Shown: positions 1-64,000 of the stretch, in pieces | Layout of the letters: each line of letters starts with the position of its first letter | Numbering within the stretch: position 1 is the stretch's first letter | Position numbers and translations under genes: made by a program | DNA from: a virus | Taxonomy: Duplodnaviria; Heunggongvirae; Uroviricota; Caudoviricetes | Direction: 5' to 3' (one strand) | Length of the DNA stretch: 64,000 bases | Virus record (IMG/VR): IMGVR_UViG_3300017992_000017 | Span: 33,418-97,417 of that record | Notes under the pieces: generated by a model | Database searches by the model: none | Seen by the model: the letters and a program-made list of their open reading frames with translations, nothing else | What the model was told of the DNA's origin: nothing

Positions 1-825
1 TTCTTCATCCAATGCATGGTGGAGCGATACGGCACCGGTCCGAACGCCATGCCGGGACTCAAACGACCCGTGTTGCTCTGGTGTGATGGGAACGAGTATG
101 ACCGGCGACCCTTCTTTCTTGGGAGTCCGGAAGACCATCTCCGTATGTGGCGTGCTTTCTCCTCGGGAGTACGTGCTGGCAATCCCGATGCGTTGGTGCT
201 GAGTAACGGGATTGCGGACGTACGGGATATCCGGAAGGGACGTTGCACCTCCCACGCGTCCGGGTTCTTTCGTGTGATTCTGGACCATCCGGAGTTGTAC
301 GACGTGTTTTGTCATCATGTCTACAGCTACGTGTTGCGTGATCCTGACCGTATTCGCGAGGACGCCAAGTTCATCCGGCAGGAGATGGCCAAACGCGAGT
401 ACACGAAACCGGTTGCCGTACTGGAGTGTTCTGGCGCTTATCTGGGTGACCTGGTTGCCGGGAAAGATCTTCGTAAGACGCTCCAGAATCCCCAGGACGA
501 CCAACACGCTAAAACATTGAAGTGGTATGACCAGGAGTTGGCGCGTGAGATCGTGGCGATTCACTGTCTCCTGTTTGCCAACGGGGTGTCCAGCGTGATG
601 CACTTCCCTTTTCGCGACATGGTGACCGGACCGTGGCAGGACAGCAGCTATGCCGTGTGTGGTCTCGTCAATCCAGGGGAGCCTCCGGTACGAAAACCCG
701 TGTTCGATGTCTACCGTGACTTTGTGGGGAAGGTTCGTGGGTTCTCATCGGCCAAGCAGGTAAGCGCCCGGTGCGTGGAGTTTGCGTTTGACGACGGCCG
801 AGGTCCTGTGTTTGTGTCGTGGTAA
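1..825 (+). CDS. hypothetical protein; ORF is open to the left window edge so may be 5'-truncated (first in-window Met at 16)
   Basis: 269-aa ORF from track; reading frame has no stop between nt 1 and 16; no recognisable motifs. Confidence 0.35.
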   Translation, partial: FFIQCMVERYGTGPNAMPGLKRPVLLWCDGNEYDRRPFFLGSPEDHLRMWRAFSSGVRAGNPDALVLSNGIADVRDIRKGRCTSHASGFFRVILDHPELYDVFCHHVYSYVLRDPDRIREDAKFIRQEMAKREYTKPVAVLECSGAYLGDLVAGKDLRKTLQNPQDDQHAKTLKWYDQELAREIVAIHCLLFANGVSSVMHFPFRDMVTGPWQDSSYAVCGLVNPGEPPVRKPVFDVYRDFVGKVRGFSSAKQVSARCVEFAFDDGRGPVFVSW

Positions 826-837
826 TGGGAGACCGAA

Positions 838-2124
838 ATGGCGGGTAAAGGCGACCGTACGAGACCCGAAGCAAAACCGGGTTCCTATCGAAGGGGGTGG
901 GAGCGGATCTACGGCAAGAAGAAGTCTGTGAAACGACGAGCGAAGGCAGGGGGCAAGCGTTCCCGACGTAAATCGCCCCGTGCGAAGACGTTTAGTGAGT
1001 TTTTTGCGGGAATCGGATTAGTACGCCTTGGCCTAGAGGAGTCCGGTTGGGAATGTGAATACGCCAACGACAACGACCCGAAAAAGGCGGAGCAGTACCA
1101 AGCTCAATTTGGAGATGAGGAGCATTTCCATTTGGGAGATGTGTGCGACACCGATGCCGTAGCAGCCAGGATGGCGAAAGGCACTTTTCTGGCAACCGCG
1201 TCTTTTCCGTGCATCGACTTGTCGCTTGCCGGTCACTGGCGAGGCTTGAAAGGGGAGCACTCGTCAGCTTTTTTTGGCTTTGCCAATGCAATGGACTTTC
1301 TCGGACGTAGCAGGCCCAAGTTAGTCATGCTTGAAAACGTGACTGGTCTCATTACTTCGCATGGCGGAAAGGACTTTGGCACGATTACTCAGGCTCTTGC
1401 GGAATTTGGCTACTGGCTCGATGCGTTTGTGATTGACGCACGATACTTCGTTCCCCAGAGCCGCCCCCGCATCTTTGTCGTTGGAGTGCATCGCTCGCTA
1501 GACGTTCCGTGGCCCAAGCAGTCAAAGCGATTTCTGCTGTCCGACCCCTGGCTACAGGCAATCGAGGCTGGCGGAGACATTCGCCCGGCCAAGCTGGTTC
1601 GACTAATGGAGAATACCGAACTGGCAACAGGCTGGCTGGCTACTCCGATTGAGACACCGCCGACAAGTCGGCCACCCCTTACAGAGATGATTGACTTGGA
1701 TGATAGACAGGAATGGTGGGACAAGCAGCAAGTCGATAAGCACTACAATATGATGAGCGACCTACACAGGACGCTTGTTGATGGCCTGTTGAAGCAAGAG
1801 GGGGTGCATGTAGGTACGGTCTACCGGCGGAAGCGCTACGGCAAGACGCGAGCGGAAGTCCGCTTTGACGGCATCGCAGGATGCCTACGAACACCGCGAG
1901 GCGGAAGCGCTCGCCAGATTGTGATTGTTGTGGACAATGGCACGCTCAAGTTTCGATGGATGAGCCCGCGTGAATACTCGCGGCTTCAAGGGGCTGGCGA
2001 CTATCCATTAGTCGGCAAACCGAATCAACAGATGTTCGGTTTCGGTGATGCGGTGTGCGTTCCAGTCATCGAGTGGGTAGACAAGCATGTGCTGACACCA
2101 GCTTTTGAACATGCGAACGCTTAG
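838..2124 (+). CDS. dcm: DNA (cytosine-5)-methyltransferase with Lys/Arg-rich N-terminal tail
   Basis: C5-MTase motifs: FSEFFAGIGL (motif I, FxGxG), FPCIDLSLAG (motif IV, PC), ENV (motif VI), QSRPRIFVVG (motif VIII, QxRxR), GDAVCVPV (motif X). Confidence 0.9.
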   Translation: MAGKGDRTRPEAKPGSYRRGWERIYGKKKSVKRRAKAGGKRSRRKSPRAKTFSEFFAGIGLVRLGLEESGWECEYANDNDPKKAEQYQAQFGDEEHFHLGDVCDTDAVAARMAKGTFLATASFPCIDLSLAGHWRGLKGEHSSAFFGFANAMDFLGRSRPKLVMLENVTGLITSHGGKDFGTITQALAEFGYWLDAFVIDARYFVPQSRPRIFVVGVHRSLDVPWPKQSKRFLLSDPWLQAIEAGGDIRPAKLVRLMENTELATGWLATPIETPPTSRPPLTEMIDLDDRQEWWDKQQVDKHYNMMSDLHRTLVDGLLKQEGVHVGTVYRRKRYGKTRAEVRFDGIAGCLRTPRGGSARQIVIVVDNGTLKFRWMSPREYSRLQGAGDYPLVGKPNQQMFGFGDAVCVPVIEWVDKHVLTPAFEHANA

Positions 2125-2126
2125 GT

Positions 2127-2498
2127 ATGGCAGACACGCTCACGCCCGCACAACGAAGCAAGCAAATGGCTCTTGTTCGGGACCGAGACACACAGCCCGA
2201 ACTGGTTGTAAGACGGTTCGTACACAGAAACGGCTACCGCTTCAGACTCCACGTTCGCACGTTGCCCGGTTGTCCTGACTTGGTTCTGCCCCGCCATCGA
2301 AAGATAATCTTTGTTCACGGTTGTTTCTGGCATCAGCACAACTGTAAACGTGGGGGTCGCACGCCAAAATCGAACACCGACTACTGGAAAGGCAAGCTAG
2401 AGCGGAATCGCAAGCGTGACGCAAAACATCGACGGGCACTCAGACAACTCGGCTGGAGGAGGCTGAGGCTGATCGGATGCGAGGTAACTGTAAGATGA
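2127..2498 (+). CDS. vsr: very-short-patch repair endonuclease (Vsr)
   Basis: PELVVRRFVHRNGYRFRLH..LPGCPDLVLPRHRKIIFVHGCFWHQHNC..PKSNTDYWKGKLERNRKRD matches the Vsr family hallmark; directly downstream of dcm as in classical dcm-vsr pairs. Confidence 0.9.
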   Translation: MADTLTPAQRSKQMALVRDRDTQPELVVRRFVHRNGYRFRLHVRTLPGCPDLVLPRHRKIIFVHGCFWHQHNCKRGGRTPKSNTDYWKGKLERNRKRDAKHRRALRQLGWRRLRLIGCEVTVR

Positions 2499-2845
2499 TG
2501 GCAGAGGGCTGTCAGTGCGGCTTGTGCAAGCGGGAACGCGAGATCGAGCGACTGCGGTCTCAACTTGACACCGTAACCCGCCCGGTGCCGAACATGGCGG
2601 ATTACGAGCGGATGCGGGCGAAAGCTGCCTTGTATGACGCGGTCGATTACGCCTGCGAACATCTGCCAGAAGGCACTCACATCGAAATAGGCTTAGAAGG
2701 TGGTGCGGGCTGGCTGGGGTTGCACGGTGAGGGCAATCGACTAGGTGCGGGACCGGTGGACGGTGATGAGTCGCTTGCTGATGGCATCCGGCGGCTGGTT
2801 TCCGAAGCCCGCGAGGCCGCAGAGGAGGACGCGTGTGATGACTGA
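2495..2845 (+). CDS. hypothetical protein
   Basis: ATG overlapping vsr stop (ATGATG); acidic C-terminus; no motif. Confidence 0.35.
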   Translation: MMAEGCQCGLCKREREIERLRSQLDTVTRPVPNMADYERMRAKAALYDAVDYACEHLPEGTHIEIGLEGGAGWLGLHGEGNRLGAGPVDGDESLADGIRRLVSEAREAAEEDACDD

Positions 2846-3071
2846 CCAGGAACCACACGTGAAGATCGAAAAGCCGCACTTGGCCGAGTGTGCTTCTAAG
2901 ATCGTCGAGCAACTTATGTATCTCGACGACGAAGAAGTCAAGCTCATCCTGGACTTTGTGCTGAGGGTGCTAGACACACAGTTATACGTCGGCAACGTAC
3001 TTCAAGTGAGGAACTGTGTAGCCTACGACATCGAGCTGGACACCGAGGACGTAGTGGGAGATAACGAATGA
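2838..3071 (+). CDS. hypothetical small acidic protein
   Basis: ATG at 2838 preceded by AGAGGAGGA Shine-Dalgarno; start/stop overlap with neighbours. Confidence 0.4.
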   Translation: MTDQEPHVKIEKPHLAECASKIVEQLMYLDDEEVKLILDFVLRVLDTQLYVGNVLQVRNCVAYDIELDTEDVVGDNE

Positions 3072-4102
3072 CCCGTGTTCTCAAGAAACAACTCGTCGAA
3101 TCGCTGTCTCGGTGCCGTGCTGCGATATCGAGTAAGCCAACGGCCGAGATCCTCAAGAACTTCTGTTTTCGGGGTGCGACCGTCTCAGCGTTCGACGGGG
3201 AGTTGGGGGTCGTGACGGGTTGGCCTTTGCTCCAAGACTTCTGCGTCCCGGCAGCTCGTTTCTTCCGGGTCGTGGATGGTCTTGGCGAGGACCCCGATCT
3301 GGAGGTGAAGGACGACAAGCTCTTCATCACGGCCGGAGGCTACAGGACCCAGATCGCCACGTCCTCCAACGCGTCCTACCCGGAACTGATCCCCCAAGAT
3401 CTCAAGCCATTTCTCCCCGAGTCGGCAGAGGGGGTGATGGCTGCTGCGGCTCAGACGATCTTCTCATCCGACCACAAGGGAGAGGAGAAGTTCGCTGGGG
3501 TGGGGTTTCGGGGAAATTACGTCTATTCCACGGACGGGGATCGACTGACGCGTGTCCCGATCTCCCACGAGGTGTCCGAAGAGACGGTCGTGCCGGGGAA
3601 GGCCGTACGACAGATGGCACGGTTTGGAGAGCCGACTGAGTTTTCGATCTCCAAGGGTGCGATGGTGACATTTTTTGTGGAGACCAAGACGGCCGTGATC
3701 GCTCCTCTCCTGGCTCAGCGGTTTCCGTTTCAGCACATCGACGACCTGCTCTTTCGTCGTGTGGCGCCGGAGCTGGGTGTCGAGATACCGGCCGGGTTTC
3801 TGGCTGCGATTACCCGGGTACGTAATCTGGCACCCGGGAGGGAGGGATCGCAGCTGGTCCTGGAGAATACCGAGGCCGGGTTGCGTGTGGCGTCGAGCGT
3901 GTCCGAGGTGGGAGAGTCCGAGGAGATCCTACCCTGGGATTTCAAACCGTCTTTTCGACTGACGATCCGTGCGAACTATCTGGCTGATGCCGTGAAGCGA
4001 TCGGACCGGATGAACTTCTCGGACGTGATTTCGGGGAAGGGAACGATGCTACGGTTTGAGGGTGAGGATGGTTTTCGGCATCTCGTGGCACTCATGGCAT
4101 AG
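3068..4102 (+). CDS. putative DNA polymerase sliding clamp (beta-subunit-like)
   Basis: 344 aa; N-terminal pattern KKQLVESLSR..ISSKPTAEILKNFCF..DGELGVVTG..VPAARFFRVVDGL parallels DnaN domain I (L..L..v...ptlpIL.n....TDlE....vPar.f.di...L); sits immediately upstream of the polymerase. Confidence 0.5.
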   Translation: MTRVLKKQLVESLSRCRAAISSKPTAEILKNFCFRGATVSAFDGELGVVTGWPLLQDFCVPAARFFRVVDGLGEDPDLEVKDDKLFITAGGYRTQIATSSNASYPELIPQDLKPFLPESAEGVMAAAAQTIFSSDHKGEEKFAGVGFRGNYVYSTDGDRLTRVPISHEVSEETVVPGKAVRQMARFGEPTEFSISKGAMVTFFVETKTAVIAPLLAQRFPFQHIDDLLFRRVAPELGVEIPAGFLAAITRVRNLAPGREGSQLVLENTEAGLRVASSVSEVGESEEILPWDFKPSFRLTIRANYLADAVKRSDRMNFSDVISGKGTMLRFEGEDGFRHLVALMA

Positions 4103-4111
4103 GAGATACTG

Positions 4112-6562
4112 TTGCCACAGCTGAGTCTCCTCCACGTAGTCGGGAAAGAAGTCAAGTCGAACATGCGTTGTTCGGCGTGTCCTCTCTGCGAAGATACCCG
4201 GCTCAAAAGCAACAAGATGGACGGTGCCGGATCCTCTGTGCCGACCTACCTGTTTGCCGGGTTTGCGCCGGGTTGGGAGGACGACAAGATAGGTCTTCCC
4301 ATGACCGGGGAGAACGGACGTCTCTTCAAGCAGCTTCTCAAAGAGGCCGGGTATCATCCTGGGGAATACTACATCACCAACTGCTTGAAGTGCTCCACGT
4401 TCGGCCGTGATCCACACAAGCGATGGTGGGACGCGTGCCAGGATTGGATGCGCCAGGAGATCACGAACCTGGCACCCAAGGTCGTCGTGGCCATGGGAGC
4501 CAAGGCACTCGGGATGCTGACCGACCAGAAGGGACTCGGCAAGCTACGTCGGAGAGGACTCCCGTGTGTGATCTCCCCGGGTACGTTGGTATTTCCCGTA
4601 AGACAACCGATGGCGATCAAGCACGCAGAGGGACAGGAGCGTGCGGCATTACGGCAGGAGGTGATCGACGACCTGAAGTGGATCCGGGAGGAAACGCAGG
4701 CAGGTCGAATCTACCGCGCCGGGGATATCGAGACCGACTACCAGCAAGCGAGGACACCTGAAGATGTCGACCGATTCTTCGACGAAATACGGGACGCCAG
4801 TTATATCGCCGTCGATCTTGAGACTACTGCGTTGTTTCCAGATCCAGGTGAGCATGTGGTGGCAGTCGGGTTTTCGACCAGAGCAGGGATGGGTCGTGCA
4901 ATACCGCTCTATGCCAAAGGACTCACCACCCCCACCTACTGGCCAGACGGGTACGTAGAGGAGCTCGTCCTACGGTTTCGGGAGCTCTTTAAGACCAAGC
5001 ACGTCTTTGGCCACAACTTCCTCTCGTTCGATCAGAAGTTCGTCAGACACGAGTTCGGAGTCGACCGGTGCAAGATCGACTTCGACACGATGCTTGCACA
5101 TTACATCCTCAACGAAGAGCCGGGTACGCATGGGTTGGAGAAGGTGGCGCTACTGTTCACGACTATGCCACCGTGGAAAGAGGATGTGGTCAGCATTATC
5201 GACGACACGGACCGGCTGTCACAATATCTCTGCCGGGATGTGGATGCGACGTGGAGGATACGGGAGGCGATCGAACCGCAGCTAACCCCACAGTGGCGTT
5301 GGTTGTTAGACGAGCTCCTAATCCCCGTGTCCTACGAGTTGTGCGATACAGAGTGGCGTGGTGTGTCCGTATCCAGGGAGAAGCTTCAGGAGCTGGACGG
5401 ATACCTGACGCGGCGGATCCAGGAGGAGGAGACCAGTCTACGAGCGTCCGATGCGGTCCGTCGTATGGAGCTGGCCGACAATCTGGAATTTAACCCGGCC
5501 AGTCCCGATCAACTCCGGAGACTAATGAAGGACTTTCTCCGATTACCCACGGTCAAGAAGACCAAGACCGGACTCTACTCGACCGACGCGGAGGTTCTCT
5601 CGGCGCATAAGGACACGGCTGAGATAAGGCACATCCAGCAGCTACGTGGCCTGACGAAGCTACATGGGACTTACTGTACGGGACTGGAGGAGAAGATCCG
5701 GAGTGACGGCCGGGTTCACACCTCGTATCTCATCCATCGTACCGTAACTGGACGATTGGCATCCCGAGATCCGAACCTGCAGAACATCCCGAGACCAGAT
5801 ACGGCAGGGAAGGTCTTGGAGGACGGTGCTGCGATCAAAAACGTCTTCTCGGCATCTTCTGGTTGCGTGCTTATGGAGGCCGACTACAGCCAGATCGAGC
5901 TCCGGGTCCTAGCTTGCCTGTCCCACGACCCAAACATGCTGGAGACGTACCGGGTCGGGGGTGACATTCATACAGCCACAGCAGCTGTCGTCAATGGGAT
6001 CCCGGACGACCAGGTTACCAAGGCCATGCGATCCAATGCCAAGACGATCAACTTTGGTGTGGCGTATGGGATGAGTGAGGAGACGTTGATCCACCGTTTC
6101 CAGGAGGCCGGATCCACAGAGCAGGAAGCGAACCATTTTCTGCGGATGCATAAGGAGAGCTTCCCCCTCGTCTGGAAGTTCATGGATGACCAGGAGCGGA
6201 TCGTCAGGCGCCAACGATACCAGGACAATCCATTTGGAAGACGTCGTCGGTACAGTGAGATCGATGCGAGAGCTACCAGGCAGGCGTACAACTACCTGAT
6301 TCAAAGCACAGCCTCCGACGTGACGCTCCTGGCTCTGGTGAGGTGTTGTCGAGTACTCCGCGGGTTGGGTATGGGTGCCGAGCTGGTTCTCACGGTGCAC
6401 GATTCTCTAATTTTTGACGTGCCGGAATCAGAGCTGGAAGAGACTGCACACATCGTACGTAAGGTCATGGAGAGCTTTGAGTTTACGTGGCTCACCGTTC
6501 CCCTGGTTGCGGACGTTGAGGTGGGACAAACCTGGGGAAATCTGAAAAAATTCCAAGTTTAG
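4112..6562 (+). CDS. polA: family-A DNA polymerase with N-terminal UDG-family-4-like domain and 3'-5' exonuclease domain (alternative start at Met 4163)
   Basis: UDG4-like: CSACPLC..FAGFAPGWEDDKIG..GENGRLFKQLL..YITNCLKCSTFGRDP; exo motifs YIAVDLETT (Exo I), FGHNFLSFD (Exo II), YLCRDVDATW (Exo III); pol motifs TGRLASRDPNLQNIP, DYSQIELRVLA (A), RSNAKTINFGVAYGMS (B), VHDS (C). Confidence 0.9.
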   Translation: MPQLSLLHVVGKEVKSNMRCSACPLCEDTRLKSNKMDGAGSSVPTYLFAGFAPGWEDDKIGLPMTGENGRLFKQLLKEAGYHPGEYYITNCLKCSTFGRDPHKRWWDACQDWMRQEITNLAPKVVVAMGAKALGMLTDQKGLGKLRRRGLPCVISPGTLVFPVRQPMAIKHAEGQERAALRQEVIDDLKWIREETQAGRIYRAGDIETDYQQARTPEDVDRFFDEIRDASYIAVDLETTALFPDPGEHVVAVGFSTRAGMGRAIPLYAKGLTTPTYWPDGYVEELVLRFRELFKTKHVFGHNFLSFDQKFVRHEFGVDRCKIDFDTMLAHYILNEEPGTHGLEKVALLFTTMPPWKEDVVSIIDDTDRLSQYLCRDVDATWRIREAIEPQLTPQWRWLLDELLIPVSYELCDTEWRGVSVSREKLQELDGYLTRRIQEEETSLRASDAVRRMELADNLEFNPASPDQLRRLMKDFLRLPTVKKTKTGLYSTDAEVLSAHKDTAEIRHIQQLRGLTKLHGTYCTGLEEKIRSDGRVHTSYLIHRTVTGRLASRDPNLQNIPRPDTAGKVLEDGAAIKNVFSASSGCVLMEADYSQIELRVLACLSHDPNMLETYRVGGDIHTATAAVVNGIPDDQVTKAMRSNAKTINFGVAYGMSEETLIHRFQEAGSTEQEANHFLRMHKESFPLVWKFMDDQERIVRRQRYQDNPFGRRRRYSEIDARATRQAYNYLIQSTASDVTLLALVRCCRVLRGLGMGAELVLTVHDSLIFDVPESELEETAHIVRKVMESFEFTWLTVPLVADVEVGQTWGNLKKFQV

Positions 6563-6571
6563 GAACGGAAA

Positions 6572-6856
6572 ATGGAAACTTCGGCATATATTATACCTGG
6601 AGGGGATAGCTGGTATAGTTTGCAGGAGGTTATCAAGCTGTGGGACGATGGCTGTGTCAACGCTGCGAGACAGAAGTGGTCGTGTCTGGCAGAGGAGTTT
6701 CGCCTGGCCGTGCTCAAGTTCGCCGTAGCTATTCTGCAAGATCCCGAGAGTGTAGCCAGTTGTCCTCACGTTCACATGGAGTCACTGTGGGGGGAGTTTG
6801 ATCTATCACCTGACCGGCTGAACGCGTTGGGTCGTGTCGTGCCGGAGCTTAACTGA
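6572..6856 (+). CDS. hypothetical protein
   Basis: 94-aa ORF between pol and next gene; compact spacing. Confidence 0.35.
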   Translation: METSAYIIPGGDSWYSLQEVIKLWDDGCVNAARQKWSCLAEEFRLAVLKFAVAILQDPESVASCPHVHMESLWGEFDLSPDRLNALGRVVPELN

Positions 6857-6867
6857 GAGGGTAAGAG

Positions 6868-7407
6868 ATGGGAAAGTCGTTGAGAGAACGCTACGCACTA
6901 CTGATTCAAGACGAGGAAGAGTTCGTCAAGGCTGCGAGAGAGGCCACGGAGATCGACACGGACAATCTGATCGACTCCTTGGCTGCACATGCGTCGGAGT
7001 GTGTGGTCTGGGGGTTGATGGCGGCGTGGTCCGAGTTTGATTACGAATCCCAGAAGAGCCTGTTGGAGCGGCTCAAGATGGACCGGCGATTCGCGCTCCG
7101 AGCACTGCACACCCGGAACAAGGAGAAGTTCACCGAGGCCAAGCTGGACGAAGAGGTGGTGCTGACGGAAGACTACCAGACGGCCTTGGGTACGACGACG
7201 ATGCTGCTGTCGATCTACCACGCGTTCAAGGCTGTCGAGAAGGCGCTCGCGTCCAAGACCAAGATGCTTGAGGCAGCAAGCTTCCGACAGGGACGTGAGC
7301 TTGGGATGTATTCTGAGGATCAGGAGACTGTACAAGCCAGGAGGCAGGTGCAGGAGGCCGAGATGGATGCTTTGCGATCGCAGGCGGAGGCGGCTCTACG
7401 GGGTTGA
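6868..7407 (+). CDS. hypothetical protein (helical, acidic; possibly replication/recombination accessory)
   Basis: 179-aa ORF preceded by GGTAAGAGATGG; within replication module. Confidence 0.4.
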   Translation: MGKSLRERYALLIQDEEEFVKAAREATEIDTDNLIDSLAAHASECVVWGLMAAWSEFDYESQKSLLERLKMDRRFALRALHTRNKEKFTEAKLDEEVVLTEDYQTALGTTTMLLSIYHAFKAVEKALASKTKMLEAASFRQGRELGMYSEDQETVQARRQVQEAEMDALRSQAEAALRG

Positions 7408-7459
7408 AGTTCGGGGAATGCCCCAAACATAATCGAAGGCTAGTTTAGTGAGGTACGTG

Positions 7460-8659
7460 ATGAGTGATTCGTTGGCTGAGTATGCCAAGAAGCGTGGTGA
7501 GGAGCTGGACAAGGAACAGGGGGAATTTGCCAAGGCGACCTTCTGGAAGCCAAAGGAGGGACGCAACCTGATTCGTATTCTTCCGGCTGCGGGTGAGGGG
7601 AAGTTTCCGTTCGTCGAGTTCATGCAGTCCTTCAAGGTCGGTCCCAACCAGAAGGCCGTCGTTCCTCGGGGGGCCAACGGACTGGAGGACTGTCCTCTCG
7701 CCAGGAAGATTGCGGAGCTGGAGGAGAAGGGGGACGAGATCTCCCTCAAGGAAGCCGCGAGGATTCGTCCCAAGAAGCGTGCGTCCTTTGCGATCATTGA
7801 CAGGGACGATGAGGCTGCTGGGGTGCAGATCTGGTCGTGTTCAAGCACGGCGTTTCGTGGGTTTCTCACCCTCGCGGCCGACCCGTCCTACCGGGGTCTT
7901 ACGGATGTGCATCCCAACCCCGACGATCACGGCCGAACCGGGGGTAGGAATCTGATCGTCAACTACACTCCCGGGAGCAAGACGGTGAACGGTTTTGCCG
8001 TCACCACGGTCACGGGTGAGGGAGCAACGACTCCGTTGGGAAGCGAGGAGCAGATTGCCGAGTGGACGGCCAAGGATTGGCTTGCCGAGTATCGTATCGG
8101 TGAGCCATACGAGGCAGGAGCCATTGCTGCGATTCTGGCAGGTACTGAAGAGCAGTACTGGGCCGAAAAGAAGGCTGCCAGGGAGGCAGCACGCGCGCCA
8201 GCATCCAGCGAGCCACCCACTTCGGCAGCTCCTCCGGCTTCCATGGCTCCTCCCGCGTCGATGACACCACCGGCTCCTATGACTCCTCCGGGAGCACCTA
8301 CGGTCTCGCTCCCGGAAGGTTACCAGGAGGTCACGGCGATCTGGTTGCTCGACGGGAATCAACCGCGTGCATCCACTGCCGGTGAGGTCTGCTCGCTGGT
8401 GGCTGCCGGGGAGGACCCCACGGTGCAGACCCGGGATCAGTCGTCGGGTTGGGTGAAGGCGTCCGCACTTGGATTCGTTGCTGCGGCTCCGGAAGGTCCT
8501 CCACCCCCTCCGGAATCTGACACACCGCCTCCACCTCCTGCACTTCCGAGTGAGGAGTCGGCGATCAAGGAGCAGTTGGACGCTCTCAAGGCTCAACGTG
8601 AAGTTCAGTCTTCTCGGGTGTCGCAGGATCTCGCGGCCAAGATCCAAGGAGGTGTTTAG
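7460..8659 (+). CDS. putative gp32-like single-stranded DNA-binding protein with Pro-rich low-complexity linkers
   Basis: ATFWKPKEGRNLIRILPAAGEGKFPFVEFMQSFKV resembles T4 gp32 N-terminal segment ([32 protein letters not shown]); PPASMAPPASMTPPAPMTPP and PPPPPESDTPPPPP linkers; directly upstream of recombinase as gp32/UvsX. Confidence 0.5.
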   Translation: MSDSLAEYAKKRGEELDKEQGEFAKATFWKPKEGRNLIRILPAAGEGKFPFVEFMQSFKVGPNQKAVVPRGANGLEDCPLARKIAELEEKGDEISLKEAARIRPKKRASFAIIDRDDEAAGVQIWSCSSTAFRGFLTLAADPSYRGLTDVHPNPDDHGRTGGRNLIVNYTPGSKTVNGFAVTTVTGEGATTPLGSEEQIAEWTAKDWLAEYRIGEPYEAGAIAAILAGTEEQYWAEKKAAREAARAPASSEPPTSAAPPASMAPPASMTPPAPMTPPGAPTVSLPEGYQEVTAIWLLDGNQPRASTAGEVCSLVAAGEDPTVQTRDQSSGWVKASALGFVAAAPEGPPPPPESDTPPPPPALPSEESAIKEQLDALKAQREVQSSRVSQDLAAKIQGGV

Positions 8660-9777
8660 TGGCCGACTTGCGCAAAGAGCTGGACAAGGCTTTCGGCGCC
8701 AAGTTTCGTGGTGCCAAGTTCGACAGTGGTGAAGGACGGTACGTGGAGGTGATCCCAACCGGCCTTGCTCCTGTCGACTCGGCACTCGGGGGTGGTGTCG
8801 GCAAGGGACGGATCTCGGAGTGGTTTGGTAACGAGTCCACCGGCAAGACAATGCTTCTGTTGCAGTTGCTGGCCAATGTGCAGCAGCGTGGTGGACTTGC
8901 TGTGCTTGGTGATACGGAGGGTGCATTCGACTCCTGGATGTTTGAGCAGCTGGATGGGAATCCGGAGACGCTGATCCTGATCCCCGAGGAGCGGTGCGAC
9001 ACGATCGAGGCCATGTTCGACTTCCAGAAATGGTTCCTGGATGAGATGGCCAAACGGAAAGCGGACGGGGATGAGACGGAAGCTGTCCTCGGCTGGGACT
9101 CGACGGCCGGTACAGCGTCACGGCATTTGATGAAGACGGGGATGGACAAGGCCGACATGTCCGTTCCGCGTGCTATGTCTCAAGGAATGAAGCTGGTGCA
9201 GGGACGCGTCAAGCGGACGAACGTGGCACTGGTATACATCAACCAGGTCAGGGAGAAGATGGATTCGCAGGACTCTTCTCTCCATACCCCGGGTGGACGT
9301 GCGGTAAAGTTCCACGCGTCCACCCGGCTCTCCCTCAAGTTTGACGGTGGATCCAGGACGAGCCAGATCAAGGACGCGTGGGGGAAGAGTAAGGACGAGG
9401 CCAAGCATGCTGAGGATATTGGCCGGTGGACAGAGGGACGCGTCGTCAAGAACCGGTTGACCTCTCCTCAGCAGACCTTCCGACTCCCGATCTACACGGT
9501 GAACGATTGGGAGCATCCGGTCTGGGGTACGCCAACCCAAGTCGGAATCGATCCGGTCGAGGCGATCTGGGACTACTACCTCAATGGTCGTTTCTTCGCG
9601 CCGGGGTTTGAGGAGAAGAAGGAGCGGGTCATCAAGCAGTCCGGGTCGTGGTATCAGGTCCATGAGTCGCTGCACCCGGACGGCAAGAAGTTCCACGCCA
9701 AGGACTGGCCACGGATTTTGGAAGAGGTGCCACGGCTACGGACGTTGATCTACGAGGAAGAGGAGGAGACGGAGTGA
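8659..9777 (+). CDS. RecA/UvsX-family recombinase
   Basis: IPTGLAPVDSALGGGVGKGRISEWFGNESTGKTMLLLQL (RecA N-terminal region with Walker A GxxxxGKT), VALVYINQVREKMDS (Walker B region). Confidence 0.85.
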   Translation: MADLRKELDKAFGAKFRGAKFDSGEGRYVEVIPTGLAPVDSALGGGVGKGRISEWFGNESTGKTMLLLQLLANVQQRGGLAVLGDTEGAFDSWMFEQLDGNPETLILIPEERCDTIEAMFDFQKWFLDEMAKRKADGDETEAVLGWDSTAGTASRHLMKTGMDKADMSVPRAMSQGMKLVQGRVKRTNVALVYINQVREKMDSQDSSLHTPGGRAVKFHASTRLSLKFDGGSRTSQIKDAWGKSKDEAKHAEDIGRWTEGRVVKNRLTSPQQTFRLPIYTVNDWEHPVWGTPTQVGIDPVEAIWDYYLNGRFFAPGFEEKKERVIKQSGSWYQVHESLHPDGKKFHAKDWPRILEEVPRLRTLIYEEEEETE

Positions 9778-10118
9778 TCGGCAAATCCGTGATCGTCGAC
9801 ATCCTGAACCGGTGGATGAATGAGCACGACATTCTCATGACCGAGGAGCGTGCTGATCAGCTGGCCGTGTACATCGACCAGACGTTGATTGCCATGACGC
9901 AGCAAGGACACATACCGGACGCGACAACTACCTCGGCGGCGCTTCGGATCTTGGAGCGACAGGTAGCGGACGTGGATGACCTGGTGGTGCGTCTCGTACC
10001 CTCCGGCCTCTTGCAAGCTGAGATTGGGGACACGGTGGCTTACAACCTGAGCGAGCAAGCACCGCTGCAGGATGCGATCGTGCAGTTGGCCAGACAGGTG
10101 GTGAGGAAGACATCATGA
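9774..10118 (+). CDS. hypothetical protein
   Basis: GTG start overlapping upstream stop; 114 aa. Confidence 0.35.
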   Translation: MIGKSVIVDILNRWMNEHDILMTEERADQLAVYIDQTLIAMTQQGHIPDATTTSAALRILERQVADVDDLVVRLVPSGLLQAEIGDTVAYNLSEQAPLQDAIVQLARQVVRKTS

Positions 10119-11152
10119 AGATTCTCGCGTTTGCCGATCTCCAGTGCCACGCGTACCAGCAGTTCCATACCAGGACGGAGCGTGGGCTGAACTCTCGGTT
10201 TCAGGATTGTCTGGATATCGTTCACCAGGCCACGGCGCTGGTTCGGCAGCATGGGGTTGACCTCGTGGTGTTCGCCGGGGACCTGTTCGAGGCGAGGACC
10301 AAGCTGGACATCGACGTATACACGGAGACGTATCGAGCGTTCGAGCTGCTCTCCCGGGCGGTCGACAAGAACCTTTTGATGGTCTGCGGTAACCATGACC
10401 AGCATGTACGTCTCGGCAATATCCATTCGTTGGTGCCGTTTTGTGCGTTGGGTCGAGTGGTGGCTGGGAATGACGAGAGAATTCCGGTCGAAGCAGAGGT
10501 CGTTGCTGCTGCTCACGCCTACACGACCGACATCGACTCGCTCAAGGAATGGCTCAACAACCTACCGAAGACGGATCTCTTGGTCTTGCATCAGACGATC
10601 TCCGAGGCCGTTGCAGGACCGGTTGATACGCACCTGACGGACGGGATCTCGATTGCTGACATCCCCACGGACCGGATCGGCATGGTTATCTCCGGTCATA
10701 TCCACAAACGACAGAACCTCCTGCTCGGTCGTGTCCATATCCCCGGGTCTCCCTTGCAGCTGACGTTCGGGGAGGCAGGTGAGGACAAGGCGTTTTCTCT
10801 GATCGACACAACCACGTGGACGGTGGAAACGATCCCGACTAATGCACCGAGGTTCTTCAAGTTTGACTATCCGGATATGGACCTCTCCGGTGTCAACACA
10901 ATGCGTGACTTCGTCCGTGTGACCTACGACCGGGAGCATGCTGACGCGATCCAGCGGTTGACGGAGCAGTACCCACGGATCGACTTTGTGGAGAATGCGA
11001 AGGATGAGACGATCTTTCGCACGACCGAGAAAGCGGCCGACGACGATCAGCAACTGTTACGTGAGTATCTCCGGCATGCGTCCCTTGATGGGATGGACGA
11101 GGAGATGTTGTTGGAGACGGGACTCGAATTGTTGGCTGGGGAGCAAGCATGA
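10115..11152 (+). CDS. sbcD: SbcD/Mre11-family nuclease (T4 gp47-like)
   Basis: Metallophosphoesterase motifs: ILAFADLQCH, VFAGDLFE (GDxxD), MVCGNHDQH (GNHD), ISGHIHK. Confidence 0.85.
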   Translation: MKILAFADLQCHAYQQFHTRTERGLNSRFQDCLDIVHQATALVRQHGVDLVVFAGDLFEARTKLDIDVYTETYRAFELLSRAVDKNLLMVCGNHDQHVRLGNIHSLVPFCALGRVVAGNDERIPVEAEVVAAAHAYTTDIDSLKEWLNNLPKTDLLVLHQTISEAVAGPVDTHLTDGISIADIPTDRIGMVISGHIHKRQNLLLGRVHIPGSPLQLTFGEAGEDKAFSLIDTTTWTVETIPTNAPRFFKFDYPDMDLSGVNTMRDFVRVTYDREHADAIQRLTEQYPRIDFVENAKDETIFRTTEKAADDDQQLLREYLRHASLDGMDEEMLLETGLELLAGEQA

Positions 11153-11496
11153 GCGGTCGTAGAAGTCGTAACAAGGGTGCTCAGGGTGAACGAGAGCTCT
11201 CCAAGGAACTCAACCGGTTGTTCGGGTGTGAGAGCCATCGCGGTCGGCAGTACCACGGAGGACCTGAGTCCCCGGATATTGCCAAGGCTCCTCCCGGCAC
11301 TCACTGGGAAGTCAAGCGTACCGAAAAGCTGAGTCTCTACAAGGCAATGGATCAAGCCACGGACGACGCGGGAGAGCAAGACATCCCTGTCCTGGCACAT
11401 CGAAGGAACGGAAAACCCTGGCTGTTTGTCTGTTACCTCAACGATCTACCGACGCTGGCCAAGCTGCTGTCGCGTGAACCGGAGGAGACCGAGTGA
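11149..11496 (+). CDS. putative Holliday-junction resolvase, archaeal Hjc-like PD-(D/E)xK nuclease
   Basis: RNKGAQGERELSKELNRLFG..PDIAKAP....WEVKRTEK parallels Hjc (RKGS.ERE.v..Lr..Gf..PDIiA......iEvKsrk). Confidence 0.5.
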   Translation: MSGRRSRNKGAQGERELSKELNRLFGCESHRGRQYHGGPESPDIAKAPPGTHWEVKRTEKLSLYKAMDQATDDAGEQDIPVLAHRRNGKPWLFVCYLNDLPTLAKLLSREPEETE

Positions 11497-11837
11497 AGTT
11501 TCTTTACTGCAAAGCCTGCTACGACATCTTCCGGTTGTGGGAGGAAGAAAGAACCTGCAAGTGTGGCAAGACCAAGGGACGATACCTTGATCTCTTGGCC
11601 GCTGAATACGTAGGGGATTTCGCCGTTCCGCTTGGTGTGGACAACTTCAGCTTCGTACGAGCGGTCAGGAGACAACCGGAGAAAGGTCGCGGCGAGCAGT
11701 TTGAGGCGTTCGTCATACCAGAGCGATGTCCGACGTTTAAGAGAAAAGGTACTCCGGGAGAGGGTTGGGACGGTGGTGTAAAGGGTAGCACACCGGCTGT
11801 AACTGGAGGTGCGGGTTCAATTCCCGTCCGTCCGTGA
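11493..11837 (+). CDS. hypothetical protein with N-terminal CxxC..CxC zinc-ribbon-like motif
   Basis: YCKACYDIF..CKCGKTKG; GTG start overlapping upstream stop. Confidence 0.35.
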   Translation: MKFLYCKACYDIFRLWEEERTCKCGKTKGRYLDLLAAEYVGDFAVPLGVDNFSFVRAVRRQPEKGRGEQFEAFVIPERCPTFKRKGTPGEGWDGGVKGSTPAVTGGAGSIPVRP

Positions 11838-11856
11838 ACCCCTTATTGAGGCACGT

Positions 11857-12075
11857 ATGGCACGGTTCATCATAGACGTCCGAGATGACATTGATCCGGT
11901 GACGGCGTTGGTGCGAGTAGCCACTGTCATCCGGCAAGGGAAGATCAGTGAAGCCAGAGGGATCAAGCACTACTGCTGGCACACAACATTCAGGACAGAC
12001 AAGATTGCCGTGAGTGCGAGAGAGAAGAAGAAGGATACCTCAGCTGATTCATTTTGGGTGTGGGAGGACGCATGA
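11857..12075 (+). CDS. hypothetical protein
   Basis: internal ATG of track ORF 11809..12075 chosen to avoid overlap. Confidence 0.3.
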   Translation: MARFIIDVRDDIDPVTALVRVATVIRQGKISEARGIKHYCWHTTFRTDKIAVSAREKKKDTSADSFWVWEDA

Positions 12076-14207
12076 GTTTGTTATCGCTAGAAGGCACGGA
12101 CATCTTCAGCTACGCGGATATCTCCCTCGATCTCCGGGATCGTGGTCTTGTTCTTCTGGAGGGTGAGAACGGTGCTGGGAAATCCTCCATCTTCCGGATT
12201 CTGGCCTGGACGCTCTATGGTGACCAGCTCCGAAACACCCGAGCCGATGCCGTGGTCCGCAAAGACATGAACCACAAACCGATCACCGGCAAGACCTCCG
12301 GCATCGTACGGTTCGAGCGTAACGGCCAGGAGATCCGCGTTGAACGGTATCGCAAGCACAAGGAGTTTGCCAGCAAGCTTCTCCTCTTCGTAGACGACCG
12401 GGAAATTACCGGAGCCTCCAACAACGAGACGCAGGGACGCATCGTTGATCTCCTGGGTGGGATCGACAGTGACACTTTCTGCTCGGCCGTGTTGTTTCCG
12501 CAATCGGCCAAGGGATTCTGCAGCAAGTCCGACGCCGAGATGAAGGCCGTCTTCGATCGTCTCCTCCAGCTCGATCGCTTCTTCCAGGCCAGAGAGCTCG
12601 CCAAGTCCCGGTCTCGACAGTTCCAGGACCTCACCACGGGACTGCAGGCAACCACCGTATCTCTCGAACAGCAACTTACAGACGGACAGACCAGGATCGA
12701 ACAGCTGCAGTCTGAGGTAGCCAACTTCGATCTCAAGAAACTCCAAGACATCCAGAGCTGCAAGGAGGAGGTCGCCAAGCTAGAAGCCGCAAAGCCAGCT
12801 CCAGTCGATCCAAACATCATCGCCGAGCTGACTACCCTCCAAGGCATGATCACCGAGGCAGCCAACGTAGAGGAGCAATACAACCAGGTCACGACCACTC
12901 AGACCTCCCTCGTCCGTCAACAGGCTGGCCTCGAATCCCAGATCCAGAGTCTCCAATCACAGATTCCGGGAGAGACGCCAGCACCTCCCGTAGCTGAAAA
13001 GACCATAGAAGAGGTTGCCGATTTGCTCTCCGTACTGGGTCGGGAGGAGGCAAGACTGGAGATCGGTCTCACCTCGGCCGAACGTGAGGTGGTTTCGCTC
13101 GACAACAAGATCGCGCAACGGGACTCCATGGACGAGTGTGGTGCGTGTGGACAGGAGCTTACTGACAAGGCCAAGTCCAAGCTATTCGGCGATCTAGACA
13201 GCCAGCGAACCCAGAAGATGGCCGAGATCGAATCGACCACGCAGAAACGCCGGGAAGTGACCCAGCAGCTGGAAGGACTCCGCGACGTCCAGGCTCGAGC
13301 TCTGGCGTACCGGTCGTGGGAGGAGATGACCCAGGATCGACGCCGGATCCAGGACCAGCTCGTTCAGCTACAGGATCAGCTGACAAAAATATCCCTCCAG
13401 TTAGGGGGTGCGGAGGAAGAGGCCGTCAGACTGCGAGATTTGGCTTCTAAGGGACGCGAGGCCAAAGACAGGTACTCGTCCCTCCAGGCTCTGAAAACGC
13501 AGCAGGAGGCCGCACAGGAGCTCTGGGAGACTAAACTAGCATCCATACTATCCCAGCGAAACGAGGCTGAGTCTAGGATCAATCCGTTTGGGGACCTTCT
13601 GCTCCAAGAAACAGGCCGCATGGGGGGTGTGCGCGACAGTCTCGGGTGGTACGGGATGCTGCAGAAACGCACAGACCTGGAGACCGGGATCTTCGACTGG
13701 TGGGTGGACGGGTTTGGCCAGCAGGGAGTGAAGACGTTCCTGATCGAGCGAGCCATCCCCTTCATCAACTCCCGTCTGCAGGAGTATCTGGCGGTACTCT
13801 CAGGGGGGAAGGCTACGGCCACTTTCTCTGCGACGTCCCGACTGGCTGACGGATCGGAGAGGGACAAGCTATCGGTCAACGTGGATTACCGTGGGGGGGA
13901 CGACGAGTACGCCGGGTTGTCGGGGGGAGAAATGGCTCGCGTCGACATTGCTATGATGCTCGCTCTCGGGGATTTGGCGTCGGCGCGGAGCAACATCAAC
14001 TTCGGGGTGCGGTTGCTCGACGAACCGTTCGATGGTCTAGATTCGATCGGTAAAGAGTTGGTAGTCCAGGTGTTACGCGAAAATATCCTCCCGAAATGTG
14101 GCACGATACTTGTCATGACACACGATGATAGTCTCAAGCAATTGTTTCCCCGTATAGTAGGGGTTGACAAACAAGACGGTGTGAGTAGAATTGAAATAGT
14201 AGGGTAA
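12072..14207 (+). CDS. sbcC: SbcC/Rad50-family ATPase (T4 gp46-like)
   Basis: Walker A LEGENGAGKSSI, long coiled coils, CGACGQ zinc-hook, signature LSGGEMARVDIAMMLAL, Walker B LLDEPFDGLD; GGAGG SD 5 nt before ATG 12072. Confidence 0.85.
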   Translation: MSLLSLEGTDIFSYADISLDLRDRGLVLLEGENGAGKSSIFRILAWTLYGDQLRNTRADAVVRKDMNHKPITGKTSGIVRFERNGQEIRVERYRKHKEFASKLLLFVDDREITGASNNETQGRIVDLLGGIDSDTFCSAVLFPQSAKGFCSKSDAEMKAVFDRLLQLDRFFQARELAKSRSRQFQDLTTGLQATTVSLEQQLTDGQTRIEQLQSEVANFDLKKLQDIQSCKEEVAKLEAAKPAPVDPNIIAELTTLQGMITEAANVEEQYNQVTTTQTSLVRQQAGLESQIQSLQSQIPGETPAPPVAEKTIEEVADLLSVLGREEARLEIGLTSAEREVVSLDNKIAQRDSMDECGACGQELTDKAKSKLFGDLDSQRTQKMAEIESTTQKRREVTQQLEGLRDVQARALAYRSWEEMTQDRRRIQDQLVQLQDQLTKISLQLGGAEEEAVRLRDLASKGREAKDRYSSLQALKTQQEAAQELWETKLASILSQRNEAESRINPFGDLLLQETGRMGGVRDSLGWYGMLQKRTDLETGIFDWWVDGFGQQGVKTFLIERAIPFINSRLQEYLAVLSGGKATATFSATSRLADGSERDKLSVNVDYRGGDDEYAGLSGGEMARVDIAMMLALGDLASARSNINFGVRLLDEPFDGLDSIGKELVVQVLRENILPKCGTILVMTHDDSLKQLFPRIVGVDKQDGVSRIEIVG
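14164..14191 (+). promoter_or_regulatory. sigma70-like promoter candidate (TTGACA-16 nt-TAGAAT) inside 3' end of sbcC
   Basis: TTGACA at 14164-14169 and TAGAAT at 14186-14191 with 16-nt spacer. Confidence 0.4.
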
Positions 14208-14254
14208 ATAGATGGCCTGGGTAAACTATACCCCAAACTAGAGGAGGTTAGGCG

Positions 14255-14638
14255 ATGCGTGGTGACGGCAATATGGGACGTGCGACCGAGTTTCTGGTTG
14301 CCAATCCACAACCTCCGGAGCTACCACCCGAAGAGAGGCAGCTTCCCAAGATCCCGGCTGTGAAGGGTGGCGAGTCGGTTGATACTCCCGTCCCCGAGTC
14401 GCAGACACAGGTGATGGAGGCGAAAGCGGCCGAGTTGCGGGAAGAGCTGGAGATCCTTCCGGACGAGGATGTTCAGCTGCTGTGTGAGATCGTGAAGGAT
14501 CGTGGACTAGCAAACATCGATGGTCGGTGGGGACGTGAGAACCAGATCAGGGCGCTGGTGGCGTGTGAAGCGTCCCCGTCCTGGCTGGACACGATCCTGC
14601 CGGAGTTGCCTCCTCCACCTCCTCCGGGGGTGGTGTAG
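14255..14638 (+). CDS. hypothetical protein
   Basis: GGAGG SD upstream; 127 aa; Pro-rich C-term. Confidence 0.4.
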   Translation: MRGDGNMGRATEFLVANPQPPELPPEERQLPKIPAVKGGESVDTPVPESQTQVMEAKAAELREELEILPDEDVQLLCEIVKDRGLANIDGRWGRENQIRALVACEASPSWLDTILPELPPPPPPGVV

Positions 14639-14759
14639 GCGCCAGCGTAGTGCGACGGCGATTAGCGAAAGAAGCGTCGGCGTCCCGAGCACGGTGACCG
14701 AAGCGCAATGCCTCGGGAGTAGCTATCCCCAGGTGATGGTCTGAGCTCGAAGAAAGGGA

Positions 14760-15068
14760 TTGTTTCCGGTGAGTCACCCGGATCCGTCGCGCGATCGTTG
14801 GCAACTAGAAGACCTTGAATCGTACTTGCGCGATCGGCTTCGGGTGTTGTTTGGTGGGGATGAGGACCACCTGGTCTTTGCGCCAGGTGGTCCTCGGCGT
14901 CTCCTGTCGTTGGAGGAGCAAGATGCGTTACCTCGAGAGTCGCCGGATGAGCTGTGTGTGCTATGTTGGAACCGATACGCCGATCACTTTGTCGACGTGG
15001 ACTACTTGAACCATGAAGGACGTCCGTTTCTGCGGACCCTGTGTGACGGGAGAGTGGTGAAGATATGA
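14760..15068 (+). CDS. hypothetical protein
   Basis: 102-aa ORF; no motif. Confidence 0.35.
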   Translation: MFPVSHPDPSRDRWQLEDLESYLRDRLRVLFGGDEDHLVFAPGGPRRLLSLEEQDALPRESPDELCVLCWNRYADHFVDVDYLNHEGRPFLRTLCDGRVVKI

Positions 15069-15289
15069 AGAGACTGAAGTTCTGCATCGGCGCGACCCTG
15101 TTCTGGTTGGGTCTGCCTTTTGCCGCTCTCTCCATCTTGATTATGTTTGCTCTCGGGGTGGTTGGTCTTCTGGGGATACTGGCCGTCATACTCCTCATGT
15201 CGTTTCCGTGTCTGGTGGGTGGTTGGTTGGCGACGGATGGTTGGTTGGAGAGGATCGAAGCCATGTCTGGTTTGGAGGACAAGGAGTGA
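15065..15289 (+). CDS. small membrane protein
   Basis: two hydrophobic helices (IGATLFWLGLPFAALSILIMFALGVVGLLGILAVILLMSF). Confidence 0.4.
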   Translation: MKRLKFCIGATLFWLGLPFAALSILIMFALGVVGLLGILAVILLMSFPCLVGGWLATDGWLERIEAMSGLEDKE

Positions 15290-15954
15290 AAACTGTCGCG
15301 TTCATGCCAATCAAGCTGAACAACCAGCGTCTCTCTGGGAAGAACACCCGGATGCTGAGAGACAAGCCGCTCTGCCAGTGGGCGCTGAACGAGTTGTTGG
15401 AGTTAAAGAACGACGAAGCGGTGGAGGAGGTCTACGTCTACTGCTCCGACCCTAAGATCGAGGACTATCTCCCGAACGGCGTGGAGCTGCTGTTGCGTAA
15501 CCCGTCGCTCGATCATCCACATGTCCAGGGTAATGACATCTACCGGTCGTTCATTGCCGAGGTACCTGCCGATCTGTACATGCTCCATCATGCGACCAGT
15601 CCCTTCGTCAAGGTTGAGACACTGTACCGGTGTCTTACTGCTGTGTCCTCTGGGAAGCACGACTCGGCCCTGACGGTCAAGGAGATGCACGGCCGGTTCT
15701 GGAGAAACAATGCTCCCGTGTGGCATGACCTGGAGACGGTGGGTCGGACGCAGGACATGACTCCCGTGTACTTCGAGACGGAGGCATGCTACGTCTTTCC
15801 TCCGTATCTTCTGGAGATTTACGGAAGACGGGTAGGGTTTAATCCATACCTGTGTCCCGTCGATGCGAAAGAAGCCATCGATATCGATACCCGGGACGAT
15901 TTTGAGCTGGCTCAGTGCGTGGCATGGCCGAGATATGCGTCAACTAACGGCTGA
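15286..15954 (+). CDS. CMP-sugar cytidylyltransferase (CMP-NeuAc/CMP-Kdo synthetase family)
   Basis: VAFMPIKLNNQRLSGKN (cf. IAIIPAR.GSKG..KN), downstream YVYCSDP, ATSPF; GTG start overlapping stop of upstream gene. Confidence 0.65.
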   Translation: MKTVAFMPIKLNNQRLSGKNTRMLRDKPLCQWALNELLELKNDEAVEEVYVYCSDPKIEDYLPNGVELLLRNPSLDHPHVQGNDIYRSFIAEVPADLYMLHHATSPFVKVETLYRCLTAVSSGKHDSALTVKEMHGRFWRNNAPVWHDLETVGRTQDMTPVYFETEACYVFPPYLLEIYGRRVGFNPYLCPVDAKEAIDIDTRDDFELAQCVAWPRYASTNG

Positions 15955-16669
15955 ATACGATCGACTCCGAGACTCCGTGATCTCCAGTACGAGCACGGAT
16001 GCACAGCTGGAGTGTTTGCACAACGCACACGCAGGGGAGACGGCATACCTGGTGGCTTGCGGACCGTCGACAGGACAGTACCGGGAGGAGTTTCTGCGGC
16101 AGCGACTGGCCAACGAACTGGTCATTGCCGTGAAGCAGGCCATGGATCTCGTACCGGGGATCGCTGACTATCACCTGATCAACGCCGTCAACCGGAAAGA
16201 GTACGACTACACACATCCCCGGCCGATCGTGATGTTCGTCTGCGAGATCGAACAGATGGTCCGGTGTCCGATGCTGCACGACGTTTACACCCCGAGACCA
16301 GGACGAGGGGACAAACACATCTACGTTAGCCAGAGCAAGGATTTCGACAGTTGGACGTTGGACAAGATCATTCGACGTCCTCTGGGTCCGACGATCGTGT
16401 TCACGCTGGGTATGTTCCTGGCCGTGCATCTTGGTGTGTCTCGGATCATCACGTTGGGTGTGGACATGGCGCCGGAGGACATGCGGCATTACTACCCGAG
16501 CAATCTGAATGAGGGACAGATCCTGCATTCGGAGTGGGAGGCCGGGTTGGTTCGGGATGCGCATGAGGACTGGGACCGGTGGTTGCGTAGCCGGGGTGTG
16601 AGGTGGTTACGTGCCGAGTCGGATGAACCCAACGGTTTTCCTTCAATCGAGGAGGTGAGTTTGTTGTGA
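15935..16669 (+). CDS. putative GT42/DUF115 (CstII/Maf-like) sialyltransferase-fold protein
   Basis: AYLVACGPSTGQY (cf. CstII IIAGNGPSLKEI) and TIVFTLGMFLAVHLGVSRIITLGVDM (cf. CstII TSGVYMCAVAIALGYKEIYLSGIDF). Confidence 0.45.
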   Translation: MRQLTAEYDRLRDSVISSTSTDAQLECLHNAHAGETAYLVACGPSTGQYREEFLRQRLANELVIAVKQAMDLVPGIADYHLINAVNRKEYDYTHPRPIVMFVCEIEQMVRCPMLHDVYTPRPGRGDKHIYVSQSKDFDSWTLDKIIRRPLGPTIVFTLGMFLAVHLGVSRIITLGVDMAPEDMRHYYPSNLNEGQILHSEWEAGLVRDAHEDWDRWLRSRGVRWLRAESDEPNGFPSIEEVSLL

Positions 16670-17031
16670 CAGCTAGGACAGTGGAGCAAACAACTAAGGA
16701 TTGGGGAACGGTGCGTACGCTATTCAATCGTGGCGATACGCGGGTGACTCTCATTGATGGACCACGAAAAGACCGGAACGAGGTTTGCTCGGAGCACGTT
16801 CACGCATATACGCATAACCTCTTCTTTGTGCTTCAGGGGTCGTTGGAGGTTCATTGCTGCAACCGAGGTGTGTGGAGCAACAACCTCCTCCAGCCTGGGG
16901 AGAGCTTTCTCGTACCGGCCGGGATGTGGCATTATTTCCGGATCCTAGAAGACCCTACCCAAGCCATCGAGATCTATTGGTCCGACAGCATGGAAAAGGA
17001 CATCGAACGGAGAAACGATGGCTCGAATTGA
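16666..17031 (+). CDS. cupin-domain protein (sugar isomerase/epimerase-like)
   Basis: two-His cupin motif HVHAYTHNLFFVLQGSLEV ... PAGMWHYF. Confidence 0.55.
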   Translation: MTARTVEQTTKDWGTVRTLFNRGDTRVTLIDGPRKDRNEVCSEHVHAYTHNLFFVLQGSLEVHCCNRGVWSNNLLQPGESFLVPAGMWHYFRILEDPTQAIEIYWSDSMEKDIERRNDGSN

Positions 17032-17527
17032 CCGGAAACAGATCGTTGCGTGGCTCCGACGTGCGTACCAGGTGGGGATGGATCAGTCGGATGACATGGA
17101 CACGAAGGTCGGTGCGATTCTGGTCGTGCCCTGGATGCCGGAGGACTGCGTTGAGGGTGCGAACCGGATACCTACAGGTCTCTCCCGTAGACCGTCGAGA
17201 AAGAAGCGACCCGACAAGTACCGGTATCTCGTCCACGCGGAGGAAGACTCGATCCTCCAAGCAGCCAAGCTCGGGAGGTCCACCAAGGGACTGACCATGA
17301 TCTGTCCGTGGGCGGCTTGTGCTCGGTGTAGTCGGATGATCGTGCAGGCCGGGATCAAACGGGTGATCAACCACAAGTCTTCCATGGACGCTACGCCAGA
17401 TCGATGGAAGGCCGACATCGAGCTGGGACATTCCATGCTGCGTGAGGCGAATGTTGATCTGATCACGTACGACGGTTGGGTTGAGGACGTGAAATCGAAA
17501 TTCGACGGAAAGGTTTGGTATCCATGA
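17018..17527 (+). CDS. dCMP/cytidine-deaminase-fold zinc deaminase
   Basis: HAEEDSILQAA ... MICPWAACARCSRMIVQAGIKRV (H-A-E and PC..C zinc ligands of CDA fold). Confidence 0.65.
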   Translation: MARIDRKQIVAWLRRAYQVGMDQSDDMDTKVGAILVVPWMPEDCVEGANRIPTGLSRRPSRKKRPDKYRYLVHAEEDSILQAAKLGRSTKGLTMICPWAACARCSRMIVQAGIKRVINHKSSMDATPDRWKADIELGHSMLREANVDLITYDGWVEDVKSKFDGKVWYP

Positions 17528-18126
17528 AGACCGTCGCAATCATCGGCAACTCACATCATCTCCTGGGATCACGTCTCGGGGACAAGATCAACTCGCATGA
17601 CGTGGTGATCCGACTGAACAGCTACAAACTGTATCCCTACCAGGCCGACGTAGGGACCAAGACGGACACCATCGTCCTTGTCCAAAATGCAGACAACAAC
17701 ATGCTGGCTCGCAAGGGGTTGTTGCCGGAGGAGCTCCAGACTTGCAACGAGCTCTGGTTCTCTCGTCCTCTTGGAGATCGTGGGGACATGGACAACGACA
17801 TGCGGGTCATCTTGAAAGCGATCGGCCGGTTCAAGGTGAAGGACTGTCGGTTTCCGGACTCGAAGGGTGTGAAGGAGCTCCGTGCCAAGCTGAACTCACC
17901 GTACTATCCGTCGACAGGGATAGTCACGATCTTCATGGTACTGGAAACGTACCCGGATGCTGACATTCGGATCGCTGGTTTCGGGGATCCACAGGAAACA
18001 GCGTTCAAAGAAGGACATTACTATCCGAACGTGCATGGTTTCAAGTGGATCCATGACGGTCTGGGTGAGCGTGCCTTGATCGATCACCTGGTAGACGAGG
18101 GGAAGATCTCGTGGCTGACGTCGTAG
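17515..18126 (+). CDS. GT29-like (eukaryotic-type) sialyltransferase homolog
   Basis: L-sialylmotif-like VAIIGNSHHLLGSRLGDKINSHDVVIRLNSYKLYPYQADVGTKTD (cf. CxVVGNSG.L..S.CG.EID.HDFVxRxNxAP..g.e.DVGsKTT) and S-sialylmotif-like PSTGIVTIFMVLETYPDADIRIAGFG. Confidence 0.6.
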   Translation: MVSMKTVAIIGNSHHLLGSRLGDKINSHDVVIRLNSYKLYPYQADVGTKTDTIVLVQNADNNMLARKGLLPEELQTCNELWFSRPLGDRGDMDNDMRVILKAIGRFKVKDCRFPDSKGVKELRAKLNSPYYPSTGIVTIFMVLETYPDADIRIAGFGDPQETAFKEGHYYPNVHGFKWIHDGLGERALIDHLVDEGKISWLTS

Positions 18127-19091
18127 CAATCATCCCGGCTCGTGGTGGGTCGGAGGGTGTGTGGAAGAAGAACCTGCAGAAGGTCGGTGGCGTGCCGTTG
18201 ATTGCGCGTGCCGTCCGTGCTGCCAAGGATGCTGTGTTGGTTGATAAGGTCGTGGTCTCGTCGGACGACAGCGAGATCCTGGACGTTGCGATAGGTGAGG
18301 GAGCGTCCATCTACTACCAGACTCCGGAGGTGAGTGGTCCGGACGATCTGCAGGAGAAAGCGATTCTTGAGTGGCTGGACGTGACAGGACGCACGGAAGG
18401 AACGCTGGCGATGCTCCAGTGTACGGCGCCGTTCATGACCGGTACGGACATAGATGGTGTGATTGTGGAGATGGACGTAAAGGAGGCTGACTGCTGTTTC
18501 GCTGCATGTCGGTTCCAGCATTTCATTTGGAGACACGACGGATCGAGGCAGGCATACGGGATCAATCACGACTCTTGGACGCGTCAGCAGAGACAGAACC
18601 GACACACGGAGTATTTAGAAGCTGGTAGCGTCTACGCTATGGATATCGCTGGGTTTTTGAAGCACAAACACCGGTTTTTCGGGAGGATCGCTATACACCA
18701 GGTGAATCCATCTCGCGTTTTTGAGATCGACACCTACGAGGAGCTGTTGTTAGCCAACCGGATCGCTGGGCTTCCCGAGCCGTTGTCTGGTCAGCGGGTG
18801 TTCGTGGACATCGACGAGACGATCTGCGAGACGCCATCGACCCGGGACTATACGAAGTCGACACCGAACTTGGACGCTATTGCCGAGATCAACCGGATGC
18901 GTGACCGGGGAGTTGTGGTCACCTATTGGACGGCGCGTGGTTCGGGGTGGCCTTCGGCGAGGGTTGAGGAGCTGACCAGGAGACAGATGAAGGAGTGGGG
19001 TGCCGAGTATGACTACCTGCTGTTCGGCAAACCTGTGTACGACCGGCTCTACGACGACAAGGCAGACTATCAGATACCGGGAGTCAACTGA
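18111..19091 (+). CDS. bifunctional CMP-sugar cytidylyltransferase / HAD-family phosphatase
   Basis: N-term VVAIIPARGGSEGVWKKN..LQCTAPF (NeuA/KdsB family); C-term FVDIDETICE ... TYWTARG (HAD DxDxT motif). Confidence 0.75.
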   Translation: MADVVAIIPARGGSEGVWKKNLQKVGGVPLIARAVRAAKDAVLVDKVVVSSDDSEILDVAIGEGASIYYQTPEVSGPDDLQEKAILEWLDVTGRTEGTLAMLQCTAPFMTGTDIDGVIVEMDVKEADCCFAACRFQHFIWRHDGSRQAYGINHDSWTRQQRQNRHTEYLEAGSVYAMDIAGFLKHKHRFFGRIAIHQVNPSRVFEIDTYEELLLANRIAGLPEPLSGQRVFVDIDETICETPSTRDYTKSTPNLDAIAEINRMRDRGVVVTYWTARGSGWPSARVEELTRRQMKEWGAEYDYLLFGKPVYDRLYDDKADYQIPGVN

Positions 19092-20147
19092 ATGACGGAC
19101 GTGAGGTTGGAAACGGGTGACTGTCGTGAAGTGATGTCGGCGTACGAGGAGAGCACGTTCACAGCGTGCGTGACCGATCCTCCCTACGAGCTGGGTTTCA
19201 TGGGTAAGGACTGGGACCAGGCCGGGGTTTCCTACGATTCCGAGACGTGGCGTGCCGTGTTACGTGTCTTGAAGCCGGGTGCGTTTCTCCTGGCGTTTGG
19301 GGGGACCAGGACGTACCACCGGATGACCTGCGCGATTGAAGATGCCGGGTTTGAGGTTCGGGACTGCATGATGTGGCTGTACGGGAATGGGTTTCCTAAG
19401 TCGCATAACATCTCGAAAGCGATCTCCAAATCAGGAGACAGAACAGCGTCTGACATGTGGGACGGCTACGGGACTGCTCTGAAACCCGCCTGGGAGCCGG
19501 TTGTTGTGGCCATGAAATCCTTGTCTGGGACGTTTGCGAAGAACGCTTTAGAGCAGAGGGTGGCTGGATTGAATGTTGATGGCGGGCGAGTGGAGTATGA
19601 GACCGGCGGCAGTCTCGCCAGCAATCCCTCCTTACGTCGCTCGGTCAAGGGTGGCAACGGCGGCCATATCATCGCCACAGAATCCGAAAGCCGCGAGATG
19701 GTTTCTCACGCCAAAGGCCGCTGGCCTGCGAACCTCCTGCTCGATGAAGAGTCGGGGGCGATGCTGGACAAGCAGAGCGGCGAGCGTCCGGGGTGTAGGT
19801 CGCGCAGCAACGCCAAGCCGGAGAGCAAGTTCCGACCCGGTCAAGGCGAGTACATGCCCCAAGGGCCAATCTACCCGGACACGGGCGGCGCGTCTCGGTT
19901 CTTCTACTGCGCCAAATCCAGCAAGAAAGAACGTGGCGAAGGAAACGACCACCCAACCGTCAAACCACTGAGACTGATGAAACATCTACTGACCCTCGTG
20001 ACTTACCCAGAGCAGAACCTGGTTCTCGACCCGTTCTGCGGATCTGGGACGACCCTACTAGCGTGCCGGGAGATGGGGTTGTCGTGCGTGGGTATCGACT
20101 CGGACCCACATGCTGTTGAAATCGCGGAAGCACGGGGAGTCAACTGA
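19092..20147 (+). CDS. DNA methyltransferase, beta-class (motif IV DPPY before motif I), probably N6-adenine
   Basis: CVTDPPYELGF (DPPY) near N-terminus; VLDPFCGSGTTLLAC (FxGxG AdoMet motif) near C-terminus. Confidence 0.85.
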   Translation: MTDVRLETGDCREVMSAYEESTFTACVTDPPYELGFMGKDWDQAGVSYDSETWRAVLRVLKPGAFLLAFGGTRTYHRMTCAIEDAGFEVRDCMMWLYGNGFPKSHNISKAISKSGDRTASDMWDGYGTALKPAWEPVVVAMKSLSGTFAKNALEQRVAGLNVDGGRVEYETGGSLASNPSLRRSVKGGNGGHIIATESESREMVSHAKGRWPANLLLDEESGAMLDKQSGERPGCRSRSNAKPESKFRPGQGEYMPQGPIYPDTGGASRFFYCAKSSKKERGEGNDHPTVKPLRLMKHLLTLVTYPEQNLVLDPFCGSGTTLLACREMGLSCVGIDSDPHAVEIAEARGVN

Positions 20148-20440
20148 TGAAGCAGGAAACGATCGCACGTCTGGTTCGTGAGTGTCCAGACGATGATGAC
20201 CTGGCGAAACTCCTACACGAGCAGCTGGAATTAGAGAAGTCCATCCGTAAACGTCGGTACGAGATCCGTTCGCAAGAGGAGCAGGTGCGGAAACAGCACG
20301 AGGAAGCGATGAAGACCCTCCGTGACCAGTGGCGGCTACTTTGGGAGAACTGTCCTCATCACGAGACGACGTACCATCCCGATCCGGCAGGTGGTTCGGA
20401 CAGTCATATGGCGTGCAATCTCTGTGGGAAGGAGATGTGA
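20147..20440 (+). CDS. hypothetical protein with C-terminal CxxC
   Basis: 97 aa; ATG overlapping MTase stop. Confidence 0.35.
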   Translation: MKQETIARLVRECPDDDDLAKLLHEQLELEKSIRKRRYEIRSQEEQVRKQHEEAMKTLRDQWRLLWENCPHHETTYHPDPAGGSDSHMACNLCGKEM

Positions 20441-20655
20441 TGGTGATGACCCGAGAAGAAGCACGTGAGATTTTGGATCAGGTTGTGGCTAACCAGAAGA
20501 CGCTGACTGCCTGCTCCGGTCCCCACGAGTTCGAGCCGGTGAGTAAGGATAAGAAGTTCTCTCGTAGGTATCGTTGTAAGAAGTGTGGGGGTGAAGTTGA
20601 GAGCCTGCATAAGTACTGGTACGAGCAAGGACTGAAACACGGGAGTAGGAAGTGA
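20440..20655 (+). CDS. hypothetical small protein with CxxC zinc-ribbon-like motif
   Basis: ATG overlapping upstream TGA; CSGPHEF..RCKKCGG. Confidence 0.3.
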   Translation: MVMTREEAREILDQVVANQKTLTACSGPHEFEPVSKDKKFSRRYRCKKCGGEVESLHKYWYEQGLKHGSRK

Positions 20656-21098
20656 AACACTCCGAGATGTGCAATCTGATGGGACAGGTAGTGACAGTAC
20701 GTCAGCAGCTCTGCGCCCGACGTCAGGGTATCCAGAAGAGATGGCTGTCCGAGAAAGTACCTGAGAGAGCTGGCTGGGTTGTCGGGTTCACGATACGGAT
20801 GGATGGACAAATTGAGCAGGGTGGTGACTTCTACAAGCCTCCGTACTTTCGGGAAACCAAGCGTACACCGTGTCTTCTGGTCGCATACTGGCCAACGGTA
20901 AAGCCTGTGCCGGTTCCTCTTGACGGATACGAGCTAGGTGGAACCCCAACGCCTCCGGACTTTGGCGGGTGGAGAGGAATCAATGAGGAAGCACTCCAGC
21001 GATACAAGCGAGAGCTCCGGGACGACATGATTCGCTGGCCTCGTGACAAGAAAGGCCGGTGGTTGAAACAGACTCCGGTACTTGGGAGCCAAACATGA
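20652..21098 (+). CDS. hypothetical protein
   Basis: 148-aa ORF with overlapping start. Confidence 0.4.
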   Translation: MKHSEMCNLMGQVVTVRQQLCARRQGIQKRWLSEKVPERAGWVVGFTIRMDGQIEQGGDFYKPPYFRETKRTPCLLVAYWPTVKPVPVPLDGYELGGTPTPPDFGGWRGINEEALQRYKRELRDDMIRWPRDKKGRWLKQTPVLGSQT

Positions 21099-21442
21099 TT
21101 GAGGTCGCGGTCGATTACACCGTTACGATCCTTGTCTTGGCGATTCTGGTTGTTGGCGCCGGGACGTGCGTGGCGGGTGGTCTCTGGCTGCTGGTGAAGT
21201 TCTTTGACTGGATCCTGGTCGGTGGCAATCCCCGTCTTCCTGGTCGAGGTGCTGTAGCTGTTTGTAGCCAGGGGATCGTTGGGATGATCGAGAACGACAA
21301 ACCTCAACGCGTCCATTACCCGGACGGAAACACGGGAAAAGCGTGGGTCGGACGTGCGATCTGGCCACCTGGTGTGTTTGGTGAGAAGTGGTCGAGTCGG
21401 AATCCGCGTGTGCTGTGTAGGATACCAAAGGAGATGCTGTAA
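21095..21442 (+). CDS. membrane protein
   Basis: N-terminal TM stretch VAVDYTVTILVLAILVVGAGTCVAGGLWLLV. Confidence 0.4.
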   Translation: MIEVAVDYTVTILVLAILVVGAGTCVAGGLWLLVKFFDWILVGGNPRLPGRGAVAVCSQGIVGMIENDKPQRVHYPDGNTGKAWVGRAIWPPGVFGEKWSSRNPRVLCRIPKEML

Positions 21443-22363
21443 ATGAAAGCCAAGAACGTCAAGTCAGTTATCCGTAGCAAGATCAACCATTTCCTGAAGC
21501 ATGTTCGGGACGAGGATGTCCGGAAGGTTCTGGAGAAGAACATCGTTGTTACTGGTGGAGCGATCGCGTCGCTGCTTCTCGGCGAAGAGGTGAACGATTT
21601 CGACATATATCTCCGGTCCAAGGAAGCTGCGTTGACGGTGGCTCAGCACTATGCAGCCGAGTTCGCCAATAATTCGCCACCCAGGCACCGCAATTCAAGC
21701 CAGAAATGCAACGTCGTCGTGGAGGAGCTGCCGGATCGCATACGCATCAAGGTCCAGTCAGCGGGCATTGCATCAGAGCAAGGCGACGAAGACTACGAGT
21801 ACTTCGAGACAACCAACCCCGAAGACGCCGACGCGCACGAGTATGTCAGCAAGGTACTGTCTATCGCACAAGATGCTGAGCCGGATAACGAGAAACCGAA
21901 ATACAGGCCGGTCTTCCGCACGGCCAACGCAATCACACTGAGCGACAAGGTCCAGATCGTGACCCGGTTCTTTGGCGAACCGGACGAGATCCACGAGAAC
22001 TACGACTTTGTACACGTCACCAACTACTGGACCAGCTGGGATAACAAATTGGTGCTTCGGCCGGATGCGATAGAGGCTCTCCTTGCTCGCGAGCTCCGGT
22101 ACGTCGGCAGTAAGTACCCCCTCTGTTCCGTGATCCGCACACGTAAGTTCATCCAGCGGGGGTGGGCCGTTACAGCTGGTCAGTACCTCAAGATGATTAT
22201 GCAGCTCCAGGAATTAGACCTGCATGACATACGTGTGCTGGAGGAGCAACTGACCGGTGTGGATGCAGCGTATTTTGATGAAGTCCTGGCTGCTCTGAAG
22301 AAGAAAGACGCGAAAAGGGTTGACGCGGCGTACTTGGTTGAGCTGATCGACAGGATCTTTTGA
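21443..22363 (+). CDS. putative Pol-beta-superfamily nucleotidyltransferase
   Basis: VVTGGAIASLLLGEEVNDFDIYL fits hG[GS]x9-13Dh[DE]h NTase signature. Confidence 0.4.
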   Translation: MKAKNVKSVIRSKINHFLKHVRDEDVRKVLEKNIVVTGGAIASLLLGEEVNDFDIYLRSKEAALTVAQHYAAEFANNSPPRHRNSSQKCNVVVEELPDRIRIKVQSAGIASEQGDEDYEYFETTNPEDADAHEYVSKVLSIAQDAEPDNEKPKYRPVFRTANAITLSDKVQIVTRFFGEPDEIHENYDFVHVTNYWTSWDNKLVLRPDAIEALLARELRYVGSKYPLCSVIRTRKFIQRGWAVTAGQYLKMIMQLQELDLHDIRVLEEQLTGVDAAYFDEVLAALKKKDAKRVDAAYLVELIDRIF

Positions 22364-22884
22364 TGCACGACACACTCTACAACCTCGAACTGGTGAGAGA
22401 AAAGCTAGACCTATGTGATCCTGACGTTTTTACCGAGGTGGTGCACAAGGAGACAAAGGCGCTGACCACGTATGCTCGTGATCTTGTCGGGGACGATCTT
22501 GCGCAGGACGTGGTACAAGAGGTTTGGTTGCATGCGTGGATGAAGCGACACGAGTACGATGGTAATCCCAAACTAATTCGTTGGTGGTTGTGTAGGTTTG
22601 CTTACTACTACGGACTGAAGATCCAGAGGGAGGAGGCACGACAGAGACACTACCATCTTTTCCCAGCCGAACCGGATCCGAAAGAACCTGTGGAAGATGT
22701 CGTGCTTTGTAGTCTCGTTGCGGAGTTTGTCCAGGGTCTTCCACCGAAACAGGAGCAAGCTGTACGTTTATGGTCCTTGGGATACACGTACAAAGAAATC
22801 GCTGGCCAGATGAACATCTCAGTCTCAGCTGCCACGTCGAATGTCAGTCTTGCACGTAAGAAGCTACACGAATTACTCAACTAA
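22360..22884 (+). CDS. sigma-70 family (ECF-like) RNA polymerase sigma factor
   Basis: region-2-like AQDVVQEVWLHAW and region-4 HTH PPKQEQAVRLWSLGYTYKEIAGQMNISVSAATSNVSLARKKL. Confidence 0.7.
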   Translation: MMHDTLYNLELVREKLDLCDPDVFTEVVHKETKALTTYARDLVGDDLAQDVVQEVWLHAWMKRHEYDGNPKLIRWWLCRFAYYYGLKIQREEARQRHYHLFPAEPDPKEPVEDVVLCSLVAEFVQGLPPKQEQAVRLWSLGYTYKEIAGQMNISVSAATSNVSLARKKLHELLN

Positions 22885-22896
22885 GCAGGAGCCTAC

Positions 22897-23457
22897 ATGA
22901 CGTTCGGACGTGACGACCCCGTTGACCTGACATCCCATGAAGTGTTTGAAGCCGTGGTTCGGAAGTACAAGAACTGGATGTACCGGCTGGCTGGCCAGTA
23001 TGTGGAGCAACCTGCCGACCAGGATGACGTTGTGCAGTATGCGTGGTTGATCGTGTGGCAGGGACGGCACAAGTATACCGGTCCTGTGGGTAAGCTCCCG
23101 TTCTGGTTGAAGAAAGCAATACGCTACGCCGCACTGAATATCTACCGACAGCACCAAAGATTCCCGATGACAGGCTGTGATTTCTCGCGGGAGATCGATC
23201 CGTGTGCAGCAGAACCGGCAGTAGGTAGGGAGAAGGCCGAGCAAACGGAGGATCAGCACCAGCAAATCGACCGTGCTATGGCAACATTTCGGTTTCTCCC
23301 CAAACAACAACGGAGTGTCGTCAGGTTACGGATGGAAGGTCTACGGAATGAGGATATCGCCAAGAAGATGCGCCTCTCCAAGTCGTGCGTAGGCTCCCAT
23401 CTTCATCGTGCCAGGAAGAAGATCCGGCGTGAGATCGAGGAATCTCCAACTCTCTAA
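22897..23457 (+). CDS. second sigma-70 family (ECF-like) sigma factor
   Basis: QDDVVQYAWLIVWQ (region 2) and LPKQQRSVVRLRMEGLRNEDIAKKMRLSKSCVGSHLHRARKKI (region 4). Confidence 0.7.
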   Translation: MTFGRDDPVDLTSHEVFEAVVRKYKNWMYRLAGQYVEQPADQDDVVQYAWLIVWQGRHKYTGPVGKLPFWLKKAIRYAALNIYRQHQRFPMTGCDFSREIDPCAAEPAVGREKAEQTEDQHQQIDRAMATFRFLPKQQRSVVRLRMEGLRNEDIAKKMRLSKSCVGSHLHRARKKIRREIEESPTL

Positions 23458-23485
23458 AACTCTAAGACTACAGAATCGTGTGAAT

Positions 23486-24463
23486 ATGGCTGACAAGAAC
23501 ACTTCCTACACAAGCGCTGACGTCCTACCGATCAAGGTAGTCCTCGATACCCAGACCGTGGACCATATCCGTCGTTACCGCAGGATTCCACCGATCCACG
23601 CTCAGGTCATCCCGACGAATCGCTGCAACAGAAACTGTCCAATGTGCAGCTGTAGCGAACGGACCAAGAACCACGAGATGGATCTGTTCGACGTCGAGAC
23701 CATAGCCAAGGATCTCCGTCGACTGGGGTGTCGAGCCGTGACGTTGACCGGGGGTGGTGAGCCGTTAGTGCATCCGCAGATCGTCGACATCATCCGGCTC
23801 TTTCACGTCCTGGATATCGAGATCGGGATGACCACCAACGGGATGCTGTTGCACGAGCTCCCCGAGGAGGTAGTCGAGCTGCTGACCTGGTGTCGGATCT
23901 CGAACGACGACTCCAGACACATGTCCCCTCTGTACATGGCCAGTCTCGACAAGGTGTTTGTGGGAAGCTCCGTAGGCTGGGGTTTTTCGCACGTGGTCTC
24001 CAAGACCCCTAACTTCGAGGAGATTGCCAGGGTTGTACGGTACGCCAACGAGTGGAAGATCACCCACGTTCGCCTCATCGCTGACCTGTTCGAGCCAAAG
24101 GCCGTCGATCTTACGAAGGTGCGGCAGTATCTCTATGAGGAAGGGATCGACGACTCCCGGGTCATCTACCAGAACCGCCAACAACCAGTCCGGGGAGGTC
24201 CTTGCTACATCGGGTACTTGAAACCCCTGATTTCTGCCGACTGCAAGGTATATGCGTGCTGTGGGGTGCAGTACGCGTTGGATCCCCCTACCCGTGACCT
24301 ACCTCCGGAACTCTGTATCGGGGACGCGTTGGACCTGGGTGCGCTCTATGACAGCAGCGACGTACAGCTCAACGGGGAGATATGCAAGACCTGTTACTAC
24401 GACAATTACAACAACCTTCTCGGGTCGCTCCTGAAAGACACCACGCACGAGGAGTTTGTATGA
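23486..24463 (+). CDS. radical SAM enzyme with C-terminal Cys-rich (SPASM/twitch-like) extension
   Basis: CNRNCPMCSC (Cx3Cx2C), TLTGGGEPLVHP glycine-rich SAM motif; C-terminal CYIGY..CKVYACCG..C..C..CKTC. Confidence 0.75.
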   Translation: MADKNTSYTSADVLPIKVVLDTQTVDHIRRYRRIPPIHAQVIPTNRCNRNCPMCSCSERTKNHEMDLFDVETIAKDLRRLGCRAVTLTGGGEPLVHPQIVDIIRLFHVLDIEIGMTTNGMLLHELPEEVVELLTWCRISNDDSRHMSPLYMASLDKVFVGSSVGWGFSHVVSKTPNFEEIARVVRYANEWKITHVRLIADLFEPKAVDLTKVRQYLYEEGIDDSRVIYQNRQQPVRGGPCYIGYLKPLISADCKVYACCGVQYALDPPTRDLPPELCIGDALDLGALYDSSDVQLNGEICKTCYYDNYNNLLGSLLKDTTHEEFV

Positions 24464-25143
24464 CCTTCGCTATCATCTCCGGTGCTCGATCTGGCACGCA
24501 CATGCTCCGACTGGCGTTGTCGCAGCATCCGGACATCCACGTCTCTCACGAGTTGTTGAATCCTGATCGTTTAGGACACCGGTTTGGCGAGGAGACAGCG
24601 GAGACGATCATCCGGGAGTGGCAGCAAGAGCACTACCGGGAGGTCAAACAGCTAGGGTCTTTGTTGCATCGGGATCTTTACAACCGATCGGAGGAGATAC
24701 CTGGCGACCCCTGGAGAGATGTTCGTCGGAGTCACGCCAAGTTTATCAGCCTCTACCGGTACAACCTCCTCCGCAAGGTTCTCTCCGGGAGGACTGCGTT
24801 TGTCCACAAGAACTGGCAGTGCACGTCTCCCAGGACCAAGGAGTTGCCACCTATCACTCTGGATCCGGACCATCTTGAATCACATTGTCGCAAGGAGTGG
24901 AGGTCTTTCGGTCTGGTGGACGCGAGACTGCCACGTCACTTCGTCATCTCTTATGAAGATCTGGTGAGTGACTGGACGTATCACACGATGGCCATGCAGG
25001 AGTATTTGGGGGTGACGCCGGTTCAGCTCCACCCCCGAACTCACAAACAAGAAACACGCAGCCTCCGGGAAGCCATTGCGAACTACGACGAGATAGCTGA
25101 CCGGGTTTGTGAAATGGGTTGCGAAGACTGGTTAGAGGAGTAG
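24460..25143 (+). CDS. putative Stf0-like sulfotransferase
   Basis: N-terminal FAIISGARSGTHML (cf. Stf0 LASQRSGSTLL PAPS-binding loop); C-terminal ISYEDLV. Confidence 0.45.
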   Translation: MTFAIISGARSGTHMLRLALSQHPDIHVSHELLNPDRLGHRFGEETAETIIREWQQEHYREVKQLGSLLHRDLYNRSEEIPGDPWRDVRRSHAKFISLYRYNLLRKVLSGRTAFVHKNWQCTSPRTKELPPITLDPDHLESHCRKEWRSFGLVDARLPRHFVISYEDLVSDWTYHTMAMQEYLGVTPVQLHPRTHKQETRSLREAIANYDEIADRVCEMGCEDWLEE

Positions 25144-25145
25144 TC

Positions 25146-25892
25146 ATGCCAACTGTTAGCGTAATCTTGACGTCCCACAACCACGGACCGTTTCTGCGTC
25201 AAGCCATCGAGAGCGTGCTGGCTCAGACGTACACGGACTTCGAGCTATTGATTCTGGATGATGCGTCTACGGATGGGTCAGCAGACATTGCACGGGAGTA
25301 TGTCGGATCCAACGCCTTTCTCCAGGACTACCAAGAAAAGGCATCCAGTCTCGGGGTTGTCCTGAACCGTAGCATTCGTCTGGCTCGTGGAGACTACTGG
25401 GTCTGGGCACCTTCAGATGACGTGCTCAAACCGGATCTCCTAGAGAAGAAGATGGCCACGGCACAGGAGCATCCCGGCGCCGTCCTCTACTCAGACTGGG
25501 AGTACATCAATGAGCGGGGGGACGTGACCGGGACCAAACGTCTACCGGAATGGACCGCCGAGGATATCGCAAGGATGGTGTGGGAGAAGTCCATGCTCGG
25601 GTTCACCGGCATCTGGATACCCATGTCCGTCTTCGATGAGGTGGGGAACTGGCCGACGCACATGCTCTTCTCCGAGGACTTCTCCTGGTTCGTTCGAGCT
25701 ACGATCCACGGAATACCTTTCATCAACTGTCCTGAGGTCCTCTTCCAGAAACGGCTCAACCCTCTGCAGACAGCCAGTAAGGTCGGGACGAAACGCATCC
25801 TTGAGCTGGTACCCGCAATCCATAGTGAGCTCCGTTGGTACCAACATCTCTACCAACAACACCATCCTGACTACGAGGTGCCGAGTCAATGA
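25146..25892 (+). CDS. family-2 glycosyltransferase
   Basis: VSVILTSHNHGPFLRQAIESVLAQTYTDFELLILDDASTDGS (GT2 N-terminal signature with DDxS). Confidence 0.8.
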   Translation: MPTVSVILTSHNHGPFLRQAIESVLAQTYTDFELLILDDASTDGSADIAREYVGSNAFLQDYQEKASSLGVVLNRSIRLARGDYWVWAPSDDVLKPDLLEKKMATAQEHPGAVLYSDWEYINERGDVTGTKRLPEWTAEDIARMVWEKSMLGFTGIWIPMSVFDEVGNWPTHMLFSEDFSWFVRATIHGIPFINCPEVLFQKRLNPLQTASKVGTKRILELVPAIHSELRWYQHLYQQHHPDYEVPSQ

Positions 25893-26728
25893 GGGTTGTC
25901 TTCTTCTGGGGAACGTCTCCGTTGTCGTGGATGAGGTACGCCACGATCGCCAGCTTCCGGAAACTCAATCTGGACTGGGAGATCGAGCTGTATCTCTACC
26001 ACCACCAGCACGTCAAGAAGTACTGGACCGACTCCCCGGTGCAGGATTTTTCCGAGTACCGAGGAGCCGACTACTTTCCTTTGCTCACGGACCTTGGTGT
26101 TCGGGTCATTCCGTGGGAGTTGCCGGAGGAGCTGCAGGACAAGAAGCACGTCATCGGTCCTTCCCACGCCAGTAACTTCTTCAAGTGGAGCTGGCTGTCC
26201 GAGAACGTGGGTGTCTACTGCGACCTGGACATCCTCTGGACGTCCCCGCTTACGGACTGGCTTGACTGGGTGGCCACGTACGATGCTGCTCTTGCTTACA
26301 CGCCGGAGTACTTCTCGATCGGCCTTCTCTGGTCGGGACAGCAGCCGAACCCCGTCTACAAGGATATCCTGGCCGAGAGTTACCGCACCTTCACGCACAC
26401 CAAGTACCAGAGTGCCGGGGTCGTGGCACTCTATCGGTTACTGCAGAAGTTCGACCCAGCGTACCGTGAGCACCCGTGGGATAAGGATCTGCTCGCGAGG
26501 TACGACAACGCATACCTCTTCGACATGGACTGGGTCTATCCTTGGCGATTCAACCAGATGGAGGAGGTTTTCAACAAGAAGCACGAGGTCATCCCACCGA
26601 TGTGCAAGGGGATCCACTGGTACGCCGGGTCTCCAATCGCACAGAAGTACAACAACCTGATCACCGAGGACACGTTGGATCAGTACGACAATACGTTCAC
26701 CCATTTCGCGAGACGGGTCCTTGGTTGA
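25889..26728 (+). CDS. GT32-like (DXD, Gly_transf_sug-type) glycosyltransferase, paralog A
   Basis: FFWGTSPLSWMRY...FFKWSWLSENVGVYCDLDILW (DxD); paralogous to next ORF. Confidence 0.6.
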   Translation: MRVVFFWGTSPLSWMRYATIASFRKLNLDWEIELYLYHHQHVKKYWTDSPVQDFSEYRGADYFPLLTDLGVRVIPWELPEELQDKKHVIGPSHASNFFKWSWLSENVGVYCDLDILWTSPLTDWLDWVATYDAALAYTPEYFSIGLLWSGQQPNPVYKDILAESYRTFTHTKYQSAGVVALYRLLQKFDPAYREHPWDKDLLARYDNAYLFDMDWVYPWRFNQMEEVFNKKHEVIPPMCKGIHWYAGSPIAQKYNNLITEDTLDQYDNTFTHFARRVLG

Positions 26729-27536
26729 TCCTAAGAAACATATCGTCTTCTTCTGGTCCGGTCGTTCGCTGTCTTGGCTGCGATACCTGACGATCTACTC
26801 GTTTCGTGTCCTGAACCCGGAGTGGAAGATCTCCCTGTACCTGTGTCATACGAGTCTGGTGACGACTTGGCTCGATCATAACCGTCTCGACTTCAGTGAG
26901 TATGAAGGTGAGGACTATCTTCCCAGGCTCCAGTTTCTAGGGGTCGATGTCCAGCAGTGGGAGTTGCCTCCGGAGATCTGTAGTGCCACACCTCCCCACG
27001 CGTGCGATCTATTCGAGTGGCAGTGGCTGTCGGAGAACGTCGGGTACTACGCCGACATGGACATCCTGTGGGTCCGACCGATGAAGGTCCCGGACTCTGA
27101 TGCAGCGATTGTGTACGGCAAGCAATTCAGTATCGGCTTGGTGTGGTCGGGTGTGGCTCCGAATCCTATGTTCCGGGACATCTACCAGGAGAGCCTCCGT
27201 ACGTACACACCCGCCGTCTACCAGAGTGCCGGGGTCGTTCCCATCTACCAGCTCTTAGGACATTCCGGTCCCGAGGTTGACCTGTCCATACCCTGGTTCG
27301 AGCGATTACGAGAGAAGTATCCCACGGTCTCCAAGCTGCCGTTCCCCATGATTCATCCGTGGGATCATGAGCAGCTGGAAGCCATGTACGACGAGCTACA
27401 TACCGAGGTACCAACAGACTGTGTCGGAATTCATTGGTACGGTGCTGCTCCAAGGTCCCAGACGTTCAACCAGGAATACGGACCGAGGACGCAGCAGGAT
27501 AATACGCTAAGTCATTTTGCGAGACGGGTGGCATGA
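26721..27536 (+). CDS. GT32-like glycosyltransferase, paralog B (tandem duplicate)
   Basis: FFWSGRSLSWLRY...LFEWQWLSENVGYYADMDILW; colinear with paralog A, both end ..FTHFARRV. Confidence 0.6.
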   Translation: MVDPKKHIVFFWSGRSLSWLRYLTIYSFRVLNPEWKISLYLCHTSLVTTWLDHNRLDFSEYEGEDYLPRLQFLGVDVQQWELPPEICSATPPHACDLFEWQWLSENVGYYADMDILWVRPMKVPDSDAAIVYGKQFSIGLVWSGVAPNPMFRDIYQESLRTYTPAVYQSAGVVPIYQLLGHSGPEVDLSIPWFERLREKYPTVSKLPFPMIHPWDHEQLEAMYDELHTEVPTDCVGIHWYGAAPRSQTFNQEYGPRTQQDNTLSHFARRVA

Positions 27537-28303
27537 AACCCCTGGTGTCCGTGGTGGTGGCGACACGCAACAAGGACAAGATCCTGGCCAAGGTGCTGGC
27601 TAGTATCTACCGTCAGTCGTGTGCCTATCCCTTGGAGGTCGTGGTCGTTGATGACGGATCCACGGACAACACCCGGGAGACCTGCCTCGCGTACCCGGAC
27701 TTGCGATACATCAGGTTGGAGGGTGGGGAGTACCGAAACTCCTGCTTTGCTCGAAACTGTGGGTACTGGGCAGCGAACGGCATGGCGTTGGTACTGCAGT
27801 CGGATGATGTGGTGCATGTCTCCGAGCGTGCCGTCGAGAAGCTGGTCGATCGGTTGGGACCTGGCGAGTTTACGATTGCCACGGTCTACAACTACGACCC
27901 CGAGACCAACGCACCGGTCCTGATGTACACGGGGACGGGATGGAAGCGACCGTTCTTCTTCCTGGGAGCGATACGGACCGAGGACATCTATGCAGTCGGT
28001 GGGAATGAGGAGGAGCTATTGGATGTGGGGGTTGGGTTCGATGATACGTGGTTGGCCGACTGTCTCACGCTAGGACAAGGACTAACCCCGGTATTTATGC
28101 ACACCGTTCTTGGATATCACCAGAATCACCGTCCCCTGATCCCCGGCATCATGAGGGAGAAACACGCCGACGCGAAACTCTGGTACGAGGCAAAGGTGCG
28201 TACGGGAAGGTTCGTGACCTCTACCGGCGCGTGGACAGAACGAATGGATCCTGACGAATGGGTACGGCATTATCACGTGTGTCAAGATCTATCGAGGTAC
28301 TAA
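27533..28303 (+). CDS. family-2 glycosyltransferase
   Basis: VSVVVATRNKDKILAKVLASIYRQSCAYPLEVVVVDDGSTDNT. Confidence 0.75.
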   Translation: MKPLVSVVVATRNKDKILAKVLASIYRQSCAYPLEVVVVDDGSTDNTRETCLAYPDLRYIRLEGGEYRNSCFARNCGYWAANGMALVLQSDDVVHVSERAVEKLVDRLGPGEFTIATVYNYDPETNAPVLMYTGTGWKRPFFFLGAIRTEDIYAVGGNEEELLDVGVGFDDTWLADCLTLGQGLTPVFMHTVLGYHQNHRPLIPGIMREKHADAKLWYEAKVRTGRFVTSTGAWTERMDPDEWVRHYHVCQDLSRY

Positions 28304-28403
28304 TGTCCGAAGACGTCTACTACCTGACTCCGAAAGCCATCATGGTCGGGGTGCTCAGTGAATATATCCCGCATGAAGAACTTGTAAACGCAGAGGACGA
28401 GGA

Positions 28404-29279
28404 ATGAGCACCACGATCGTAGCTGAGATCGGGATCAATCACAACGGCTGTCTCGCATTCGCCAAAGAGATGATCGACGCAGCGTATGAGGCTGGTGCCG
28501 ACGTGGTGAAATTCCAGAAGCGTACCCTGCCTGCCGCCGTTCCCATCCACCAGCGACACGCACTCAAAGAGACGCCTTGGGGACAGATGACGTACCTCGA
28601 CTACCGAAACAAGCTGGAGTTCGGGTTCGAGGAGTACTGCACCCTCGATCGGTGGTGTGCCAGGTACCCGATCTCCTGGACTGCGTCGGTGTGGGATGCG
28701 GAGGCTGCCAAGTTCATCGCTCAGTTTGACGTGCCGTACCTCAAGATCCCCTCAGCTGCCATTACGGACGCTCGACTCCTAGATGTCGTACGAGCCACGG
28801 GTAAGCCGGTCGTGATGAGCACCGGCATGTCCACGCTGGAGGAGGTAGACGCTGCGATCAACGTGCTCATGGGTAGCCGGTACTGTGACGGAGACTCCTG
28901 CCGTCGTACGCGTCAGCTACCACCGGCTCAGCTCACGCTCCTGCATTGTGTGAGCACCTATCCGACAGCCATCCCAGACATCAACCTCCGGGTCATGGAC
29001 ACGCTACGAGCTCACACGGGACTCCCAGTAGGCTATTCAGGACACGAGGTAGGGATGGCTGTGAGTATTGCCGCTGTTGCTCGTGGTGCCTGCATGATCG
29101 AGAGACACTTCACCACGTCGCAGACCATGTGGGGTACGGATCAGCGAGCATCTATGGAGCCGGGGGATTTTGCTGCACTGGTCAACGGTATCCGATCGGT
29201 GGAGAGAGCACTCGGTGATGGGGTGAAGATTGTCTGCACCCGAGAACTTCCTATTCGACAGAAGCTACGGGGTGTGTGA
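28404..29279 (+). CDS. neuB: NeuB-family nonulosonic acid (sialic-acid-like) synthase, catalytic domain only (no SAF domain)
   Basis: IVAEIGINHNGCLAFAKEMIDAAYEAGADVVKFQ, VVMSTGMSTLEEV, LLHCVSTYP, GYSGHEVG, IERHFT, end LGDGVK colinear with NeuB/PseI; ORF stops where SAF domain would begin. Confidence 0.85.
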   Translation: MSTTIVAEIGINHNGCLAFAKEMIDAAYEAGADVVKFQKRTLPAAVPIHQRHALKETPWGQMTYLDYRNKLEFGFEEYCTLDRWCARYPISWTASVWDAEAAKFIAQFDVPYLKIPSAAITDARLLDVVRATGKPVVMSTGMSTLEEVDAAINVLMGSRYCDGDSCRRTRQLPPAQLTLLHCVSTYPTAIPDINLRVMDTLRAHTGLPVGYSGHEVGMAVSIAAVARGACMIERHFTTSQTMWGTDQRASMEPGDFAALVNGIRSVERALGDGVKIVCTRELPIRQKLRGV

Positions 29280-29566
29280 TGACTACCGTTATGTCCAATA
29301 CGCTGTTCGACATCGTCTCCGAGATCCACGAGAGGCTACAGCAACAGATCGACGAGGGGGTTGTCAGATGGGAAGTGCTCGATACCGGAGGAGCAGCACC
29401 AGTACCGTGTGGGGTCGTCTTTCGGTACGAGTTTGTGTGGAACAATCACAAATACATATGGAAACATGCTTTCTCAGCCATCGAGCTCCTGTGTTGTCCG
29501 GATCCTATCTGGGTGGCTGAGTGGTTGGCCGATAGCTGGTTGCATGATGCTAAGGCTGTGAAATGA
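29276..29566 (+). CDS. hypothetical protein
   Basis: 96-aa ORF with start overlapping neuB stop. Confidence 0.35.
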   Translation: MMTTVMSNTLFDIVSEIHERLQQQIDEGVVRWEVLDTGGAAPVPCGVVFRYEFVWNNHKYIWKHAFSAIELLCCPDPIWVAEWLADSWLHDAKAVK

Positions 29567-30423
29567 AGATTGTCCACTACAAGAAGACCCCCCTGGCTTA
29601 CGCTCCGGACTGGTTGTCGATGGCAATCAACAAGTACTCGGAGCATGAGTCTTCGGTCGTCACGTATCCGAAGCAGCTCCCCAAGCCAGCCAAGGATACG
29701 GTCGTCCATTTTCACAACCGGTTCGTCCCCTACGCCGGTCCCTGTCTGATCCAATACCATTCGGAGCCAGACGAACCGAACCTGATGCATCCGAAAGACC
29801 ACCCCACCGCTCCAGAACGTCGGTTGGTGGTGGCTCATTATCACCCCACGCTCCCCGAATACAAGGACATGCACCCGGTCCGTAACGTGGTGGACTTCAG
29901 ACGTCCTCAGTTTGCATACACCCCGGTTCGGAAGTTCAAGGTCGGTTACTCTCCCTCAGTCACGCGTCGGATCAGCAGGTGGTACGACAAGGGATATGAG
30001 AAGACAGTACAGATCCTCCAGCGTGTTGCCAAAGAAGTCCCGGAGATGGAGGTCGACATTATTGCCGGGGTTTGTCTGGATGAGTGTCTCCGGCGTAAAC
30101 GGGACTGCTCCGTGCTGATCGATGAGTGCGTGACCGGGAGCTATCATCGGAGTGGACTGGAAGGACTGGCGTTGGGGAAGGTGACGATAGCCGGTATGGA
30201 TGCTGCCGTGGTTGATGTGTTTCAGAACGTGTCGGGATCTGTTCTGATTCCGTTTACGATCTGTGGCATCGACTACCTGTGCAACAAGCTGATCCGTCTG
30301 TCCAAGGATATTGATGCGTTGAGAGAACGAGGACTGCACAACCGGCAGTGGTTTGAGAATTTCTGGGCGCCTGAACAGATCGTGGCCGAGTACGTGGAGC
30401 ACTACAAGGAGGTGCTGGCATGA
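29563..30423 (+). CDS. putative GT1/GT4-fold glycosyltransferase
   Basis: C-terminal SYHRSGLEGLALGKVTIAGMDAAV resembles GT4 E.FG...lEAmA.G.PVI block. Confidence 0.45.
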   Translation: MKIVHYKKTPLAYAPDWLSMAINKYSEHESSVVTYPKQLPKPAKDTVVHFHNRFVPYAGPCLIQYHSEPDEPNLMHPKDHPTAPERRLVVAHYHPTLPEYKDMHPVRNVVDFRRPQFAYTPVRKFKVGYSPSVTRRISRWYDKGYEKTVQILQRVAKEVPEMEVDIIAGVCLDECLRRKRDCSVLIDECVTGSYHRSGLEGLALGKVTIAGMDAAVVDVFQNVSGSVLIPFTICGIDYLCNKLIRLSKDIDALRERGLHNRQWFENFWAPEQIVAEYVEHYKEVLA

Positions 30424-30806
30424 CTAGGATCATTACCCACCCAAGCAACGTGGCCGAGCTACGACGTCACTTTGAGAAGCAGCAGCGTACCAGGTCACCC
30501 TTTGGCATCCTCGGAGCACTGTCCCGGGGTGTGGAGATCCAAGAGAGCGAGCACATGGAGAAGGACCGACCCACCGGCAAGTACATACTACCGGACGGTC
30601 GGGTCGTTGAGAATCAGGACGTCGTGGTCGATACACCGTTCGTCACTTACGGACCAGAGGATATCCCCTCCCTTCTCTACGCCGGGATGATCCAAGAGGA
30701 AAGGGAGGCTCTCTACTATATGCTTAGCGACAGCTGGTGGCTTCATCTGGATCTCCTCCTGGCGGTTCGTAACCCGGCCGTCCTGCTTAGTAGTGCGTGT
30801 TGCTAA
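30420..30806 (+). CDS. hypothetical protein
   Basis: 128-aa ORF. Confidence 0.35.
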   Translation: MTRIITHPSNVAELRRHFEKQQRTRSPFGILGALSRGVEIQESEHMEKDRPTGKYILPDGRVVENQDVVVDTPFVTYGPEDIPSLLYAGMIQEEREALYYMLSDSWWLHLDLLLAVRNPAVLLSSACC

Positions 30807-30815
30807 AGGAGTACC

Positions 30816-31055
30816 ATGACCGACAAAGACCGAGAGATCCAACGCCTGCAGGCACTCGTCTACATGCTCTACGACGACGAGGAGTGCAGAATGACCGACC
30901 TTCACGGAGTTCCTTATTGTGAGACCCATGACCACATCTATTGGAATCCTGGCGATATGTGTCCCCATGCCGTAGCTTACGCAGTCCTCCCGGCGTCTGT
31001 GGCATTGGGGCCACCGTGTAACTTTCGAGAGTGGGTAAAGGAGAAACAACAGTGA
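30816..31055 (+). CDS. hypothetical small protein
   Basis: 79 aa; C..H..H..C..H residues. Confidence 0.3.
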   Translation: MTDKDREIQRLQALVYMLYDDEECRMTDLHGVPYCETHDHIYWNPGDMCPHAVAYAVLPASVALGPPCNFREWVKEKQQ

Positions 31056-31060
31056 CCGTG

Positions 31061-31133
31061 GCCACCGTAGCTCAATTGGCAGAGCAGCGGATTTGTAATT
31101 CGCCGGTTGTGGGTTCAAGTCCCTCCGGTGGCT
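31061..31133 (+). tRNA. tRNA-Thr (anticodon UGU), no encoded CCA
   Basis: acceptor GCCACCG/CGGTGGC perfect 7 bp, D-arm GCTC-AATTGGCA-GAGC, anticodon stem GCGGA/TTCGC with loop TTTGTAA, T-arm GTGGG-TTCAAGT-CCCTC. Confidence 0.6.
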
Positions 31134-31401
31134 TTGACAAGGAGAAGAACGTGAACAACCCCCCAGCGTTTCCCCGTCCGATTGGTGCGGCTATTACGAA
31201 GGATGATGGATATGGTACACGACACCGTACCGTTTCCCCAGCCGCGCCTGGCATGACCCTGCGTGACTACTTCGCTGCACACGCACTGTCTGGCATTATC
31301 GGTAACGGAGCGCTTCATTTCACACATGGACACACACAGAAAACAGTCCGGTGTGCTTACGAACTCGCCGACGAGATGCTGAGACAAAGGGAGGTTAGCG
31401 A

Positions 31402-31683
31402 ATGAGACTGTGCTTTCCGAAACAACAGAATGGATGGAAGACCAAATGCTGGCACGGTATCTTCTCGATCCAACCAGACATCCTTCGTCGTGTAGAGGGA
31501 TGGAACGTCTTTGATCTGGCCTTGTTCTATCTCGACCAGGCACCAGTAGAAGGTGCTTACGTTGCTCCCGCTAACTATCGTGGGTTCTGGCTTCACTTTC
31601 GTTTCTGGCTTCCCGTCATAGGTTGGAGGCTTGGGTTGAGTCTCAAGAAGTGTAAAGACCCTGCATCCTTCGAACAGACATAA
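31402..31683 (+). CDS. hypothetical protein
   Basis: 93-aa Trp-rich ORF. Confidence 0.3.
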   Translation: MRLCFPKQQNGWKTKCWHGIFSIQPDILRRVEGWNVFDLALFYLDQAPVEGAYVAPANYRGFWLHFRFWLPVIGWRLGLSLKKCKDPASFEQT

Positions 31684-31696
31684 GTAAAAACCCCCA

Positions 31697-32317
31697 ATGT
31701 CCGGACTTGAATGGCTTGGGGAGCTGGCACACTACCTCGGATCCTGGGTGCCACATCCCCAACGAATTCTGCAACCCCAGCGTGGCGTCAAGCTCCGCAG
31801 CCTGGGTTGGTTCCTGTTCACGTCCAAAGACTGGTGGACCACGTTCTCTTGGCTAACTCCCCCGAGACCCGAACCCCTCCTGCTCACTCCCGGACTCACA
31901 TGGTATCTCCCGGCACTCACAGAGGTCACCATATTCTCCATAGTCGAGGACGAGTACCCAGTACCCAGTCTCCCCACGGTTCTGCGGGGTGGTGTTACCG
32001 TCTGTGTGGGAGGGATCGCGACCGTCAAGATCCAGTCTCCTCGCCGAGCTGTTCTGCGTTGTGTGTCCGTGAAGGAGAAGATCGAGGCAGAAACCCTCCG
32101 AGCCATCCACCAGGTCGTCGCCGGGGTTACAACGAACGAGCTGGCCGAACAGATAGCCAACAAAGCACTCGAAGAAGAGCTCACCGCCACCGTAGCCGAC
32201 AACTTACGGTACTACGGTATCCGGGTACTGCGAGTAACGGCGTTTGTTGGCACGGCGCTGGTACTTCACCATTCGTCTCAGCCACGGGTCGAATACGCAC
32301 TTGAGGACGACTCCTAA
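31697..32317 (+). CDS. hypothetical protein
   Basis: 206 aa. Confidence 0.4.
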   Translation: MSGLEWLGELAHYLGSWVPHPQRILQPQRGVKLRSLGWFLFTSKDWWTTFSWLTPPRPEPLLLTPGLTWYLPALTEVTIFSIVEDEYPVPSLPTVLRGGVTVCVGGIATVKIQSPRRAVLRCVSVKEKIEAETLRAIHQVVAGVTTNELAEQIANKALEEELTATVADNLRYYGIRVLRVTAFVGTALVLHHSSQPRVEYALEDDS

Positions 32318-32347
32318 GGAAGGGGAACTCCTACTATAGGTTCTTAC

Positions 32348-33730
32348 ATGCCGCACCCCCACGAGACGATCCAAAGAGCACTCGAGCTCTACGAACAAGA
32401 GAACTCCATCACGGCCGCCGCAAAGGCTCTGGGGATACCCCGCACTACGGTTCGAGACTGGGTCCACAAGCAAGCCAACGGAGAACCCCTACCGTCCCCC
32501 AGGAAGTCCTCTGCACCTCCTGACGACTTCGTAGAGGACCTTCCCGACACGGACGTCACCAAGACAGGAGAAGGCTATACGAAGGACGTGCGCAAGCGAC
32601 AGACGGTGATCACGTGCCGGTCCAGGACGATCCATACCCTGGACGGAGCTCTTGAGTATGCCGGTGTGGACCTGGAAGAGTGGGAAGTCGACCGGTACGT
32701 TATCAACAAGTGGGATTGTGTAGCAAAGACGGCCATTGAGAAGGTCAGTGACGAGCCGGTTCGATGGGAAAGGGAGCTCACGGCCACGGAGCTCTGGCAG
32801 GTGAAGGTCTGGCTCAAACGGATCGAGACACCCGTAGAGAAACAGAGTCTCCAGGACTTCAAGGACGAACTACTCACAGAGATCCGAGAGCACGCACCTG
32901 AGTACCCAGCATACCCACCCCCACTGTCCGTCTCCGGGAAGTACCTGCTGGAGATCTCTTTACCGGACCTACACTTTGGAAAACTCTCGTGGGCAGCTGA
33001 AACTGGGGAGGACTACGACTGCGAGATCACGGAGAAGAGGTTCCGGGAAGCGATCGAGAACCTACTATCCCACACATCATGCTACCAGCCGGAAAGGATC
33101 CTGTTCCCCGTAGGCAATGACTTCCTGCACATCGACAACCTGGAGTCGACTACAGCTCACGGTACCAGGCAGGACGTAGACACCAGACCGCACCGGATTT
33201 TTCGTCGAGGGTGGCAGCTGTTGGTCGAGGGGGTTGACCGGCTGGCAGAGATCGCGCCGGTGGATGTGGTCGTGATCCCCGGGAACCATGATACGCTGAG
33301 TATGTTCCATGTGGGAGAGGTGCTCGACGCGTGGTATCACAAGACCGACCGGGTGCAGATTGACAACAGTCCCCGGAGCCGGAAGTATGTGGAGTACGGA
33401 CAGAACCTGCTCGGCTTCTGTCACGGCGGGAAAGAGGATCCCAAACCGGACGATCTCCCTCTGATCATGGCGACTCAGGAGAAGGAAGCCTGGGCGCGCA
33501 CGACTCACCACGAATTCCATCTGGGTCACTTCCATACCAAGCGAGAGACGAAGTACCTGGCCGGTGACACGCATAAGGGAGTGATCGTACGAGTGATACC
33601 CAGCCTCTGCGGTACCGACAAGTGGCATTTCGACAAGGGATTCGTGGAGAACCCTCGTGCTGCCGAAGCTTACCTGTACGACCACGAGGCTGGGTACCGG
33701 GGACACTATCTCTGGCAGGCAGTCGCGTAG
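32348..33730 (+). CDS. HTH-domain plus calcineurin-like metallophosphoesterase protein
   Basis: N-terminal ITAAAKALGIPRTTVRDWV HTH; PVGNDFLHIDN, VVIPGNHDT, GHFHT phosphoesterase motifs. Confidence 0.5.
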   Translation: MPHPHETIQRALELYEQENSITAAAKALGIPRTTVRDWVHKQANGEPLPSPRKSSAPPDDFVEDLPDTDVTKTGEGYTKDVRKRQTVITCRSRTIHTLDGALEYAGVDLEEWEVDRYVINKWDCVAKTAIEKVSDEPVRWERELTATELWQVKVWLKRIETPVEKQSLQDFKDELLTEIREHAPEYPAYPPPLSVSGKYLLEISLPDLHFGKLSWAAETGEDYDCEITEKRFREAIENLLSHTSCYQPERILFPVGNDFLHIDNLESTTAHGTRQDVDTRPHRIFRRGWQLLVEGVDRLAEIAPVDVVVIPGNHDTLSMFHVGEVLDAWYHKTDRVQIDNSPRSRKYVEYGQNLLGFCHGGKEDPKPDDLPLIMATQEKEAWARTTHHEFHLGHFHTKRETKYLAGDTHKGVIVRVIPSLCGTDKWHFDKGFVENPRAAEAYLYDHEAGYRGHYLWQAVA

Positions 33731-33934
33731 TTACTGCTCGGCCTCTTCTCTTTCCTGAGCCTTCTCGTACTCGGCCAGGAGATAAGCCAGTTGATCCCGT
33801 CGTCTGGGTCCTGCGTTAGGTGCATGGACACAGACGGGGGTTTCTCCGAGCTTGTAGTACCCGAAAAGCTGAGGCTCAAATCCGTACCGTCTGCAGGCTG
33901 CGATGAATTGAGCTTGGGTCAGATCTCTAGTCAT
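33731..33934 (-). CDS. hypothetical protein
   Basis: 67 aa. Confidence 0.3.
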   Translation of the reverse strand: MTRDLTQAQFIAACRRYGFEPQLFGYYKLGETPVCVHAPNAGPRRRDQLAYLLAEYEKAQEREEAEQ

Positions 33935-34215
33935 TCGCAGACCTCCTCTTCGGTTTCAGGCTCTGAGGGTTGTGCTCCCCCTGTCCTGACGTCCTCCAGG
34001 TCATAGCACAAATAGGAGTGGCAGCCATCGTAGCCAACCCGTCCGTCAGACACCATCACCTCATAGATCGGATCGGGTTTGCTCCACGATCCTCGCAAGT
34101 CCTCAATAGCTCGGTCTGGCTCGTTGTCGTCAAACACCAGCCAGCCATAGAGCGGGTACAGACCGTCGTAGTCCTGTTTCTCCTGCTGGGTTGCTCGGCG
34201 GATCTTCGGTTTCAT
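33931..34215 (-). CDS. hypothetical acidic protein
   Basis: 94 aa; start/stop overlap. Confidence 0.4.
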   Translation of the reverse strand: MKPKIRRATQQEKQDYDGLYPLYGWLVFDDNEPDRAIEDLRGSWSKPDPIYEVMVSDGRVGYDGCHSYLCYDLEDVRTGGAQPSEPETEEEVCE

Positions 34216-34291
34216 GGGAATTTCTCCTGGGTTTCGTCTCGTCCGGATCCACCTTAATTATACAGACTGGTGTGTTTACCCCTGCGTGCCT

Positions 34292-34337
34292 CACCAATAG
34301 AAAAGGACTTAGGACAACAAACCTGTCCTAAGTCCTT
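34292..34337 (-). terminator. rho-independent terminator candidate (14-bp perfect stem, 7-nt loop, T-rich on minus strand)
   Basis: AAGGACTTAGGACA-acaaacc-TGTCCTAAGTCCTT; minus-strand 3' flank TTTTCTATT; lies downstream of - strand gene 34406..34915. Confidence 0.5.
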
Positions 34338-34405
34338 GTTTGTCGGTAGTCTTATTTCCAAAGTGTCCAGTTCGCAAACTAGACCGGCCGAAAAAATAAT
34401 CCAAC

Positions 34406-34915
34406 CTATTTTCGTTTCTGCGACCCCTCTTTCTGGGAGCGGGTATACCCCTCTTCCCTCATCTGCTCCTCGATCTTGTCCACAATCTTCCTTGCCTCGG
34501 CTGGGGAGAGACCCCACGTGTTCTTCAGCAAGCTCAGCGCCTTGGTTCGGCCGGAGATTGCCACCAAGGCTCCAGGAGTCATGAGTCCGTTACCCTGTGC
34601 ACACTCGACCTGCTCGGCAATTGAACCAGATGTCAATTGCTTTGCAGCAGCTTGGGGATCCTTTGGACCCTTGTTCCGTCCGAAGTAGCCGCTGGCTGAT
34701 CCCCCCAAGTACGAGATCACGCGATAGCATGCTTGCTGGTTGGAAGCTGCCCACACGTACTTGACAATTTCCTTCCCGTCCTCGGAAGGAATGCTGATGA
34801 CGTACAGACACCAGCGTTTCTTCTCTGTTCCGTCGTCTTTGTAGGCTACCGGTGGCCGGTTTTTCAGTGCCTCTTCCGCCGTGTCGTATACTTCTGTCTT
34901 CTTCTGTCGTGGCAT
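34406..34915 (-). CDS. hypothetical protein
   Basis: 169 aa. Confidence 0.45.
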   Translation of the reverse strand: MPRQKKTEVYDTAEEALKNRPPVAYKDDGTEKKRWCLYVISIPSEDGKEIVKYVWAASNQQACYRVISYLGGSASGYFGRNKGPKDPQAAAKQLTSGSIAEQVECAQGNGLMTPGALVAISGRTKALSLLKNTWGLSPAEARKIVDKIEEQMREEGYTRSQKEGSQKRK

Positions 34916-35080
34916 CGTTCTCTTCCTTTGATGCTGTGGCTTTGTCCGTATGCCTTGTATTATACAGCATCCGTCCTGTCCGTACTAGATGTTGGTGTCA
35001 CTGCTACCATTATACAACATATAGTTTCGTCGGCAAGAGGGAGAAGAGGAATTTTATCATAACTTTCTGGTAGAATAGTG

Positions 35081-35299
35081 TTAATTCGCTTCATTTCGCA
35101 TATCTTCAAGCATACGAAGGAGGTGTTGATAGCCATTTCCGAGCCACCCCTCTCCATCCCAATACTTCAGGAGTGCCCTGGCTTCGTCCCAGTCCTGCTT
35201 GCGAATCTCGGCCAGAACCATCTCCCGCCTAGCACAACAACGTGCAGGAGACGTGGCATCAAACGCAGCCGCGAACTGGGATAGTATGGTCTCGTTCAT
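35081..35299 (-). CDS. hypothetical protein
   Basis: 72 aa. Confidence 0.3.
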   Translation of the reverse strand: MNETILSQFAAAFDATSPARCCARREMVLAEIRKQDWDEARALLKYWDGEGWLGNGYQHLLRMLEDMRNEAN

Positions 35300-35315
35300 G
35301 TTTGGTGAATTCCCG

Positions 35316-35537
35316 TCAGTTCATTATCTGCTCAATAGAAACGCCAAACAGATCGGCCAACGCGTAGAAGTCCCGGCTCGATAGACAACACGTCCCGGAC
35401 TCGCACTGGATCAACTTGGCCAGCGTCACCCTGGACTTCTCTGCGGTAACGATCTGAGACATCCCCTGTTCTCTCCGGAGAGTCTTGATCCTCCACCCCA
35501 CCATGTCATCCCACGTGAGCATGAATTGTCCTCGCAA
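35316..35537 (-). CDS. XRE/Cro-like helix-turn-helix transcriptional regulator
   Basis: IKTLRREQGMSQIVTAEKSRVTLAKLIQCESG ... LADLFGVSIEQI typical HTH_XRE. Confidence 0.6.
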   Translation of the reverse strand: MRGQFMLTWDDMVGWRIKTLRREQGMSQIVTAEKSRVTLAKLIQCESGTCCLSSRDFYALADLFGVSIEQIMN

Positions 35538-36354
35538 GCTGTGGCCAACGCTGATACGCCGACGCGGTTATGAACTGCTCCACCCGCTCGATCTCAGCCA
35601 GCGAGTTTGCCAGTGAGCATTGCCGGGGAACTGCTGTCTGGATCTGCTGCACCCACACACGCAACTGCCGAATCTCCTCCAGACGGGACTGTACGTACTT
35701 GAATCCCCGCTCCTGTCCCAGAGCTTTACGGAGGAGGTTGCCGGATCGCTCGGTGACGACCAGCAGCATCGAACTGGCAAAGGATCTCTGTCCCCGGCGA
35801 TCAAAGTAGGCTGACCACGTGCTGATCTGCTCCGGCGATCCAGATGGACTGGCCTCCTGAACTAGCTTGACGACTTTATCCCACTTCTTTACAGACCAGG
35901 GTGGAAGCCAGTAGACTGTCCCGAAAGATCTGAGGGGTAGTCCGTCAAGTTTCCGGATGATGTTTTGCAGATTTCTGGCCAGCACAGTAGGGTCAAGCAT
36001 CTTGAGCGTGGCTGTCCAAGCGCCCTGTACCTCTTCCTTCTGTCCCTCATGATCGTGTTTGACGAGCAATGTCCCATCACCCTTGAGTACAGCCTCAAAC
36101 ACCGGGAGCGTCTGTCCATCCCGTAATACCCGGTATCCGTTGGGGAGAGACCGGATTATGTCGGGATGGGGAAAGACGTCCTGAATGGCCTTCTTGAACG
36201 TCCTCTTGTCGGACGGAACTGCGATGGAGCTGGGCATATCCATCTCTTCAAGACCTGTGTGGATCTTGCGCCGGTCAAAACTCTCGGCCAGATCCCAGTA
36301 GGTCTTGATCCCTACGAGCAGCTCCGGCAGCACACTATTCGATGTCTGGGTCAT
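35506..36354 (-). CDS. hypothetical protein
   Basis: 282 aa. Confidence 0.45.
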   Translation of the reverse strand: MTQTSNSVLPELLVGIKTYWDLAESFDRRKIHTGLEEMDMPSSIAVPSDKRTFKKAIQDVFPHPDIIRSLPNGYRVLRDGQTLPVFEAVLKGDGTLLVKHDHEGQKEEVQGAWTATLKMLDPTVLARNLQNIIRKLDGLPLRSFGTVYWLPPWSVKKWDKVVKLVQEASPSGSPEQISTWSAYFDRRGQRSFASSMLLVVTERSGNLLRKALGQERGFKYVQSRLEEIRQLRVWVQQIQTAVPRQCSLANSLAEIERVEQFITASAYQRWPQLARTIHAHVG

Positions 36355-36667
36355 AGAGAATCTCCAGCTCCCACGTGTCGGGTACTTCGTCGGTTGCGTA
36401 CAGGACGGACGCGAGAAAGTCCGGTTCGTCTGGTTCCTCGGCTCGCTGCATCTGTTCCAGGATCACGTAGTCCCGACAGACGAGTTTCCGGAGGATGTAT
36501 GTCCTGGTGACAAATCGTTCCTTGTCGAAATCCCACCCCGTAATATCGTTGATTCCCCGTCCGTGGACAACCCCCAGAACTGTCTCGGTACACGCTTCCC
36601 CTTTCTCCTCCAGGTCTTTTCGGATCTTGGTCAGTGTCGACATATTGAAGGTCTCTTTTGACCACAT
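36335..36667 (-). CDS. hypothetical protein
   Basis: 110 aa; overlapping start. Confidence 0.4.
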   Translation of the reverse strand: MWSKETFNMSTLTKIRKDLEEKGEACTETVLGVVHGRGINDITGWDFDKERFVTRTYILRKLVCRDYVILEQMQRAEEPDEPDFLASVLYATDEVPDTWELEILYDPDIE

Positions 36668-36705
36668 ACCTTACCCTCCGGTGAAAGATGTAGAATAGGT
36701 CTCCT

Positions 36706-45790: not shown

Positions 45791-45997
45791 TCACGCGTTT
45801 TCGACCGGTGCAGGGTGACAAAGTCCAGTTTGCAGTAGAGCCGCTCCCAGACGTCCCCAGGAGCCTTGGAGCTTCCAGATCATGTCCGAATCGATTAGGG
45901 ACTGCACCCCGGCGATCAACTCTTCCTCGGAGTCGATCTCCCCAGTCTCGTAAGCTAGGATGAAGTCAAGATCGGTGGTGGTAGGGTCCTGTGGCAT
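45791..45997 (-). CDS. hypothetical small acidic protein
   Basis: 68 aa. Confidence 0.3.
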   Translation of the reverse strand: MPQDPTTTDLDFILAYETGEIDSEEELIAGVQSLIDSDMIWKLQGSWGRLGAALLQTGLCHPAPVENA

Positions 45998-46120
45998 GGT
46001 TTGGTGTCCTGGGTTTCGTGAATTCTCGGATAGTTGAGGGTTGAAAACCGGCTCGCCCGAAGGCGAGCCGGGTATGGAGACTACCTACTCATTACGGACG
46101 AGGTACTGCTCCAGACTGTA

Positions 46121-47230
46121 CTATCGAGAGAAGTTCTGTCCGTGCCACTCGATCGTGACCAGGACGGAGCGGCTACCTACGGTTCCGTCGCACTGCTCGC
46201 ACTTGCCGTAATGGAGTCGCAGGTCGTGTTGAGCATCATCCGGGATCAGCGTCTGGAGCACCTGGAACCGCTCCCAAGCTTCCTTGTCGAGTGACTCCAG
46301 GTCCTCAACACCGAAGTCAAGATCCCCGTCACACCCGTACCCACACTCCTCGTCGCTGGCGTGGGGTATGTCGTCCGACTTCAACCGCTCGTACCGGGGG
46401 AAGTCGTCCAGAGGGGCGAACAGGTGATTCCGGAGGAGGTTTCTCGCCTCATCGGACGGGAGGAGACCGGCAGCGAGGCGTTCGATCTGGTCCGTGCTCC
46501 CGTGGTGCAGGACAAAGGTGTCGAGTGCTTTGGAGAAGGCTTCCTCCTGTTCTTCCTTGGCTTTCTCCTCAGCCTGTTCTCGCTCGTATTCCTCAATCCG
46601 TTTCTGCACGGCTTGCTGCTTCCGGTCCTCGTTTTCTTTCTCCAGATCCGCGAGCCACCCCTGCGCCTCCGGGGAGCTTGTGACCTCTTCGTCGGTCGGG
46701 AGTTCGTAGCCTACAGGCCAAAACGGTTTAAGCTGTTGGTATTCTCCACTACAGGTTCGCGGATGCTTCCCCGGGTCCAAGACCGTCCACGATCCGTTCT
46801 CCTCTAACCGCAGACCAAAGTATCGCTTCTCGTTTTCTCTGGTACGTCGCTCTCGCAGGACCTCCAAGTGACGCTCTCGCGACTCCGCTCTCTTCTCCTG
46901 TGCTCTCGCGGCTTTCTTGGCCTTCTCCTCTCGTTTTCTCTCGATACGGTGGTCGAGTGCCTTAGCCAACTCCTCGACTGTTGGCTCGACCAGCGAATAG
47001 TCATGGTACTCTTGACCGATCCGTTCGCTGCTGTAGTCTCCGTTGCCAAGTCCTGCGACCCGTGCCAGTTCCTCCCTCTGCTCTTCGGTTAGGTCTGCAA
47101 TCTGTTCCTCCGAGAGGTCCAGGGACTTCGGACCGCTCACGGCCTTACCGGCACGCACCGCAGCAGCAGGACTCACGTAAATAGGTACCAACATCGAAAT
47201 CCTCCCCAGGCCAAGCCTGTTTTCAGCCAC
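46121..47230 (-). CDS. hypothetical protein with charged coiled-coil segments and C-terminal Cys cluster
   Basis: 369 aa; EE/K-rich repeats; CGYGCDG...CEQCDG. Confidence 0.45.
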   Translation of the reverse strand: MAENRLGLGRISMLVPIYVSPAAAVRAGKAVSGPKSLDLSEEQIADLTEEQREELARVAGLGNGDYSSERIGQEYHDYSLVEPTVEELAKALDHRIERKREEKAKKAARAQEKRAESRERHLEVLRERRTRENEKRYFGLRLEENGSWTVLDPGKHPRTCSGEYQQLKPFWPVGYELPTDEEVTSSPEAQGWLADLEKENEDRKQQAVQKRIEEYEREQAEEKAKEEQEEAFSKALDTFVLHHGSTDQIERLAAGLLPSDEARNLLRNHLFAPLDDFPRYERLKSDDIPHASDEECGYGCDGDLDFGVEDLESLDKEAWERFQVLQTLIPDDAQHDLRLHYGKCEQCDGTVGSRSVLVTIEWHGQNFSR

Positions 47231-47293
47231 CCCAAGAGTGGCTTCTGGTATGTCACCGTCTACCCCCGGTGACTTGGGGTTAGTTGTTCTCTC

Positions 47294-47728
47294 TCACAAG
47301 GCATGCTCGATATCACCCGTCCGCGCCGCATCTTCCGAGTCGTACACCGGCAGCCAGGCGTACCTATCTACGTACGGGTGGTGATACTCCCGCCGCTCGA
47401 CTTCTTCTGCCTCGGTCAGGAGCACTTCCTTGACGATGTGTATGCCAGACGAGGTGGGTATGCTCGTCCAACCCATAATTTCGATGACCTCACCGACGCA
47501 GTTCCCTTGTTCGTCGTACACGTCGTCCCCCTGGATCTCAAACACCGTGTCCGCGAAGTCATCCCCGCAGGCATGTACTGCTTTGTGCGCGTCGTCGAGA
47601 TCATCAAAGACACTTCGTTCACCGTACGCTTCGTGGTCAATTACGATCGCCATAGCAAGTCTCCCTATTCCAATCTCCTCAGTCCAATGAAAGCGACCAG
47701 TCATCACCCACTGGGACGATCGTGGCAT
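47294..47728 (-). CDS. hypothetical protein
   Basis: 144 aa. Confidence 0.4.
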   Translation of the reverse strand: MPRSSQWVMTGRFHWTEEIGIGRLAMAIVIDHEAYGERSVFDDLDDAHKAVHACGDDFADTVFEIQGDDVYDEQGNCVGEVIEIMGWTSIPTSSGIHIVKEVLLTEAEEVERREYHHPYVDRYAWLPVYDSEDAARTGDIEHAL

Positions 47729-47936
47729 ATTTCAGTTCCCTTGCCTGCACCTCTCCCGGCTGGTTCCCCGTATAGACCAGGATCACGCGTCGACCTTCGC
47801 GAACGTAGTGATCGGCGTCTCCCAGTCGAACCAGAGGCACAAACCCGTTCTTCTGTAGAAACTCCCGGACGTGTTGTGCCGTGGGAAACGCGTCGTCAAC
47901 CTGTCGGACTAGGGTCGTGTTTGCGTAGAGGGACAT
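47679..47936 (-). CDS. hypothetical protein
   Basis: 85 aa. Confidence 0.3.
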   Translation of the reverse strand: MSLYANTTLVRQVDDAFPTAQHVREFLQKNGFVPLVRLGDADHYVREGRRVILVYTGNQPGEVQARELKYATIVPVGDDWSLSLD

Positions 47937-47938
47937 GG

Positions 47939-48142
47939 TCAGTTCTCCTGTTCTCTCCCGTACATTCCGATGGTATTCACGAGGTGTGCCTGCAAGGTCC
48001 TGGTTTCATCCTGATCGATCAGAAAGCACGCGAACTGGATCACGGCGGCGACAATCTCCTCCCCGGACGCCTCGTACTCATCCATCACCCCGCCAATGTC
48101 CTGCACGATGAGGTCGACTTTGGACTCGTTCTGCTCGGTCAT
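47939..48142 (-). CDS. hypothetical protein
   Basis: 67 aa. Confidence 0.3.
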   Translation of the reverse strand: MTEQNESKVDLIVQDIGGVMDEYEASGEEIVAAVIQFACFLIDQDETRTLQAHLVNTIGMYGREQEN

Positions 48143-48342
48143 GCGTCATCTCCGTGGTGTACTTCGTCGATCGCCTTCTGTAAGACACCCCGTATCTTGC
48201 GTGGATCTATCCCGTACCGAAGGAGCACCAGAGAGTCAGCGATTGCGTGGTACAACGTGTTCCGCTCACACCCGATACACCGACTTGTGGTCAGCATATC
48301 CACTTCGAGTCGATTACAGATCTCGCAAGGTTCGTGGTTCAT
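48139..48342 (-). CDS. hypothetical protein with CxxC..CxxC
   Basis: CEICN..CIGCER. Confidence 0.3.
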   Translation of the reverse strand: MNHEPCEICNRLEVDMLTTSRCIGCERNTLYHAIADSLVLLRYGIDPRKIRGVLQKAIDEVHHGDDA

Positions 48343-48636
48343 TCCTCATCTCCGTCAACCCGTTCCCAGTCTCCCAAAGGCCCCGGCTCGGTCGCGAATC
48401 CGAGTAGTGACCGCTCGCGAAACGGTCCCACGCGTTTTCCGGGGTTCGCCGCTCAGGTTGTACTAGTCACGCATGGCTCGTCCCTCCGTCTACGTAGCTT
48501 AGCAGGTGCCTGGACCCCCTGCCACGGTCTCTATTCGCTCTCTTTCAGCTTCGTTCTCTCATGGCGAATAATGCCAGCTATACCTAGAGAAAACCACTCG
48601 GATATCCCACGATAGGGACGGTTCGGCAGAGCAAGA

Positions 48637-48942
48637 TCAGGACGGATAGTAGGAGCATGAGTCACTCTCAACGCGGATCAGCTTGTAGACGTCGTACCAA
48701 GTCAGGTCGCAGTCGATGCAGACCATTCTCTGAGTCACGTATGGGGGGTTGAGGTCTAGAGACCCGCCCTCGATCTGATAGCTGTGGCAGACGGGACAGA
48801 AACCACCGTCCTTTTCAACGTATTCCTTCTCGAATTGATAACACATGGCTAGCCCTCCAGGTTGTACTGAATGGAAACGTGGTACCAGATCTCGCTGAAG
48901 TCGTCCCCGAAAGGATCGATCGCTTTGGGTACGGTTGGCCAC
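48637..48942 (-). CDS. hypothetical zinc-ribbon protein
   Basis: CPVCH ... CIDCD. Confidence 0.35.
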   Translation of the reverse strand: MANRTQSDRSFRGRLQRDLVPRFHSVQPGGLAMCYQFEKEYVEKDGGFCPVCHSYQIEGGSLDLNPPYVTQRMVCIDCDLTWYDVYKLIRVESDSCSYYPS

Positions 48943-49160
48943 TCCTCCAGACCGGCATCTTCCAGGAGTTGCTCTTCCAGGTCCTCCGTGTCCACACCCT
49001 CCTCGGCGATCTGTTCAAGGCAGTCCTCGATCGCGTCGGCCGGGTGATTGCCGATACCTGTTCTCACGTGGTCGAACAGGGTGCCGCTGGTCCCACACCC
49101 CTGGAAGTATTGGGAATGCTCTATCCCGTGGTCGATTACTTCAAACTCGGTCACTCGCAT
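48849..49160 (-). CDS. hypothetical acidic protein (start chosen downstream of repeat array)
   Basis: track ORF N-terminus runs through 29-bp repeats; internal Met at 49160 gives non-repetitive protein. Confidence 0.3.
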   Translation of the reverse strand: MRVTEFEVIDHGIEHSQYFQGCGTSGTLFDHVRTGIGNHPADAIEDCLEQIAEEGVDTEDLEEQLLEDAGLEEWPTVPKAIDPFGDDFSEIWYHVSIQYNLEG

Positions 49161-49296
49161 TCTGACGTGTACCCGTTCCCGTTCCCATTCTGACATGCAC
49201 CTGTTCCCGTTCCCATTCTGACATGCACCTGTTCCCGTTCCCATTCTGACATGCACCTGTTCCCGTTCCCATTCTGACATGCACCTGTTCCCGTTG
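49158..49296. repeat. ~4.5 tandem copies of 29-bp repeat CATTCTGACATGCACCTGTTCCCGTTCCC
   Basis: visible periodicity; related family recurs at 52931..53228. Confidence 0.8.
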
Positions 49297-49388
49297 GTTT
49301 CGTGTCCTGTACTCATTTTCTCATCCCTGGTATTGTACGGAGTCTAGTTTGAGAGTCAACCCTGTTTGTCGGAGATTCTCGAAATTTC

Positions 49389-49982
49389 TCAACAGTGGCG
49401 AAAGATATGCAACTGCCCACTCGGTCCCTGGAGACTGTAGTTGTCCCCGATGAAGATGTCCCGTGCGAATTTCTCATAGTCGATGTAGAACTGGAGGTAG
49501 TCGGGGACTTCGTAGCACTCGTCGAACAGGTATTCGGCGTAGTCTTGCTCCGAGTCCCATTCCCCGCAATACGCTTCCTCGAAACCCTCAACCGTGGCGT
49601 GGTCGATCCCCTCATGGTCGACATAGCACGCGTAGGCTTCCCCGTACTCAGCGATCTTGGCTGCGAGGTCGGCCACTTCCTCGATTCCCTGGTACTCGGC
49701 GATCTGCACCCCGCCGAACCCTTCGTAGTCGTGGATTGCCCACTCTTCGGAGCTTGGGACCTTCCCGTCCTTGCACTCCTCACACCCTGCACCCTCACAC
49801 TCCGGACAGTCCACAAGCACGTTCGGTTCCGGGGAGGATCGGAGGATGACCCGGATCTCCTCCATGATCTCCTCAGCGTCCCGGTCTGCATCGATCCAGG
49901 CACCGTGCAAGATCCCAGCATTGTAGCTGGCCAAGCAGGCGACATAGATTCTCGGGGTATCGTCGACTTGTGTGATGGTCAT
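49389..49982 (-). CDS. ardA: ArdA antirestriction protein (DNA mimic)
   Basis: YVACLASYNAGILHGAWIDAD, WAIHDYEGFGG, LQFYIDYEKFARD parallel Tn916 ArdA (YIANLGKYNEGELVGAWF, YAIHDYE, QNYIDYQAYGRD); highly acidic. Confidence 0.85.
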   Translation of the reverse strand: MTITQVDDTPRIYVACLASYNAGILHGAWIDADRDAEEIMEEIRVILRSSPEPNVLVDCPECEGAGCEECKDGKVPSSEEWAIHDYEGFGGVQIAEYQGIEEVADLAAKIAEYGEAYACYVDHEGIDHATVEGFEEAYCGEWDSEQDYAEYLFDECYEVPDYLQFYIDYEKFARDIFIGDNYSLQGPSGQLHIFRHC

Positions 49983-50015
49983 GCTCTCACTCTTGGGGTT
50001 GGAGTAGGCGGTGTA

Positions 50016-50783
50016 TCAACGACTGTACTCAATCTCAGCACTCTTGGCCAACTCCAGTTCGTCGGCGTCCAGGTGACCGGCCATTCCGTTTGTCTCCGGG
50101 TTGTCGCCGTAGAATCCCGAGCAAGAGTCGACATGCTCCCACTCCAGATGTCCACAACACTCGCACGGTTCACACTCCTCGACCACAAACCCGTAGACGT
50201 CTCCCCGAATGTACTGGTCGTAGGTCTCGATCTCGACTTGCAGATGCCTACGCGTACCCTCTCGGATGGTCACCTGTTCTCCGTTGTGGTCCTTGTATGT
50301 GGTATCCCAATCACCCGAACTGCCGATCAGCCAGTTCTGTTTCGCGTCGTCCAGGGATGCGTATATGTACCCGACCTGTCCAGAATCCCAAGGACACTGG
50401 AACGGACTCGTACTGATCGTGATCCCAGAATGGTCGAACAGGTAGACTGGCAGGATGACGTAGTATCGATCCAAAACGGCGTCGACCAGAGACCTTACGT
50501 GCTTGTCAACCTCCTGCCATGCCGTACCGTGGTCCCCGTCGTACTTGTCGATCAGCCTGTAGTAGCCGTCGTTCTGCCAGTACTCGATGATATATCCCAA
50601 CCGTGGGCATACCAGGACGGCTAGATACTCTTGGTACTCTTTCTGGGTCAGTATGGGTTGCTTGTCCCCCAGAGCGTATCGAGAATGCCAGGTTACAACC
50701 GTTCCCAGGTTGTCCCAGTCACGGGGGGTTTCGTGGGCCTCCTCGGCAATGATTCGGACTCGACGTTGTTTGGTGGCTGACAT
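50016..50783 (-). CDS. hypothetical protein
   Basis: 255 aa; CEPCECCGH cluster. Confidence 0.45.
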   Translation of the reverse strand: MSATKQRRVRIIAEEAHETPRDWDNLGTVVTWHSRYALGDKQPILTQKEYQEYLAVLVCPRLGYIIEYWQNDGYYRLIDKYDGDHGTAWQEVDKHVRSLVDAVLDRYYVILPVYLFDHSGITISTSPFQCPWDSGQVGYIYASLDDAKQNWLIGSSGDWDTTYKDHNGEQVTIREGTRRHLQVEIETYDQYIRGDVYGFVVEECEPCECCGHLEWEHVDSCSGFYGDNPETNGMAGHLDADELELAKSAEIEYSR

Positions 50784-50863
50784 CGGTTCTACTCCCTGTT
50801 CTCTTTCCTACAGTTGGGACACTTTCTAGAATTTCCAGGTCGTTGGAAACTCCTCTGTCCTGT

Positions 50864-51190
50864 TCATGCGATCCCCCATTCTGCCTTGTACTGCCGGAGC
50901 CGCTCGATGCACTTCGGATTACCACTCTCCAGGATCAGAAACGCGTACGAATTCTCCCAGGCCGTGAGTCTCTCGAACCGTCCCCAGCCGTACTCTTGCT
51001 CCCTGGACTCGGACCCGTTGCCGATACTGAACGCGTGAGGATTGGCCGAGGGAGAGAACTGGATCATCACCTCCCCGTTCTCAAAGGTGGTCTCCTGCCA
51101 TCGCCATCCCTTATTGGCGAACTTGGCCTGGAGAGCGGCAACTCTCGCGAAACCGGACATGGGGATCGGCCGTTTGCAGGCGGTGGACAT
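50864..51190 (-). CDS. hypothetical protein
   Basis: 108 aa. Confidence 0.4.
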   Translation of the reverse strand: MSTACKRPIPMSGFARVAALQAKFANKGWRWQETTFENGEVMIQFSPSANPHAFSIGNGSESREQEYGWGRFERLTAWENSYAFLILESGNPKCIERLRQYKAEWGIA

Positions 51191-51254
51191 TAGGTTCCCT
51201 TTCTAGGTATAGTTTGCACGCTGGACACTTTGGTTTCGGGAATTCTCAGAAGAG

Positions 51255-51587
51255 CTAGTTGAAGTCAGGTAGGTCTCCGTTGGCCAGGTAGCAGAGACAA
51301 TCCTGACAAGCTCGCTCCCCGTGGACAATTTCGTTGTTTTCGTTCACTCCATGCCACGGCTCAAAGTCCCCACCCAGAACGGAGCTACAGATATCACACC
51401 CCAACCGGGAAAAGAACGGCTCAGCATGTACCTCCCCAGACGACCAGAGATCTTCAAACTCTTCCGGGGTCGAGTCCGGTGCGTATTCTTCCCGGCAAGT
51501 CTCACACCCAGGACAGATACCCACCGACACGAATTCCAGTCCCTCCAGGTTCGATTCGACGGCTTCCACGTATTCGTCAACGGTCAT
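51255..51587 (-). CDS. hypothetical Cys-rich acidic protein
   Basis: ATG 51587 in context TGAGAAAGGGTACATCATG shared with gene 52209..52436. Confidence 0.4.
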   Translation of the reverse strand: MTVDEYVEAVESNLEGLEFVSVGICPGCETCREEYAPDSTPEEFEDLWSSGEVHAEPFFSRLGCDICSSVLGGDFEPWHGVNENNEIVHGERACQDCLCYLANGDLPDFN

Positions 51588-51600
51588 GATGTACCCTTTC

Positions 51601-51891
51601 TCACGCCGGGTTTCGTAGGTGATTGAGGTTCCGGGAGACTGTCCGACCGCTCCCACGCATGACGCTACAGAAGAGGTCCCTGTTCTCCTCGATCGTCTGG
51701 AGAGCACAAAGTACCCATCCCCGGCGAAGAGCTACCGGTACGCGTCGGAAGTCCTTTGGTCGGCACTCGCGCAACTGTTCTTGGACCGGCGACATGCAAT
51801 GCACCCGGCCGAGGATCTGACGTACGATCCCATAGTTGCTCCCGGTAAGCTCTTCCAGGGGACGTTCGGGGTTGATGTTGAGGTCTAGCAT
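51601..51891 (-). CDS. hypothetical protein
   Basis: 96 aa. Confidence 0.3.
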   Translation of the reverse strand: MLDLNINPERPLEELTGSNYGIVRQILGRVHCMSPVQEQLRECRPKDFRRVPVALRRGWVLCALQTIEENRDLFCSVMRGSGRTVSRNLNHLRNPA

Positions 51892-52208
51892 GGGCTCCCT
51901 TTGGTCATGCCACAGAAAATGTGACGTTGCTACACGAAAAGTGGCAAGCTCTTCAATGCGTCTCGGACCTGTTCTCCACGATCACAACAGGCCAAGAGAT
52001 GCACGGTTTGGGGATCTTGAGGTCTCGCGGCCAGAGATCGCCACGGTACGCTCCGACCCATGAGAGACGCAGCCCGACGCAGATAGACCCGGTGCCGGTG
52101 GGAGATAGGCTCGCCGTCATGCCTGGAGTAGTGATTGGCCATTTTAGATCCCTTTCCTATTCGAGAATCGATTCGATTTGCAGTACTTTGACGGACACGC
52201 TGTACCCT

Positions 52209-52436
52209 TTATCTGATACTGTTTCCGACTGCCAGAAACGCGCCGACCAGTTCCTGAGACGGATGGACAACGCGTGGCTCGACCAGGGGAAAGTCACGGT
52301 GGTGGTTCTCGATCGTATCTTGCCGGTACCGAAACGCGACTCTCCGATCCCCGGTCACAAGCTCCGTCACCCATGCACCCTGACGATATCCCACGTCAGA
52401 GAACACTTTGACGGCAAACAGGTCTTTCCGGATCAT
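52209..52436 (-). CDS. hypothetical protein
   Basis: 75 aa; identical upstream context TGAGAAAGGGTACATCATG. Confidence 0.35.
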   Translation of the reverse strand: MIRKDLFAVKVFSDVGYRQGAWVTELVTGDRRVAFRYRQDTIENHHRDFPLVEPRVVHPSQELVGAFLAVGNSIR

Positions 52437-52930
52437 GATGTACCCTTTCTCAGTCTCTCAAGTGAAGGTGTAGGCTGGGACGGCAAGGGACTCGAACCCT
52501 GTACCCGGTTGCAGTCGTGGAGATGAGCACTTTCCCCGGCGACTGCTTGTGCTCGCCGAATAGTCTCCCGTTAGACCCGTCCCGTGATGTAGGCGTGGGT
52601 AGGTGAGGCTGCGAACCTCAACTGCCATGGTCGTCCGGTACCTGGACTGACTGGCGTGTCCCGTCGAACCCTACCCGTGATGTATTATGGTGCCGGGGGA
52701 TCGAGCAAGCAGGCTATACCTCGCAAGTCCCGACTCCCCCGGACACCCTTGTTTGTGATCTTGTTCCCGCTCGCACCACCATAATACCAGTATCGCCAAA
52801 CAAGACAAGACCCCGACAGTGATTTTCCGAGAATCGCTATAATTGGCTGGTTTCGTGGGTATAGTTTCTAGAAAAGTTTTCACTGGACACTTTAGAAAAC
52901 GGGAATCATACCTGCCTTGCGCATAGTACC

Positions 52931-53228
52931 CAGTCTGACATGCACCCGTTCCCATACCTGTACCCGTTCCCTCATGCACCCACGGGCCTGTTCTCTCCTG
53001 CACCCACGCGAGGACCTGCACCCATGCACCCGTTCCCATACTTTCACTACGTAGGAAAACAAGGCATCCCAGTGAAATACCTGTTCCCGTTCCCATTCTG
53101 ACGTGTACCCGTTCCCGTTCCCGTTCCCGTTCCCATTCTGACGTGTACCCGTTCCCGTTCCCGTTCCCATTCTGACGTGTACCCGTTCCCGTTCCCGTTC
53201 CCATTCTGACGTGTACCCGTTCCCGTTT
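52931..53228. repeat. tandem repeats of CATTCTGAC(A/G)TG(C/T)ACCCGTTCCC(GTTCCC)n family (~29-35-bp units)
   Basis: four near-identical CATTCTGACGTGTACCCGTTCCCGTTCCCGTTCCC units at ~53095-53225 plus degenerate copies from 52931. Confidence 0.75.
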
Positions 53229-53235
53229 CCTGTGG

Positions 53236-53356
53236 CCAGACCGAGCTTCCAGAACCAGACCGAGCTTCCAGAACCAGACCGAGCTTCCAGAACCAGACCG
53301 AGCTTCCAGAACCAGACCGAGCTTCCAGAACCAGACCGAGCTTCCAGAACCAGACA
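53236..53356. repeat. ~6 tandem copies of 21-bp repeat CCAGAACCAGACCGAGCTTCC
   Basis: perfect tandem periodicity. Confidence 0.85.
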
Positions 53357-53440
53357 GAATCCTCCCAGAATCGATTCTCCCCCAGCGCATAGAAAACCCC
53401 CGGGGTATTGTCCGGGGGTTTCTAGGGGGTATCTTGACGC

Positions 53441-53875
53441 TTACATCGGGAACATTTCGCGGAGTCGCGCCACGGTCAGCGCTGCCGTTTCAAAATACGT
53501 TCCATCGTCACCGTGTTTTGCGGCCGCGCGCCAATAGATCGAATCGGCGGTTACAACCACCGTTGCGGCCGATACCGATTGCAGACAACCATCGGGCCAC
53601 CGGTGGTTGTCGGGTATTTGCACCCACTCCCTATCCGAGTCAATCAACTCGCTGGTTTCATCGTCCAGCGCGCCCGGTGTCAGGCCAATCGCCGAACCGT
53701 ATTCGACGGCCGAGTCAAACAATTCGACCGCATAGAATCCGTCATGCGCCCCCTTGAGTGTTTCCGCTTCGGCAACCAGCCGAAGCAACCACGCCACGTA
53801 GTCGGGTGTCAAGTCGACGGTTGCGTACTCGAAAGTGAAACCGTCCCCGTTAGTCAAACTGCAGGCTAATCGCAT
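53441..53875 (-). CDS. hypothetical protein
   Basis: GGAAGG SD before ATG 53875 (MRLACS...). Confidence 0.4.
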   Translation of the reverse strand: MRLACSLTNGDGFTFEYATVDLTPDYVAWLLRLVAEAETLKGAHDGFYAVELFDSAVEYGSAIGLTPGALDDETSELIDSDREWVQIPDNHRWPDGCLQSVSAATVVVTADSIYWRAAAKHGDDGTYFETAALTVARLREMFPM

Positions 53876-53947
53876 TGTTGGGCCTTCCGTTCTGCAATGG
53901 TCTTGATACAGGTTTCGACATTGCCGATCCCCCATGGCGTTTACTCT

Positions 53948-54835
53948 CTAGCTGCAAGGCCACGGGGCGATATGCAACAAACCGCCGCAATAGGGGCAAT
54001 GCCCGTTGCGGTCATCGTCTACCCAAACCACGCCCGCGCACGGTTCGGGCCGTTCGGGCAAGTCGATCGGCAAGCTACGCTGCGCCGGGTCGGGCCGTTC
54101 GGGGTAGTCGGGCCGTTCATCGGTTGCGGGGTAGTCTTCCAGCTCCGTGTATCCCTGGCCGCAGCACCCGTCGGGATACCAATTGCAACTATCGTCGGTG
54201 TCCCAATGCTTGCCGCAATCGTCGCAATAGATCGACGCATGGGCATTGTCGAAGATGCTCAGCCCCTCATAATCGGTCACATCAAACGCGACGGGATCGG
54301 TGTAGCCCCCACGAACATCGCAACCTCCGTGGATCTGCAGCAAGACGTGTGCCCCGTCATCGTCGCACCAATAGACGTACTGAATCGTCTGGCTGAGCAG
54401 GTCTTCGCCGTTGTACGTGTTCACGGTCACAGGGTCTCCCTCCCCGTAGATGCCCCCAGCGCCGTCCAGGGACTCCACAAATGCTTCTGCAGAGGGTAAC
54501 CACAGCTCCACGCCCTCGTGCTCAGCGAACTCCCTGTAGCGATCGTCGAGTTCTTCGTTGTACTCAAGTCGATCCTTAAGGAAATGGTATACGTTCACGG
54601 TGGCCAGTATGTCGGCCTCTTCCCCCCGGAGCCAGAACTCGAGCTGCCCCTCTGGCTGCGCCTCGAGGTCCACTCCCTGGTTTCGCTCCCAGTGGCGACC
54701 GTAGCCGTACCGGAAGCTGCCGTCGGGTTGCTGCTCGCCCCCGGAGTCCAGAATGCTCCGACCCGTGTTCTCTTGGAGCATTTCGGCCAGTTTGTCGGCG
54801 GTTGTATCGGTTGTGTCGGTTTGCGTTGCGGTCAT
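53948..54835 (-). CDS. hypothetical acidic, Cys-containing protein
   Basis: GGGAGA SD 8 nt before ATG 54835; CDDCGKHWDTDDSC...CPYCGG. Confidence 0.45.
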   Translation of the reverse strand: MTATQTDTTDTTADKLAEMLQENTGRSILDSGGEQQPDGSFRYGYGRHWERNQGVDLEAQPEGQLEFWLRGEEADILATVNVYHFLKDRLEYNEELDDRYREFAEHEGVELWLPSAEAFVESLDGAGGIYGEGDPVTVNTYNGEDLLSQTIQYVYWCDDDGAHVLLQIHGGCDVRGGYTDPVAFDVTDYEGLSIFDNAHASIYCDDCGKHWDTDDSCNWYPDGCCGQGYTELEDYPATDERPDYPERPDPAQRSLPIDLPERPEPCAGVVWVDDDRNGHCPYCGGLLHIAPWPCS

Positions 54836-55734
54836 GTTCGTTTTCTCCCGTTGTCGGTTGTGGTTGGTTGCGTTTAGCGTTGTCCAGGTTTCCATAATTA
54901 GACTCCTTTGCGTAGAATAGATTGGTGGGGAAACTATGTTTGATTATCGGTGGTATAGTTTAGCTGTCAATAGCACAGGGGAGCAAATAGTCTATTTTGT
55001 GGTGAATTCTCTAAAATCAGTAAGATATAGGGGGAAGGTTTGCGGGGGTTGCCCAGTCTGCGCAGATTACCATTGTGGGGGGTGTCATACAATATATTGT
55101 GCGGGAAGGTATCGTCGCCGGTGGAATCGTCCGGATATTGCGCGGCCGGTGAGTGCGCTAGCACGCTAGTACAGTTGCCCCGGGATAGCTTCCAGTCTGG
55201 CCCGATAAAGCCTACCCCCAGGGTGAATTTTAGCCTCCGCTAATGCAGATTTTCGGAACCACGGCCGATGCGGACCGAAAGCTAGGCGCTCTGGGGATTT
55301 AGGGACGGGAGGGGAATCCGGGGAAACCCCCTCCCCGGTGGTGCCTTAGTCCCTCGCTGGCGCTCGGTCCACCACAGTAGTCCATATTTCCGAGGTCCAT
55401 CTCCACACCTACCACGAGCTCCCATAACCCCCTGTAACCCCACACCTCTCCTGGTAACTTCTGGTCAACCCCCCAGAAAGAGTATATAGGATGTCTACAT
55501 AGTGCTCCATCTCCTTGCACAGTACCAAACCTCCTGGGACTGTGCAGACGTCTTTTCCCTACTCCTCCTCCCATGTCTCTAGAAATATCCCACCAAAATT
55601 CTGGGAAGGTCATATTTCCGGGGTCGAGCGAGAAAAATCCGGAAAAGTATAGTTTCTGGGGTTGCCTGCCGAAACTATACCGGTAGAATGGTATCAGTGG
55701 GGGTTACTAGATTGATCTGCTGGGAGACTCTGAC

Positions 55735-55995
55735 ATGGCGAAAGACCCGGTACTGAAGCTTGCGAGTGAGGTGGAAGACCCGGTTACCACCCTGTACTTG
55801 GAGAGAATGCCAAACGGAAACATCGCGCTCAAGGCACGCGCTCCAAGGGGTAATGTCTGGCGCCTGTTCGAGATCCACACGCATACCGGCGACATCGTGG
55901 GGTATGACGACATTCCCGACGACATTGGACTACCGGCGGATGAGGACGGCCAGTTGGTGATCTCGAATGTTTCTGTACCGGAGAACTCCCTATGA
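55735..55995 (+). CDS. hypothetical protein
   Basis: 86 aa; first gene of + strand block after long noncoding region. Confidence 0.4.
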   Translation: MAKDPVLKLASEVEDPVTTLYLERMPNGNIALKARAPRGNVWRLFEIHTHTGDIVGYDDIPDDIGLPADEDGQLVISNVSVPENSL

Positions 55996-56123
55996 CCCTC
56001 ACTACCAAACAACCGGGTGACCTGGTCGTTATCGAGCTGGAAGAGGACGAGGAGGATATCAACTTGCTCGCCACGAAGAACGGTCACAGCTGGGTACTCG
56101 CTCTGTTTATTACGCTGGCCTAG
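55992..56123 (+). CDS. hypothetical small acidic protein (43 aa)
   Basis: ATG overlapping upstream stop; my translation MTLTTKQPGDLVVIELEEDEEDINLLATKNGHSWVLALFITLA. Confidence 0.25.
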   Translation: MTLTTKQPGDLVVIELEEDEEDINLLATKNGHSWVLALFITLA

Positions 56124-56174
56124 ACCGATCTCTTTTCCGATAAACCTGCCTCTTGGTAACCCTGGAGTATTTCT

Positions 56175-56747
56175 ATGACTAATACCGTGCCTGTTAGTAC
56201 TTCACACCTTGGTTGGCGACCGCAAGCGAGGATCGAACTGCCTGTTGGAACAATCTTCGTTTCGACGGAAGAGACAACAACCGAGAAGGAACTGAGGGTT
56301 CTTGCTCGTCGGATCAAGGTGTGCATGGAAGCTCTGGCTGATGTTTCTCTAGATCTGTTTGAGGAGGGGTTCTTCGACGACGCGTTTCTGAAGATGGCTC
56401 CGGCTGCCAAGGACGAACTCGCGAAACGATCTGCCTTCGATGAGGTGCCGGAACAGCTGCGAAAGCACTACTCCCGTTACGACGATCTCTCCTGTAACGG
56501 CTGTGATGGCGTTCGTGGGGATCATGAAGAGGACTGTCCCGTCGCCGATCTGGAGGAGCTCTACGCAAAGACCCAGGCAGACGTCGTGCATATCTCCGAG
56601 TGTGTCGTCAAGAACTGTCAGGCTGAGAGCGTGCCTGGTGGTAAGTACGACACCCCCCAGACATGTCGCTGTGGCCGGGAGTGCTGGGAGACGGGACGAG
56701 ACGGAACAACGCGGTGTGTCTACTGTGCGTCCCTGAGGAAAGAGTAA
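56175..56747 (+). CDS. hypothetical Cys-rich protein
   Basis: 190 aa. Confidence 0.4.
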   Translation: MTNTVPVSTSHLGWRPQARIELPVGTIFVSTEETTTEKELRVLARRIKVCMEALADVSLDLFEEGFFDDAFLKMAPAAKDELAKRSAFDEVPEQLRKHYSRYDDLSCNGCDGVRGDHEEDCPVADLEELYAKTQADVVHISECVVKNCQAESVPGGKYDTPQTCRCGRECWETGRDGTTRCVYCASLRKE

Positions 56748-56749
56748 CC

Positions 56750-56923
56750 ATGGCCGAACCTGAAAATCCGCTCGGCCTGACTCCGGAAGAGATTGAGGCT
56801 TTGCTGCCGCCACCGATCGATCTGCAAAACGAAGAGCGAGTTGGTGTGCGTTACGACTACTGTCCTGAGTGCGGCCGAGATCCCAAAGATCCCGGCTCCA
56901 AAGGTTGCTGTTACTGTGGATAA
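56750..56923 (+). CDS. hypothetical zinc-ribbon protein ending ..CCYCG
   Basis: CPECG...GCCYCG; ATG 3 nt after upstream stop. Confidence 0.3.
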   Translation: MAEPENPLGLTPEEIEALLPPPIDLQNEERVGVRYDYCPECGRDPKDPGSKGCCYCG

Positions 56924-56932
56924 GGAGATGCA

Positions 56933-57277
56933 ATGAAAGACGTGACAATCAAGATCTGGGTAACCAAGTCCTGGAAGTTCCGTGCGCGGGTTATGCCACG
57001 AGATGGACTGGCGTATGAGGTGACTGTCGGTGGGAAACAATGGCGACAAGGCAAAGGATGTCCGTATCAAAGAGAGATCCTGGACAGATGCCAATGTCTG
57101 AAAACCACGCTCGCAGAGATCTTGCTGGAGCTTGAGATTGCTGACGAACGGCGAAGGGAAGACGACACGATCTCCGATGGCTTTGGGAATGCCTGGGATG
57201 CTATTTGTCTTAATTGTGGCCGGAGGTCTATGGAGGTCGTCCGTCCCGGCAAAGTTCAATGTGCGTACTGTGGATAA
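56933..57277 (+). CDS. hypothetical zinc-ribbon protein ending ..CAYCG
   Basis: CLNCG...CAYCG, same C-terminal signature as previous ORF. Confidence 0.4.
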   Translation: MKDVTIKIWVTKSWKFRARVMPRDGLAYEVTVGGKQWRQGKGCPYQREILDRCQCLKTTLAEILLELEIADERRREDDTISDGFGNAWDAICLNCGRRSMEVVRPGKVQCAYCG

Positions 57278-57399
57278 GGAGAACTCATGTTTGATTCAGA
57301 CTGTCCCGCTACCGTATTTGCGATCCTGTCTAGCACCTTTGCCGTTATCTCCCCAGTGTGTGCCGTTCTCTCGCTAGCTCTGTCATGAAAGGAGAACCC

Positions 57400-57738
57400 A
57401 TGGTCACCTATGACAGCGTAGAAGAAGCGGAATTTGTCAGCTGGCTAGAAGAGGAGCTCCTGCATCCTACGCGATGGAAGAGAGCTCGGTTCCAAAAGCA
57501 GAACTACGGCACCGAGTCTGTCAGCTACTTCTACACGCTGGTACACCCGATAGCCAAGATCAAGATCCATCGTTGGCTTGCGGGTGTAGAAGTCTATGAC
57601 GGACGCAAGACCTTCGCGGTTGAGTCAGAACAAGCTCGGGATGCCTTGGACAAGCTCGAGAAGGACCACAAGGCACACGAACGCCAACGTCTTATTTCCA
57701 GGATCCTCGAACGTATCTTCGTCGGGAGAACCCCATGA
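57400..57738 (+). CDS. hypothetical protein
   Basis: AAAGGAGAA SD before ATG 57400. Confidence 0.4.
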   Translation: MVTYDSVEEAEFVSWLEEELLHPTRWKRARFQKQNYGTESVSYFYTLVHPIAKIKIHRWLAGVEVYDGRKTFAVESEQARDALDKLEKDHKAHERQRLISRILERIFVGRTP

Positions 57739-58175
57739 CCCAACAACTACGACTCGGACTACAGCTGGTCGATCGGCAAGCTCGGTATGACAATTCGCCG
57801 GGTGCTTGGACGACGGCTGCAGACCTGATCGAGCTGTCCTTGCGAGAAGCCGAACGATGGACAAGACGGTGCGACGATGCCAAAAGGATCCCGGACATGC
57901 TGTGGGAAGCATGCCAGGACCTTCGCGCACGTGCCAAGGACTGTCTGGCTGAGTTCTCGCAACGAAGCGTGTCACCGCTCAAACTGGCTCAACGGCGCAT
58001 CCATCTTTTAGGACACGACCATTACCAGCTGAACGAGGTCGGGATCCTGGCAGCCGAGGTACTAAGACTCACCACAGAGCTTGCAGAAGCCAACCATACC
58101 ACGGAACTGTACGAGTCCGAAGTGGCCGGTCTGCAACGAGAGCTCGACCTCGAATACGGAAGGGACGAGAACTGA
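57735..58175 (+). CDS. hypothetical protein
   Basis: 146 aa. Confidence 0.4.
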   Translation: MTQQLRLGLQLVDRQARYDNSPGAWTTAADLIELSLREAERWTRRCDDAKRIPDMLWEACQDLRARAKDCLAEFSQRSVSPLKLAQRRIHLLGHDHYQLNEVGILAAEVLRLTTELAEANHTTELYESEVAGLQRELDLEYGRDEN

Positions 58176-58178
58176 CTC

Positions 58179-58364
58179 ATGCACTTCAATATCTTCTTCA
58201 CCCTCAAAGGACCTGGCGGGAAGATCGATGCGCCGAACAACAGCAACCCGGTTGAATGCAAGGACCTATACACCCTACTACACGATCTGGCCGAGCAACT
58301 ACCAAATAACTGGCTGGTAGAAACGATCGGCGTACGCATCGAAAAGACGGGGGGGACATGGTAG
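58179..58364 (+). CDS. hypothetical protein
   Basis: 61 aa. Confidence 0.3.
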   Translation: MHFNIFFTLKGPGGKIDAPNNSNPVECKDLYTLLHDLAEQLPNNWLVETIGVRIEKTGGTW

Positions 58365-58915
58365 ACACACAAGCACAGGGAGTCGCACCCGCAATCTGCC
58401 TCATCAACCCGAAGACGGAAATCAACGTCGGGATGGTCGTACGTCTGGCATCCTGTTACGGAATCTCGCAGGTGTGGTGGACCGGGCACAGAGTCAACTT
58501 GGATCGCAGCGGAAAGCGTCGACTCCCACGAGAAGAGAGACTCCGGGGGTATCAGGACGTGACCATGATCCAACATGATCGTCCGTTCGATCACTTTCCT
58601 GGTGCAGTACCGGTGGCTGTTGAGGTACGCGAGAACGCCGAGAACCTCCTTGCCTTCGAGCACCCGGAGAACGCCTTGTACGTGTTTGGTCCGGAAGACG
58701 GGGGACTACGAGCGGTGGACGTGCGTCATTGCCATCGCTTCCTGATCATCCCCACGGACCACTGCCTCAACCTCGCAACTGCTGTGGCTACCGTGCTGTG
58801 GGATCGGACCGTGAAGGCGCATCTGAACGGCGACGTATCCCGTGTTGGAAGGTCCCCGGCAACGTGCGAGAACCGAGGATTTGTAGACAGTCCGATCGTA
58901 GAGGAGGTACCGTGA
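58358..58915 (+). CDS. SpoU/TrmH-class (SPOUT) RNA 2'-O-methyltransferase
   Basis: ICLINPKTEINVGMVVRLASCYGIS, YVFGPEDGGL, IPTDHCLNLATAVATVLWD (SpoU motifs 1-3). Confidence 0.7.
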   Translation: MVDTQAQGVAPAICLINPKTEINVGMVVRLASCYGISQVWWTGHRVNLDRSGKRRLPREERLRGYQDVTMIQHDRPFDHFPGAVPVAVEVRENAENLLAFEHPENALYVFGPEDGGLRAVDVRHCHRFLIIPTDHCLNLATAVATVLWDRTVKAHLNGDVSRVGRSPATCENRGFVDSPIVEEVP

Positions 58916-59100
58916 AAAGACTACTCGACTACCTGGCTATCGTGATTGTTGCTGCGATCTATCTGGCAGTGGCGACGTTGGCATTTCTCGCTTTCACAGG
59001 GTTGATTATTCACGAGCCGGAGACAGCTGCTGGATGCACGGCGATTACTGCTGTGGTCGTACTGTTTATCTGGTCAATGCACAGACTGGAGAACAGGTGA
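58912..59100 (+). CDS. small membrane protein
   Basis: GTG overlapping upstream stop; two hydrophobic helices. Confidence 0.3.
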   Translation: MKRLLDYLAIVIVAAIYLAVATLAFLAFTGLIIHEPETAAGCTAITAVVVLFIWSMHRLENR

Positions 59101-59420
59101 TGCAAGAACGTACTGTAGATGTCGATTGTGTCCGGTTCAGTTGCTTCTCCGGGGCGCCAAAGCTCGTGCAGGACTACCTCATCCTGCGAGAGAACGAGAC
59201 CCTGGACGCGTGGGTTCTCGAGTTCAAGCGTGGGGTGACCGGATACGAGTCTCTCATCGTGACCGGACCAGGCGCCGCAGATCTGGAGAGACTGTGCGAG
59301 GTCGGATGGTGGGCCTGTGCTGGTACGACGGGTTGCTGGGATAGTCTCTTTGTACATCCACTCCAGCTGAAACGGGTCTTTGAGGATCTAGGACTTCTCG
59401 AAAAGGAGACGACGCAGTGA
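59100..59420 (+). CDS. hypothetical protein
   Basis: 107 aa. Confidence 0.35.
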   Translation: MQERTVDVDCVRFSCFSGAPKLVQDYLILRENETLDAWVLEFKRGVTGYESLIVTGPGAADLERLCEVGWWACAGTTGCWDSLFVHPLQLKRVFEDLGLLEKETTQ

Positions 59421-60175
59421 AATTCGATGACCTAGACGCCAAGATGCGGGTCTTCGAGACTGTGGCCGATACCTGCGTTCTGCCTGAGCTCTACATGGTT
59501 GCTCGACTGGATGGACGTAGCTTCACCCGGCTGACGAAAGAGACCCACCCATTTGACACGCCGTTTGACAGCCGGTTTCGGGACATGATGGTCGCAACCA
59601 CGGAATCGCTGATGACCTGCGGCTTCCGGGTGATCTACGGGTATACCGAGAGCGACGAAATCTCCTTGCTGTTTGCACGTAACGAGAACACGTTTGGCCG
59701 GAAACTGCGTAAGTACAACTCAGTACTGGCAGGAGAAGCGAGTGCCAAATTCTCATTACTGTGTGGGAGCGTCGGGGCATTTGACTGTCGTGTCTCCCAG
59801 CTGCCAACCCCAGATCTGGTGGTTGACTACTTTCGCTGGCGTAGTGCGGACGCCACCAGGAACGCCTTGAACTCCTGGTGTTACTGGATGCTAAGAAGAA
59901 AGACCGGCAAGAGTAAACGCCAAGCCACGTCACAGCTCCTTGGACTCTCGATAAGCGAAAAGAACGAGCTGCTCTTCCAGTACGAGATCAACTTCAACGA
60001 TCTCCCTGCGTGGCAAAAACGTGGGGTCGGCGTGTACTGGGAACACTACGACAAGCCGTCCGTGAACCCGGTTACAGGCGAGTGTGTTGTGGCCGGTCGT
60101 CGTCGCATTCGGAGAGAGTATGAGCTGCCAATGAAGGACGAGTACAGCGAGTTCATTCGTGCTATTCTCGGTTAG
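59417..60175 (+). CDS. Thg1-like protein (tRNA-His guanylyltransferase family, 3'-5' nucleotidyltransferase)
   Basis: MVARLDGRSFTRLT (cf. VVVRLDGRNFHRF), YGYTESDEISLLF (AYGQSDEYSFVF), DYFRWRSADATRNALNSWCYW ([21 protein letters not shown]), EKNELLFQYEINFNDLPAWQKRG ([24 protein letters not shown]). Confidence 0.8.
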   Translation: MKFDDLDAKMRVFETVADTCVLPELYMVARLDGRSFTRLTKETHPFDTPFDSRFRDMMVATTESLMTCGFRVIYGYTESDEISLLFARNENTFGRKLRKYNSVLAGEASAKFSLLCGSVGAFDCRVSQLPTPDLVVDYFRWRSADATRNALNSWCYWMLRRKTGKSKRQATSQLLGLSISEKNELLFQYEINFNDLPAWQKRGVGVYWEHYDKPSVNPVTGECVVAGRRRIRREYELPMKDEYSEFIRAILG

Positions 60176-60183
60176 GAGAAACC

Positions 60184-60441
60184 ATGGCTGACATCGTAGA
60201 CCTTTGCCGTACTGTAGCTGACGGCGCCTCCTCTGCCTGGGGTGACGCGTCGGAGCAGTTGAAACCGATCCTCACGGCTGCCAGCAATACCTTGTTGGAT
60301 GCTGCCAAGGAGATTGAATGTCTCCGATCTGCATACCACGGGTCCTGCTACGCGTGTGAGATCCGAAAGACCTGTGACTGCGCGTGGGACATCTACAACC
60401 TGAACACGGTCGCCGGGATTGACTGCCTGGCGAGTAAGTAA
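60184..60441 (+). CDS. hypothetical protein
   Basis: 85 aa. Confidence 0.35.
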   Translation: MADIVDLCRTVADGASSAWGDASEQLKPILTAASNTLLDAAKEIECLRSAYHGSCYACEIRKTCDCAWDIYNLNTVAGIDCLASK

Positions 60442-60629
60442 TGCCTAGACTTCATGTAAGCTGCAACAAGTTCGCGTGCCGGGTAGTCGTCGATGAAGCT
60501 ACCCAGACCATCACCGACGCAGAACCGGCCATGCGCAGATTCGTTGGACAGCCGATCCGGAACCTCTACGCCTGGTTCGCGAAGTTTGGCAACCTCCGGA
60601 TTGTTGATCTGGATGAGTATAGTCTGTGA
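60441..60629 (+). CDS. hypothetical protein
   Basis: 62 aa. Confidence 0.3.
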   Translation: MPRLHVSCNKFACRVVVDEATQTITDAEPAMRRFVGQPIRNLYAWFAKFGNLRIVDLDEYSL

Positions 60630-60645
60630 AACCTAGTTTTGGTTA

Positions 60646-60674
60646 TTGCCAGACACCTCGTTTTCGGGTATAAT
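60646..60674 (+). promoter_or_regulatory. canonical sigma70-type promoter upstream of integrase
   Basis: TTGCCA (60646-60651) - 17 nt - TATAAT (60669-60674); AAGGAGAA SD at 60692-60699; ATG 60706. Confidence 0.6.
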
Positions 60675-60705
60675 ATGGGTAGTTCAAGATCCAAGGAGAA
60701 CCCCC

Positions 60706-61650
60706 ATGTACGACCTGATCCCAGCAGCTTCCAATACCCTCGTCCAGCACGACTACAACCGGCTTGTGGCGCAGTGGCTGTCCGGACGCAAGGATACCAC
60801 GCTCAACACGTACAAGTCGGCTCTCCGGGACTTTGCGGCCTGGTTGGACGTCCGATCCATGGCCGAAGTCGCTGAAAGTCTCCTCACGCTGGATGCTGGC
60901 CAGGCGAACGCGAAGATCCTGGACTACAAGAACGCTCTGATCGCTAGAGAGCTGGCACCTGGGACGGTCAACCTGCGTCTTGCTGCGATCCGGTCCTTGG
61001 TGTCTCTGGCTGCCATGCTCGGGATTGTGTCTTGGACGGTCCGGATCAAGGGACTGAAACAACGAGTCTACCGGGACACGCGAGGTCCTGGTGCTGACGG
61101 ATACCGATCGATCGTCTCCAACCTTGACACGACCACGAAACCCGGCAAACGGGACGCGGCGATCGTACGGCTCCTCTACGTGCTGGGTCTCCGTCGTGGT
61201 GAGGTCGTCTCCCTGGATCTGGAGGATGTGGACTTCTCAGCTGGACGCGTCGAGATCTTGGGGAAGGGACGTCTGCAGAAGGAGTGGGTGACCATCCCCC
61301 CGGAGACGCTCGAGACGCTCCGTGAGTGGGTGGATGCTCGGGGGTGGCACTGCGGTCCTCTCTTCGTCTCCTTGGCCAGAGGGAGCTACGGGAAGCGGCT
61401 CACGGGTCGTAGCGTGGCCAGTGTGGTACAGAAGGCTGGTGTCGCGGCTGAGCTCGATCGACCGGTGCGTCCCCATGGTCTCCGGCATGCTGCTATCACC
61501 GAGCTCCGGGACCAGGGCGCCAGCGATCGGGACGTGATCCGGTTCTCTCGGCACCGCTCTCCCGACGTCCTGCAGTACTATGATGACAACCGAGACGATA
61601 TCGCTGGGAGACTCGCTACCAAATTGGAGATACTCGATGAAAGCCGCTGA
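60706..61650 (+). CDS. int: tyrosine-type site-specific recombinase / integrase (XerC/D-like)
   Basis: LGLRRGEVVSLDLEDV (R-box), HGLRHAAITEL (H-x-x-R), DVLQYYDDN (catalytic Y region); N-terminal SAM-like core-binding domain. Confidence 0.9.
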   Translation: MYDLIPAASNTLVQHDYNRLVAQWLSGRKDTTLNTYKSALRDFAAWLDVRSMAEVAESLLTLDAGQANAKILDYKNALIARELAPGTVNLRLAAIRSLVSLAAMLGIVSWTVRIKGLKQRVYRDTRGPGADGYRSIVSNLDTTTKPGKRDAAIVRLLYVLGLRRGEVVSLDLEDVDFSAGRVEILGKGRLQKEWVTIPPETLETLREWVDARGWHCGPLFVSLARGSYGKRLTGRSVASVVQKAGVAAELDRPVRPHGLRHAAITELRDQGASDRDVIRFSRHRSPDVLQYYDDNRDDIAGRLATKLEILDESR

Positions 61651-61906
61651 ACTGAGAGAACGACTACGGAAGGTCAAGGGTGCCGAGGAGAAGGTCGACG
61701 CTCTGCTGGCCAAGTCCTTCTCCCGGGACGACAAAGACAGGATCCTTACCCGGATTGGAAAGCTGGCTCGGGAATGGTTGGAGTGTATCCGGGAAGAGGG
61801 TCGCGTCTCGCACCACGTGACCGACGCGTTCGAGGCAGTGGTCCTGATGGCTTTCTACGGTGATGACATCTATCGTGTCACCGAGCCGTTGCGGGATGAT
61901 TGGTAG
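61637..61906 (+). CDS. hypothetical protein
   Basis: ATG overlapping int 3' end. Confidence 0.35.
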   Translation: MKAAELRERLRKVKGAEEKVDALLAKSFSRDDKDRILTRIGKLAREWLECIREEGRVSHHVTDAFEAVVLMAFYGDDIYRVTEPLRDDW

Positions 61907-62001
61907 ACCGCTATCACACTTCAGGGGGGTTGTTTCTCCGTCCACTGTCGGTAGAATTATGGTAGGCTGTCGGTCTACTGTTCATTTACCGGGGGTGCAT
62001 C

Positions 62002-62370
62002 ATGAAACGACTCATCTGTCTGCTGGCAATTCTTCTCGTGTGCATGGGTGCTCGTTGGCGATCCTACTACCACACCAGGGTCGTCTCTGATCTCGGGTAT
62101 GCAGAGAAGAAGGTCCCACTCTACGCCGAGAAGACCGAGATCAACATCGTCTACCCGGGTGAGAGCCGGTTGACGGTGGAACTGCGGGGTCCGAACGGTG
62201 AGCTGGCCAAGAAGCTGGTCGATCGCAAGGAGGGTCCGGTCAAGGTCTCCTTCAAGGACGACGACGAGCTCGAACTGCTGGTCAAGGGTTATTGGCGGGT
62301 CCGTGTCCACGCCGACGATGACAAGAAGTGGGCAATCCAGTTCAAGCAGACGATCATCCGGAAACGCTAG
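62002..62370 (+). CDS. putative secreted/lipoprotein
   Basis: MKRLICLLAILLVCMGARW signal peptide with lipobox-like LLVC. Confidence 0.45.
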   Translation: MKRLICLLAILLVCMGARWRSYYHTRVVSDLGYAEKKVPLYAEKTEINIVYPGESRLTVELRGPNGELAKKLVDRKEGPVKVSFKDDDELELLVKGYWRVRVHADDDKKWAIQFKQTIIRKR

Positions 62371-62645
62371 CCGACCGAGGAGACCATCATGTCTCCGGCT
62401 GCCAGAACACGATCGAGCTGCTGCGATACGAGTCTGACCCGACTGCTGATATCGTCTTCTATCGCAGTCCACTCTTCGTACATGCTTCTTTCACCTCGCC
62501 AGTGTTTTGGGCCGACACTGTTGGAGTGTTGGCGTCTTTGCAGATCCATGGCGTAATCAAAGACGTCCACAAAGATTTCGTCCACAAGATCTGCGAGCAC
62601 CTCTGTTTCCTGATCAAACTTCACGGCCTCGGTAGTGGTATCCAT
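62367..62645 (-). CDS. hypothetical acidic protein
   Basis: internal Met of track ORF 62367..62978; upstream part of that ORF is Pro/Arg/Cys-rich and not protein-like. Confidence 0.3.
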   Translation of the reverse strand: MDTTTEAVKFDQETEVLADLVDEIFVDVFDYAMDLQRRQHSNSVGPKHWRGERSMYEEWTAIEDDISSRVRLVSQQLDRVLAAGDMMVSSVG

Positions 62646-62830
62646 GAGGGGACTCCGGGGAGGGATGGGATTGGTATGCCAGGATACTACAGTGTATGCA
62701 GGATGCTGTGATGAGTCAATCCTCGTTTCATGATCGTTTAACAGCCAGTAAACTGTGCTGCCGTTGTTTTTGCCTGTACAGCGTGACAAAAATACTTGAC
62801 GATGGTCTCGCTGTATCGTAAGGTTACACC

Positions 62831-63139
62831 ATGAGCAGCAAAGACAATGGCACAGAATCACTGAAGCCTCCCCTTCCCCCGGCGAAATTTCTTGCGATTG
62901 TCCAGGAGGTGGAGCAGGAGGCACGAGAGCTGCGGGAGACCTACGAGCTGCTGCGCAGTCTCGAGGGTGCGGTCCCAAATGTCGCGAACCAAAGAATGCT
63001 CCGGCCGTCTCTCAACCGGCTACACAAGTTCGCGGTCGCAGCTGCCGAGGCCGTCAGGGAGCTCCGAATCGCCGATACCGAACGTCGTCTGGATGCTGAG
63101 GTATCGGGAAATCGTCAAGGAAATGCTCTCCCTAAATGA
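62831..63139 (+). CDS. hypothetical protein
   Basis: 102 aa; TTGACG...TATCGT upstream. Confidence 0.35.
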   Translation: MSSKDNGTESLKPPLPPAKFLAIVQEVEQEARELRETYELLRSLEGAVPNVANQRMLRPSLNRLHKFAVAAAEAVRELRIADTERRLDAEVSGNRQGNALPK

Positions 63140-63258
63140 TTTTACAACAAGGGTCTCGCTGATCCTGCCACTGTGGACACCACTGCTCCGCGTACGGACC
63201 GGGGATTAGAGCACATCGCCAACTGTCTGCGTAAATTGCGTTGAACACCTCGGCGTAG

Positions 63259-63714
63259 TCAGTAAGCTTGAGCGAGTGAACAGGTGACAAACAGAAAGCG
63301 GCGTTGGTTTCCACGTACAATCCAGACTTCGGTGCTGTAGGGACACGAAGGTGGCAGCGGTACCCGTTGCAAACTGTCTACGCCCAACACGGCAACTATA
63401 TCACCAGTTCGACCAACGATCGCGGTATGTGTAACTTGCATATTCGCAGCACCAAGTCCGAGAGCTGGCACCGTAACGGCCAGTACGATGTTCTCTTTTC
63501 CGAAATGCGCCAGGCGATGTGACTGGCAAACAGCATCTCGGGTACAAGGCACGGCAAGGTTAGGCGTACGGACCCCGGCAAAGCTCGTTGAGATGTCCGT
63601 GGTATGGGGGCCAAGAGAGATGTCGTGCAGACGGAAGTTACGGTCGGTGATTCCCACAATGTCGCTGGACGTTTCAAGCAGCCTCTCTGCCTCCTCTACC
63701 GTGTAGGTTCGCAC
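63259..63714 (-). CDS. hypothetical protein
   Basis: 151 aa. Confidence 0.3.
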   Translation of the reverse strand: MRTYTVEEAERLLETSSDIVGITDRNFRLHDISLGPHTTDISTSFAGVRTPNLAVPCTRDAVCQSHRLAHFGKENIVLAVTVPALGLGAANMQVTHTAIVGRTGDIVAVLGVDSLQRVPLPPSCPYSTEVWIVRGNQRRFLFVTCSLAQAY

Positions 63715-63880
63715 AGATTGCCTCTTGGTGGTCTGGGAGGGTCGTGGGAGGAACAGTTTACCCCTATCTCGTCGCCGGAGTCAAGTAAATCCGAGTTGGC
63801 AGTAAATTTGGCAGTAAATGCCTGCATTCCCCGGCCTTTTACTGCTGTTTCCTACCACTACAACACACCCGAAAACAACG

Positions 63881-63915
63881 AAAAACCCCGTAAAACAGGG
63901 GTTTTCTTTGTTTTG
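63881..63915 (+). terminator. rho-independent terminator candidate
   Basis: AAAACCCC-gtaaaaca-GGGGTTTT followed by CTTTGTTTTGTTG. Confidence 0.55.
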
Positions 63916-63957
63916 TTGAAGTACCAGCGGTAGTTCTGCACGGCAGTTTTTTATCAC

Positions 63958-63986
63958 TTGACAAATAAAGGACTTACGGCTATAGG
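63958..63986 (+). promoter_or_regulatory. sigma70-like promoter candidate at window end
   Basis: TTGACA (63958-63963) - 17 nt - TATAGG (63981-63986). Confidence 0.45.
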
Positions 63987-64000
63987 AGAAGCGTCGGGGC

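Follow-up and report, generated by a model that had tools for sequence, protein, structure and literature searches.

Phage-encoded glycosylation has been described on more than one kind of acceptor. In mycobacteriophages, glycans of phage origin are reported on the subunits of the capsid and the tail tube (Freeman 2023, cited in PMC12619734), and prophages of Acinetobacter are described as tailoring the nonulosonates of the capsule (PMC12053666, PMC6586298). Multi-sugar glycans made on DNA by phage glycosyltransferase clusters are also established (PMC13326640; Pyle et al.).

The locus considered here lies in a window of 64,000 nt that spans positions 33,418-97,417 of the IMG/VR record IMGVR_UViG_3300017992_000017 (Caudoviricetes). 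An earlier note on this DNA read an island in it as a toolkit for the synthesis, activation and transfer of a nonulosonate, accompanied by further glycosyltransferases and a sulfotransferase. HMM, motif and fold evidence bears out this core reading, and the profile and structure checks named beforehand as a possible refutation all came out in its favor. Each ORF it named is present on the + strand, exactly at the given position or close to it, and the independent gene calls made on identical metagenome contigs agree with them. The interpretation developed below, which is rather probable as a whole, is that the island represents a recurrent phage module that would draw on a phospho-sugar route and assemble its glycan in the cytoplasm, with a sialylated virion protein as the most likely acceptor.

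Replicon context and layout of the island

By its gene content, the replicon is phage-like, as the earlier note proposed: it encodes DnaB, a clamp, UDG-PolA, RecA, Mre11/Rad50-like proteins, ThyX, tRNAs and an integrase, and has strong PHROG matches (phrog_704 at 3e-75, phrog_4400 at 2.5e-66). The integrase and sigma factors of that reading are present, but the DNA polymerase is of family A fused to UDG rather than of T4 type, and none of the scans detected ArdA. Virion structural genes (capsid, portal, terminase, tail) were not recognised in the window and its flanks (~85 kb), and a NeuB scan of IMG/VR did not return the window's own contigs. Both observations would suit a plasmid, an ICE or a misassembled cellular island, in which the cluster would be an ordinary bacterial surface-polysaccharide locus. 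Such an origin is highly improbable, given that separate assemblies from JGI, ENA and Logan data sets yielded the same sequence, on contigs as long as 105.7 kb, and that the replicon combines its PHROG matches and tRNAs with a complete replication/recombination set and no cellular housekeeping genes. Furthermore, the GT4-like family encoded at the end of the island occurs on viral contigs, one of them beside Gp23 capsid genes, and in none of the representative bacterial and archaeal genomes.

At least 13 genes of the island relate to glycans, and they form two translationally coupled blocks (Table 1), a concentration far beyond chance. The blocks are divided by the intervening genes at 19092..23457, so that the span is not purely a glycosylation island; its glycan genes were read correctly, but the deaminase, methylase, Gad2-like and two ECF sigma factor genes within it had been missed. 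The deaminase gene, which overlaps the cupin gene at one end and the GT29 gene at the other, probably serves nucleotide metabolism, and a link to the glycan pathway is unproven. The 95-aa ORF has no family match. Rad50-like and exonuclease genes flank the island, which is thus set among replication and nucleotide-metabolism genes and not among late genes.

Table 1. Genes of the island and the evidence for their assignment (window positions).
Gene product	Position	Strand	Length	Match or remark
Divergent CMP-sugar-type cytidylyltransferase (CTP1)	15286..15954	+	222 aa	PF02348 CTP_transf_3, E 6.9e-9
MptE-like/DUF115 (Maf/GT42-fold) putative nonulosonate transferase	15977..16669	+	230 aa	
Small metal-binding cupin	16666..17031	+	121 aa	Cupin_2, E 3.6e-10
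dCMP/cytidine deaminase family	17018..17527	+		dCMP_cyt_deam_1, E 3.5e-13
GT29 sialyltransferase catalytic core (predicted)	17524..18126	+	200 aa	PF00777 Glyco_transf_29, E 1.5e-22
Bifunctional NeuA-type CMP-nonulosonate synthetase + HAD	18111..19091	+		CTP_transf_3, E 1.5e-16
N6/N4 DNA methylase	19092..20147	+		Intervening, non-glycan
Four small ORFs without assigned function	within 19092..23457	+		Intervening
Gad2-like/phrog_4400 protein	21443..22363	+		Intervening
Two ECF sigma factors	22363..22884, 22897..23457	+		Intervening
Radical-SAM enzyme, Cys-rich C-terminus, putative tailoring	23486..24463	+		PF04055, E 5e-16
PAPS-type (Stf0-like) sulfotransferase	24460..25143	+	227 aa	Sulfotransfer_3, 35 bits, above gathering score
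GT2 glycosyltransferase a	25146..25892	+		PF00535, E 6.5e-23
GT32-like DXD transferase, paralogue a	25889..26728	+		Gly_transf_sug, E 0.0099, below gathering score; DLD motif
GT32-like DXD transferase, paralogue b	26721..27536	+		No own Pfam match; DMD motif
GT2 glycosyltransferase b	27533..28303	+		PF00535, E 1.3e-19
NeuB-family nonulosonate synthase	28404..29279	+	291 aa	PF03102, E 9.8e-78
ORF between NeuB and GT4-like genes	29279..29566	+	95 aa	Called on independent contigs
Compact GT-B/GT4-like glycosyltransferase, family u286	29563..30423	+		Confident GT-B/GT4 fold

Predicted synthesis and activation of the nonulosonate

By homology, the synthase is a true NeuB-family enzyme and not a generic TIM-barrel aldolase. 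It matches TIGR03569 at 271 bits (model positions 2-274 of 329), with PseI scoring lower, and keeps the residues aligned to Glu25, Lys53, Gln55, His215, Glu234 and His236 of N. meningitidis NeuB, which have catalytic and metal-binding roles. The enzyme is a short form without the SAF/antifreeze-like domain, and the closest PDB structure, 6ncs, is likewise short (290 aa).

Two cytidylyltransferases are present as first read, one of them fused to a HAD domain, and both score under the NCBIfam equivalog cut-offs. CTP1 matches CTP_transf_3 at 36 bits, above the gathering score, while its weak PseF/KdsB matches fall far under the cut-offs. In the bifunctional protein, the best PDB matches of the NeuA-type domain (~residues 1-220) are to NeuA/CMAS enzymes, namely NeuA 9t4z (5e-23) and mouse CMAS 1qwj (2e-18). 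The remainder (~residues 228-320) resembles a small HAD sugar-phosphate phosphatase with the motifs DIDET, TARG and KP..DDKA, and matches PDB 9iqw (5e-10) and 1xpj; a free-standing homologue of this domain adjoins NeuB in other phages. The cupin, whose assignment also holds, may be an isomerase of sugars or sugar phosphates, or else a tailoring enzyme, and a 31% identical homologue sits in the NeuB cluster of a viral contig (L016). HMM scans of the island's ORFs found neither NeuC nor the Pse/Leg precursor genes, in keeping with the earlier note. A HAD phosphatase fused to NeuA or placed next to NeuB points to a route fed by phospho-sugars, which would partly explain the absent precursor steps.

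Transferases and tailoring enzymes

All four sialylmotifs can be recognised in the GT29 protein: L (VAIIGNS...VVIRLN), S (PSTG...IAGFG), III (HYY) and VS (HDGLGE). Its Pfam match (80.7 bits) exceeds the gathering score, it can be aligned to pig ST3Gal-I (2wnb), and it has no TM or stem region. Judged from its sequence, it is a sialyltransferase of animal type. The family first assigned to it therefore stands, with the start moved from 17515 to the ATG at 17524. The start of the neighboring GT42/DUF115-like gene likewise shifts, from 15935 to 15977, and its fold is upheld. The Pfam match of this protein to MptE-like/DUF115 is weak (20.4 bits, gathering score 34.6), and the call rests on scoring homologues and the predicted fold; its characterised structural neighbor is Maf, a flagellin glycosyltransferase.

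Both GT2 enzymes are confirmed, and the first has no TM segment. The tandem GT32-like transferases are paralogues as proposed (46% identical, E 2e-78), with a sub-threshold Gly_transf_sug match in one copy only; a related cluster (L027) holds a Gly_transf_sug/Caps_synth-like gene. The Sulfotransfer_3 match agrees with the Stf0-like assignment and spans an N-terminal 5'-PSB loop (ISGARSGTHML), and sulfotransferases also occur in a related phage cluster (L024). The predicted radical-SAM/SPASM enzyme retains only the first half of its name: it has the CX3CX2C motif CNRNCPMC and generic radical-SAM matches in NCBIfam and PHROGs, but no SPASM domain by HMM. Radical-SAM genes also appear in related clusters (L006 and L027).

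The GT4-like protein has no Pfam match, and no Pfam or PHROG model exists for its family, termed u286 here; the fold prediction nonetheless supports the original call. It is proposed to be a priming or core transferase that uses an NDP-sugar. Every glycan enzyme of the island is a soluble protein by prediction, and the island encodes no flippase, polymerase, exporter or lipid-priming transferase. From these two features, the infected cell would assemble the glycan in its cytoplasm.

Recurrence of the module in other phages

Members of the u286 family occur in 39 IMG/VR viral loci. Within +/-6 kb of them lie genes for GT29 or MptE-like proteins (31/39), a cytidylyltransferase (22/39), NeuB (17/39) and HAD (15/39), in the repeated order MptE-like, cytidylyltransferase, GT29, u286 ... 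NeuB, HAD. The module was found in all six sampled u286 contexts. NeuB and HAD are immediate neighbors in 11 of 15 viral loci, as they are in Kyanoviridae virus AG-345-L05. One locus (L006) combines five GT29 paralogues with NeuB, cytidylyltransferase, MptE-like, HAD and radical-SAM genes, and four IMG/VR loci (L016-L019) pair NeuB with MptE-like or cytidylyltransferase genes. The uncultured 484-kb phage LR756508 also has five GT29 paralogues, together with NeuB, HAD and a u286 homologue. Among 50,697 GenBank phage records, GT29 and the GT4-like protein occur together in only one, an uncultured 484-kb phage. Among the carriers are T4-like phages and huge phages, 130-484 kb in size.

None of 185,579 representative bacterial and archaeal genomes has the u286 signature motif, and on this evidence the family appears virus-specific; among phages of 28-66% GC it is highly conserved. 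The cellular relatives of the window's NeuB (18 loci) are without HAD, GT29 and MptE-like partners, apart from two exceptions, one MptE-like match and one match to the u286 model of uncertain meaning. These comparisons indicate that the island is one instance of a glycosylation module that many large uncultured phages share but no cultured one has, and some phages probably make sialylated glycans that have so far gone unseen.

Candidate acceptors of the glycan

The most likely acceptor is a phage structural protein, which would give the virion a sialylated, anionic coat. A protein is favored by the relation of the MptE-like enzyme to Maf and by a related cluster (L026) that adjoins the genes for the Gp23 major capsid protein and the prohead protease. 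The mycobacteriophage glycans provide a precedent. This assignment is weakened by the lack of any recognised virion gene in the window and flanks and by the position of the island outside the late genes.

The same pathway could instead modify a glycoconjugate of the host envelope (LOS/LPS core, capsule, S-layer or flagellin) during lysogeny or infection, leading to receptor masking, superinfection exclusion or serotype conversion. The integrase in the window fits this alternative, as do the Acinetobacter prophages. Bacterial LOS sialylation takes place on the cytoplasmic face without a dedicated exporter, and GT25, GT10, GT11, GT29 and sulfotransferases, all encoded in related clusters, are families of bacterial LOS mimicry. 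However, the missing lipid-carrier priming enzyme, flippase, polymerase and exporter speak against it, and the absence of the u286 motif from the representative cellular genomes indicates that the carriers are not common prophages. The T4-like and huge phages among them belong to groups that are usually virulent, and the cellular NeuB relatives mostly lack the partner genes. A host-envelope acceptor is therefore unlikely.

Phage DNA is a fourth candidate target, beside the virions, host surface and other target that the earlier note had listed. Here, u286 would glycosylate a hydroxylated pyrimidine and the GT29 and MptE-like enzymes would cap the sugar with a nonulosonate, an acidic hypermodification that would shield the DNA from restriction and other nucleases. 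The dCMP deaminase in the operon, the abutting methylase and the flanking Rad50-like and exonuclease genes are compatible with this idea, and related modules elsewhere adjoin PolB, dUTPase/DCD or helicase genes. In addition, u286 is strongly conserved across its GC range, which would suit an enzyme whose acceptor is chemically invariant, as DNA is, more than one that acts on fast-evolving virion proteins. On the other hand, the ~85 kb have no recorded ThyA-type hydroxymethylase/hydroxylase or TET/JBP enzyme, and ThyX with the dCMP deaminase suggests an ordinary dTMP supply. The nearest structural neighbors of u286 are ordinary GT4 enzymes and not DNA glycosyltransferases, and we know of no GT29 or Maf-type enzyme that acts on DNA. 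Although DNA glycans of several sugars have their precedent, and the phage phosphatase AfhF, considered below, is reported to take part in UDP-arabinose supply for DNA arabinosylation (PMC13326640), the one DNA-glycan paper that was searched makes no mention of sialic or nonulosonic acids. Glycosylation of phage DNA is thus doubtful, even more so than that of the host envelope.

Proposed pathway and comparison with known routes

With a virion protein as the preferred acceptor, the pathway would begin with NeuB condensing PEP with a hexose phosphate of the host, either Man-6-P or ManNAc-6-P, and the cupin possibly adjusts the sugar. The HAD domain would then strip the terminal phosphate, either from the 9-phospho-nonulosonate or from the hexose-6-P before condensation, and the NeuA domain would form the CMP-sugar. 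Finally, the GT29 and MptE-like enzymes would place the nonulosonate on a short glycan, which the GT4-like enzyme may begin and the GT2 and GT32-like enzymes may lengthen, with NDP-sugars of the host as donors, before it is sulfated.

A parallel for the phosphatase is found in phage HY126: its AfhF, an analogue of the HAD-like protein gp81 from phage DLP3, is reported to be a Mg2+-dependent phosphatase that converts Araf-1,5-P2 to Araf-1-P (PMC13326640). The closest structure to DLP3 gp81 is 1xpj, the same entry that the window's HAD domain matches. If the HAD domain acts on the 9-phospho-nonulosonate, the order of steps would be that of the animal NANS/NANP route and of the Bacteroides Kdn route.

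Gene content of the glycosylation island

Between 15.3 and 30.4 kb on the plus strand, the genes of the glycosylation island form an unbroken run in which stop and start codons overlap or abut, and identical ORFs were called independently on matching contigs from JGI, ENA and Logan assemblies. The genes fall into two blocks (15286-21442 and 23486-30806). Profile searches agree with the earlier note, made from sequence alone, in placing here a NeuB-family synthase, two cytidylyltransferases, a GT29-like sialyltransferase, two GT2 proteins, a cupin, a radical-SAM enzyme and a sulfotransferase. The span also holds genes that the note had not mentioned, namely a dCMP deaminase, an N6/N4 DNA methylase, a Gad2-like protein and two ECF sigma factors. 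Gad2 is a Gabija anti-defence protein, which makes the Gad2-like gene, situated between the glycosylation blocks, a candidate for such a function; the tandem ECF-type sigma factors may govern the timing of downstream block expression.

No membrane segment is predicted in any island enzyme, and hydrophobic ORFs number just two, both of them small (74 and 115 aa). A lipid-priming phosphoglycosyltransferase, a flippase, a polymerase and an exporter are all absent from the Pfam matches in the island, which thus differs in composition from a Wzx/Wzy or ABC locus.

Coordinates of features in the window and in its flanks, the latter on contigs L013 and L020
Feature	Position	Strand	Remarks
466-aa ORF upstream of C5 methylase	L013 8588-9988 (C-terminal part, window 16-825)		no Pfam or PDB sequence match
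C5 methylase	838-2124		
UDG-superfamily domain, 3'-5' exonuclease and family A DNA polymerase in one protein	4112-6562	+	816 aa
Second tRNA, atypical	11767-11835	+	Rfam-confirmed; no anticodon assigned by ARAGORN
First cytidylyltransferase	15286-15954	+	PF02348, 36 bits
MptE-like ORF	15977-16669	+	PF01973, 20.4 bits (gathering score 34.6)
Cupin	16666-17031	+	Cupin_2
dCMP-deaminase-family gene	17018-17527	+	within island
GT29 protein	17524-18126	+	200 aa; PF00777, 80.7 bits (gathering cut-off 23)
NeuA-HAD fusion	18111-19091	+	326 aa; PF02348, E 1.5e-16
N6/N4 DNA methylase	19092-20147	+	within island
Gad2-like/phrog_4400 protein	21443-22363	+	306 aa; phrog_4400, 2.5e-66; precomputed Pfam Gad2 (PF26128) match
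Two tandem ECF-type sigma factors	22363-23457	+	between glycosylation blocks
Radical-SAM enzyme	23486-24463	+	profile match
Sulfotransferase	24460-25143	+	Sulfotransfer_3
GT2	25146-25892	+	profile match
GT2	27533-28303	+	profile match
NeuB	28404-29279	+	PF03102, E 9.8e-78
u286, GT4-like	29563-30423	+	no Pfam match
tRNA-Thr(TGT)	31060-31134	+	Rfam-confirmed
Repeat protein	42859-43902	-	347 aa; DNA repeat 42873-43483
Thg1-like tRNA-His guanylyltransferase and adjoining SpoU-type RNA methylase	59417-60175; L020 4206-4763	+ (window)	E 4.7e-30 for the guanylyltransferase
RGP (reversibly-glycosylated-polypeptide, PF03214) homologue and peptide deformylase	L020 12980-14412		~8 kb past the window's right end

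Predicted nonulosonate synthesis and activation

The NeuB-family synthase matches the PF03102 domain over its full length, while its score against TIGR03569 (271 bits) is below the equivalog cut-off of 399.65. In a phmmer alignment to 2wqp, the residues aligned to NmNeuB Glu25, Lys53, Gln55, His215, Glu234 and His236 are conserved; from the NmNeuB structure, we take these positions to be the catalytic and metal-binding residues. With a length of 291 aa, and a TIGR03569 match that stops at model position 274 of 329, this NeuB has no C-terminal SAF (antifreeze-like) domain. This short form is also seen in the best PDB relative, 6ncs (290 aa), and in cellular relatives. The latter are at most 49% identical to the window's protein and scattered across many phyla, for which reason they were rejected as an indicator of the host. 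In cellular loci the short NeuB is paired with a cytidylyltransferase; a HAD or GT29 gene accompanies it in none of 18, and an MptE-like gene in one.

The NeuA-HAD fusion joins a NeuA/CMAS-type synthetase to a small phosphatase-type (HAD) domain of ~100 aa. The synthetase part also matches PDB 9t4z (5e-23), 1qwj (2e-18) and 1eyr. Since both cytidylyltransferases score below the NCBIfam equivalog cut-offs, their substrate specificity is left unassigned. The HAD domain carries the motifs DIDET (the DxDxT nucleophile), TARG (Thr/Ser) and KP..DDKA (Lys and acidic residues), and its PDB matches are 9iqw (E 5e-10) and 1xpj. Small HAD phosphatases of a comparable kind are found in sugar pathways of phages. 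The phage HY126 protein AfhF is reported to be an Mg2+-dependent phosphatase that converts arabinofuranose-1,5-bisphosphate to arabinofuranose-1-phosphate, and for its analogue gp81 of DLP3 the closest structure is 1xpj (PMC13326640). We infer that 9iqw is linked to HY126 AfhF, on the basis of the same paper and of the adjacent code 9iqz ('phage HY126 glycosyltransferase').

The earlier note saw no precursor-forming enzymes, and the Pfam matches concur: Epimerase_2, dehydratase, aminotransferase and acetyltransferase families are all absent from the island, and with them NeuC, PseB/C/H/G and LegB/C/H/G. Precursor enzymes do occur in some related phage clusters (contigs L006 and L018).

Putative sialyltransferases and other glycosyltransferases

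The GT29 protein has all four sialylmotifs, L (VAIIGNSHHLLGSRLGDKINSHDVVIRLN), S (PSTGIVTIFMVLETYPDADIRIAGFG), III (HYY) and VS (HDGLGE). Their key residues are invariant in an alignment of six phage GT29 sequences, and motifs L, S and III align with those of pig ST3Gal-I. The protein has no hydrophobic segment or membrane anchor, and hence not the type II topology of the eukaryotic enzymes; nor does it have a Cys at the first position of sialylmotif L for the eukaryotic disulfide between the L and S motifs. It is a putative CMP-sialic acid-dependent transferase. An exhaustive phmmer search (1.84 billion searched) returned 625 cluster representatives at E<=1e-3, 24 of them at E<=1e-10; many relatives are stand-alone proteins of 180-220 aa, and one, from a Phenylobacterium MAG, is annotated as a GT29 family protein. 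A scan of IMG/VR with the single GT29 protein gave no match. We know of no prokaryotic or phage GT29 that has been biochemically characterized.

Other transferases named in the earlier note hold in part. The ORF read as DUF115/GT42-like, here called MptE-like, falls short of the PF01973 gathering score, but its predicted fold agrees with the assignment: a model of moderate confidence shows a sialyltransferase-like Rossmann fold with GPS and GxD motifs. Homologues score better, one (P0006) carrying PF01973 and another, on L018, reaching 46.9 bits. The closest named systems are the Maf (DUF115/MptE-like) nonulosonate glycosyltransferases of flagellin and the GT42 enzymes CstI/CstII. The two GT32-like ORFs yielded a single sub-threshold profile match, but they are tandem paralogues, 46% identical to each other, with DLD/DMD motifs. 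For the GT4-like protein, a compact member of a virus-specific family termed u286, the two-Rossmann GT-B fold is upheld, but Pfam Glycos_transf_1 is not matched and the canonical EX7E is absent. The motif region of u286 reads SYHRSGLEG, with His/Arg in place of the first Glu. GT4 enzymes such as PimA bind the diphosphate of the NDP-sugar through a Lys-Gly element; u286 keeps this element, and we therefore propose that it uses an NDP-sugar of the host as donor and adds a core hexose.

The surrounding replicon

The genes of the replicon were surveyed in the window and 10 kb on each side. Replication and recombination genes include those for a ResIII helicase, DnaB, a 5'-3' exonuclease, a clamp-like protein, the UDG-PolA fusion and RecA, as well as Mre11/Rad50-like proteins and a phage-type exonuclease. 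ThyX and a C5 methylase represent nucleotide and DNA modification, and a peptide deformylase and an integrase are also encoded; an exact-sequence look-up of the integrase product gave no record. ArdA, listed in the earlier note, was not recovered in scans of the window and flanks. The RNA-related genes are two tRNAs, a Thg1-like enzyme and a SpoU methylase, and the adjacency of the last two points to phage-encoded functions in the repair or modification of tRNA. An ORF at 31031-31405, overlapping the tRNA-Thr gene, is probably spurious. With the RGP homologue, the replicon has one more sugar-related gene, this one beyond the island. The peptide deformylase has a counterpart within the related cluster on L006.

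PolA is at most ~30% identical to GenBank phage polymerases, and PHROG matches are strong for the Gad2-like protein and for the exonuclease (3e-75). Independent assemblies of the element exist in several data sets, the longest contig measuring 105.7 kb. Genes for capsid, portal, terminase or tail proteins were not recognized at 34-64 kb of the window or in the flanks on either side, and the sole hint of a virion is a weak 'baseplate' PHROG match on the repeat protein. In the C-terminal two-thirds of this ORF a 24-nt unit is repeated in tandem 25.5 times, giving an 8-residue repeat (consensus about AGSCSIQN). The ORF also has a weak Cornifin Pfam match, and its product may be a fibre or a beta-helix protein. 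As no virion structural gene was recognized, we call the replicon a phage, with an incomplete genome, by strong inference only.

Recurrence of the module among viruses

Across 50,697 GenBank phage records NeuB was matched in three, one of these a bacterial contig, and GT29 together with u286 in just one, the uncultured 484-kb phage record LR756508. This record has five GT29 paralogues, NeuB, a small HAD and u286 at 42% identity. In a scan of PHROGs none of eight module proteins was matched (u286, MptE-like, GT29, both GT32-like, first cytidylyltransferase, NeuB and sulfotransferase), and the radical-SAM enzyme gave generic matches only. Five GT29 paralogues are also found on L006, a 62-kb Logan contig that in addition encodes NeuB, a HAD, a cytidylyltransferase, two MptE-like proteins, a radical-SAM enzyme, an epimerase resembling NeuC, and Rml proteins, and the IMG/VR loci L016-L019 hold NeuB together with MptE-like or cytidylyltransferase genes.

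The u286 family has at least 202 homologues (roughly 35-48% identity, no Pfam domain) on contigs of up to 484 kb. In six of six contexts, a CTP_transf_3 gene lies at most two genes from u286, and NeuB and/or GT29/MptE-like genes are close by. A pattern scan found relatives in 39 IMG/VR loci, some near-identical to one another, and none in 185,579 bacterial and archaeal species, each represented by one genome. Custom ad hoc HMMs applied to the +/-6 kb flanks of these 39 loci, some near-duplicate contigs included, placed GT29 or MptE-like genes near u286 in 31, a cytidylyltransferase in 22, NeuB in 17 and a small HAD in 15. The recurring order is MptE, CTP, GT29, u286 ... NeuB, HAD; in other phages HAD is a separate gene, which NeuB directly abuts in 11 of the 15 loci.

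One u286 cluster, on L026 (ENA ERZ19549449, a 199-kb contig), adjoins Gp23 capsid and prohead-protease genes, and another, on L024 (Logan SRR24908268, a 179-kb contig), has two sulfotransferases, GT10 and GT25. On both contigs GT29 stands alongside GT25, GT10 or GT11 (fucosyltransferase-type) genes. Elsewhere, a set of GT29, GT25/GT10/GT11 and sulfotransferase enzymes builds sialylated, fucosylated and sulfated Lewis-type glycans. Relatives of u286 at 30-33% identity occur on two giant-virus MAG contigs (L056 and L057, from IMG/VR GVMAG bins); contamination of the bins may account for this, or else the family may extend to viruses other than tailed phages.

Proposed pathway and acceptor

Given the enzyme families present, the simplest reading of their chemistry is a nonulosonate route fed by phospho-sugars. 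A host hexose-6-phosphate would condense with PEP, Man-6-P leading to Kdn and ManNAc-6-P to Neu5Ac, and the terminal phosphate would be taken off before or after condensation. The NeuA domain would then activate the nonulosonate with CTP, and GT29 and the MptE-like enzyme would transfer the CMP-activated sugar. A core hexose would be supplied by u286 from its host donor, glycan extension would fall to the GT2 and GT32-like enzymes, and sulfation, with host PAPS, to the Stf0-like enzyme.

Among virion, host envelope and DNA, we favour a virion protein as the acceptor, because export machinery is missing from the island, the fold of the MptE-like protein is akin to that of Maf, capsid genes adjoin one of the related clusters and mycobacteriophage virion glycosylation offers a precedent. 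Modification of the host envelope is possible, in line with the integrase and with the known prophage tailoring of nonulosonates in the Acinetobacter capsule, but the module is absent from cellular genomes and is carried by T4-like and huge phages. It is unlikely that phage DNA is instead the target, in which case the conserved module would place on it a glycan capped with a nonulosonate and, in this island, sulfated; such an acidic sialo-glycan hypermodification would belong to a class of chemistry not reported before. Immediately upstream of the C5 methylase lies the 466-aa ORF, and the DNA reading would be strengthened if that ORF were a TET/JBP-like dioxygenase; Thymidylat_synt and Tet_JBP had no match in the window or flanks of this incomplete genome.

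Should the pathway prove active, there are bacteriophages that produce sialic-acid-like sugars of their own and transfer them by means of an animal-type GT29, sometimes with fucosyltransferase-family and sulfotransferase enzymes alongside. This would be a new phage chemistry, giving an anionic, sialylated virion or infected-cell surface that could alter adsorption, aggregation, mucus binding, grazing and immune recognition. It would also imply a large, unnoticed viral reservoir of GT29, NeuB and CMAS-HAD-like genes for 'eukaryote-type' sialylation, which bears on the origin of the eukaryotic pathway, for which a bacterial source has been argued (PMC5811610). Compact soluble sialyltransferases and a minimal CMP-nonulosonate pathway would then be at hand for glycoengineering. 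The virus-specific u286 family is a simple marker to find such phages, and the module predicts a directly testable class of sialylated phage products.

Relation to known glycosylation systems

With the nonulosonate pathways of animals and bacteria and the Kdn route, the island shares a NeuB-family enzyme for condensation with PEP, a CTP_transf_3 enzyme for activation as the CMP-sugar and a sialyltransferase-fold enzyme for transfer. A HAD phosphatase is likewise part of the animal NANS-NANP-CMAS-GT29 and the Bacteroides Kdn-9-P routes, and animal CMAS has a HAD-type domain fused to the synthetase, as in the NeuA-HAD protein. Unlike the known pathways, the island has no NeuC, GNE or Pse/Leg precursor enzymes, its NeuB has no SAF domain, and its HAD is of the small 1xpj-like rather than the KdsC/NANP type. 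The cellular NeuB relatives, in turn, are without the HAD and GT29 partners found in phages.

Phage DNA glycan systems, including T4 glucosylation, the arabinosyl-5hoC of RB69/DLP3/HY126 (PMC13326640) and those of Pyle et al. 2024, resemble the island in having their own sugar-nucleotide supply, a small 1xpj-like HAD phosphatase, GT-B transferases and DNA-metabolism neighbours. However, no base-hydroxylating enzyme was found in the window or flanks, and the island's predicted donors include a CMP-nonulosonate and its transferases GT29 and a Maf-like protein. Virion glycosylation is reported to be phage-encoded in mycobacteriophages (Freeman et al. 2023, PMC10527164, as cited in PMC12619734). 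In these and in giant viruses (PMC9614988), as is proposed for the island, virus glycosyltransferases acting in the host cytoplasm decorate virus structures with no export machinery, whereas the window's glycosyltransferase genes are not adjacent to capsid genes. The giant-virus glycan review does not mention sialic, nonulosonic or legionaminic acid or Kdn, and the only viral sialyltransferase that it names is the alpha-2,3-sialyltransferase of Myxoma virus (PMC9614988).

The superfamily of each enzyme is already known, as is virus-encoded glycosylation in T4 DNA, mycobacteriophage virions, giant viruses and the Myxoma sialyltransferase. What we could not find described is a complete phage nonulosonate pathway coupled to GT29, or the conserved virus-specific module; the literature search likewise returned no phage GT29. 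The nearest reports found were pseI among marine phage auxiliary genes, prophage tailoring of Acinetobacter capsule nonulosonates, and bacterial GT29 (Petit et al. 2018, PMC5811610). The bacterial GT29 proteins likewise have neither a membrane anchor nor a Cys at the first position of motif L. In contrast to them, the window's copy is phage-encoded and stands amid a complete CMP-nonulosonate supply, and related phages carry arrays of up to five paralogues.

What the first reader, a model, noticed from the sequence alone, without database searches (positions are those of the whole stretch)
17515..18126. Eukaryotic-type (GT29) sialyltransferase-like protein with recognisable L- and S-sialylmotifs
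VAIIGNSHHLLGSRLGDKINSHDVVIRLNSYKLYPYQADVGTKTD aligns residue-for-residue with the animal sialyltransferase L-motif (C.VVGNSG.L..S.CG.EID.HDFV.R.N.AP...f..DVG.KTT). PSTGIVTIFMVLETYPDADIRIAGFG aligns with the S-motif (PSTG....l.Al..Cd.V..YGF). GT29 enzymes are essentially eukaryotic (plus a few animal viruses); a 203-aa minimal version in a phage-like element would be a remarkable case of convergence or transfer and a compact model enzyme. The conserved L-motif cysteine is absent (VAIIG rather than C.VVG), consistent with a cytoplasmic, disulfide-free variant.
Basis: partly seen in the sequence, partly recalled or inferred. Interest (0 to 1): 0.8.

Follow-up and report, generated by a model that had tools for sequence, protein, structure and literature searches.

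The report
Phage-encoded minimal GT29 sialyltransferase-like enzyme
A phage genome carries a compact, soluble relative of animal sialyltransferases together with its own genes for making and activating a sialic-acid-like sugar; the enzyme family call is correct, but such bacterial and phage versions are already catalogued, so this is an interesting but not unprecedented member.

The parts
17524..18126 (+). GT29-family (sialyltransferase-like) glycosyltransferase, 200 aa, soluble, cysteine-pair-free. An alternative TTG start at 17515 would give 203 aa.
17533..17667 (+). Sialylmotif L (residues 4-48: VAIIGNS...GDKINSHDVVIRLN...DVGTKTD), the donor (CMP) binding motif. N9 and N32 align with Asn150 and Asn173 of porcine ST3Gal-I. 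The animal Cys is replaced by V4.
   Evidence: Family-wide conserved residues G8, G19, I22, D26, R30, N32, G44.
17908..17985 (+). Sialylmotif S (residues 129-154: PSTGIVTIFMVLETYPDADIRIAGFG). S130/T131 align with Ser271/Thr272 of ST3Gal-I. The animal Cys is replaced by Y143.
   Evidence: G132 and G152 are invariant or nearly so in the family.
18016..18027 (+). Sialylmotif III (H165-Y166-Y167-P168). Aligns with His302-Tyr303-Trp304 of ST3Gal-I.
   Evidence: Alignment. Y166 invariant and H165 conserved (77/102 short members). Motif definition from PMC8433944.
18052..18069 (+). Sialylmotif VS (H177-D-G-L-G-E182 = H-x4-E). H177 aligns with the catalytic-base His319 of ST3Gal-I, and E182 with Glu324.
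   Evidence: alignment. His kept in 98/102 and Glu in 94/102 short family members. Roles from PMC8433944.
18111..19091 (+). Fusion of a CMP-nonulosonate synthetase (NeuA/CMAS-type N-domain, about residues 1-220) with a small HAD-like domain (residues about 226-326, nt 18786-19091, motif DIDET). Its start overlaps the GT29 stop.
   Evidence: PF02348 E=1.5e-16. PDB NeuA/CMAS hits 5e-23 to 5e-16. C-domain: 9iqw E=3.5e-10 and 1xpj, phrog_1238. The C-domain co-travels with GT29 in 8 of 38 loci.
28404..29279 (+). NeuB-family nonulosonic acid synthase, 291 aa, without the C-terminal SAF domain.
   Evidence: PF03102 E=9.8e-78. TIGR03569 NeuB_NnaB 271 bits, above PseI at 180 bits, both below equivalog cutoffs, matching profile positions 2-274 of 329. 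PDB NeuB/SiaC about 1e-29 to 4e-31.
15286..15954 (+). Second CTP_transf_3 cytidylyltransferase-like gene. The longest ORF starts at 15208; gene callers start at 15286.
   Evidence: PF02348 E=6.9e-9. Weak PseF/KdsB similarity. Called as 222 aa on L001.
15977..16669 (+). Possible second ulosonic-acid transferase-like protein (weak MptE-like/Maf-type signal).
   Evidence: PF01973 E=4.9e-4, below cutoff. phrog_4603 'alpha-2,3-sialyltransferase' E=0.003. hhalign to the GT29 family gives only 4% probability. No PDB sequence hit. MptE-like genes accompany GT29, NeuB and CTP_transf_3 on L046.
16666..17031 (+). Small cupin protein in the same overlapping gene string; role unknown.
   Evidence: PF07883 E=3.6e-10.
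23486..28303 (+). Downstream glycan-modification block: radical SAM, sulfotransferase-like, GT2, DXD-like ORF, unknown ORF, GT2.
   Evidence: Pfam hits. Gene calls on L001.
29563..30423 (+). Unknown 286-aa protein downstream of NeuB. Homologues lie near GT29-like genes in three other viral loci.
   Evidence: tblastn hits in L016, L017, L029. No Pfam or PDB match.

Best explanation
The gene encodes a prokaryote/phage-type member of glycosyltransferase family GT29. It is a roughly 200-residue soluble catalytic core with no membrane anchor, stem or structural disulfide.

Proposed mechanism:
- It most likely works in the infected cell's cytoplasm as an inverting, metal-independent transferase.
- It binds a CMP-activated nine-carbon ulosonic (sialic-acid-like) sugar through motif L (N9, N32), motif S (S130, T131) and motif III (H165).
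- It uses H177 of the H-x4-E motif as the general base to deprotonate an acceptor hydroxyl.
- The donor is supplied by phage genes: NeuB (28404-29279) makes the nonulosonate, possibly as a 9-phosphate that the small HAD-like domain removes. The NeuA-type domain of the adjacent fusion protein (18111-19091) then activates it with CTP.
- The acceptor is not identified. The likeliest is a glycan built by the co-encoded GT2, sulfotransferase-like and radical-SAM enzymes, on a host envelope structure or on virion proteins.

Shown: family membership, motifs, fold, absence of anchor and cysteines, gene neighbourhood and its recurrence. Inferred: donor identity, the phosphatase step, catalytic roles, acceptor and biological purpose.
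For: Family: PF00777 at 79.9 bits against cutoff 23; full-length alignment to ST3Gal-I.

Catalytic residues:
- H177/E182 align with His319/Glu324, S130/T131 with Ser271/Thr272, and H165 with His302 (with chain index +45; residue names and motif definitions in PMC8433944).
- VS His is conserved in 98/102 short members and Glu in 94/102.

Soluble form: max Kyte-Doolittle 1.01, starts at motif L, both Cys columns substituted.

Pathway in the window: NeuB E=1e-77; NeuA-type N-domain; HAD-like C-domain with DIDET. The genes overlap start-to-stop.

Recurrence in divergent elements (GC 17-69%):
- P0158 loci: GT29 - small domain - CTP_transf_3 - NeuB.
- P0152 locus: NeuB - GT29.
- Huge phage LR756508.1: NeuB + four GT29-like matches + small domain.
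- L011: GT2 - GT29 - CTP_transf_3 - GT8 - NeuB.
- L046: two GT29 + NeuB + CTP_transf_3 + two MptE-like.
- At least one pathway gene lies within 8 kb in 15 of 38 loci, even by single-sequence tblastn.

The same gene order occurs on four independent contigs.
Against: - No biochemical data exist for any prokaryotic or phage GT29. Petit et al. state that function could not be predicted.
- NeuB is 10 kb from the GT29 gene in this window, not adjacent.
- NeuB and both cytidylyltransferases score below NCBIfam equivalog cutoffs, so the sugar (Neu5Ac, legionaminic acid, Kdn or other) is unresolved.
- No NeuC-type epimerase was detected in the window.
- Position 4 of motif III is Pro rather than D/E/q/g.
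- The putative acceptor-binding middle of the model (residues about 51-130) has pLDDT of only 56-82.
- The AF2 alignment included animal GT29 sequences, so the fold match is not independent of sequence homology.
- In 23 of 38 related loci no pathway gene was detected nearby by tblastn.
Confidence: 0.8

Rival explanations
1. It transfers a different CMP-activated ulosonic acid, for example the eight-carbon Kdo or a related sugar, rather than a nine-carbon sialic-acid-like sugar. This has been proposed for plant GT29-like proteins.
For: - Two CTP_transf_3 genes are present, and the family includes KdsB. Weak KdsB-model hits were seen for both.
- The exact sugar is unresolved because all models score below equivalog cutoffs.
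- Petit et al. assign plant GT29 groups 'likely to other functions' (abstract).
Against: - NeuB, a nine-carbon synthase, is what co-travels with GT29-like genes.
- No KdsA-type synthase was detected.
- The adjacent cytidylyltransferase is closest to CMP-Neu5Ac synthetases in PDB (5e-23 to 5e-16), against 1.6e-4 for KdsB.
Confidence: 0.1
2. It decorates phage DNA: a sugar is added to a hydroxymethylated base as anti-restriction hypermodification.
For: - The gene lies between a dCMP deaminase (17018-17527) and an N6/N4 DNA methylase (19092-20147).
- A C5-cytosine methylase lies at 838-2124.
- Phage glycosyltransferases are known to hypermodify 5hmC made by C5-MT plus TET-like enzymes (bioRxiv 10.1101/2023.12.21.572611).
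- ORF 16-825, next to the C5-MT, is unannotated.
Against: - No TET/JBP dioxygenase or hydroxymethylase was detected.
- That paper contains no mention of sialic or nonulosonic sugars, CMP donors or GT29.
- In 38 related loci the DNA-metabolism genes never co-travel with GT29. Only sugar-pathway genes, a GT2 and the unknown ORF 29563-30423 do.
Confidence: 0.05
3. It is a degenerate or non-catalytic remnant, or a chance motif resemblance, without transferase activity.
For: The protein is about 70-100 residues shorter than mammalian catalytic domains. Its central region is modelled with lower confidence. It has no PHROG or NCBIfam family.
Against: - E=2.8e-22 to PF00777.
- All four motifs and the catalytic His/Glu are retained, and strongly conserved across 102 short homologues.
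- The product is identical on four contigs.
- It is embedded in an overlapping operon with pathway genes.
Confidence: 0.03

Closest known systems
Bacterial GT29 sialyltransferase-like sequences (Petit et al. 2018, Sci Rep 8:2946, PMC5811610)
   Same: All four sialylmotifs (L, S, III, VS) are present, with no transmembrane domain and no L/S disulfide cysteines. The query's nearest relatives are of this cysteine-free type. One 194-aa homologue is named GT29 by NCBI in a Phenylobacterium MAG.
   Different: The published set came from alpha-, gamma- and epsilon-proteobacterial genomes and one archaeon. This one is in a phage-type genome with its own NeuB/NeuA pathway. I did not compare directly with the 21-23 published accessions. 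None of them has been tested biochemically.
Mammalian GT29 sialyltransferases, e.g. porcine ST3Gal-I (PDB 2WNB/2WNF), ST6GalNAc2, ST8SiaIII, ST6Gal1
   Different: Only 20-25% identity. The query lacks the N-terminal tail, TM anchor and stem (cysteine-pair members have a median of about 100 residues before the domain, against 6). It lacks both conserved cysteines and about 70-100 residues of acceptor-binding elaborations. It is cytoplasmic rather than Golgi-lumenal.
Already-catalogued viral GT29 proteins: A0A6J5NLG3 (uncultured Caudovirales phage), A0A8S5UAA1 (Myoviridae sp.), A0A5B8IFN6 (Mimiviridae sp. ChoanoV1); 35 IMG/VR contigs
   Same: Same predicted fold (Foldseek E 1.5e-10 to 7e-8). Short forms of 170-220 aa exist. 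Relatives in viral contigs often sit with NeuB, CTP_transf_3 and other glycosyltransferases.
   Different: Only about 20-30% identical to the query. They are database annotations only; I found no paper that discusses or tests a phage GT29.
Animal-virus sialyltransferases (e.g. squirrelpox Q1HTP7, chelonid alphaherpesvirus 5)
   Same: Virus-encoded GT29 fold.
   Different: These are 320-400 aa and are named after animal sialyltransferase classes (one as ST6Gal-type). The phage protein belongs to the cysteine-free prokaryotic/viral group.
GT42 bacterial sialyltransferases (Campylobacter Cst-I/Cst-II)
   Same: Related GT-A variant 2 fold, CMP-sialic acid donor, catalytic His, soluble bacterial enzymes.

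Membership tests
CAZy GT29 / Pfam PF00777 (Glyco_transf_29) | Significant match to the family profile above the curated threshold | tested here: met
   E=2.8e-22, 79.9 bits against gathering cutoff 23; it is the only family hit at E<=1.
CAZy GT29 / Pfam PF00777 (Glyco_transf_29) | Sialylmotif L (donor binding) | tested here: met
   Residues 4-48 align to the ST3Gal-I L motif, including GNS and R-x-N. The motif's cysteine is absent (see the Golgi-type rows).
CAZy GT29 / Pfam PF00777 (Glyco_transf_29) | Sialylmotif S (PSTG ... GFG) | tested here: met
   P129-S130-T131-G132 ... G152-F153-G154 align with PSTG ... GFG of ST3Gal-I. G132 is invariant in the family.
CAZy GT29 / Pfam PF00777 (Glyco_transf_29) | Motif III (H/y)-Y-(Y/W/F/h)-(D/E/q/g) | tested here: met
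   H165-Y166-Y167 fit; the fourth position is Pro, outside the human consensus. I count this as met on three of four positions.
CAZy GT29 / Pfam PF00777 (Glyco_transf_29) | Motif VS, H-x4-E, with catalytic His | tested here: met
   H177-DGLG-E182 aligns with His319...Glu324 of ST3Gal-I. Conserved in 98/102 and 94/102 short homologues.
CAZy GT29 / Pfam PF00777 (Glyco_transf_29) | GT-A variant 2 sialyltransferase fold | tested here: met
CAZy GT29 / Pfam PF00777 (Glyco_transf_29) | Transfer of sialic acid from a CMP-activated donor | not testable with these tools
   Supported only by context: phage-encoded NeuB and NeuA-type genes that co-travel with the family.
Eukaryotic Golgi-type GT29 (type II membrane sialyltransferases) | N-terminal cytoplasmic tail, TM anchor and stem region | tested here: not met
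   The protein begins at motif L, and max KD(19) is 1.01. Cysteine-pair members have a median of 99.5 residues before the domain.
Eukaryotic Golgi-type GT29 (type II membrane sialyltransferases) | Invariant L-motif/S-motif cysteine pair forming the essential disulfide | tested here: not met
   V4 and Y143 occupy the two cysteine columns. The feature is defined in PMC8433944.
Prokaryote-type GT29 (Petit et al. 2018) | Four sialylmotifs present, but no TM domain and no conserved L/S cysteines | tested here: met
   Nearest relatives are all of this type.
Prokaryote-type GT29 (Petit et al. 2018) | Phylogenetic placement with the published bacterial GT29 clade | not tested
   The published accessions were not retrieved and no tree was built. 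There is only score-ranking evidence and an NCBI-named bacterial MAG homologue.
GT42 (Cst-I/Cst-II type bacterial sialyltransferases) | Sequence membership in the GT42 family | tested here: not met
Maf / MptE-like (PF01973, DUF115) nonulosonate transferases | Match to PF01973 or closest fold to Maf | tested here: not met

The most novel reading that the evidence does not exclude
Phages and giant viruses carry a portable, self-contained sialylation cassette that mirrors the four eukaryotic steps. These are a NANS-like NeuB without a SAF domain, a small HAD phosphatase acting on a nonulosonate-9-phosphate, a CMAS-like synthetase (here fused to that HAD domain) and a GT29 transferase. Viruses would use it to sialylate their own virions or the host envelope, and would be the vehicles that moved GT29 between bacteria, giant viruses and early eukaryotes. 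This 200-aa disulfide-free enzyme would then be the minimal ancestral-type GT29 catalytic core.
Probability: 0.15. Interest if true: 0.7.

Novelty: new member of a known kind. Interest (0 to 1): 0.4.

Why it matters
No prokaryotic or phage GT29 has been characterised, and their function was explicitly left open by the paper that discovered them. Bacterial GT29 is nevertheless placed at the root of the eukaryotic sialyltransferase tree.

This phage enzyme is small (200 aa), soluble and free of structural disulfides. Its presumed donor pathway is encoded in the same genome, so it is a practical first target for biochemistry and crystallography of the ancestral-type GT29 core. It could also be a bacterially expressible sialyltransferase scaffold for glycoengineering.

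Biologically, it points to phage-directed addition of sialic-acid-like sugars to an unknown target: the host envelope, the virion or, less likely, DNA. That would be relevant to receptor masking and immune or defence evasion. None of this is unique to this window, because hundreds of similar sequences exist in public data.

Tried and rejected
- **Single-sequence AlphaFold model:** pLDDT 40.9, unusable. Replaced by an MSA-based model.
- **Word-indexed homologue search with the single protein:** found only itself. The exhaustive representative search was needed.
- **The search for related loci:** failed with the 47-sequence alignment in both collections, and with the 8-sequence alignment in genome contigs. 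No survey of named bacterial genomes was therefore obtained. The single-protein scan of IMG/VR found nothing.
- **afdb50 fold library:** unavailable.
- **P0004** (1976 aa, third-best phmmer hit): a false positive. It is a tandem-repeat protein not matched by the family profile.
- **Upstream ORF 15863-16669 as a second GT29:** rejected. hhalign probability is 4%, and it is at best a weak MptE-like protein.
- **DNA-hypermodification reading:** considered and given low weight. No TET or hydroxymethylase was found, and there is no co-travel with DNA genes.
- **Sugar identity:** could not be resolved from NeuB/NeuA subfamily models, which all score below cutoffs, or from PDB scores, which do not discriminate.
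- **Host:** could not be inferred. The DNA polymerase is only about 30% identical to those of cultured phages, and nucleotide similarity is limited to a methylase fragment.
- **PDB 9iqw** (closest structure to the small HAD-like domain): no paper in the library.
- **Literature searches for a described phage GT29:** found none.
Full report
**Observation**

The more probable start is ATG 17524, giving 200 aa. It overlaps the stop of the upstream gene (ATGA), has a GGAAAGG ribosome-binding site, and is the start chosen by gene callers on four independent metagenome contigs that carry an identical product in the same gene order. The stop at 18126 overlaps the GTG start (18111) of the next gene. 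The gene is therefore one link in a tightly packed + strand string.

**Family membership**

- Pfam PF00777 (Glyco_transf_29) matches with E=2.8e-22 and 79.9 bits against a gathering cutoff of 23. No other Pfam family hits at E<=1.
- phmmer against PDB sequences finds only GT29 enzymes. Porcine ST3Gal-I aligns over residues 4-179 at E=1.8e-7.
- A single-sequence AlphaFold model was useless (pLDDT 40.9). With a 36-sequence alignment the model reaches pLDDT 80.3 and pTM 0.83, with more than 90 over the motif-bearing segments.
- Foldseek's top 30 PDB hits are all mammalian GT29 enzymes from the four subfamilies.
- Caveat: the alignment used for modelling contained animal GT29 sequences, so the fold result corroborates the sequence homology rather than being independent of it.

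**Motifs and catalytic residues**

Motif III is H165-Y166-Y167-P168. Motif VS is H177-DGLG-E182, which has exactly the H-x4-E spacing. The motif definitions, and the statement that the VS histidine is the catalytic base of an inverting SN2 mechanism, come from PMC8433944.

I converted the chain indices to ST3Gal-I numbering by adding 45. This offset places the VS His at 319, the Glu at 324 and the S-motif Thr at 272, which are the residues that paper names for 2WNB. The resulting map is N9=Asn150, N32=Asn173, Y128=Tyr269, S130=Ser271, T131=Thr272, H165=His302, H177=His319 and E182=Glu324. The specific donor-binding roles of Asn150, Asn173, Ser271 and His302 are from my own knowledge of the ST3Gal-I structure paper, not from a tool result.

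Across 102 short full-length family members, the VS His is kept in 98 and the Glu in 94. This argues for a conserved catalytic function.

**What kind of GT29**

- The protein begins at motif L, with no N-terminal tail, anchor or stem. It has no TM-grade hydrophobic segment (max KD 1.01).
- V4 and Y143 occupy the columns of the two cysteines that form the essential L-S disulfide in animal enzymes.
- This is a family-wide trait. In the 102 short members the L-cysteine column is V or I in 79 and C in 7, and the commonest residues in the S-cysteine column are aromatic or aliphatic, not Cys. 23 of 77 longer proteins have both cysteines.
- Cysteine-pair proteins have a median of about 100 residues before the domain. 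Cysteine-free proteins have 6.
- Ranking by phmmer score, the query's 19 best-scoring relatives (18 once the false positive P0004 is set aside) all lack the cysteine pair. The first cysteine-pair protein is 20th, at 62 against 106 bits.

The protein is therefore a member of a large prokaryotic/viral GT29 group. It is not a convergent look-alike and not a recent capture from a eukaryote.

**Genomic setting**

The window is a phage-type genome segment. PHROG hits include:
- family A DNA polymerase (E=4e-143), a processivity factor, SSB, a UvsX-like recombinase and SbcCD;
- several DNA methyltransferases and an integrase;
- phage-only families of unknown function.

There is no close cultured relative, and the element is absent from IMG/VR.

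Around the target, the + strand genes are:
- a CTP_transf_3 gene (15286-15954);
- a weak MptE-like ORF (15977-16669);
- a cupin and a dCMP deaminase;
- the GT29 gene;
- a fusion of a NeuA/CMAS-type cytidylyltransferase with a small HAD-like domain (18111-19091);
- an N6/N4 DNA methylase.

Further downstream lie two ECF sigma factors, a radical SAM enzyme, a sulfotransferase-like protein, two GT2 enzymes and, at 28404-29279, a NeuB nonulosonate synthase (E=9.8e-78) lacking the SAF domain. The genome thus encodes synthesis, activation and transfer steps for a sialic-acid-like sugar.

**Recurrence elsewhere**

The association is not peculiar to this phage.
- P0158 (28% identical) lies on 50-66 kb contigs in the order GT29, a 102-aa homologue of the small HAD-like domain, CTP_transf_3, NeuB. 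This sits within a large sugar-modification block.
- P0152 (31% identical) lies directly after NeuB.
- The 484-kb uncultured phage LR756508.1 has four GT29-like matches, a NeuB and the small domain within 5 kb.
- An IMG/VR scan found 35 viral contigs with relatives, 11 of them giant-virus MAGs.
- In 15 of 38 loci at least one of NeuB, a NeuA-like gene or the small domain lies within 8 kb, by insensitive tblastn.
- On L011, Pfam adds a cytidylyltransferase that tblastn had missed. The order there is GT2, GT29, CTP_transf_3, GT8, NeuB, two methyltransferases, small domain.
- The contig of the NCBI-named Phenylobacterium MAG homologue carries two GT29 genes, NeuB, CTP_transf_3, two MptE-like genes and a NeuC-type epimerase.
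- Another contig has three tandem GT29 genes beside GT25 and capsule-type transferases.

These loci span 17-69% GC. With the window they share only the sugar-pathway genes, one GT2 and the unknown ORF 29563-30423.

**Most likely mechanism**

The enzyme is a cytoplasmic, metal-independent, inverting transferase. It takes a CMP-nonulosonate made by the phage's NeuB and NeuA-type enzymes and transfers the sugar to an acceptor hydroxyl, with H177 as base.

The small HAD-like domain has a DIDET nucleophile motif. It is similar to PDB 9iqw ('capsule biosynthesis protein') and 1xpj, and it co-travels with the cassette. This suggests, but does not show, a route through a phosphorylated intermediate, as in the eukaryotic NANS/NANP pathway.

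The sugar itself is unresolved. NeuB scores higher on the Neu5Ac-synthase model than on PseI (271 against 180 bits), but both are below the equivalog cutoffs.

The acceptor is unknown. Co-travel with other glycosyltransferases, methyltransferases and a sulfotransferase-like gene favours a composite glycan on the host envelope or on virion proteins.

A DNA-modification role is suggested only by the adjacent dCMP deaminase and DNA methylases and by a distant C5-methylase. It lacks a TET or hydroxymethylase partner, finds no support in the published DNA-glycosylation work, and those DNA genes do not co-travel with GT29 elsewhere.

**Comparison with the known, and novelty**

- Petit et al. 2018 (PMC5811610) reported 21-23 bacterial GT29 sequences and one archaeal sequence. 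These have all four sialylmotifs, no TM domain and no L/S cysteines, and sit basal to eukaryotic GT29. The authors stated that function could not be predicted.
- NCBI already names such proteins GT29.
- BFVD/UniProt lists 'Glycosyl transferase family 29 [uncultured Caudovirales phage]', a 170-aa Myoviridae protein and a ChoanoV1 entry among the best structural matches.
- I found no paper that discusses or tests a phage GT29.

The finding is therefore a correctly identified new member of a known, catalogued but biochemically untested kind. Its value lies in two things. It is a compact, soluble candidate for the first characterisation of ancestral-type GT29. And a NeuB / small HAD domain / NeuA / GT29 cassette recurs across phages and giant viruses.

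**Scores**

Interest is 0.4. The most novel reading not excluded is a portable viral sialylation cassette that mirrors the eukaryotic pathway and spreads GT29 between domains. I give that a probability of about 0.15, with interest 0.7 if true.

Noticed in passing
window 18111-19091 (C-domain about 18786-19091); L005 10600-10908; L010 11010-11297; L011 13095-13352: A small (~100 aa) HAD-like domain with a DIDET motif is fused to the NeuA-type synthetase here. It occurs as a free-standing gene next to GT29/NeuB in other viral loci (8 of 38, at 34-52% identity, better conserved than GT29 itself). It has no Pfam family; its closest structures are 9iqw and 1xpj. The NeuA+HAD architecture parallels vertebrate CMAS, but I could not show that the C-domains are the same HAD subfamily.
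   Followed up: partly
window 29563-30423: An unknown 286-aa ORF just downstream of NeuB has homologues near GT29-like genes in three other viral loci (L016, L017, L029). It has no Pfam, PHROG or PDB match. It is a conserved partner of unknown function.
   Followed up: partly
window 15977-16669: This ORF has weak MptE-like/Maf and 'alpha-2,3-sialyltransferase' PHROG signals. By eye it carries an ACGPSTG and an RHYYPSN motif, the latter resembling the GT29 protein's GHYYPNV. It may be a second ulosonic-acid transferase. MptE-like genes accompany GT29/NeuB on L046.
   Followed up: partly
L010 (LR756508.1 322072-326830); L047 10001-12014; proteins P0003, P0008, P0111: GT29-like genes occur as tandem arrays: four matches in a 484-kb uncultured phage and three genes on L047. 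They also occur as two or three GT29 domains fused in single proteins of 700-1350 aa.
   Followed up: partly
window 22360-22884 and 22897-23457: Two adjacent ECF-type sigma factor genes lie between the GT29 cluster and the radical-SAM/GT2/NeuB block. They may drive expression of the glycan genes.
   Followed up: no
window 21443-22363: The precomputed annotation of the identical gene on L001 lists PF26128 (Gad2). My own Pfam scan did not reproduce it at E<=0.01; only a weak PolyA_pol head-domain signal appeared.
   Followed up: partly
window 838-2124, 19092-20147, 16-825: A C5-cytosine DNA methylase and an N6/N4 DNA methylase are both present. The ORF immediately upstream of the C5 methylase has no detectable family.
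   Followed up: partly
window 59417-60175 and 60646-61650: A tRNA-His guanylyltransferase (Thg1-like) PHROG match (E=3e-39) lies next to a tyrosine integrase.
   Followed up: no
window 11767-11835 and 31060-31134: ARAGORN reports a tRNA-like gene with an abnormal two-base anticodon loop call, and a tRNA-Thr(TGT).
   Followed up: no
window 42509-43525 (- strand): This ORF has OCRE / PKAT_KLD-type repeat matches. An overlapping ORF (42859-43902) has a weak baseplate PHROG hit. The - strand block from about 34 to 55 kb consists mostly of phage-only unknown families, and GC skew changes sign at about 34 kb and about 55 kb.
   Followed up: no
protein P0004 (rank 4): A 1976-aa tandem-repeat protein scored 92.7 bits by phmmer through 16 weak stretches, but the family profile does not match it. 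It is a false positive in the representative search.
   Followed up: yes

Follow-up and report, generated by a model that had tools for sequence, protein, structure and literature searches.

TrmL, TrmJ, and TrmH are tRNA 2'-O-methyltransferases responsible for Cm34/Um34, Cm32/Um32, and Gm18, respectively. The Pfam family that holds such SpoU-class enzymes (PF00588) takes in rRNA as well as tRNA enzymes, and RlmB, Tsr, and AviRb methylate rRNA. Hen1, a methyltransferase with a Rossmann fold, modifies the ribose at the 3' terminus of a broken RNA. Accounts of phage evasion of tRNA-targeting defences have so far centred on phage-encoded tRNAs and on repair by ligase and kinase, and phage tRNA arrays are typical of translation support in the lytic cycle. 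For bacterial and archaeal Thg1-like proteins (TLPs), we know of no physiological substrate or trigger. These proteins carry out 5'-end repair of tRNA in vitro (PMC3061083, PMC6471195), and DdiTLP3 of Dictyostelium is an established case of a TLP that edits the 5' ends of tRNAs with mismatches (PMC6471195). Bacterial kinase-TLP(-RNA ligase) operons were described in 2010 by Anantharaman, Iyer and Aravind (PMC2904730), the TLPs of phage 201phi2-1 and mimivirus were discussed in the same paper (PMC2904730), and those of jumbo phages were discussed in 2021 and read as restoring the 5' nucleotide of tRNA (PMC7824862).

The locus and the element that carries it

The DNA analysed here, called the window, is a stretch of 64,000 nucleotides from a phage-like element of ~106 kb. 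Genes for a SpoU/TrmH-class RNA 2'-O-methyltransferase (SpoU) and for a TLP, both intact, lie ~500 bp apart in it. The features of interest are as follows.

58358..58915, + strand: predicted stand-alone SpoU/TrmH-class (SPOUT) RNA 2'-O-ribose methyltransferase, 185 aa, Pfam PF00588
58912..59100, + strand: small hydrophobic ORF, probably membrane, 62 aa, GTG start, gene call in the independent assemblies L005-L007
59100..59420, + strand: 106-aa ORF whose stop overlaps the TLP start codon, gene call in L005
59417..60175, + strand: TLP, predicted 3'-5' nucleotidyltransferase, 252 aa, GTG start overlapping the upstream ORF stop, Pfam PF04446 and PF14413
60646..61650, + strand: tyrosine recombinase (integrase) just downstream of the TLP, Pfam Phage_integrase E 4e-22, PHROG integrase
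31061..31133, + strand: tRNA-Thr(UGU), ARAGORN, Rfam 65.6 bits
11767..11835, + strand: aberrant tRNA-like element, ARAGORN 'tRNA-???', Rfam tRNA 41.4 bits

SpoU and TLP are not immediate neighbours, as two small ORFs (58912-59100 and 59100-59420) lie between them. The region 58358-60175 is packed like an operon: stops overlap starts, terminator-like sites do not exceed the background, and the two genes are probably co-transcribed. The 62-aa ORF had no Pfam or PADLOC match and no tblastn homologue in 240 SpoU or TLP loci, the 106-aa ORF had no Pfam, PHROG, or PADLOC match, and none of the ten operon ORFs was matched by a PADLOC model. The likely start of the integrase is internal, at ~60706, which corresponds to a 314-aa gene call in L005, and a promoter-like site at 60646-60674 matched at 11 of 12 positions. 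The integrase serves as a marker of the region in which the element carries its accessory genes.

Over 54153-64000, a span that includes SpoU, TLP, and integrase, the window is colinear with an independent assembly (L005) and 99.97% identical to it, indicating that the gene arrangement is real and not an assembly artefact. Two independent contigs stop within the TLP gene, at 59537; these ends may reflect population variants or k-mers common with host genes. The window holds a phage-like gene set (DNA polymerase A, clamp, SSB, UvsX, SbcCD, DNA methyltransferases, and several phage-only PHROGs). Virion structural genes were not identified within its 64 kb, where a single weak baseplate-like match was obtained, and the label 'phage' is used here on the basis of the replication genes, the PHROG matches, and the integrase. 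The host of the element is probably a planctomycete. When the part of the window from 56 to 62 kb was compared by blastn with GenBank phages, there was no match. Two sets of contigs considered as related phages were rejected, as one (L009-L011) had SpoU alone in common with the element in an ORF-by-ORF comparison and the other (L253-L258) the TLP alone. A metallophosphoesterase gene at 39984-40568 resembles, at superfamily level only, the one adjacent to SpoU in the viral locus L016.

The tRNA-Thr at 31061, reported in the preliminary description of this DNA, was called by both ARAGORN (bounds 31060-31134) and Rfam (bounds 31061-31133). It is canonical, with a perfect 7-bp acceptor stem (G1-C72...G7-C66), U73, and no encoded CCA. 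The gene had been cited alongside the two enzymes as a pointer to counter-defence or tRNA-pool tuning, but it lends this no support: it lies 27 kb from them with no evident link, and a substrate with such a stem needs no 5' repair; it was therefore rejected as a target of TLP editing. In the tRNA-like element at 11767-11835, the anticodon loop is 6 nt long (CUGUAA), the anticodon stem is shortened, and the first acceptor pair, flagged as non-standard by Rfam, is a G1.G72 mismatch; the minimum free energy structure of the element does not form a cloverleaf (z -1.3). Speculatively, it might be a substrate or a pseudo-tRNA.

The Thg1-like protein and its source

The preliminary description had recognised a Thg1-like protein in 58358-60175, and the profiles bear this out for the ORF at 59417-60175. 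The protein matched Pfam Thg1 (PF04446; E 5e-30, 104.6 bits, cutoff 29.2), Thg1C (PF14413; E 4e-17, 63.1 bits, cutoff 26.3), and phrog_4717, 'tRNA-His guanylyltransferase' (E 3e-39). Its best sequence match in the PDB was the Methanosarcina acetivorans (M. acetivorans) TLP 5axk (E 3e-27), and human Thg1 was matched with E 7e-26. The conserved carboxylates, on which the assignment had been made to depend, are present: in phmmer alignments to 3otb and 5axk, D32, D80, and E81 correspond to D29, D76, and E77 of the human enzyme, and they are invariant in family alignments. The protein keeps 120 of 123 highly conserved columns, and neither of the alterations at conserved columns, L116C and E144A, is catalytic. 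The AlphaFold2 model (pLDDT 83) had 5axk_B as its best Foldseek match (E 3e-17, TM 0.81), and the top 32 matches were all Thg1 or TLP chains. As the eukaryotic anticodon-reading motif HINNLYN is absent (ATRNALN is aligned there) and the closest PDB match in both sequence and fold is the M. acetivorans TLP, we place the protein in the TLP subclass rather than with bona fide eukaryotic Thg1. Judged from its sequence, it is predicted to be a typical template-dependent Thg1-like enzyme with intact palm-domain carboxylates. An exact-sequence look-up returned no record.

The relatives of this TLP point to its source. It is 72-80% identical to chromosomal TLPs of Planctomycetaceae, and the closest relatives (80%, 79%, 78%, 75%, and 73%) all lie inside kinase-TLP(-ligase-HD kinase) cassettes, two of them on Planctomycetaceae contigs of 0.7 Mb and 7.6 Mb, beside Hen1, RlaP, and Pnkp. 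Kinase or ligase cassette partners were present in 55 of 80 metagenome TLP loci. The Hen1 proteins adjacent to the cassettes matched Hen1_L and Methyltransf_11/12/23/25/31 in Pfam, not SpoU_methylase. Similarity to the host loci by blastn (up to 76%) covers only 59418-60169 and stops at the ends of the ORF, and the GC3 of the gene matches that of the phage genes. When the host AAA_33 kinase, RNA ligase, HD-kinase, Hen1, and RlaP, together with a phage-type RNA ligase, were searched by tblastn against the whole window, nothing significant was found, and the idea of a complete repair cassette was dropped because no partner was there. The 106-aa ORF, which lies where the host cassettes have their kinase gene, was considered as a relic of that kinase and rejected, as the window has no tblastn match to the AAA_33 kinase. 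The TLP was thus copied as exactly one ORF from a Planctomycetaceae cassette in which it stands with a P-loop kinase, an RNA ligase, and an HD-kinase. Copying of exactly this gene, and its retention under purifying selection, argues that TLP activity matters during infection.

The preliminary description held that a viral Thg1-like enzyme would itself be noteworthy. However, viral TLPs are annotated in 152 GenBank phage records, occur in 497 IMG/VR stretches, have their own PHROG (4717), and were treated in the 2010 and 2021 papers cited above, so that a viral TLP is already well known and is not new in itself. The present one goes back to a capture event of its own, relatively recent, from a planctomycete host lineage.

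The SpoU-class methyltransferase and its tRNA context

The assignment of the ORF at 58358 to the SpoU-class 2'-O-methyltransferases, made earlier from the translation, is upheld by profile, motif residues, and fold model alike. It matched SpoU_methylase (PF00588) with E 9e-14 and 52.2 bits (cutoff 29.7) over profile positions 4-141 of 142, and N23 and R29 of motif 1, E113 of motif 2, and N138 of motif 3, which are invariant in the family alignment, are present. The AlphaFold2 model (pLDDT 84.6) adopts the SPOUT alpha/beta fold according to Foldseek; 122 PDB chains matched at E<=1e-3, all 50 of those listed being SpoU-class methyltransferases, and the best matches were the TARBP1 methyltransferase domain, TrmH, AviRb, TrmJ, and TrmL. 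Profile comparison with the PDB placed TrmJ, TrmL, and TrmH nearest (E 4e-5 to 1e-2), all of which are tRNA enzymes. In NCBIfam, only sub-threshold TrmJ matches were obtained (TIGR00050 TrmJ/YjtD, 37.5 bits against a cutoff of 167; NF041077, 22 against 350), and the scores are far below the equivalog cutoffs of TrmJ, TrmL, and TrmH.

The protein belongs to an uncharacterised family of ~190 aa with a conserved insert, LPREER[ML][KR]GY, and a C-terminal TPGEFExRG motif. A profile search at E<=1e-30 gathered 160 clusters at 50% identity, and 152 relatives were found in IMG/VR, large viral contigs commonly encoding one. The literature searched held nothing relevant on phage SpoU or tRNA 2'-O-methyltransferases and no description of this ~190-aa family.

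The genomic context of the family was informative. Among 71 dereplicated viral SpoU loci, tRNA genes were found within 10 kb in 41, within 1 kb in 19, and within 200 bp in 9, and 380 of the 387 nearby tRNAs were on the SpoU strand. Control loci had a tRNA in the flank less often: 18 of 80 for viral TLPs (Fisher p 5e-6) and 11 of 80 for bacterial SpoU genes (p 4e-9). The commonest conserved neighbour of viral SpoU was an RNA ligase (PF09414; 11 loci), and genes for histidine phosphatase, metallophosphatase, NADAR, and Nudix proteins also recurred. No specific tRNA species was enriched beside viral SpoU, Arg being the nearest in 5 of 22 cases, equal to its background frequency. In the present window, SpoU stands outside any tRNA array, the nearest tRNA being 27 kb off. 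It is plausible, by guilt by association, that the family is tRNA-directed, and the embedding in viral tRNA arrays is the best evidence for this; the family is found widely in the tRNA islands of phages. The tRNA-directed character attributed to both genes from the outset agrees with what their characterised relatives do, and with a comparative context of tRNA arrays and RNA ligases for SpoU and of repair cassettes for the TLP.

Roles of the two enzymes and comparison with known systems

Whether the two genes form a pair was assessed from co-occurrence within 20-kb loci. SpoU was near close relatives of the TLP in 0 of 80 metagenome loci, and a TLP was near bacterial SpoU in 0 of 80; in the viral sets, the other gene lay within 10 kb in 2 of 80 SpoU loci and in 3 of 80 TLP loci, the two being 6-9 kb apart. 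The adjacency is therefore not conserved, and the 'enzyme pair' of the preliminary description does not hold as a unit: SpoU and TLP were acquired separately and form neither a conserved module nor an obligate two-component system. In our view the locus probably combines two RNA-modifying enzymes, each intact and each acquired on its own, in a tightly packed run of accessory genes just upstream of an integrase, and both plausibly maintain a usable tRNA pool in infection or in lysogeny. By analogy with characterised bacterial and archaeal TLPs, the TLP would use ATP to activate the 5' phosphate of a 5'-shortened tRNA and would then refill the acceptor stem in the 3'-5' direction, with the 3' strand as template. 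As the phage has no kinase or ligase of its own, the TLP would have to act on 5'-phosphorylated ends or depend on end-healing enzymes of the host. SpoU would 2'-O-methylate a tRNA ribose, its nearest characterised relatives acting at position 18, 32, or 34, and this methylation might complete tRNA maturation or make the phosphodiester resistant to ribonucleases that attack via the 2'-OH. A role against host defences, as suggested from the start, is plausible and a reasonable reading of such activities; a defence system that shortens tRNA 5' ends was not found in the literature searched, and to our knowledge none is known.

A stronger form of the original proposal would make the two enzymes a coupled 'repair and protect' counter-defence resembling Pnkp/Hen1, in which the TLP rebuilds tRNase-damaged tRNAs and SpoU methylates the vulnerable site against recutting. 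Probable co-transcription of genes 500 bp apart speaks for it, as do the position of Hen1, a repair 2'-O-methyltransferase, next to the host TLP cassette and the frequent adjacency of phage SpoU genes to RNA ligase. In addition, two unrelated large viral contigs carry a SpoU-family gene within 10 kb of a TLP of a different lineage; in one (L021/L321) the genes flank a tRNA array, and the other (L090/L276) also carries an RlaP nucleotidyltransferase. However, besides the co-occurrence counts above, another viral contig has a 63%-identical SpoU with no TLP within 8 kb, the evolutionary sources of the two genes differ, no PADLOC match was obtained, and the host is not known to have a tRNase. Moreover, the sites of action differ, the 5' acceptor end for TLPs and the D or anticodon loop for the nearest SpoU relatives, so that there is no obvious chemical connection. 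We judge coupling to be distinctly unlikely. It is very unlikely that the enzymes instead mature or tune the element's own tRNAs, with the TLP editing the 5' end of the tRNA-like gene at 11767 and SpoU supplying a modification for phage tRNAs. The mismatched first acceptor pair of that gene, the 5'-editing of protist mitochondrial tRNAs by TLPs (DdiTLP3, PMC6471195), and the same-strand embedding of the SpoU family in phage tRNA arrays would fit; yet the window has one or two tRNAs only, the tRNA-Thr needs no editing, viral TLP loci are not especially near tRNA genes, and the 11767 element is 47 kb from the TLP and may be a pseudogene, given its 6-nt anticodon loop and lack of a cloverleaf fold.

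The place of the genes, immediately upstream of the integrase among small ORFs without assigned function, also brings to mind lysogenic-conversion cargo, expressed from the prophage and protecting the tRNAs of the lysogen against competitor ribotoxins (colicin D/E5-like or CDI toxins) or superinfecting phages. The origin of the TLP in a host RNA-repair cassette and a kinase-TLP pair found in one locus (L001) between HipA and a Colicin_D-domain protein are in line with this. Nevertheless, the integrase is the sole sign of lysogeny, a host with its own TLP cassette would gain little, and the SpoU of large phages travels with tRNA arrays, so we give cargo of this kind a very low probability. As for the substrate of SpoU, its model had similar Foldseek scores against AviRb, RlmB, Nhr, Tsr, and YsgA, and the Pfam family covers rRNA as well as tRNA enzymes, from which methylation of rRNA (as by RlmB, Tsr, and AviRb) or of some other RNA might be argued. 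We consider this extremely unlikely, as every one of the closest matches by sequence profile is a tRNA enzyme, the family is strongly embedded in tRNA arrays on the same strand, and the 185 aa leave no space for an extra N-terminal domain, the rRNA-enzyme matches being chains of 236-267 aa whose extra length is presumably an N-terminal RNA-binding domain.

Beyond the preferred reading of two separately acquired enzymes, we can imagine, as an unlikely extension, that the ~190-aa SpoU family provides phages with 'tRNA immunisation'. Anticodon-loop or D-loop 2'-O-methylation would then block host anticodon nucleases that depend on the 2'-OH, working with RNA ligases in tRNA islands and here with a captured TLP as a protect-and-repair toolkit. 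If true, this would give bacterial TLPs a first physiological role, in phage-host conflict. If SpoU protects or completes tRNAs at all, it would add an enzymatic layer to phage evasion of tRNA-targeting defences. The locus itself, as it stands, is an ordinary pair of accessory genes, and it is a compact system in which the role of a TLP in infection can be tested.

Compared with known systems, the TLP shares with bacterial and archaeal TLPs (5axk; Bacillus thuringiensis (B. thuringiensis) 4kgk) the PF04446 and PF14413 architecture, the carboxylates, and the lack of HINNLYN. It is of the same enzyme family as other phage TLPs (PHROG 4717; Pseudomonas phage 201phi2-1, Bacillus phage G, Bacillus BCP78-like phages, Cronobacter GAP32, and others), but shares only ~31% identity with all 152 copies in GenBank phages. 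Unlike the bacterial kinase-TLP operons, the present gene sits on a phage-like element without a flanking polynucleotide kinase, RNA ligase, or HD-kinase, and, as its usual kinase partner is absent, it may be of less use in this setting than in the cassette of the host. The bacterial Pnkp/Hen1 and Pnkp1-Rnl-Hen1 RNA repair systems (PMC4411300) follow a comparable logic of an RNA-end repair enzyme plus a 2'-O-methyltransferase, and Hen1 adjoins the TLP cassette in Symmachiella and a related contig; the window, however, has no Hen1 similarity, ligase, or kinase, so the likeness is a functional analogy only. SpoU shares with TrmL, TrmJ, and TrmH the SPOUT catalytic domain and motifs 1-3 with the conserved N, R, E, and N, and, like TrmL, is minimal and single-domain, but it is only 17-26% identical to these enzymes and differs from them in a highly conserved insert of ~20 residues (LPREERMKGY) and in its TPGEFExRG tail.

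Layout of the locus and identity of its two enzymes

The genes for the SpoU/TrmH-class methyltransferase (SpoU) and the Thg1-like protein (TLP) belong to a series of closely spaced ORFs, all on one strand, that extends from about 56.2 kb up to the integrase at 60646.

Features from SpoU to the integrase
58358-58915, +, SpoU ORF (185 aa)
58912-59100, +, small ORF (62 aa, hydrophobic), predicted in independent assemblies of the element
59100-59420, +, ORF between the small ORF and TLP (106 aa), with its stop codon overlapping the start of TLP, predicted in independent assemblies
59417-60175, +, TLP ORF (252 aa, GTG start)
60646-61650, +, tyrosine integrase, at the downstream end of the run

No promoter-like or terminator-like site exceeding shuffle expectation was found between SpoU and TLP, while a strong promoter-like site (11/12 positions) was located at 60646-60674, ahead of the integrase's probable start. 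The two genes are probably co-transcribed. An independent ENA assembly of the element (L005) was colinear with positions 54153-64000 at 99.97% identity, indicating that the juxtaposition of SpoU and TLP is not chimeric. Two other independent assemblies, L006 (JGI 3300017990) and L007 (ERZ27256776), both stop exactly at 59537, within TLP; this might reflect a branch in the assembly graph, caused by k-mers common to host TLP genes, or variants in the population.

TLP matched the Pfam models Thg1 (E 5e-30) and Thg1C (E 4e-17), each exceeding the cutoff, as well as PHROG 4717 'tRNA-His guanylyltransferase' (E 3e-39), and its nearest solved relatives were M. acetivorans TLP 5axk (E 3e-27) and human Thg1 (E 7e-26). 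In alignments to solved relatives, D32, D80 and E81 of TLP (motifs ARLDGRSF and ESDEIS) lay opposite human D29, D76 and E77. The Pfam matches and these carboxylates uphold the Thg1-like assignment of the preliminary description. The AF2 model (pLDDT 83) matched only Thg1/TLP chains at E<=1e-10, with 5axk_B ranking first (TM 0.81). At the position of HINNLYN, the anticodon-reading motif of human Thg1 (PMC6471195), the protein carries ATRNALN, which indicates that it is of the TLP type and not a bona fide Thg1. Compared with 119 close homologues, it kept 120 of the 123 columns of at least 95% conservation, the deviations being the GTG start, L116C and E144A, the last at a position where human Thg1 also has A.

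SpoU matched Pfam SpoU_methylase (E 9e-14) over nearly the full model; in NCBIfam only TrmJ was matched, far below threshold. The search returned about 3,200 homologues, of which the best were 54-67% identical and about 190-200 aa long. They form a tight family in which N23 and R29 (motif 1), E113 (motif 2) and N138 (motif 3) are invariant, an LPREER[ML][KR]GY insert is highly conserved, and the C-terminus carries TPGEFExRG. At E<=1e-30 the family profile matched 160 clusters (clustered at 50% identity) and, in the PDB, it reached only TrmJ (4e-5), TrmL (1e-4) and TrmH (9e-3). The AF2 model (pLDDT 84.6) matched SpoU-class enzymes in general, namely TARBP1, TrmH, AviRb, TrmJ and TrmL, at TM about 0.6-0.67 with 17-26% identity. 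The Pfam match and the motif residues bear out the methyltransferase assignment, and ORF 58358-58915 encodes a genuine SpoU-class enzyme, sharing class features with TrmJ, TrmL and TrmH but placed outside every characterised subfamily. SpoU and TLP are both intact and conserved.

Occurrence of SpoU with tRNA genes and with TLP

IMG/VR contained 152 SpoU relatives, most of which lay on contigs between 50 and 545 kb long; among GenBank phages there were only two, in a 595-kb uncultured phage and as a distant mycobacteriophage copy. We counted tRNA genes around the best 80 of the 152 viral loci (L013-L092; 71 after dereplication) and found them within 10 kb of SpoU in 41/71 loci; 19 loci had one at 1 kb or less, and 9 at 200 bp or less. 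Nearly all nearby tRNAs (380/387) were on the same strand as SpoU. L016 (9354-10498) is one example of these viral loci. By comparison, tRNAs were found in 18/80 viral TLP loci fetched identically (Fisher p 5e-6) and in 11/80 SpoU loci of bacterial genomes (17 tRNAs in 1.05 Mb; p 4e-9), the latter drawn from 461 hits in Pyrinomonadaceae, Gemmataceae/Fimbriiglobus, Actinomycetota and Alphaproteobacteria. No tRNA species preferentially adjoined SpoU in the viral loci, and the window's own SpoU sits outside any tRNA array. The commonest conserved neighbour was an RNA ligase (PF09414; 11 viral loci, often directly upstream), followed by histidine phosphatase (7 loci) and metallophosphatase, NADAR and Nudix proteins (4 each). 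The array context, the strongest available support, suggests that the SpoU family acts on tRNA. The window also encodes a calcineurin-like metallophosphoesterase (39984-40568, -; phrog_547, E 3e-43), which resembles the SpoU-adjacent metallophosphatases at the superfamily level only.

SpoU and TLP had been proposed to form an enzyme pair, which their distribution does not support. SpoU was found in 0/80 close TLP loci and TLP in 0/80 bacterial SpoU loci; TLP lay within 10 kb of SpoU in 2/80 viral SpoU loci (L021 and L090), and SpoU within 10 kb of TLP in 3/80 viral TLP loci, namely the same two contigs and one weak hit. TLPs near SpoU in other viral contigs were only about 31% identical to that of the window. 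Another viral contig, whose SpoU is 63% identical, had no TLP within 8 kb and no other ORF in common with the window region. Given this rarity, the adjacency is specific to the window's element. In L021 a tRNA array is flanked by SpoU and TLP, and an RlaP gene is also nearby in the L090 contig; such meetings elsewhere reflect the tendency of each gene to end up in tRNA or RNA-repair islands.

Origin of TLP and features of the element

The closest TLP homologues were 68-80% identical, included chromosomal contigs of 0.5-7.8 Mb and, where named, belonged to Planctomycetaceae (Symmachiella dynata, Gimesia). We looked up the neighbourhoods of five relatives (80%, 79%, 78%, 75% and 73% identity). 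A 146-aa AAA_33 P-loop kinase overlapped the TLP start in all five, followed, where the contig extends, by an RNA ligase (PF09414) and then an HD + AAA_33 protein; Hen1, two RlaP nucleotidyltransferases and Pnkp accompanied this cassette in 2/5. The kinase was also present in 55/80 further metagenome TLP relatives, and its association with TLP, and with the ligase, has been known since 2010 (PMC2904730). Unlike these planctomycete TLPs, that of the window stands by itself: no AAA_33 kinase, RNA ligase, HD + AAA_33, Hen1, RlaP or Pnkp gene was present in the window. Nucleotide similarity to host loci (up to 76%) covered 59418-60169, exactly the TLP ORF, and the GC3 of TLP (0.67) was in line with phage genes. 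In the simplest reading, TLP is a single gene captured from a planctomycete host that later underwent amelioration and purifying selection. From the TLP origin and the Gemmataceae/Fimbriiglobus relatives of SpoU, we infer that the element's host is a planctomycete.

The chromosomal cassette was seen in the Planctomycetaceae loci L002 (1-8638), L335 (1-8656) and L003 (5571-8626), two of them back to back with Hen1, two RlaP and Pnkp in a large composite RNA-repair island. In the viral locus L001 (3976-12709; IMG/VR 3300003323_001438), a kinase-TLP pair (TLP 63% identical) lies inside a toxin island, flanked by a HipA toxin kinase and a Colicin_D-domain (tRNase) protein and adjoining a 1347-aa protein with a Zeta_toxin domain.

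The window derives from a 105.7-kb contig and carries DNA polymerase A, a sliding clamp, SSB, a UvsX-like recombinase, SbcCD and two DNA methyltransferases; it also has several ORFs that match function-unknown PHROGs. No clear gene for a virion protein was recognised in the 64 kb. At 34000-55000, minus-strand ORFs form a long block that is almost without Pfam or PHROG function; some of them match function-unknown PHROGs, and there is one weak baseplate-like hit (42859-43902). This phage-like element also bears a nonulosonic-acid/glycan biosynthesis cluster (15208-30423, +), which additionally holds two GT2 glycosyltransferases, a sulfotransferase and a radical-SAM enzyme.

Glycan-related and sigma-factor genes
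15208-15954, +, CMP-sugar cytidylyltransferase
17515-18126, +, GT29 sialyltransferase-like protein
18111-19091, +, CMP-sugar cytidylyltransferase
22360-22884 and 22897-23457, +, two ECF-type sigma-70 factors in tandem
28404-29279, +, NeuB (E 1e-77)

Candidate roles and known systems

tRNA and tRNA-like features of the window
11767-11835, +, aberrant tRNA-like element (Rfam tRNA model, 41.4 bits)
31061-31133, +, canonical tRNA-Thr(UGU); all 7 bp of the acceptor stem paired, U73, CCA not encoded

The tRNA-Thr cited in the preliminary description is a real gene, but its perfect acceptor stem leaves no task for a 5'-repair enzyme, so it lends no support to a role of TLP. The element at 11767-11835 combines a 6-nt anticodon loop (CUGUAA) and a shortened anticodon stem with a mismatch at G1.G72, and MFE folding did not give a cloverleaf; either a pseudo-tRNA or a functional RNA of an unusual type may be encoded here. 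TLPs correct mismatched first-pair defects in mitochondrial 5'-editing (PMC6471195), and G1.G72 is a defect of this type, although a link to the window TLP would be speculative.

SpoU and TLP may counter host defences, as was proposed, serve phage tRNA maturation or benefit a lysogen. Defences that act by trimming the 5' ends of tRNAs did not appear in the literature searched, and we know of none. Characterised TLP homologues adenylylate 5'-monophosphates and carry out Watson-Crick-templated 3'-5' addition (PMC3061083, PMC6471195). By analogy, TLP would adenylylate a 5'-monophosphate end and add templated nucleotides 3'-5', restoring a shortened acceptor stem.

A viral Thg1-like enzyme, taken to be noteworthy in itself, has precedents: TLPs were reported in 201phi2-1 and mimivirus in 2010 (PMC2904730), and a 2021 jumbo-phage survey found them sporadically present and credited them with 5'-nucleotide restoration (PMC7824862). 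TLP is annotated in 152 GenBank phage records and matched 497 IMG/VR stretches. What is new is a separate TLP lineage of planctomycete derivation, captured as a single ORF, and the recognition of the adjacent SpoU as a member of a widespread phage tRNA-island family; neither this family nor its tRNA-array placement was found described in the literature searched. Neither the lineage nor the family makes this a different kind of system. Judging by the chemistry of its family and by its context, SpoU would transfer a methyl group from SAM to a ribose 2'-OH of tRNA. A 2'-O-methyl group prevents cleavage by nucleases whose nucleophile is that 2'-OH; Hen1 follows this logic in Pnkp/Hen1 repair (PMC4411300), and SpoU could do so as well.
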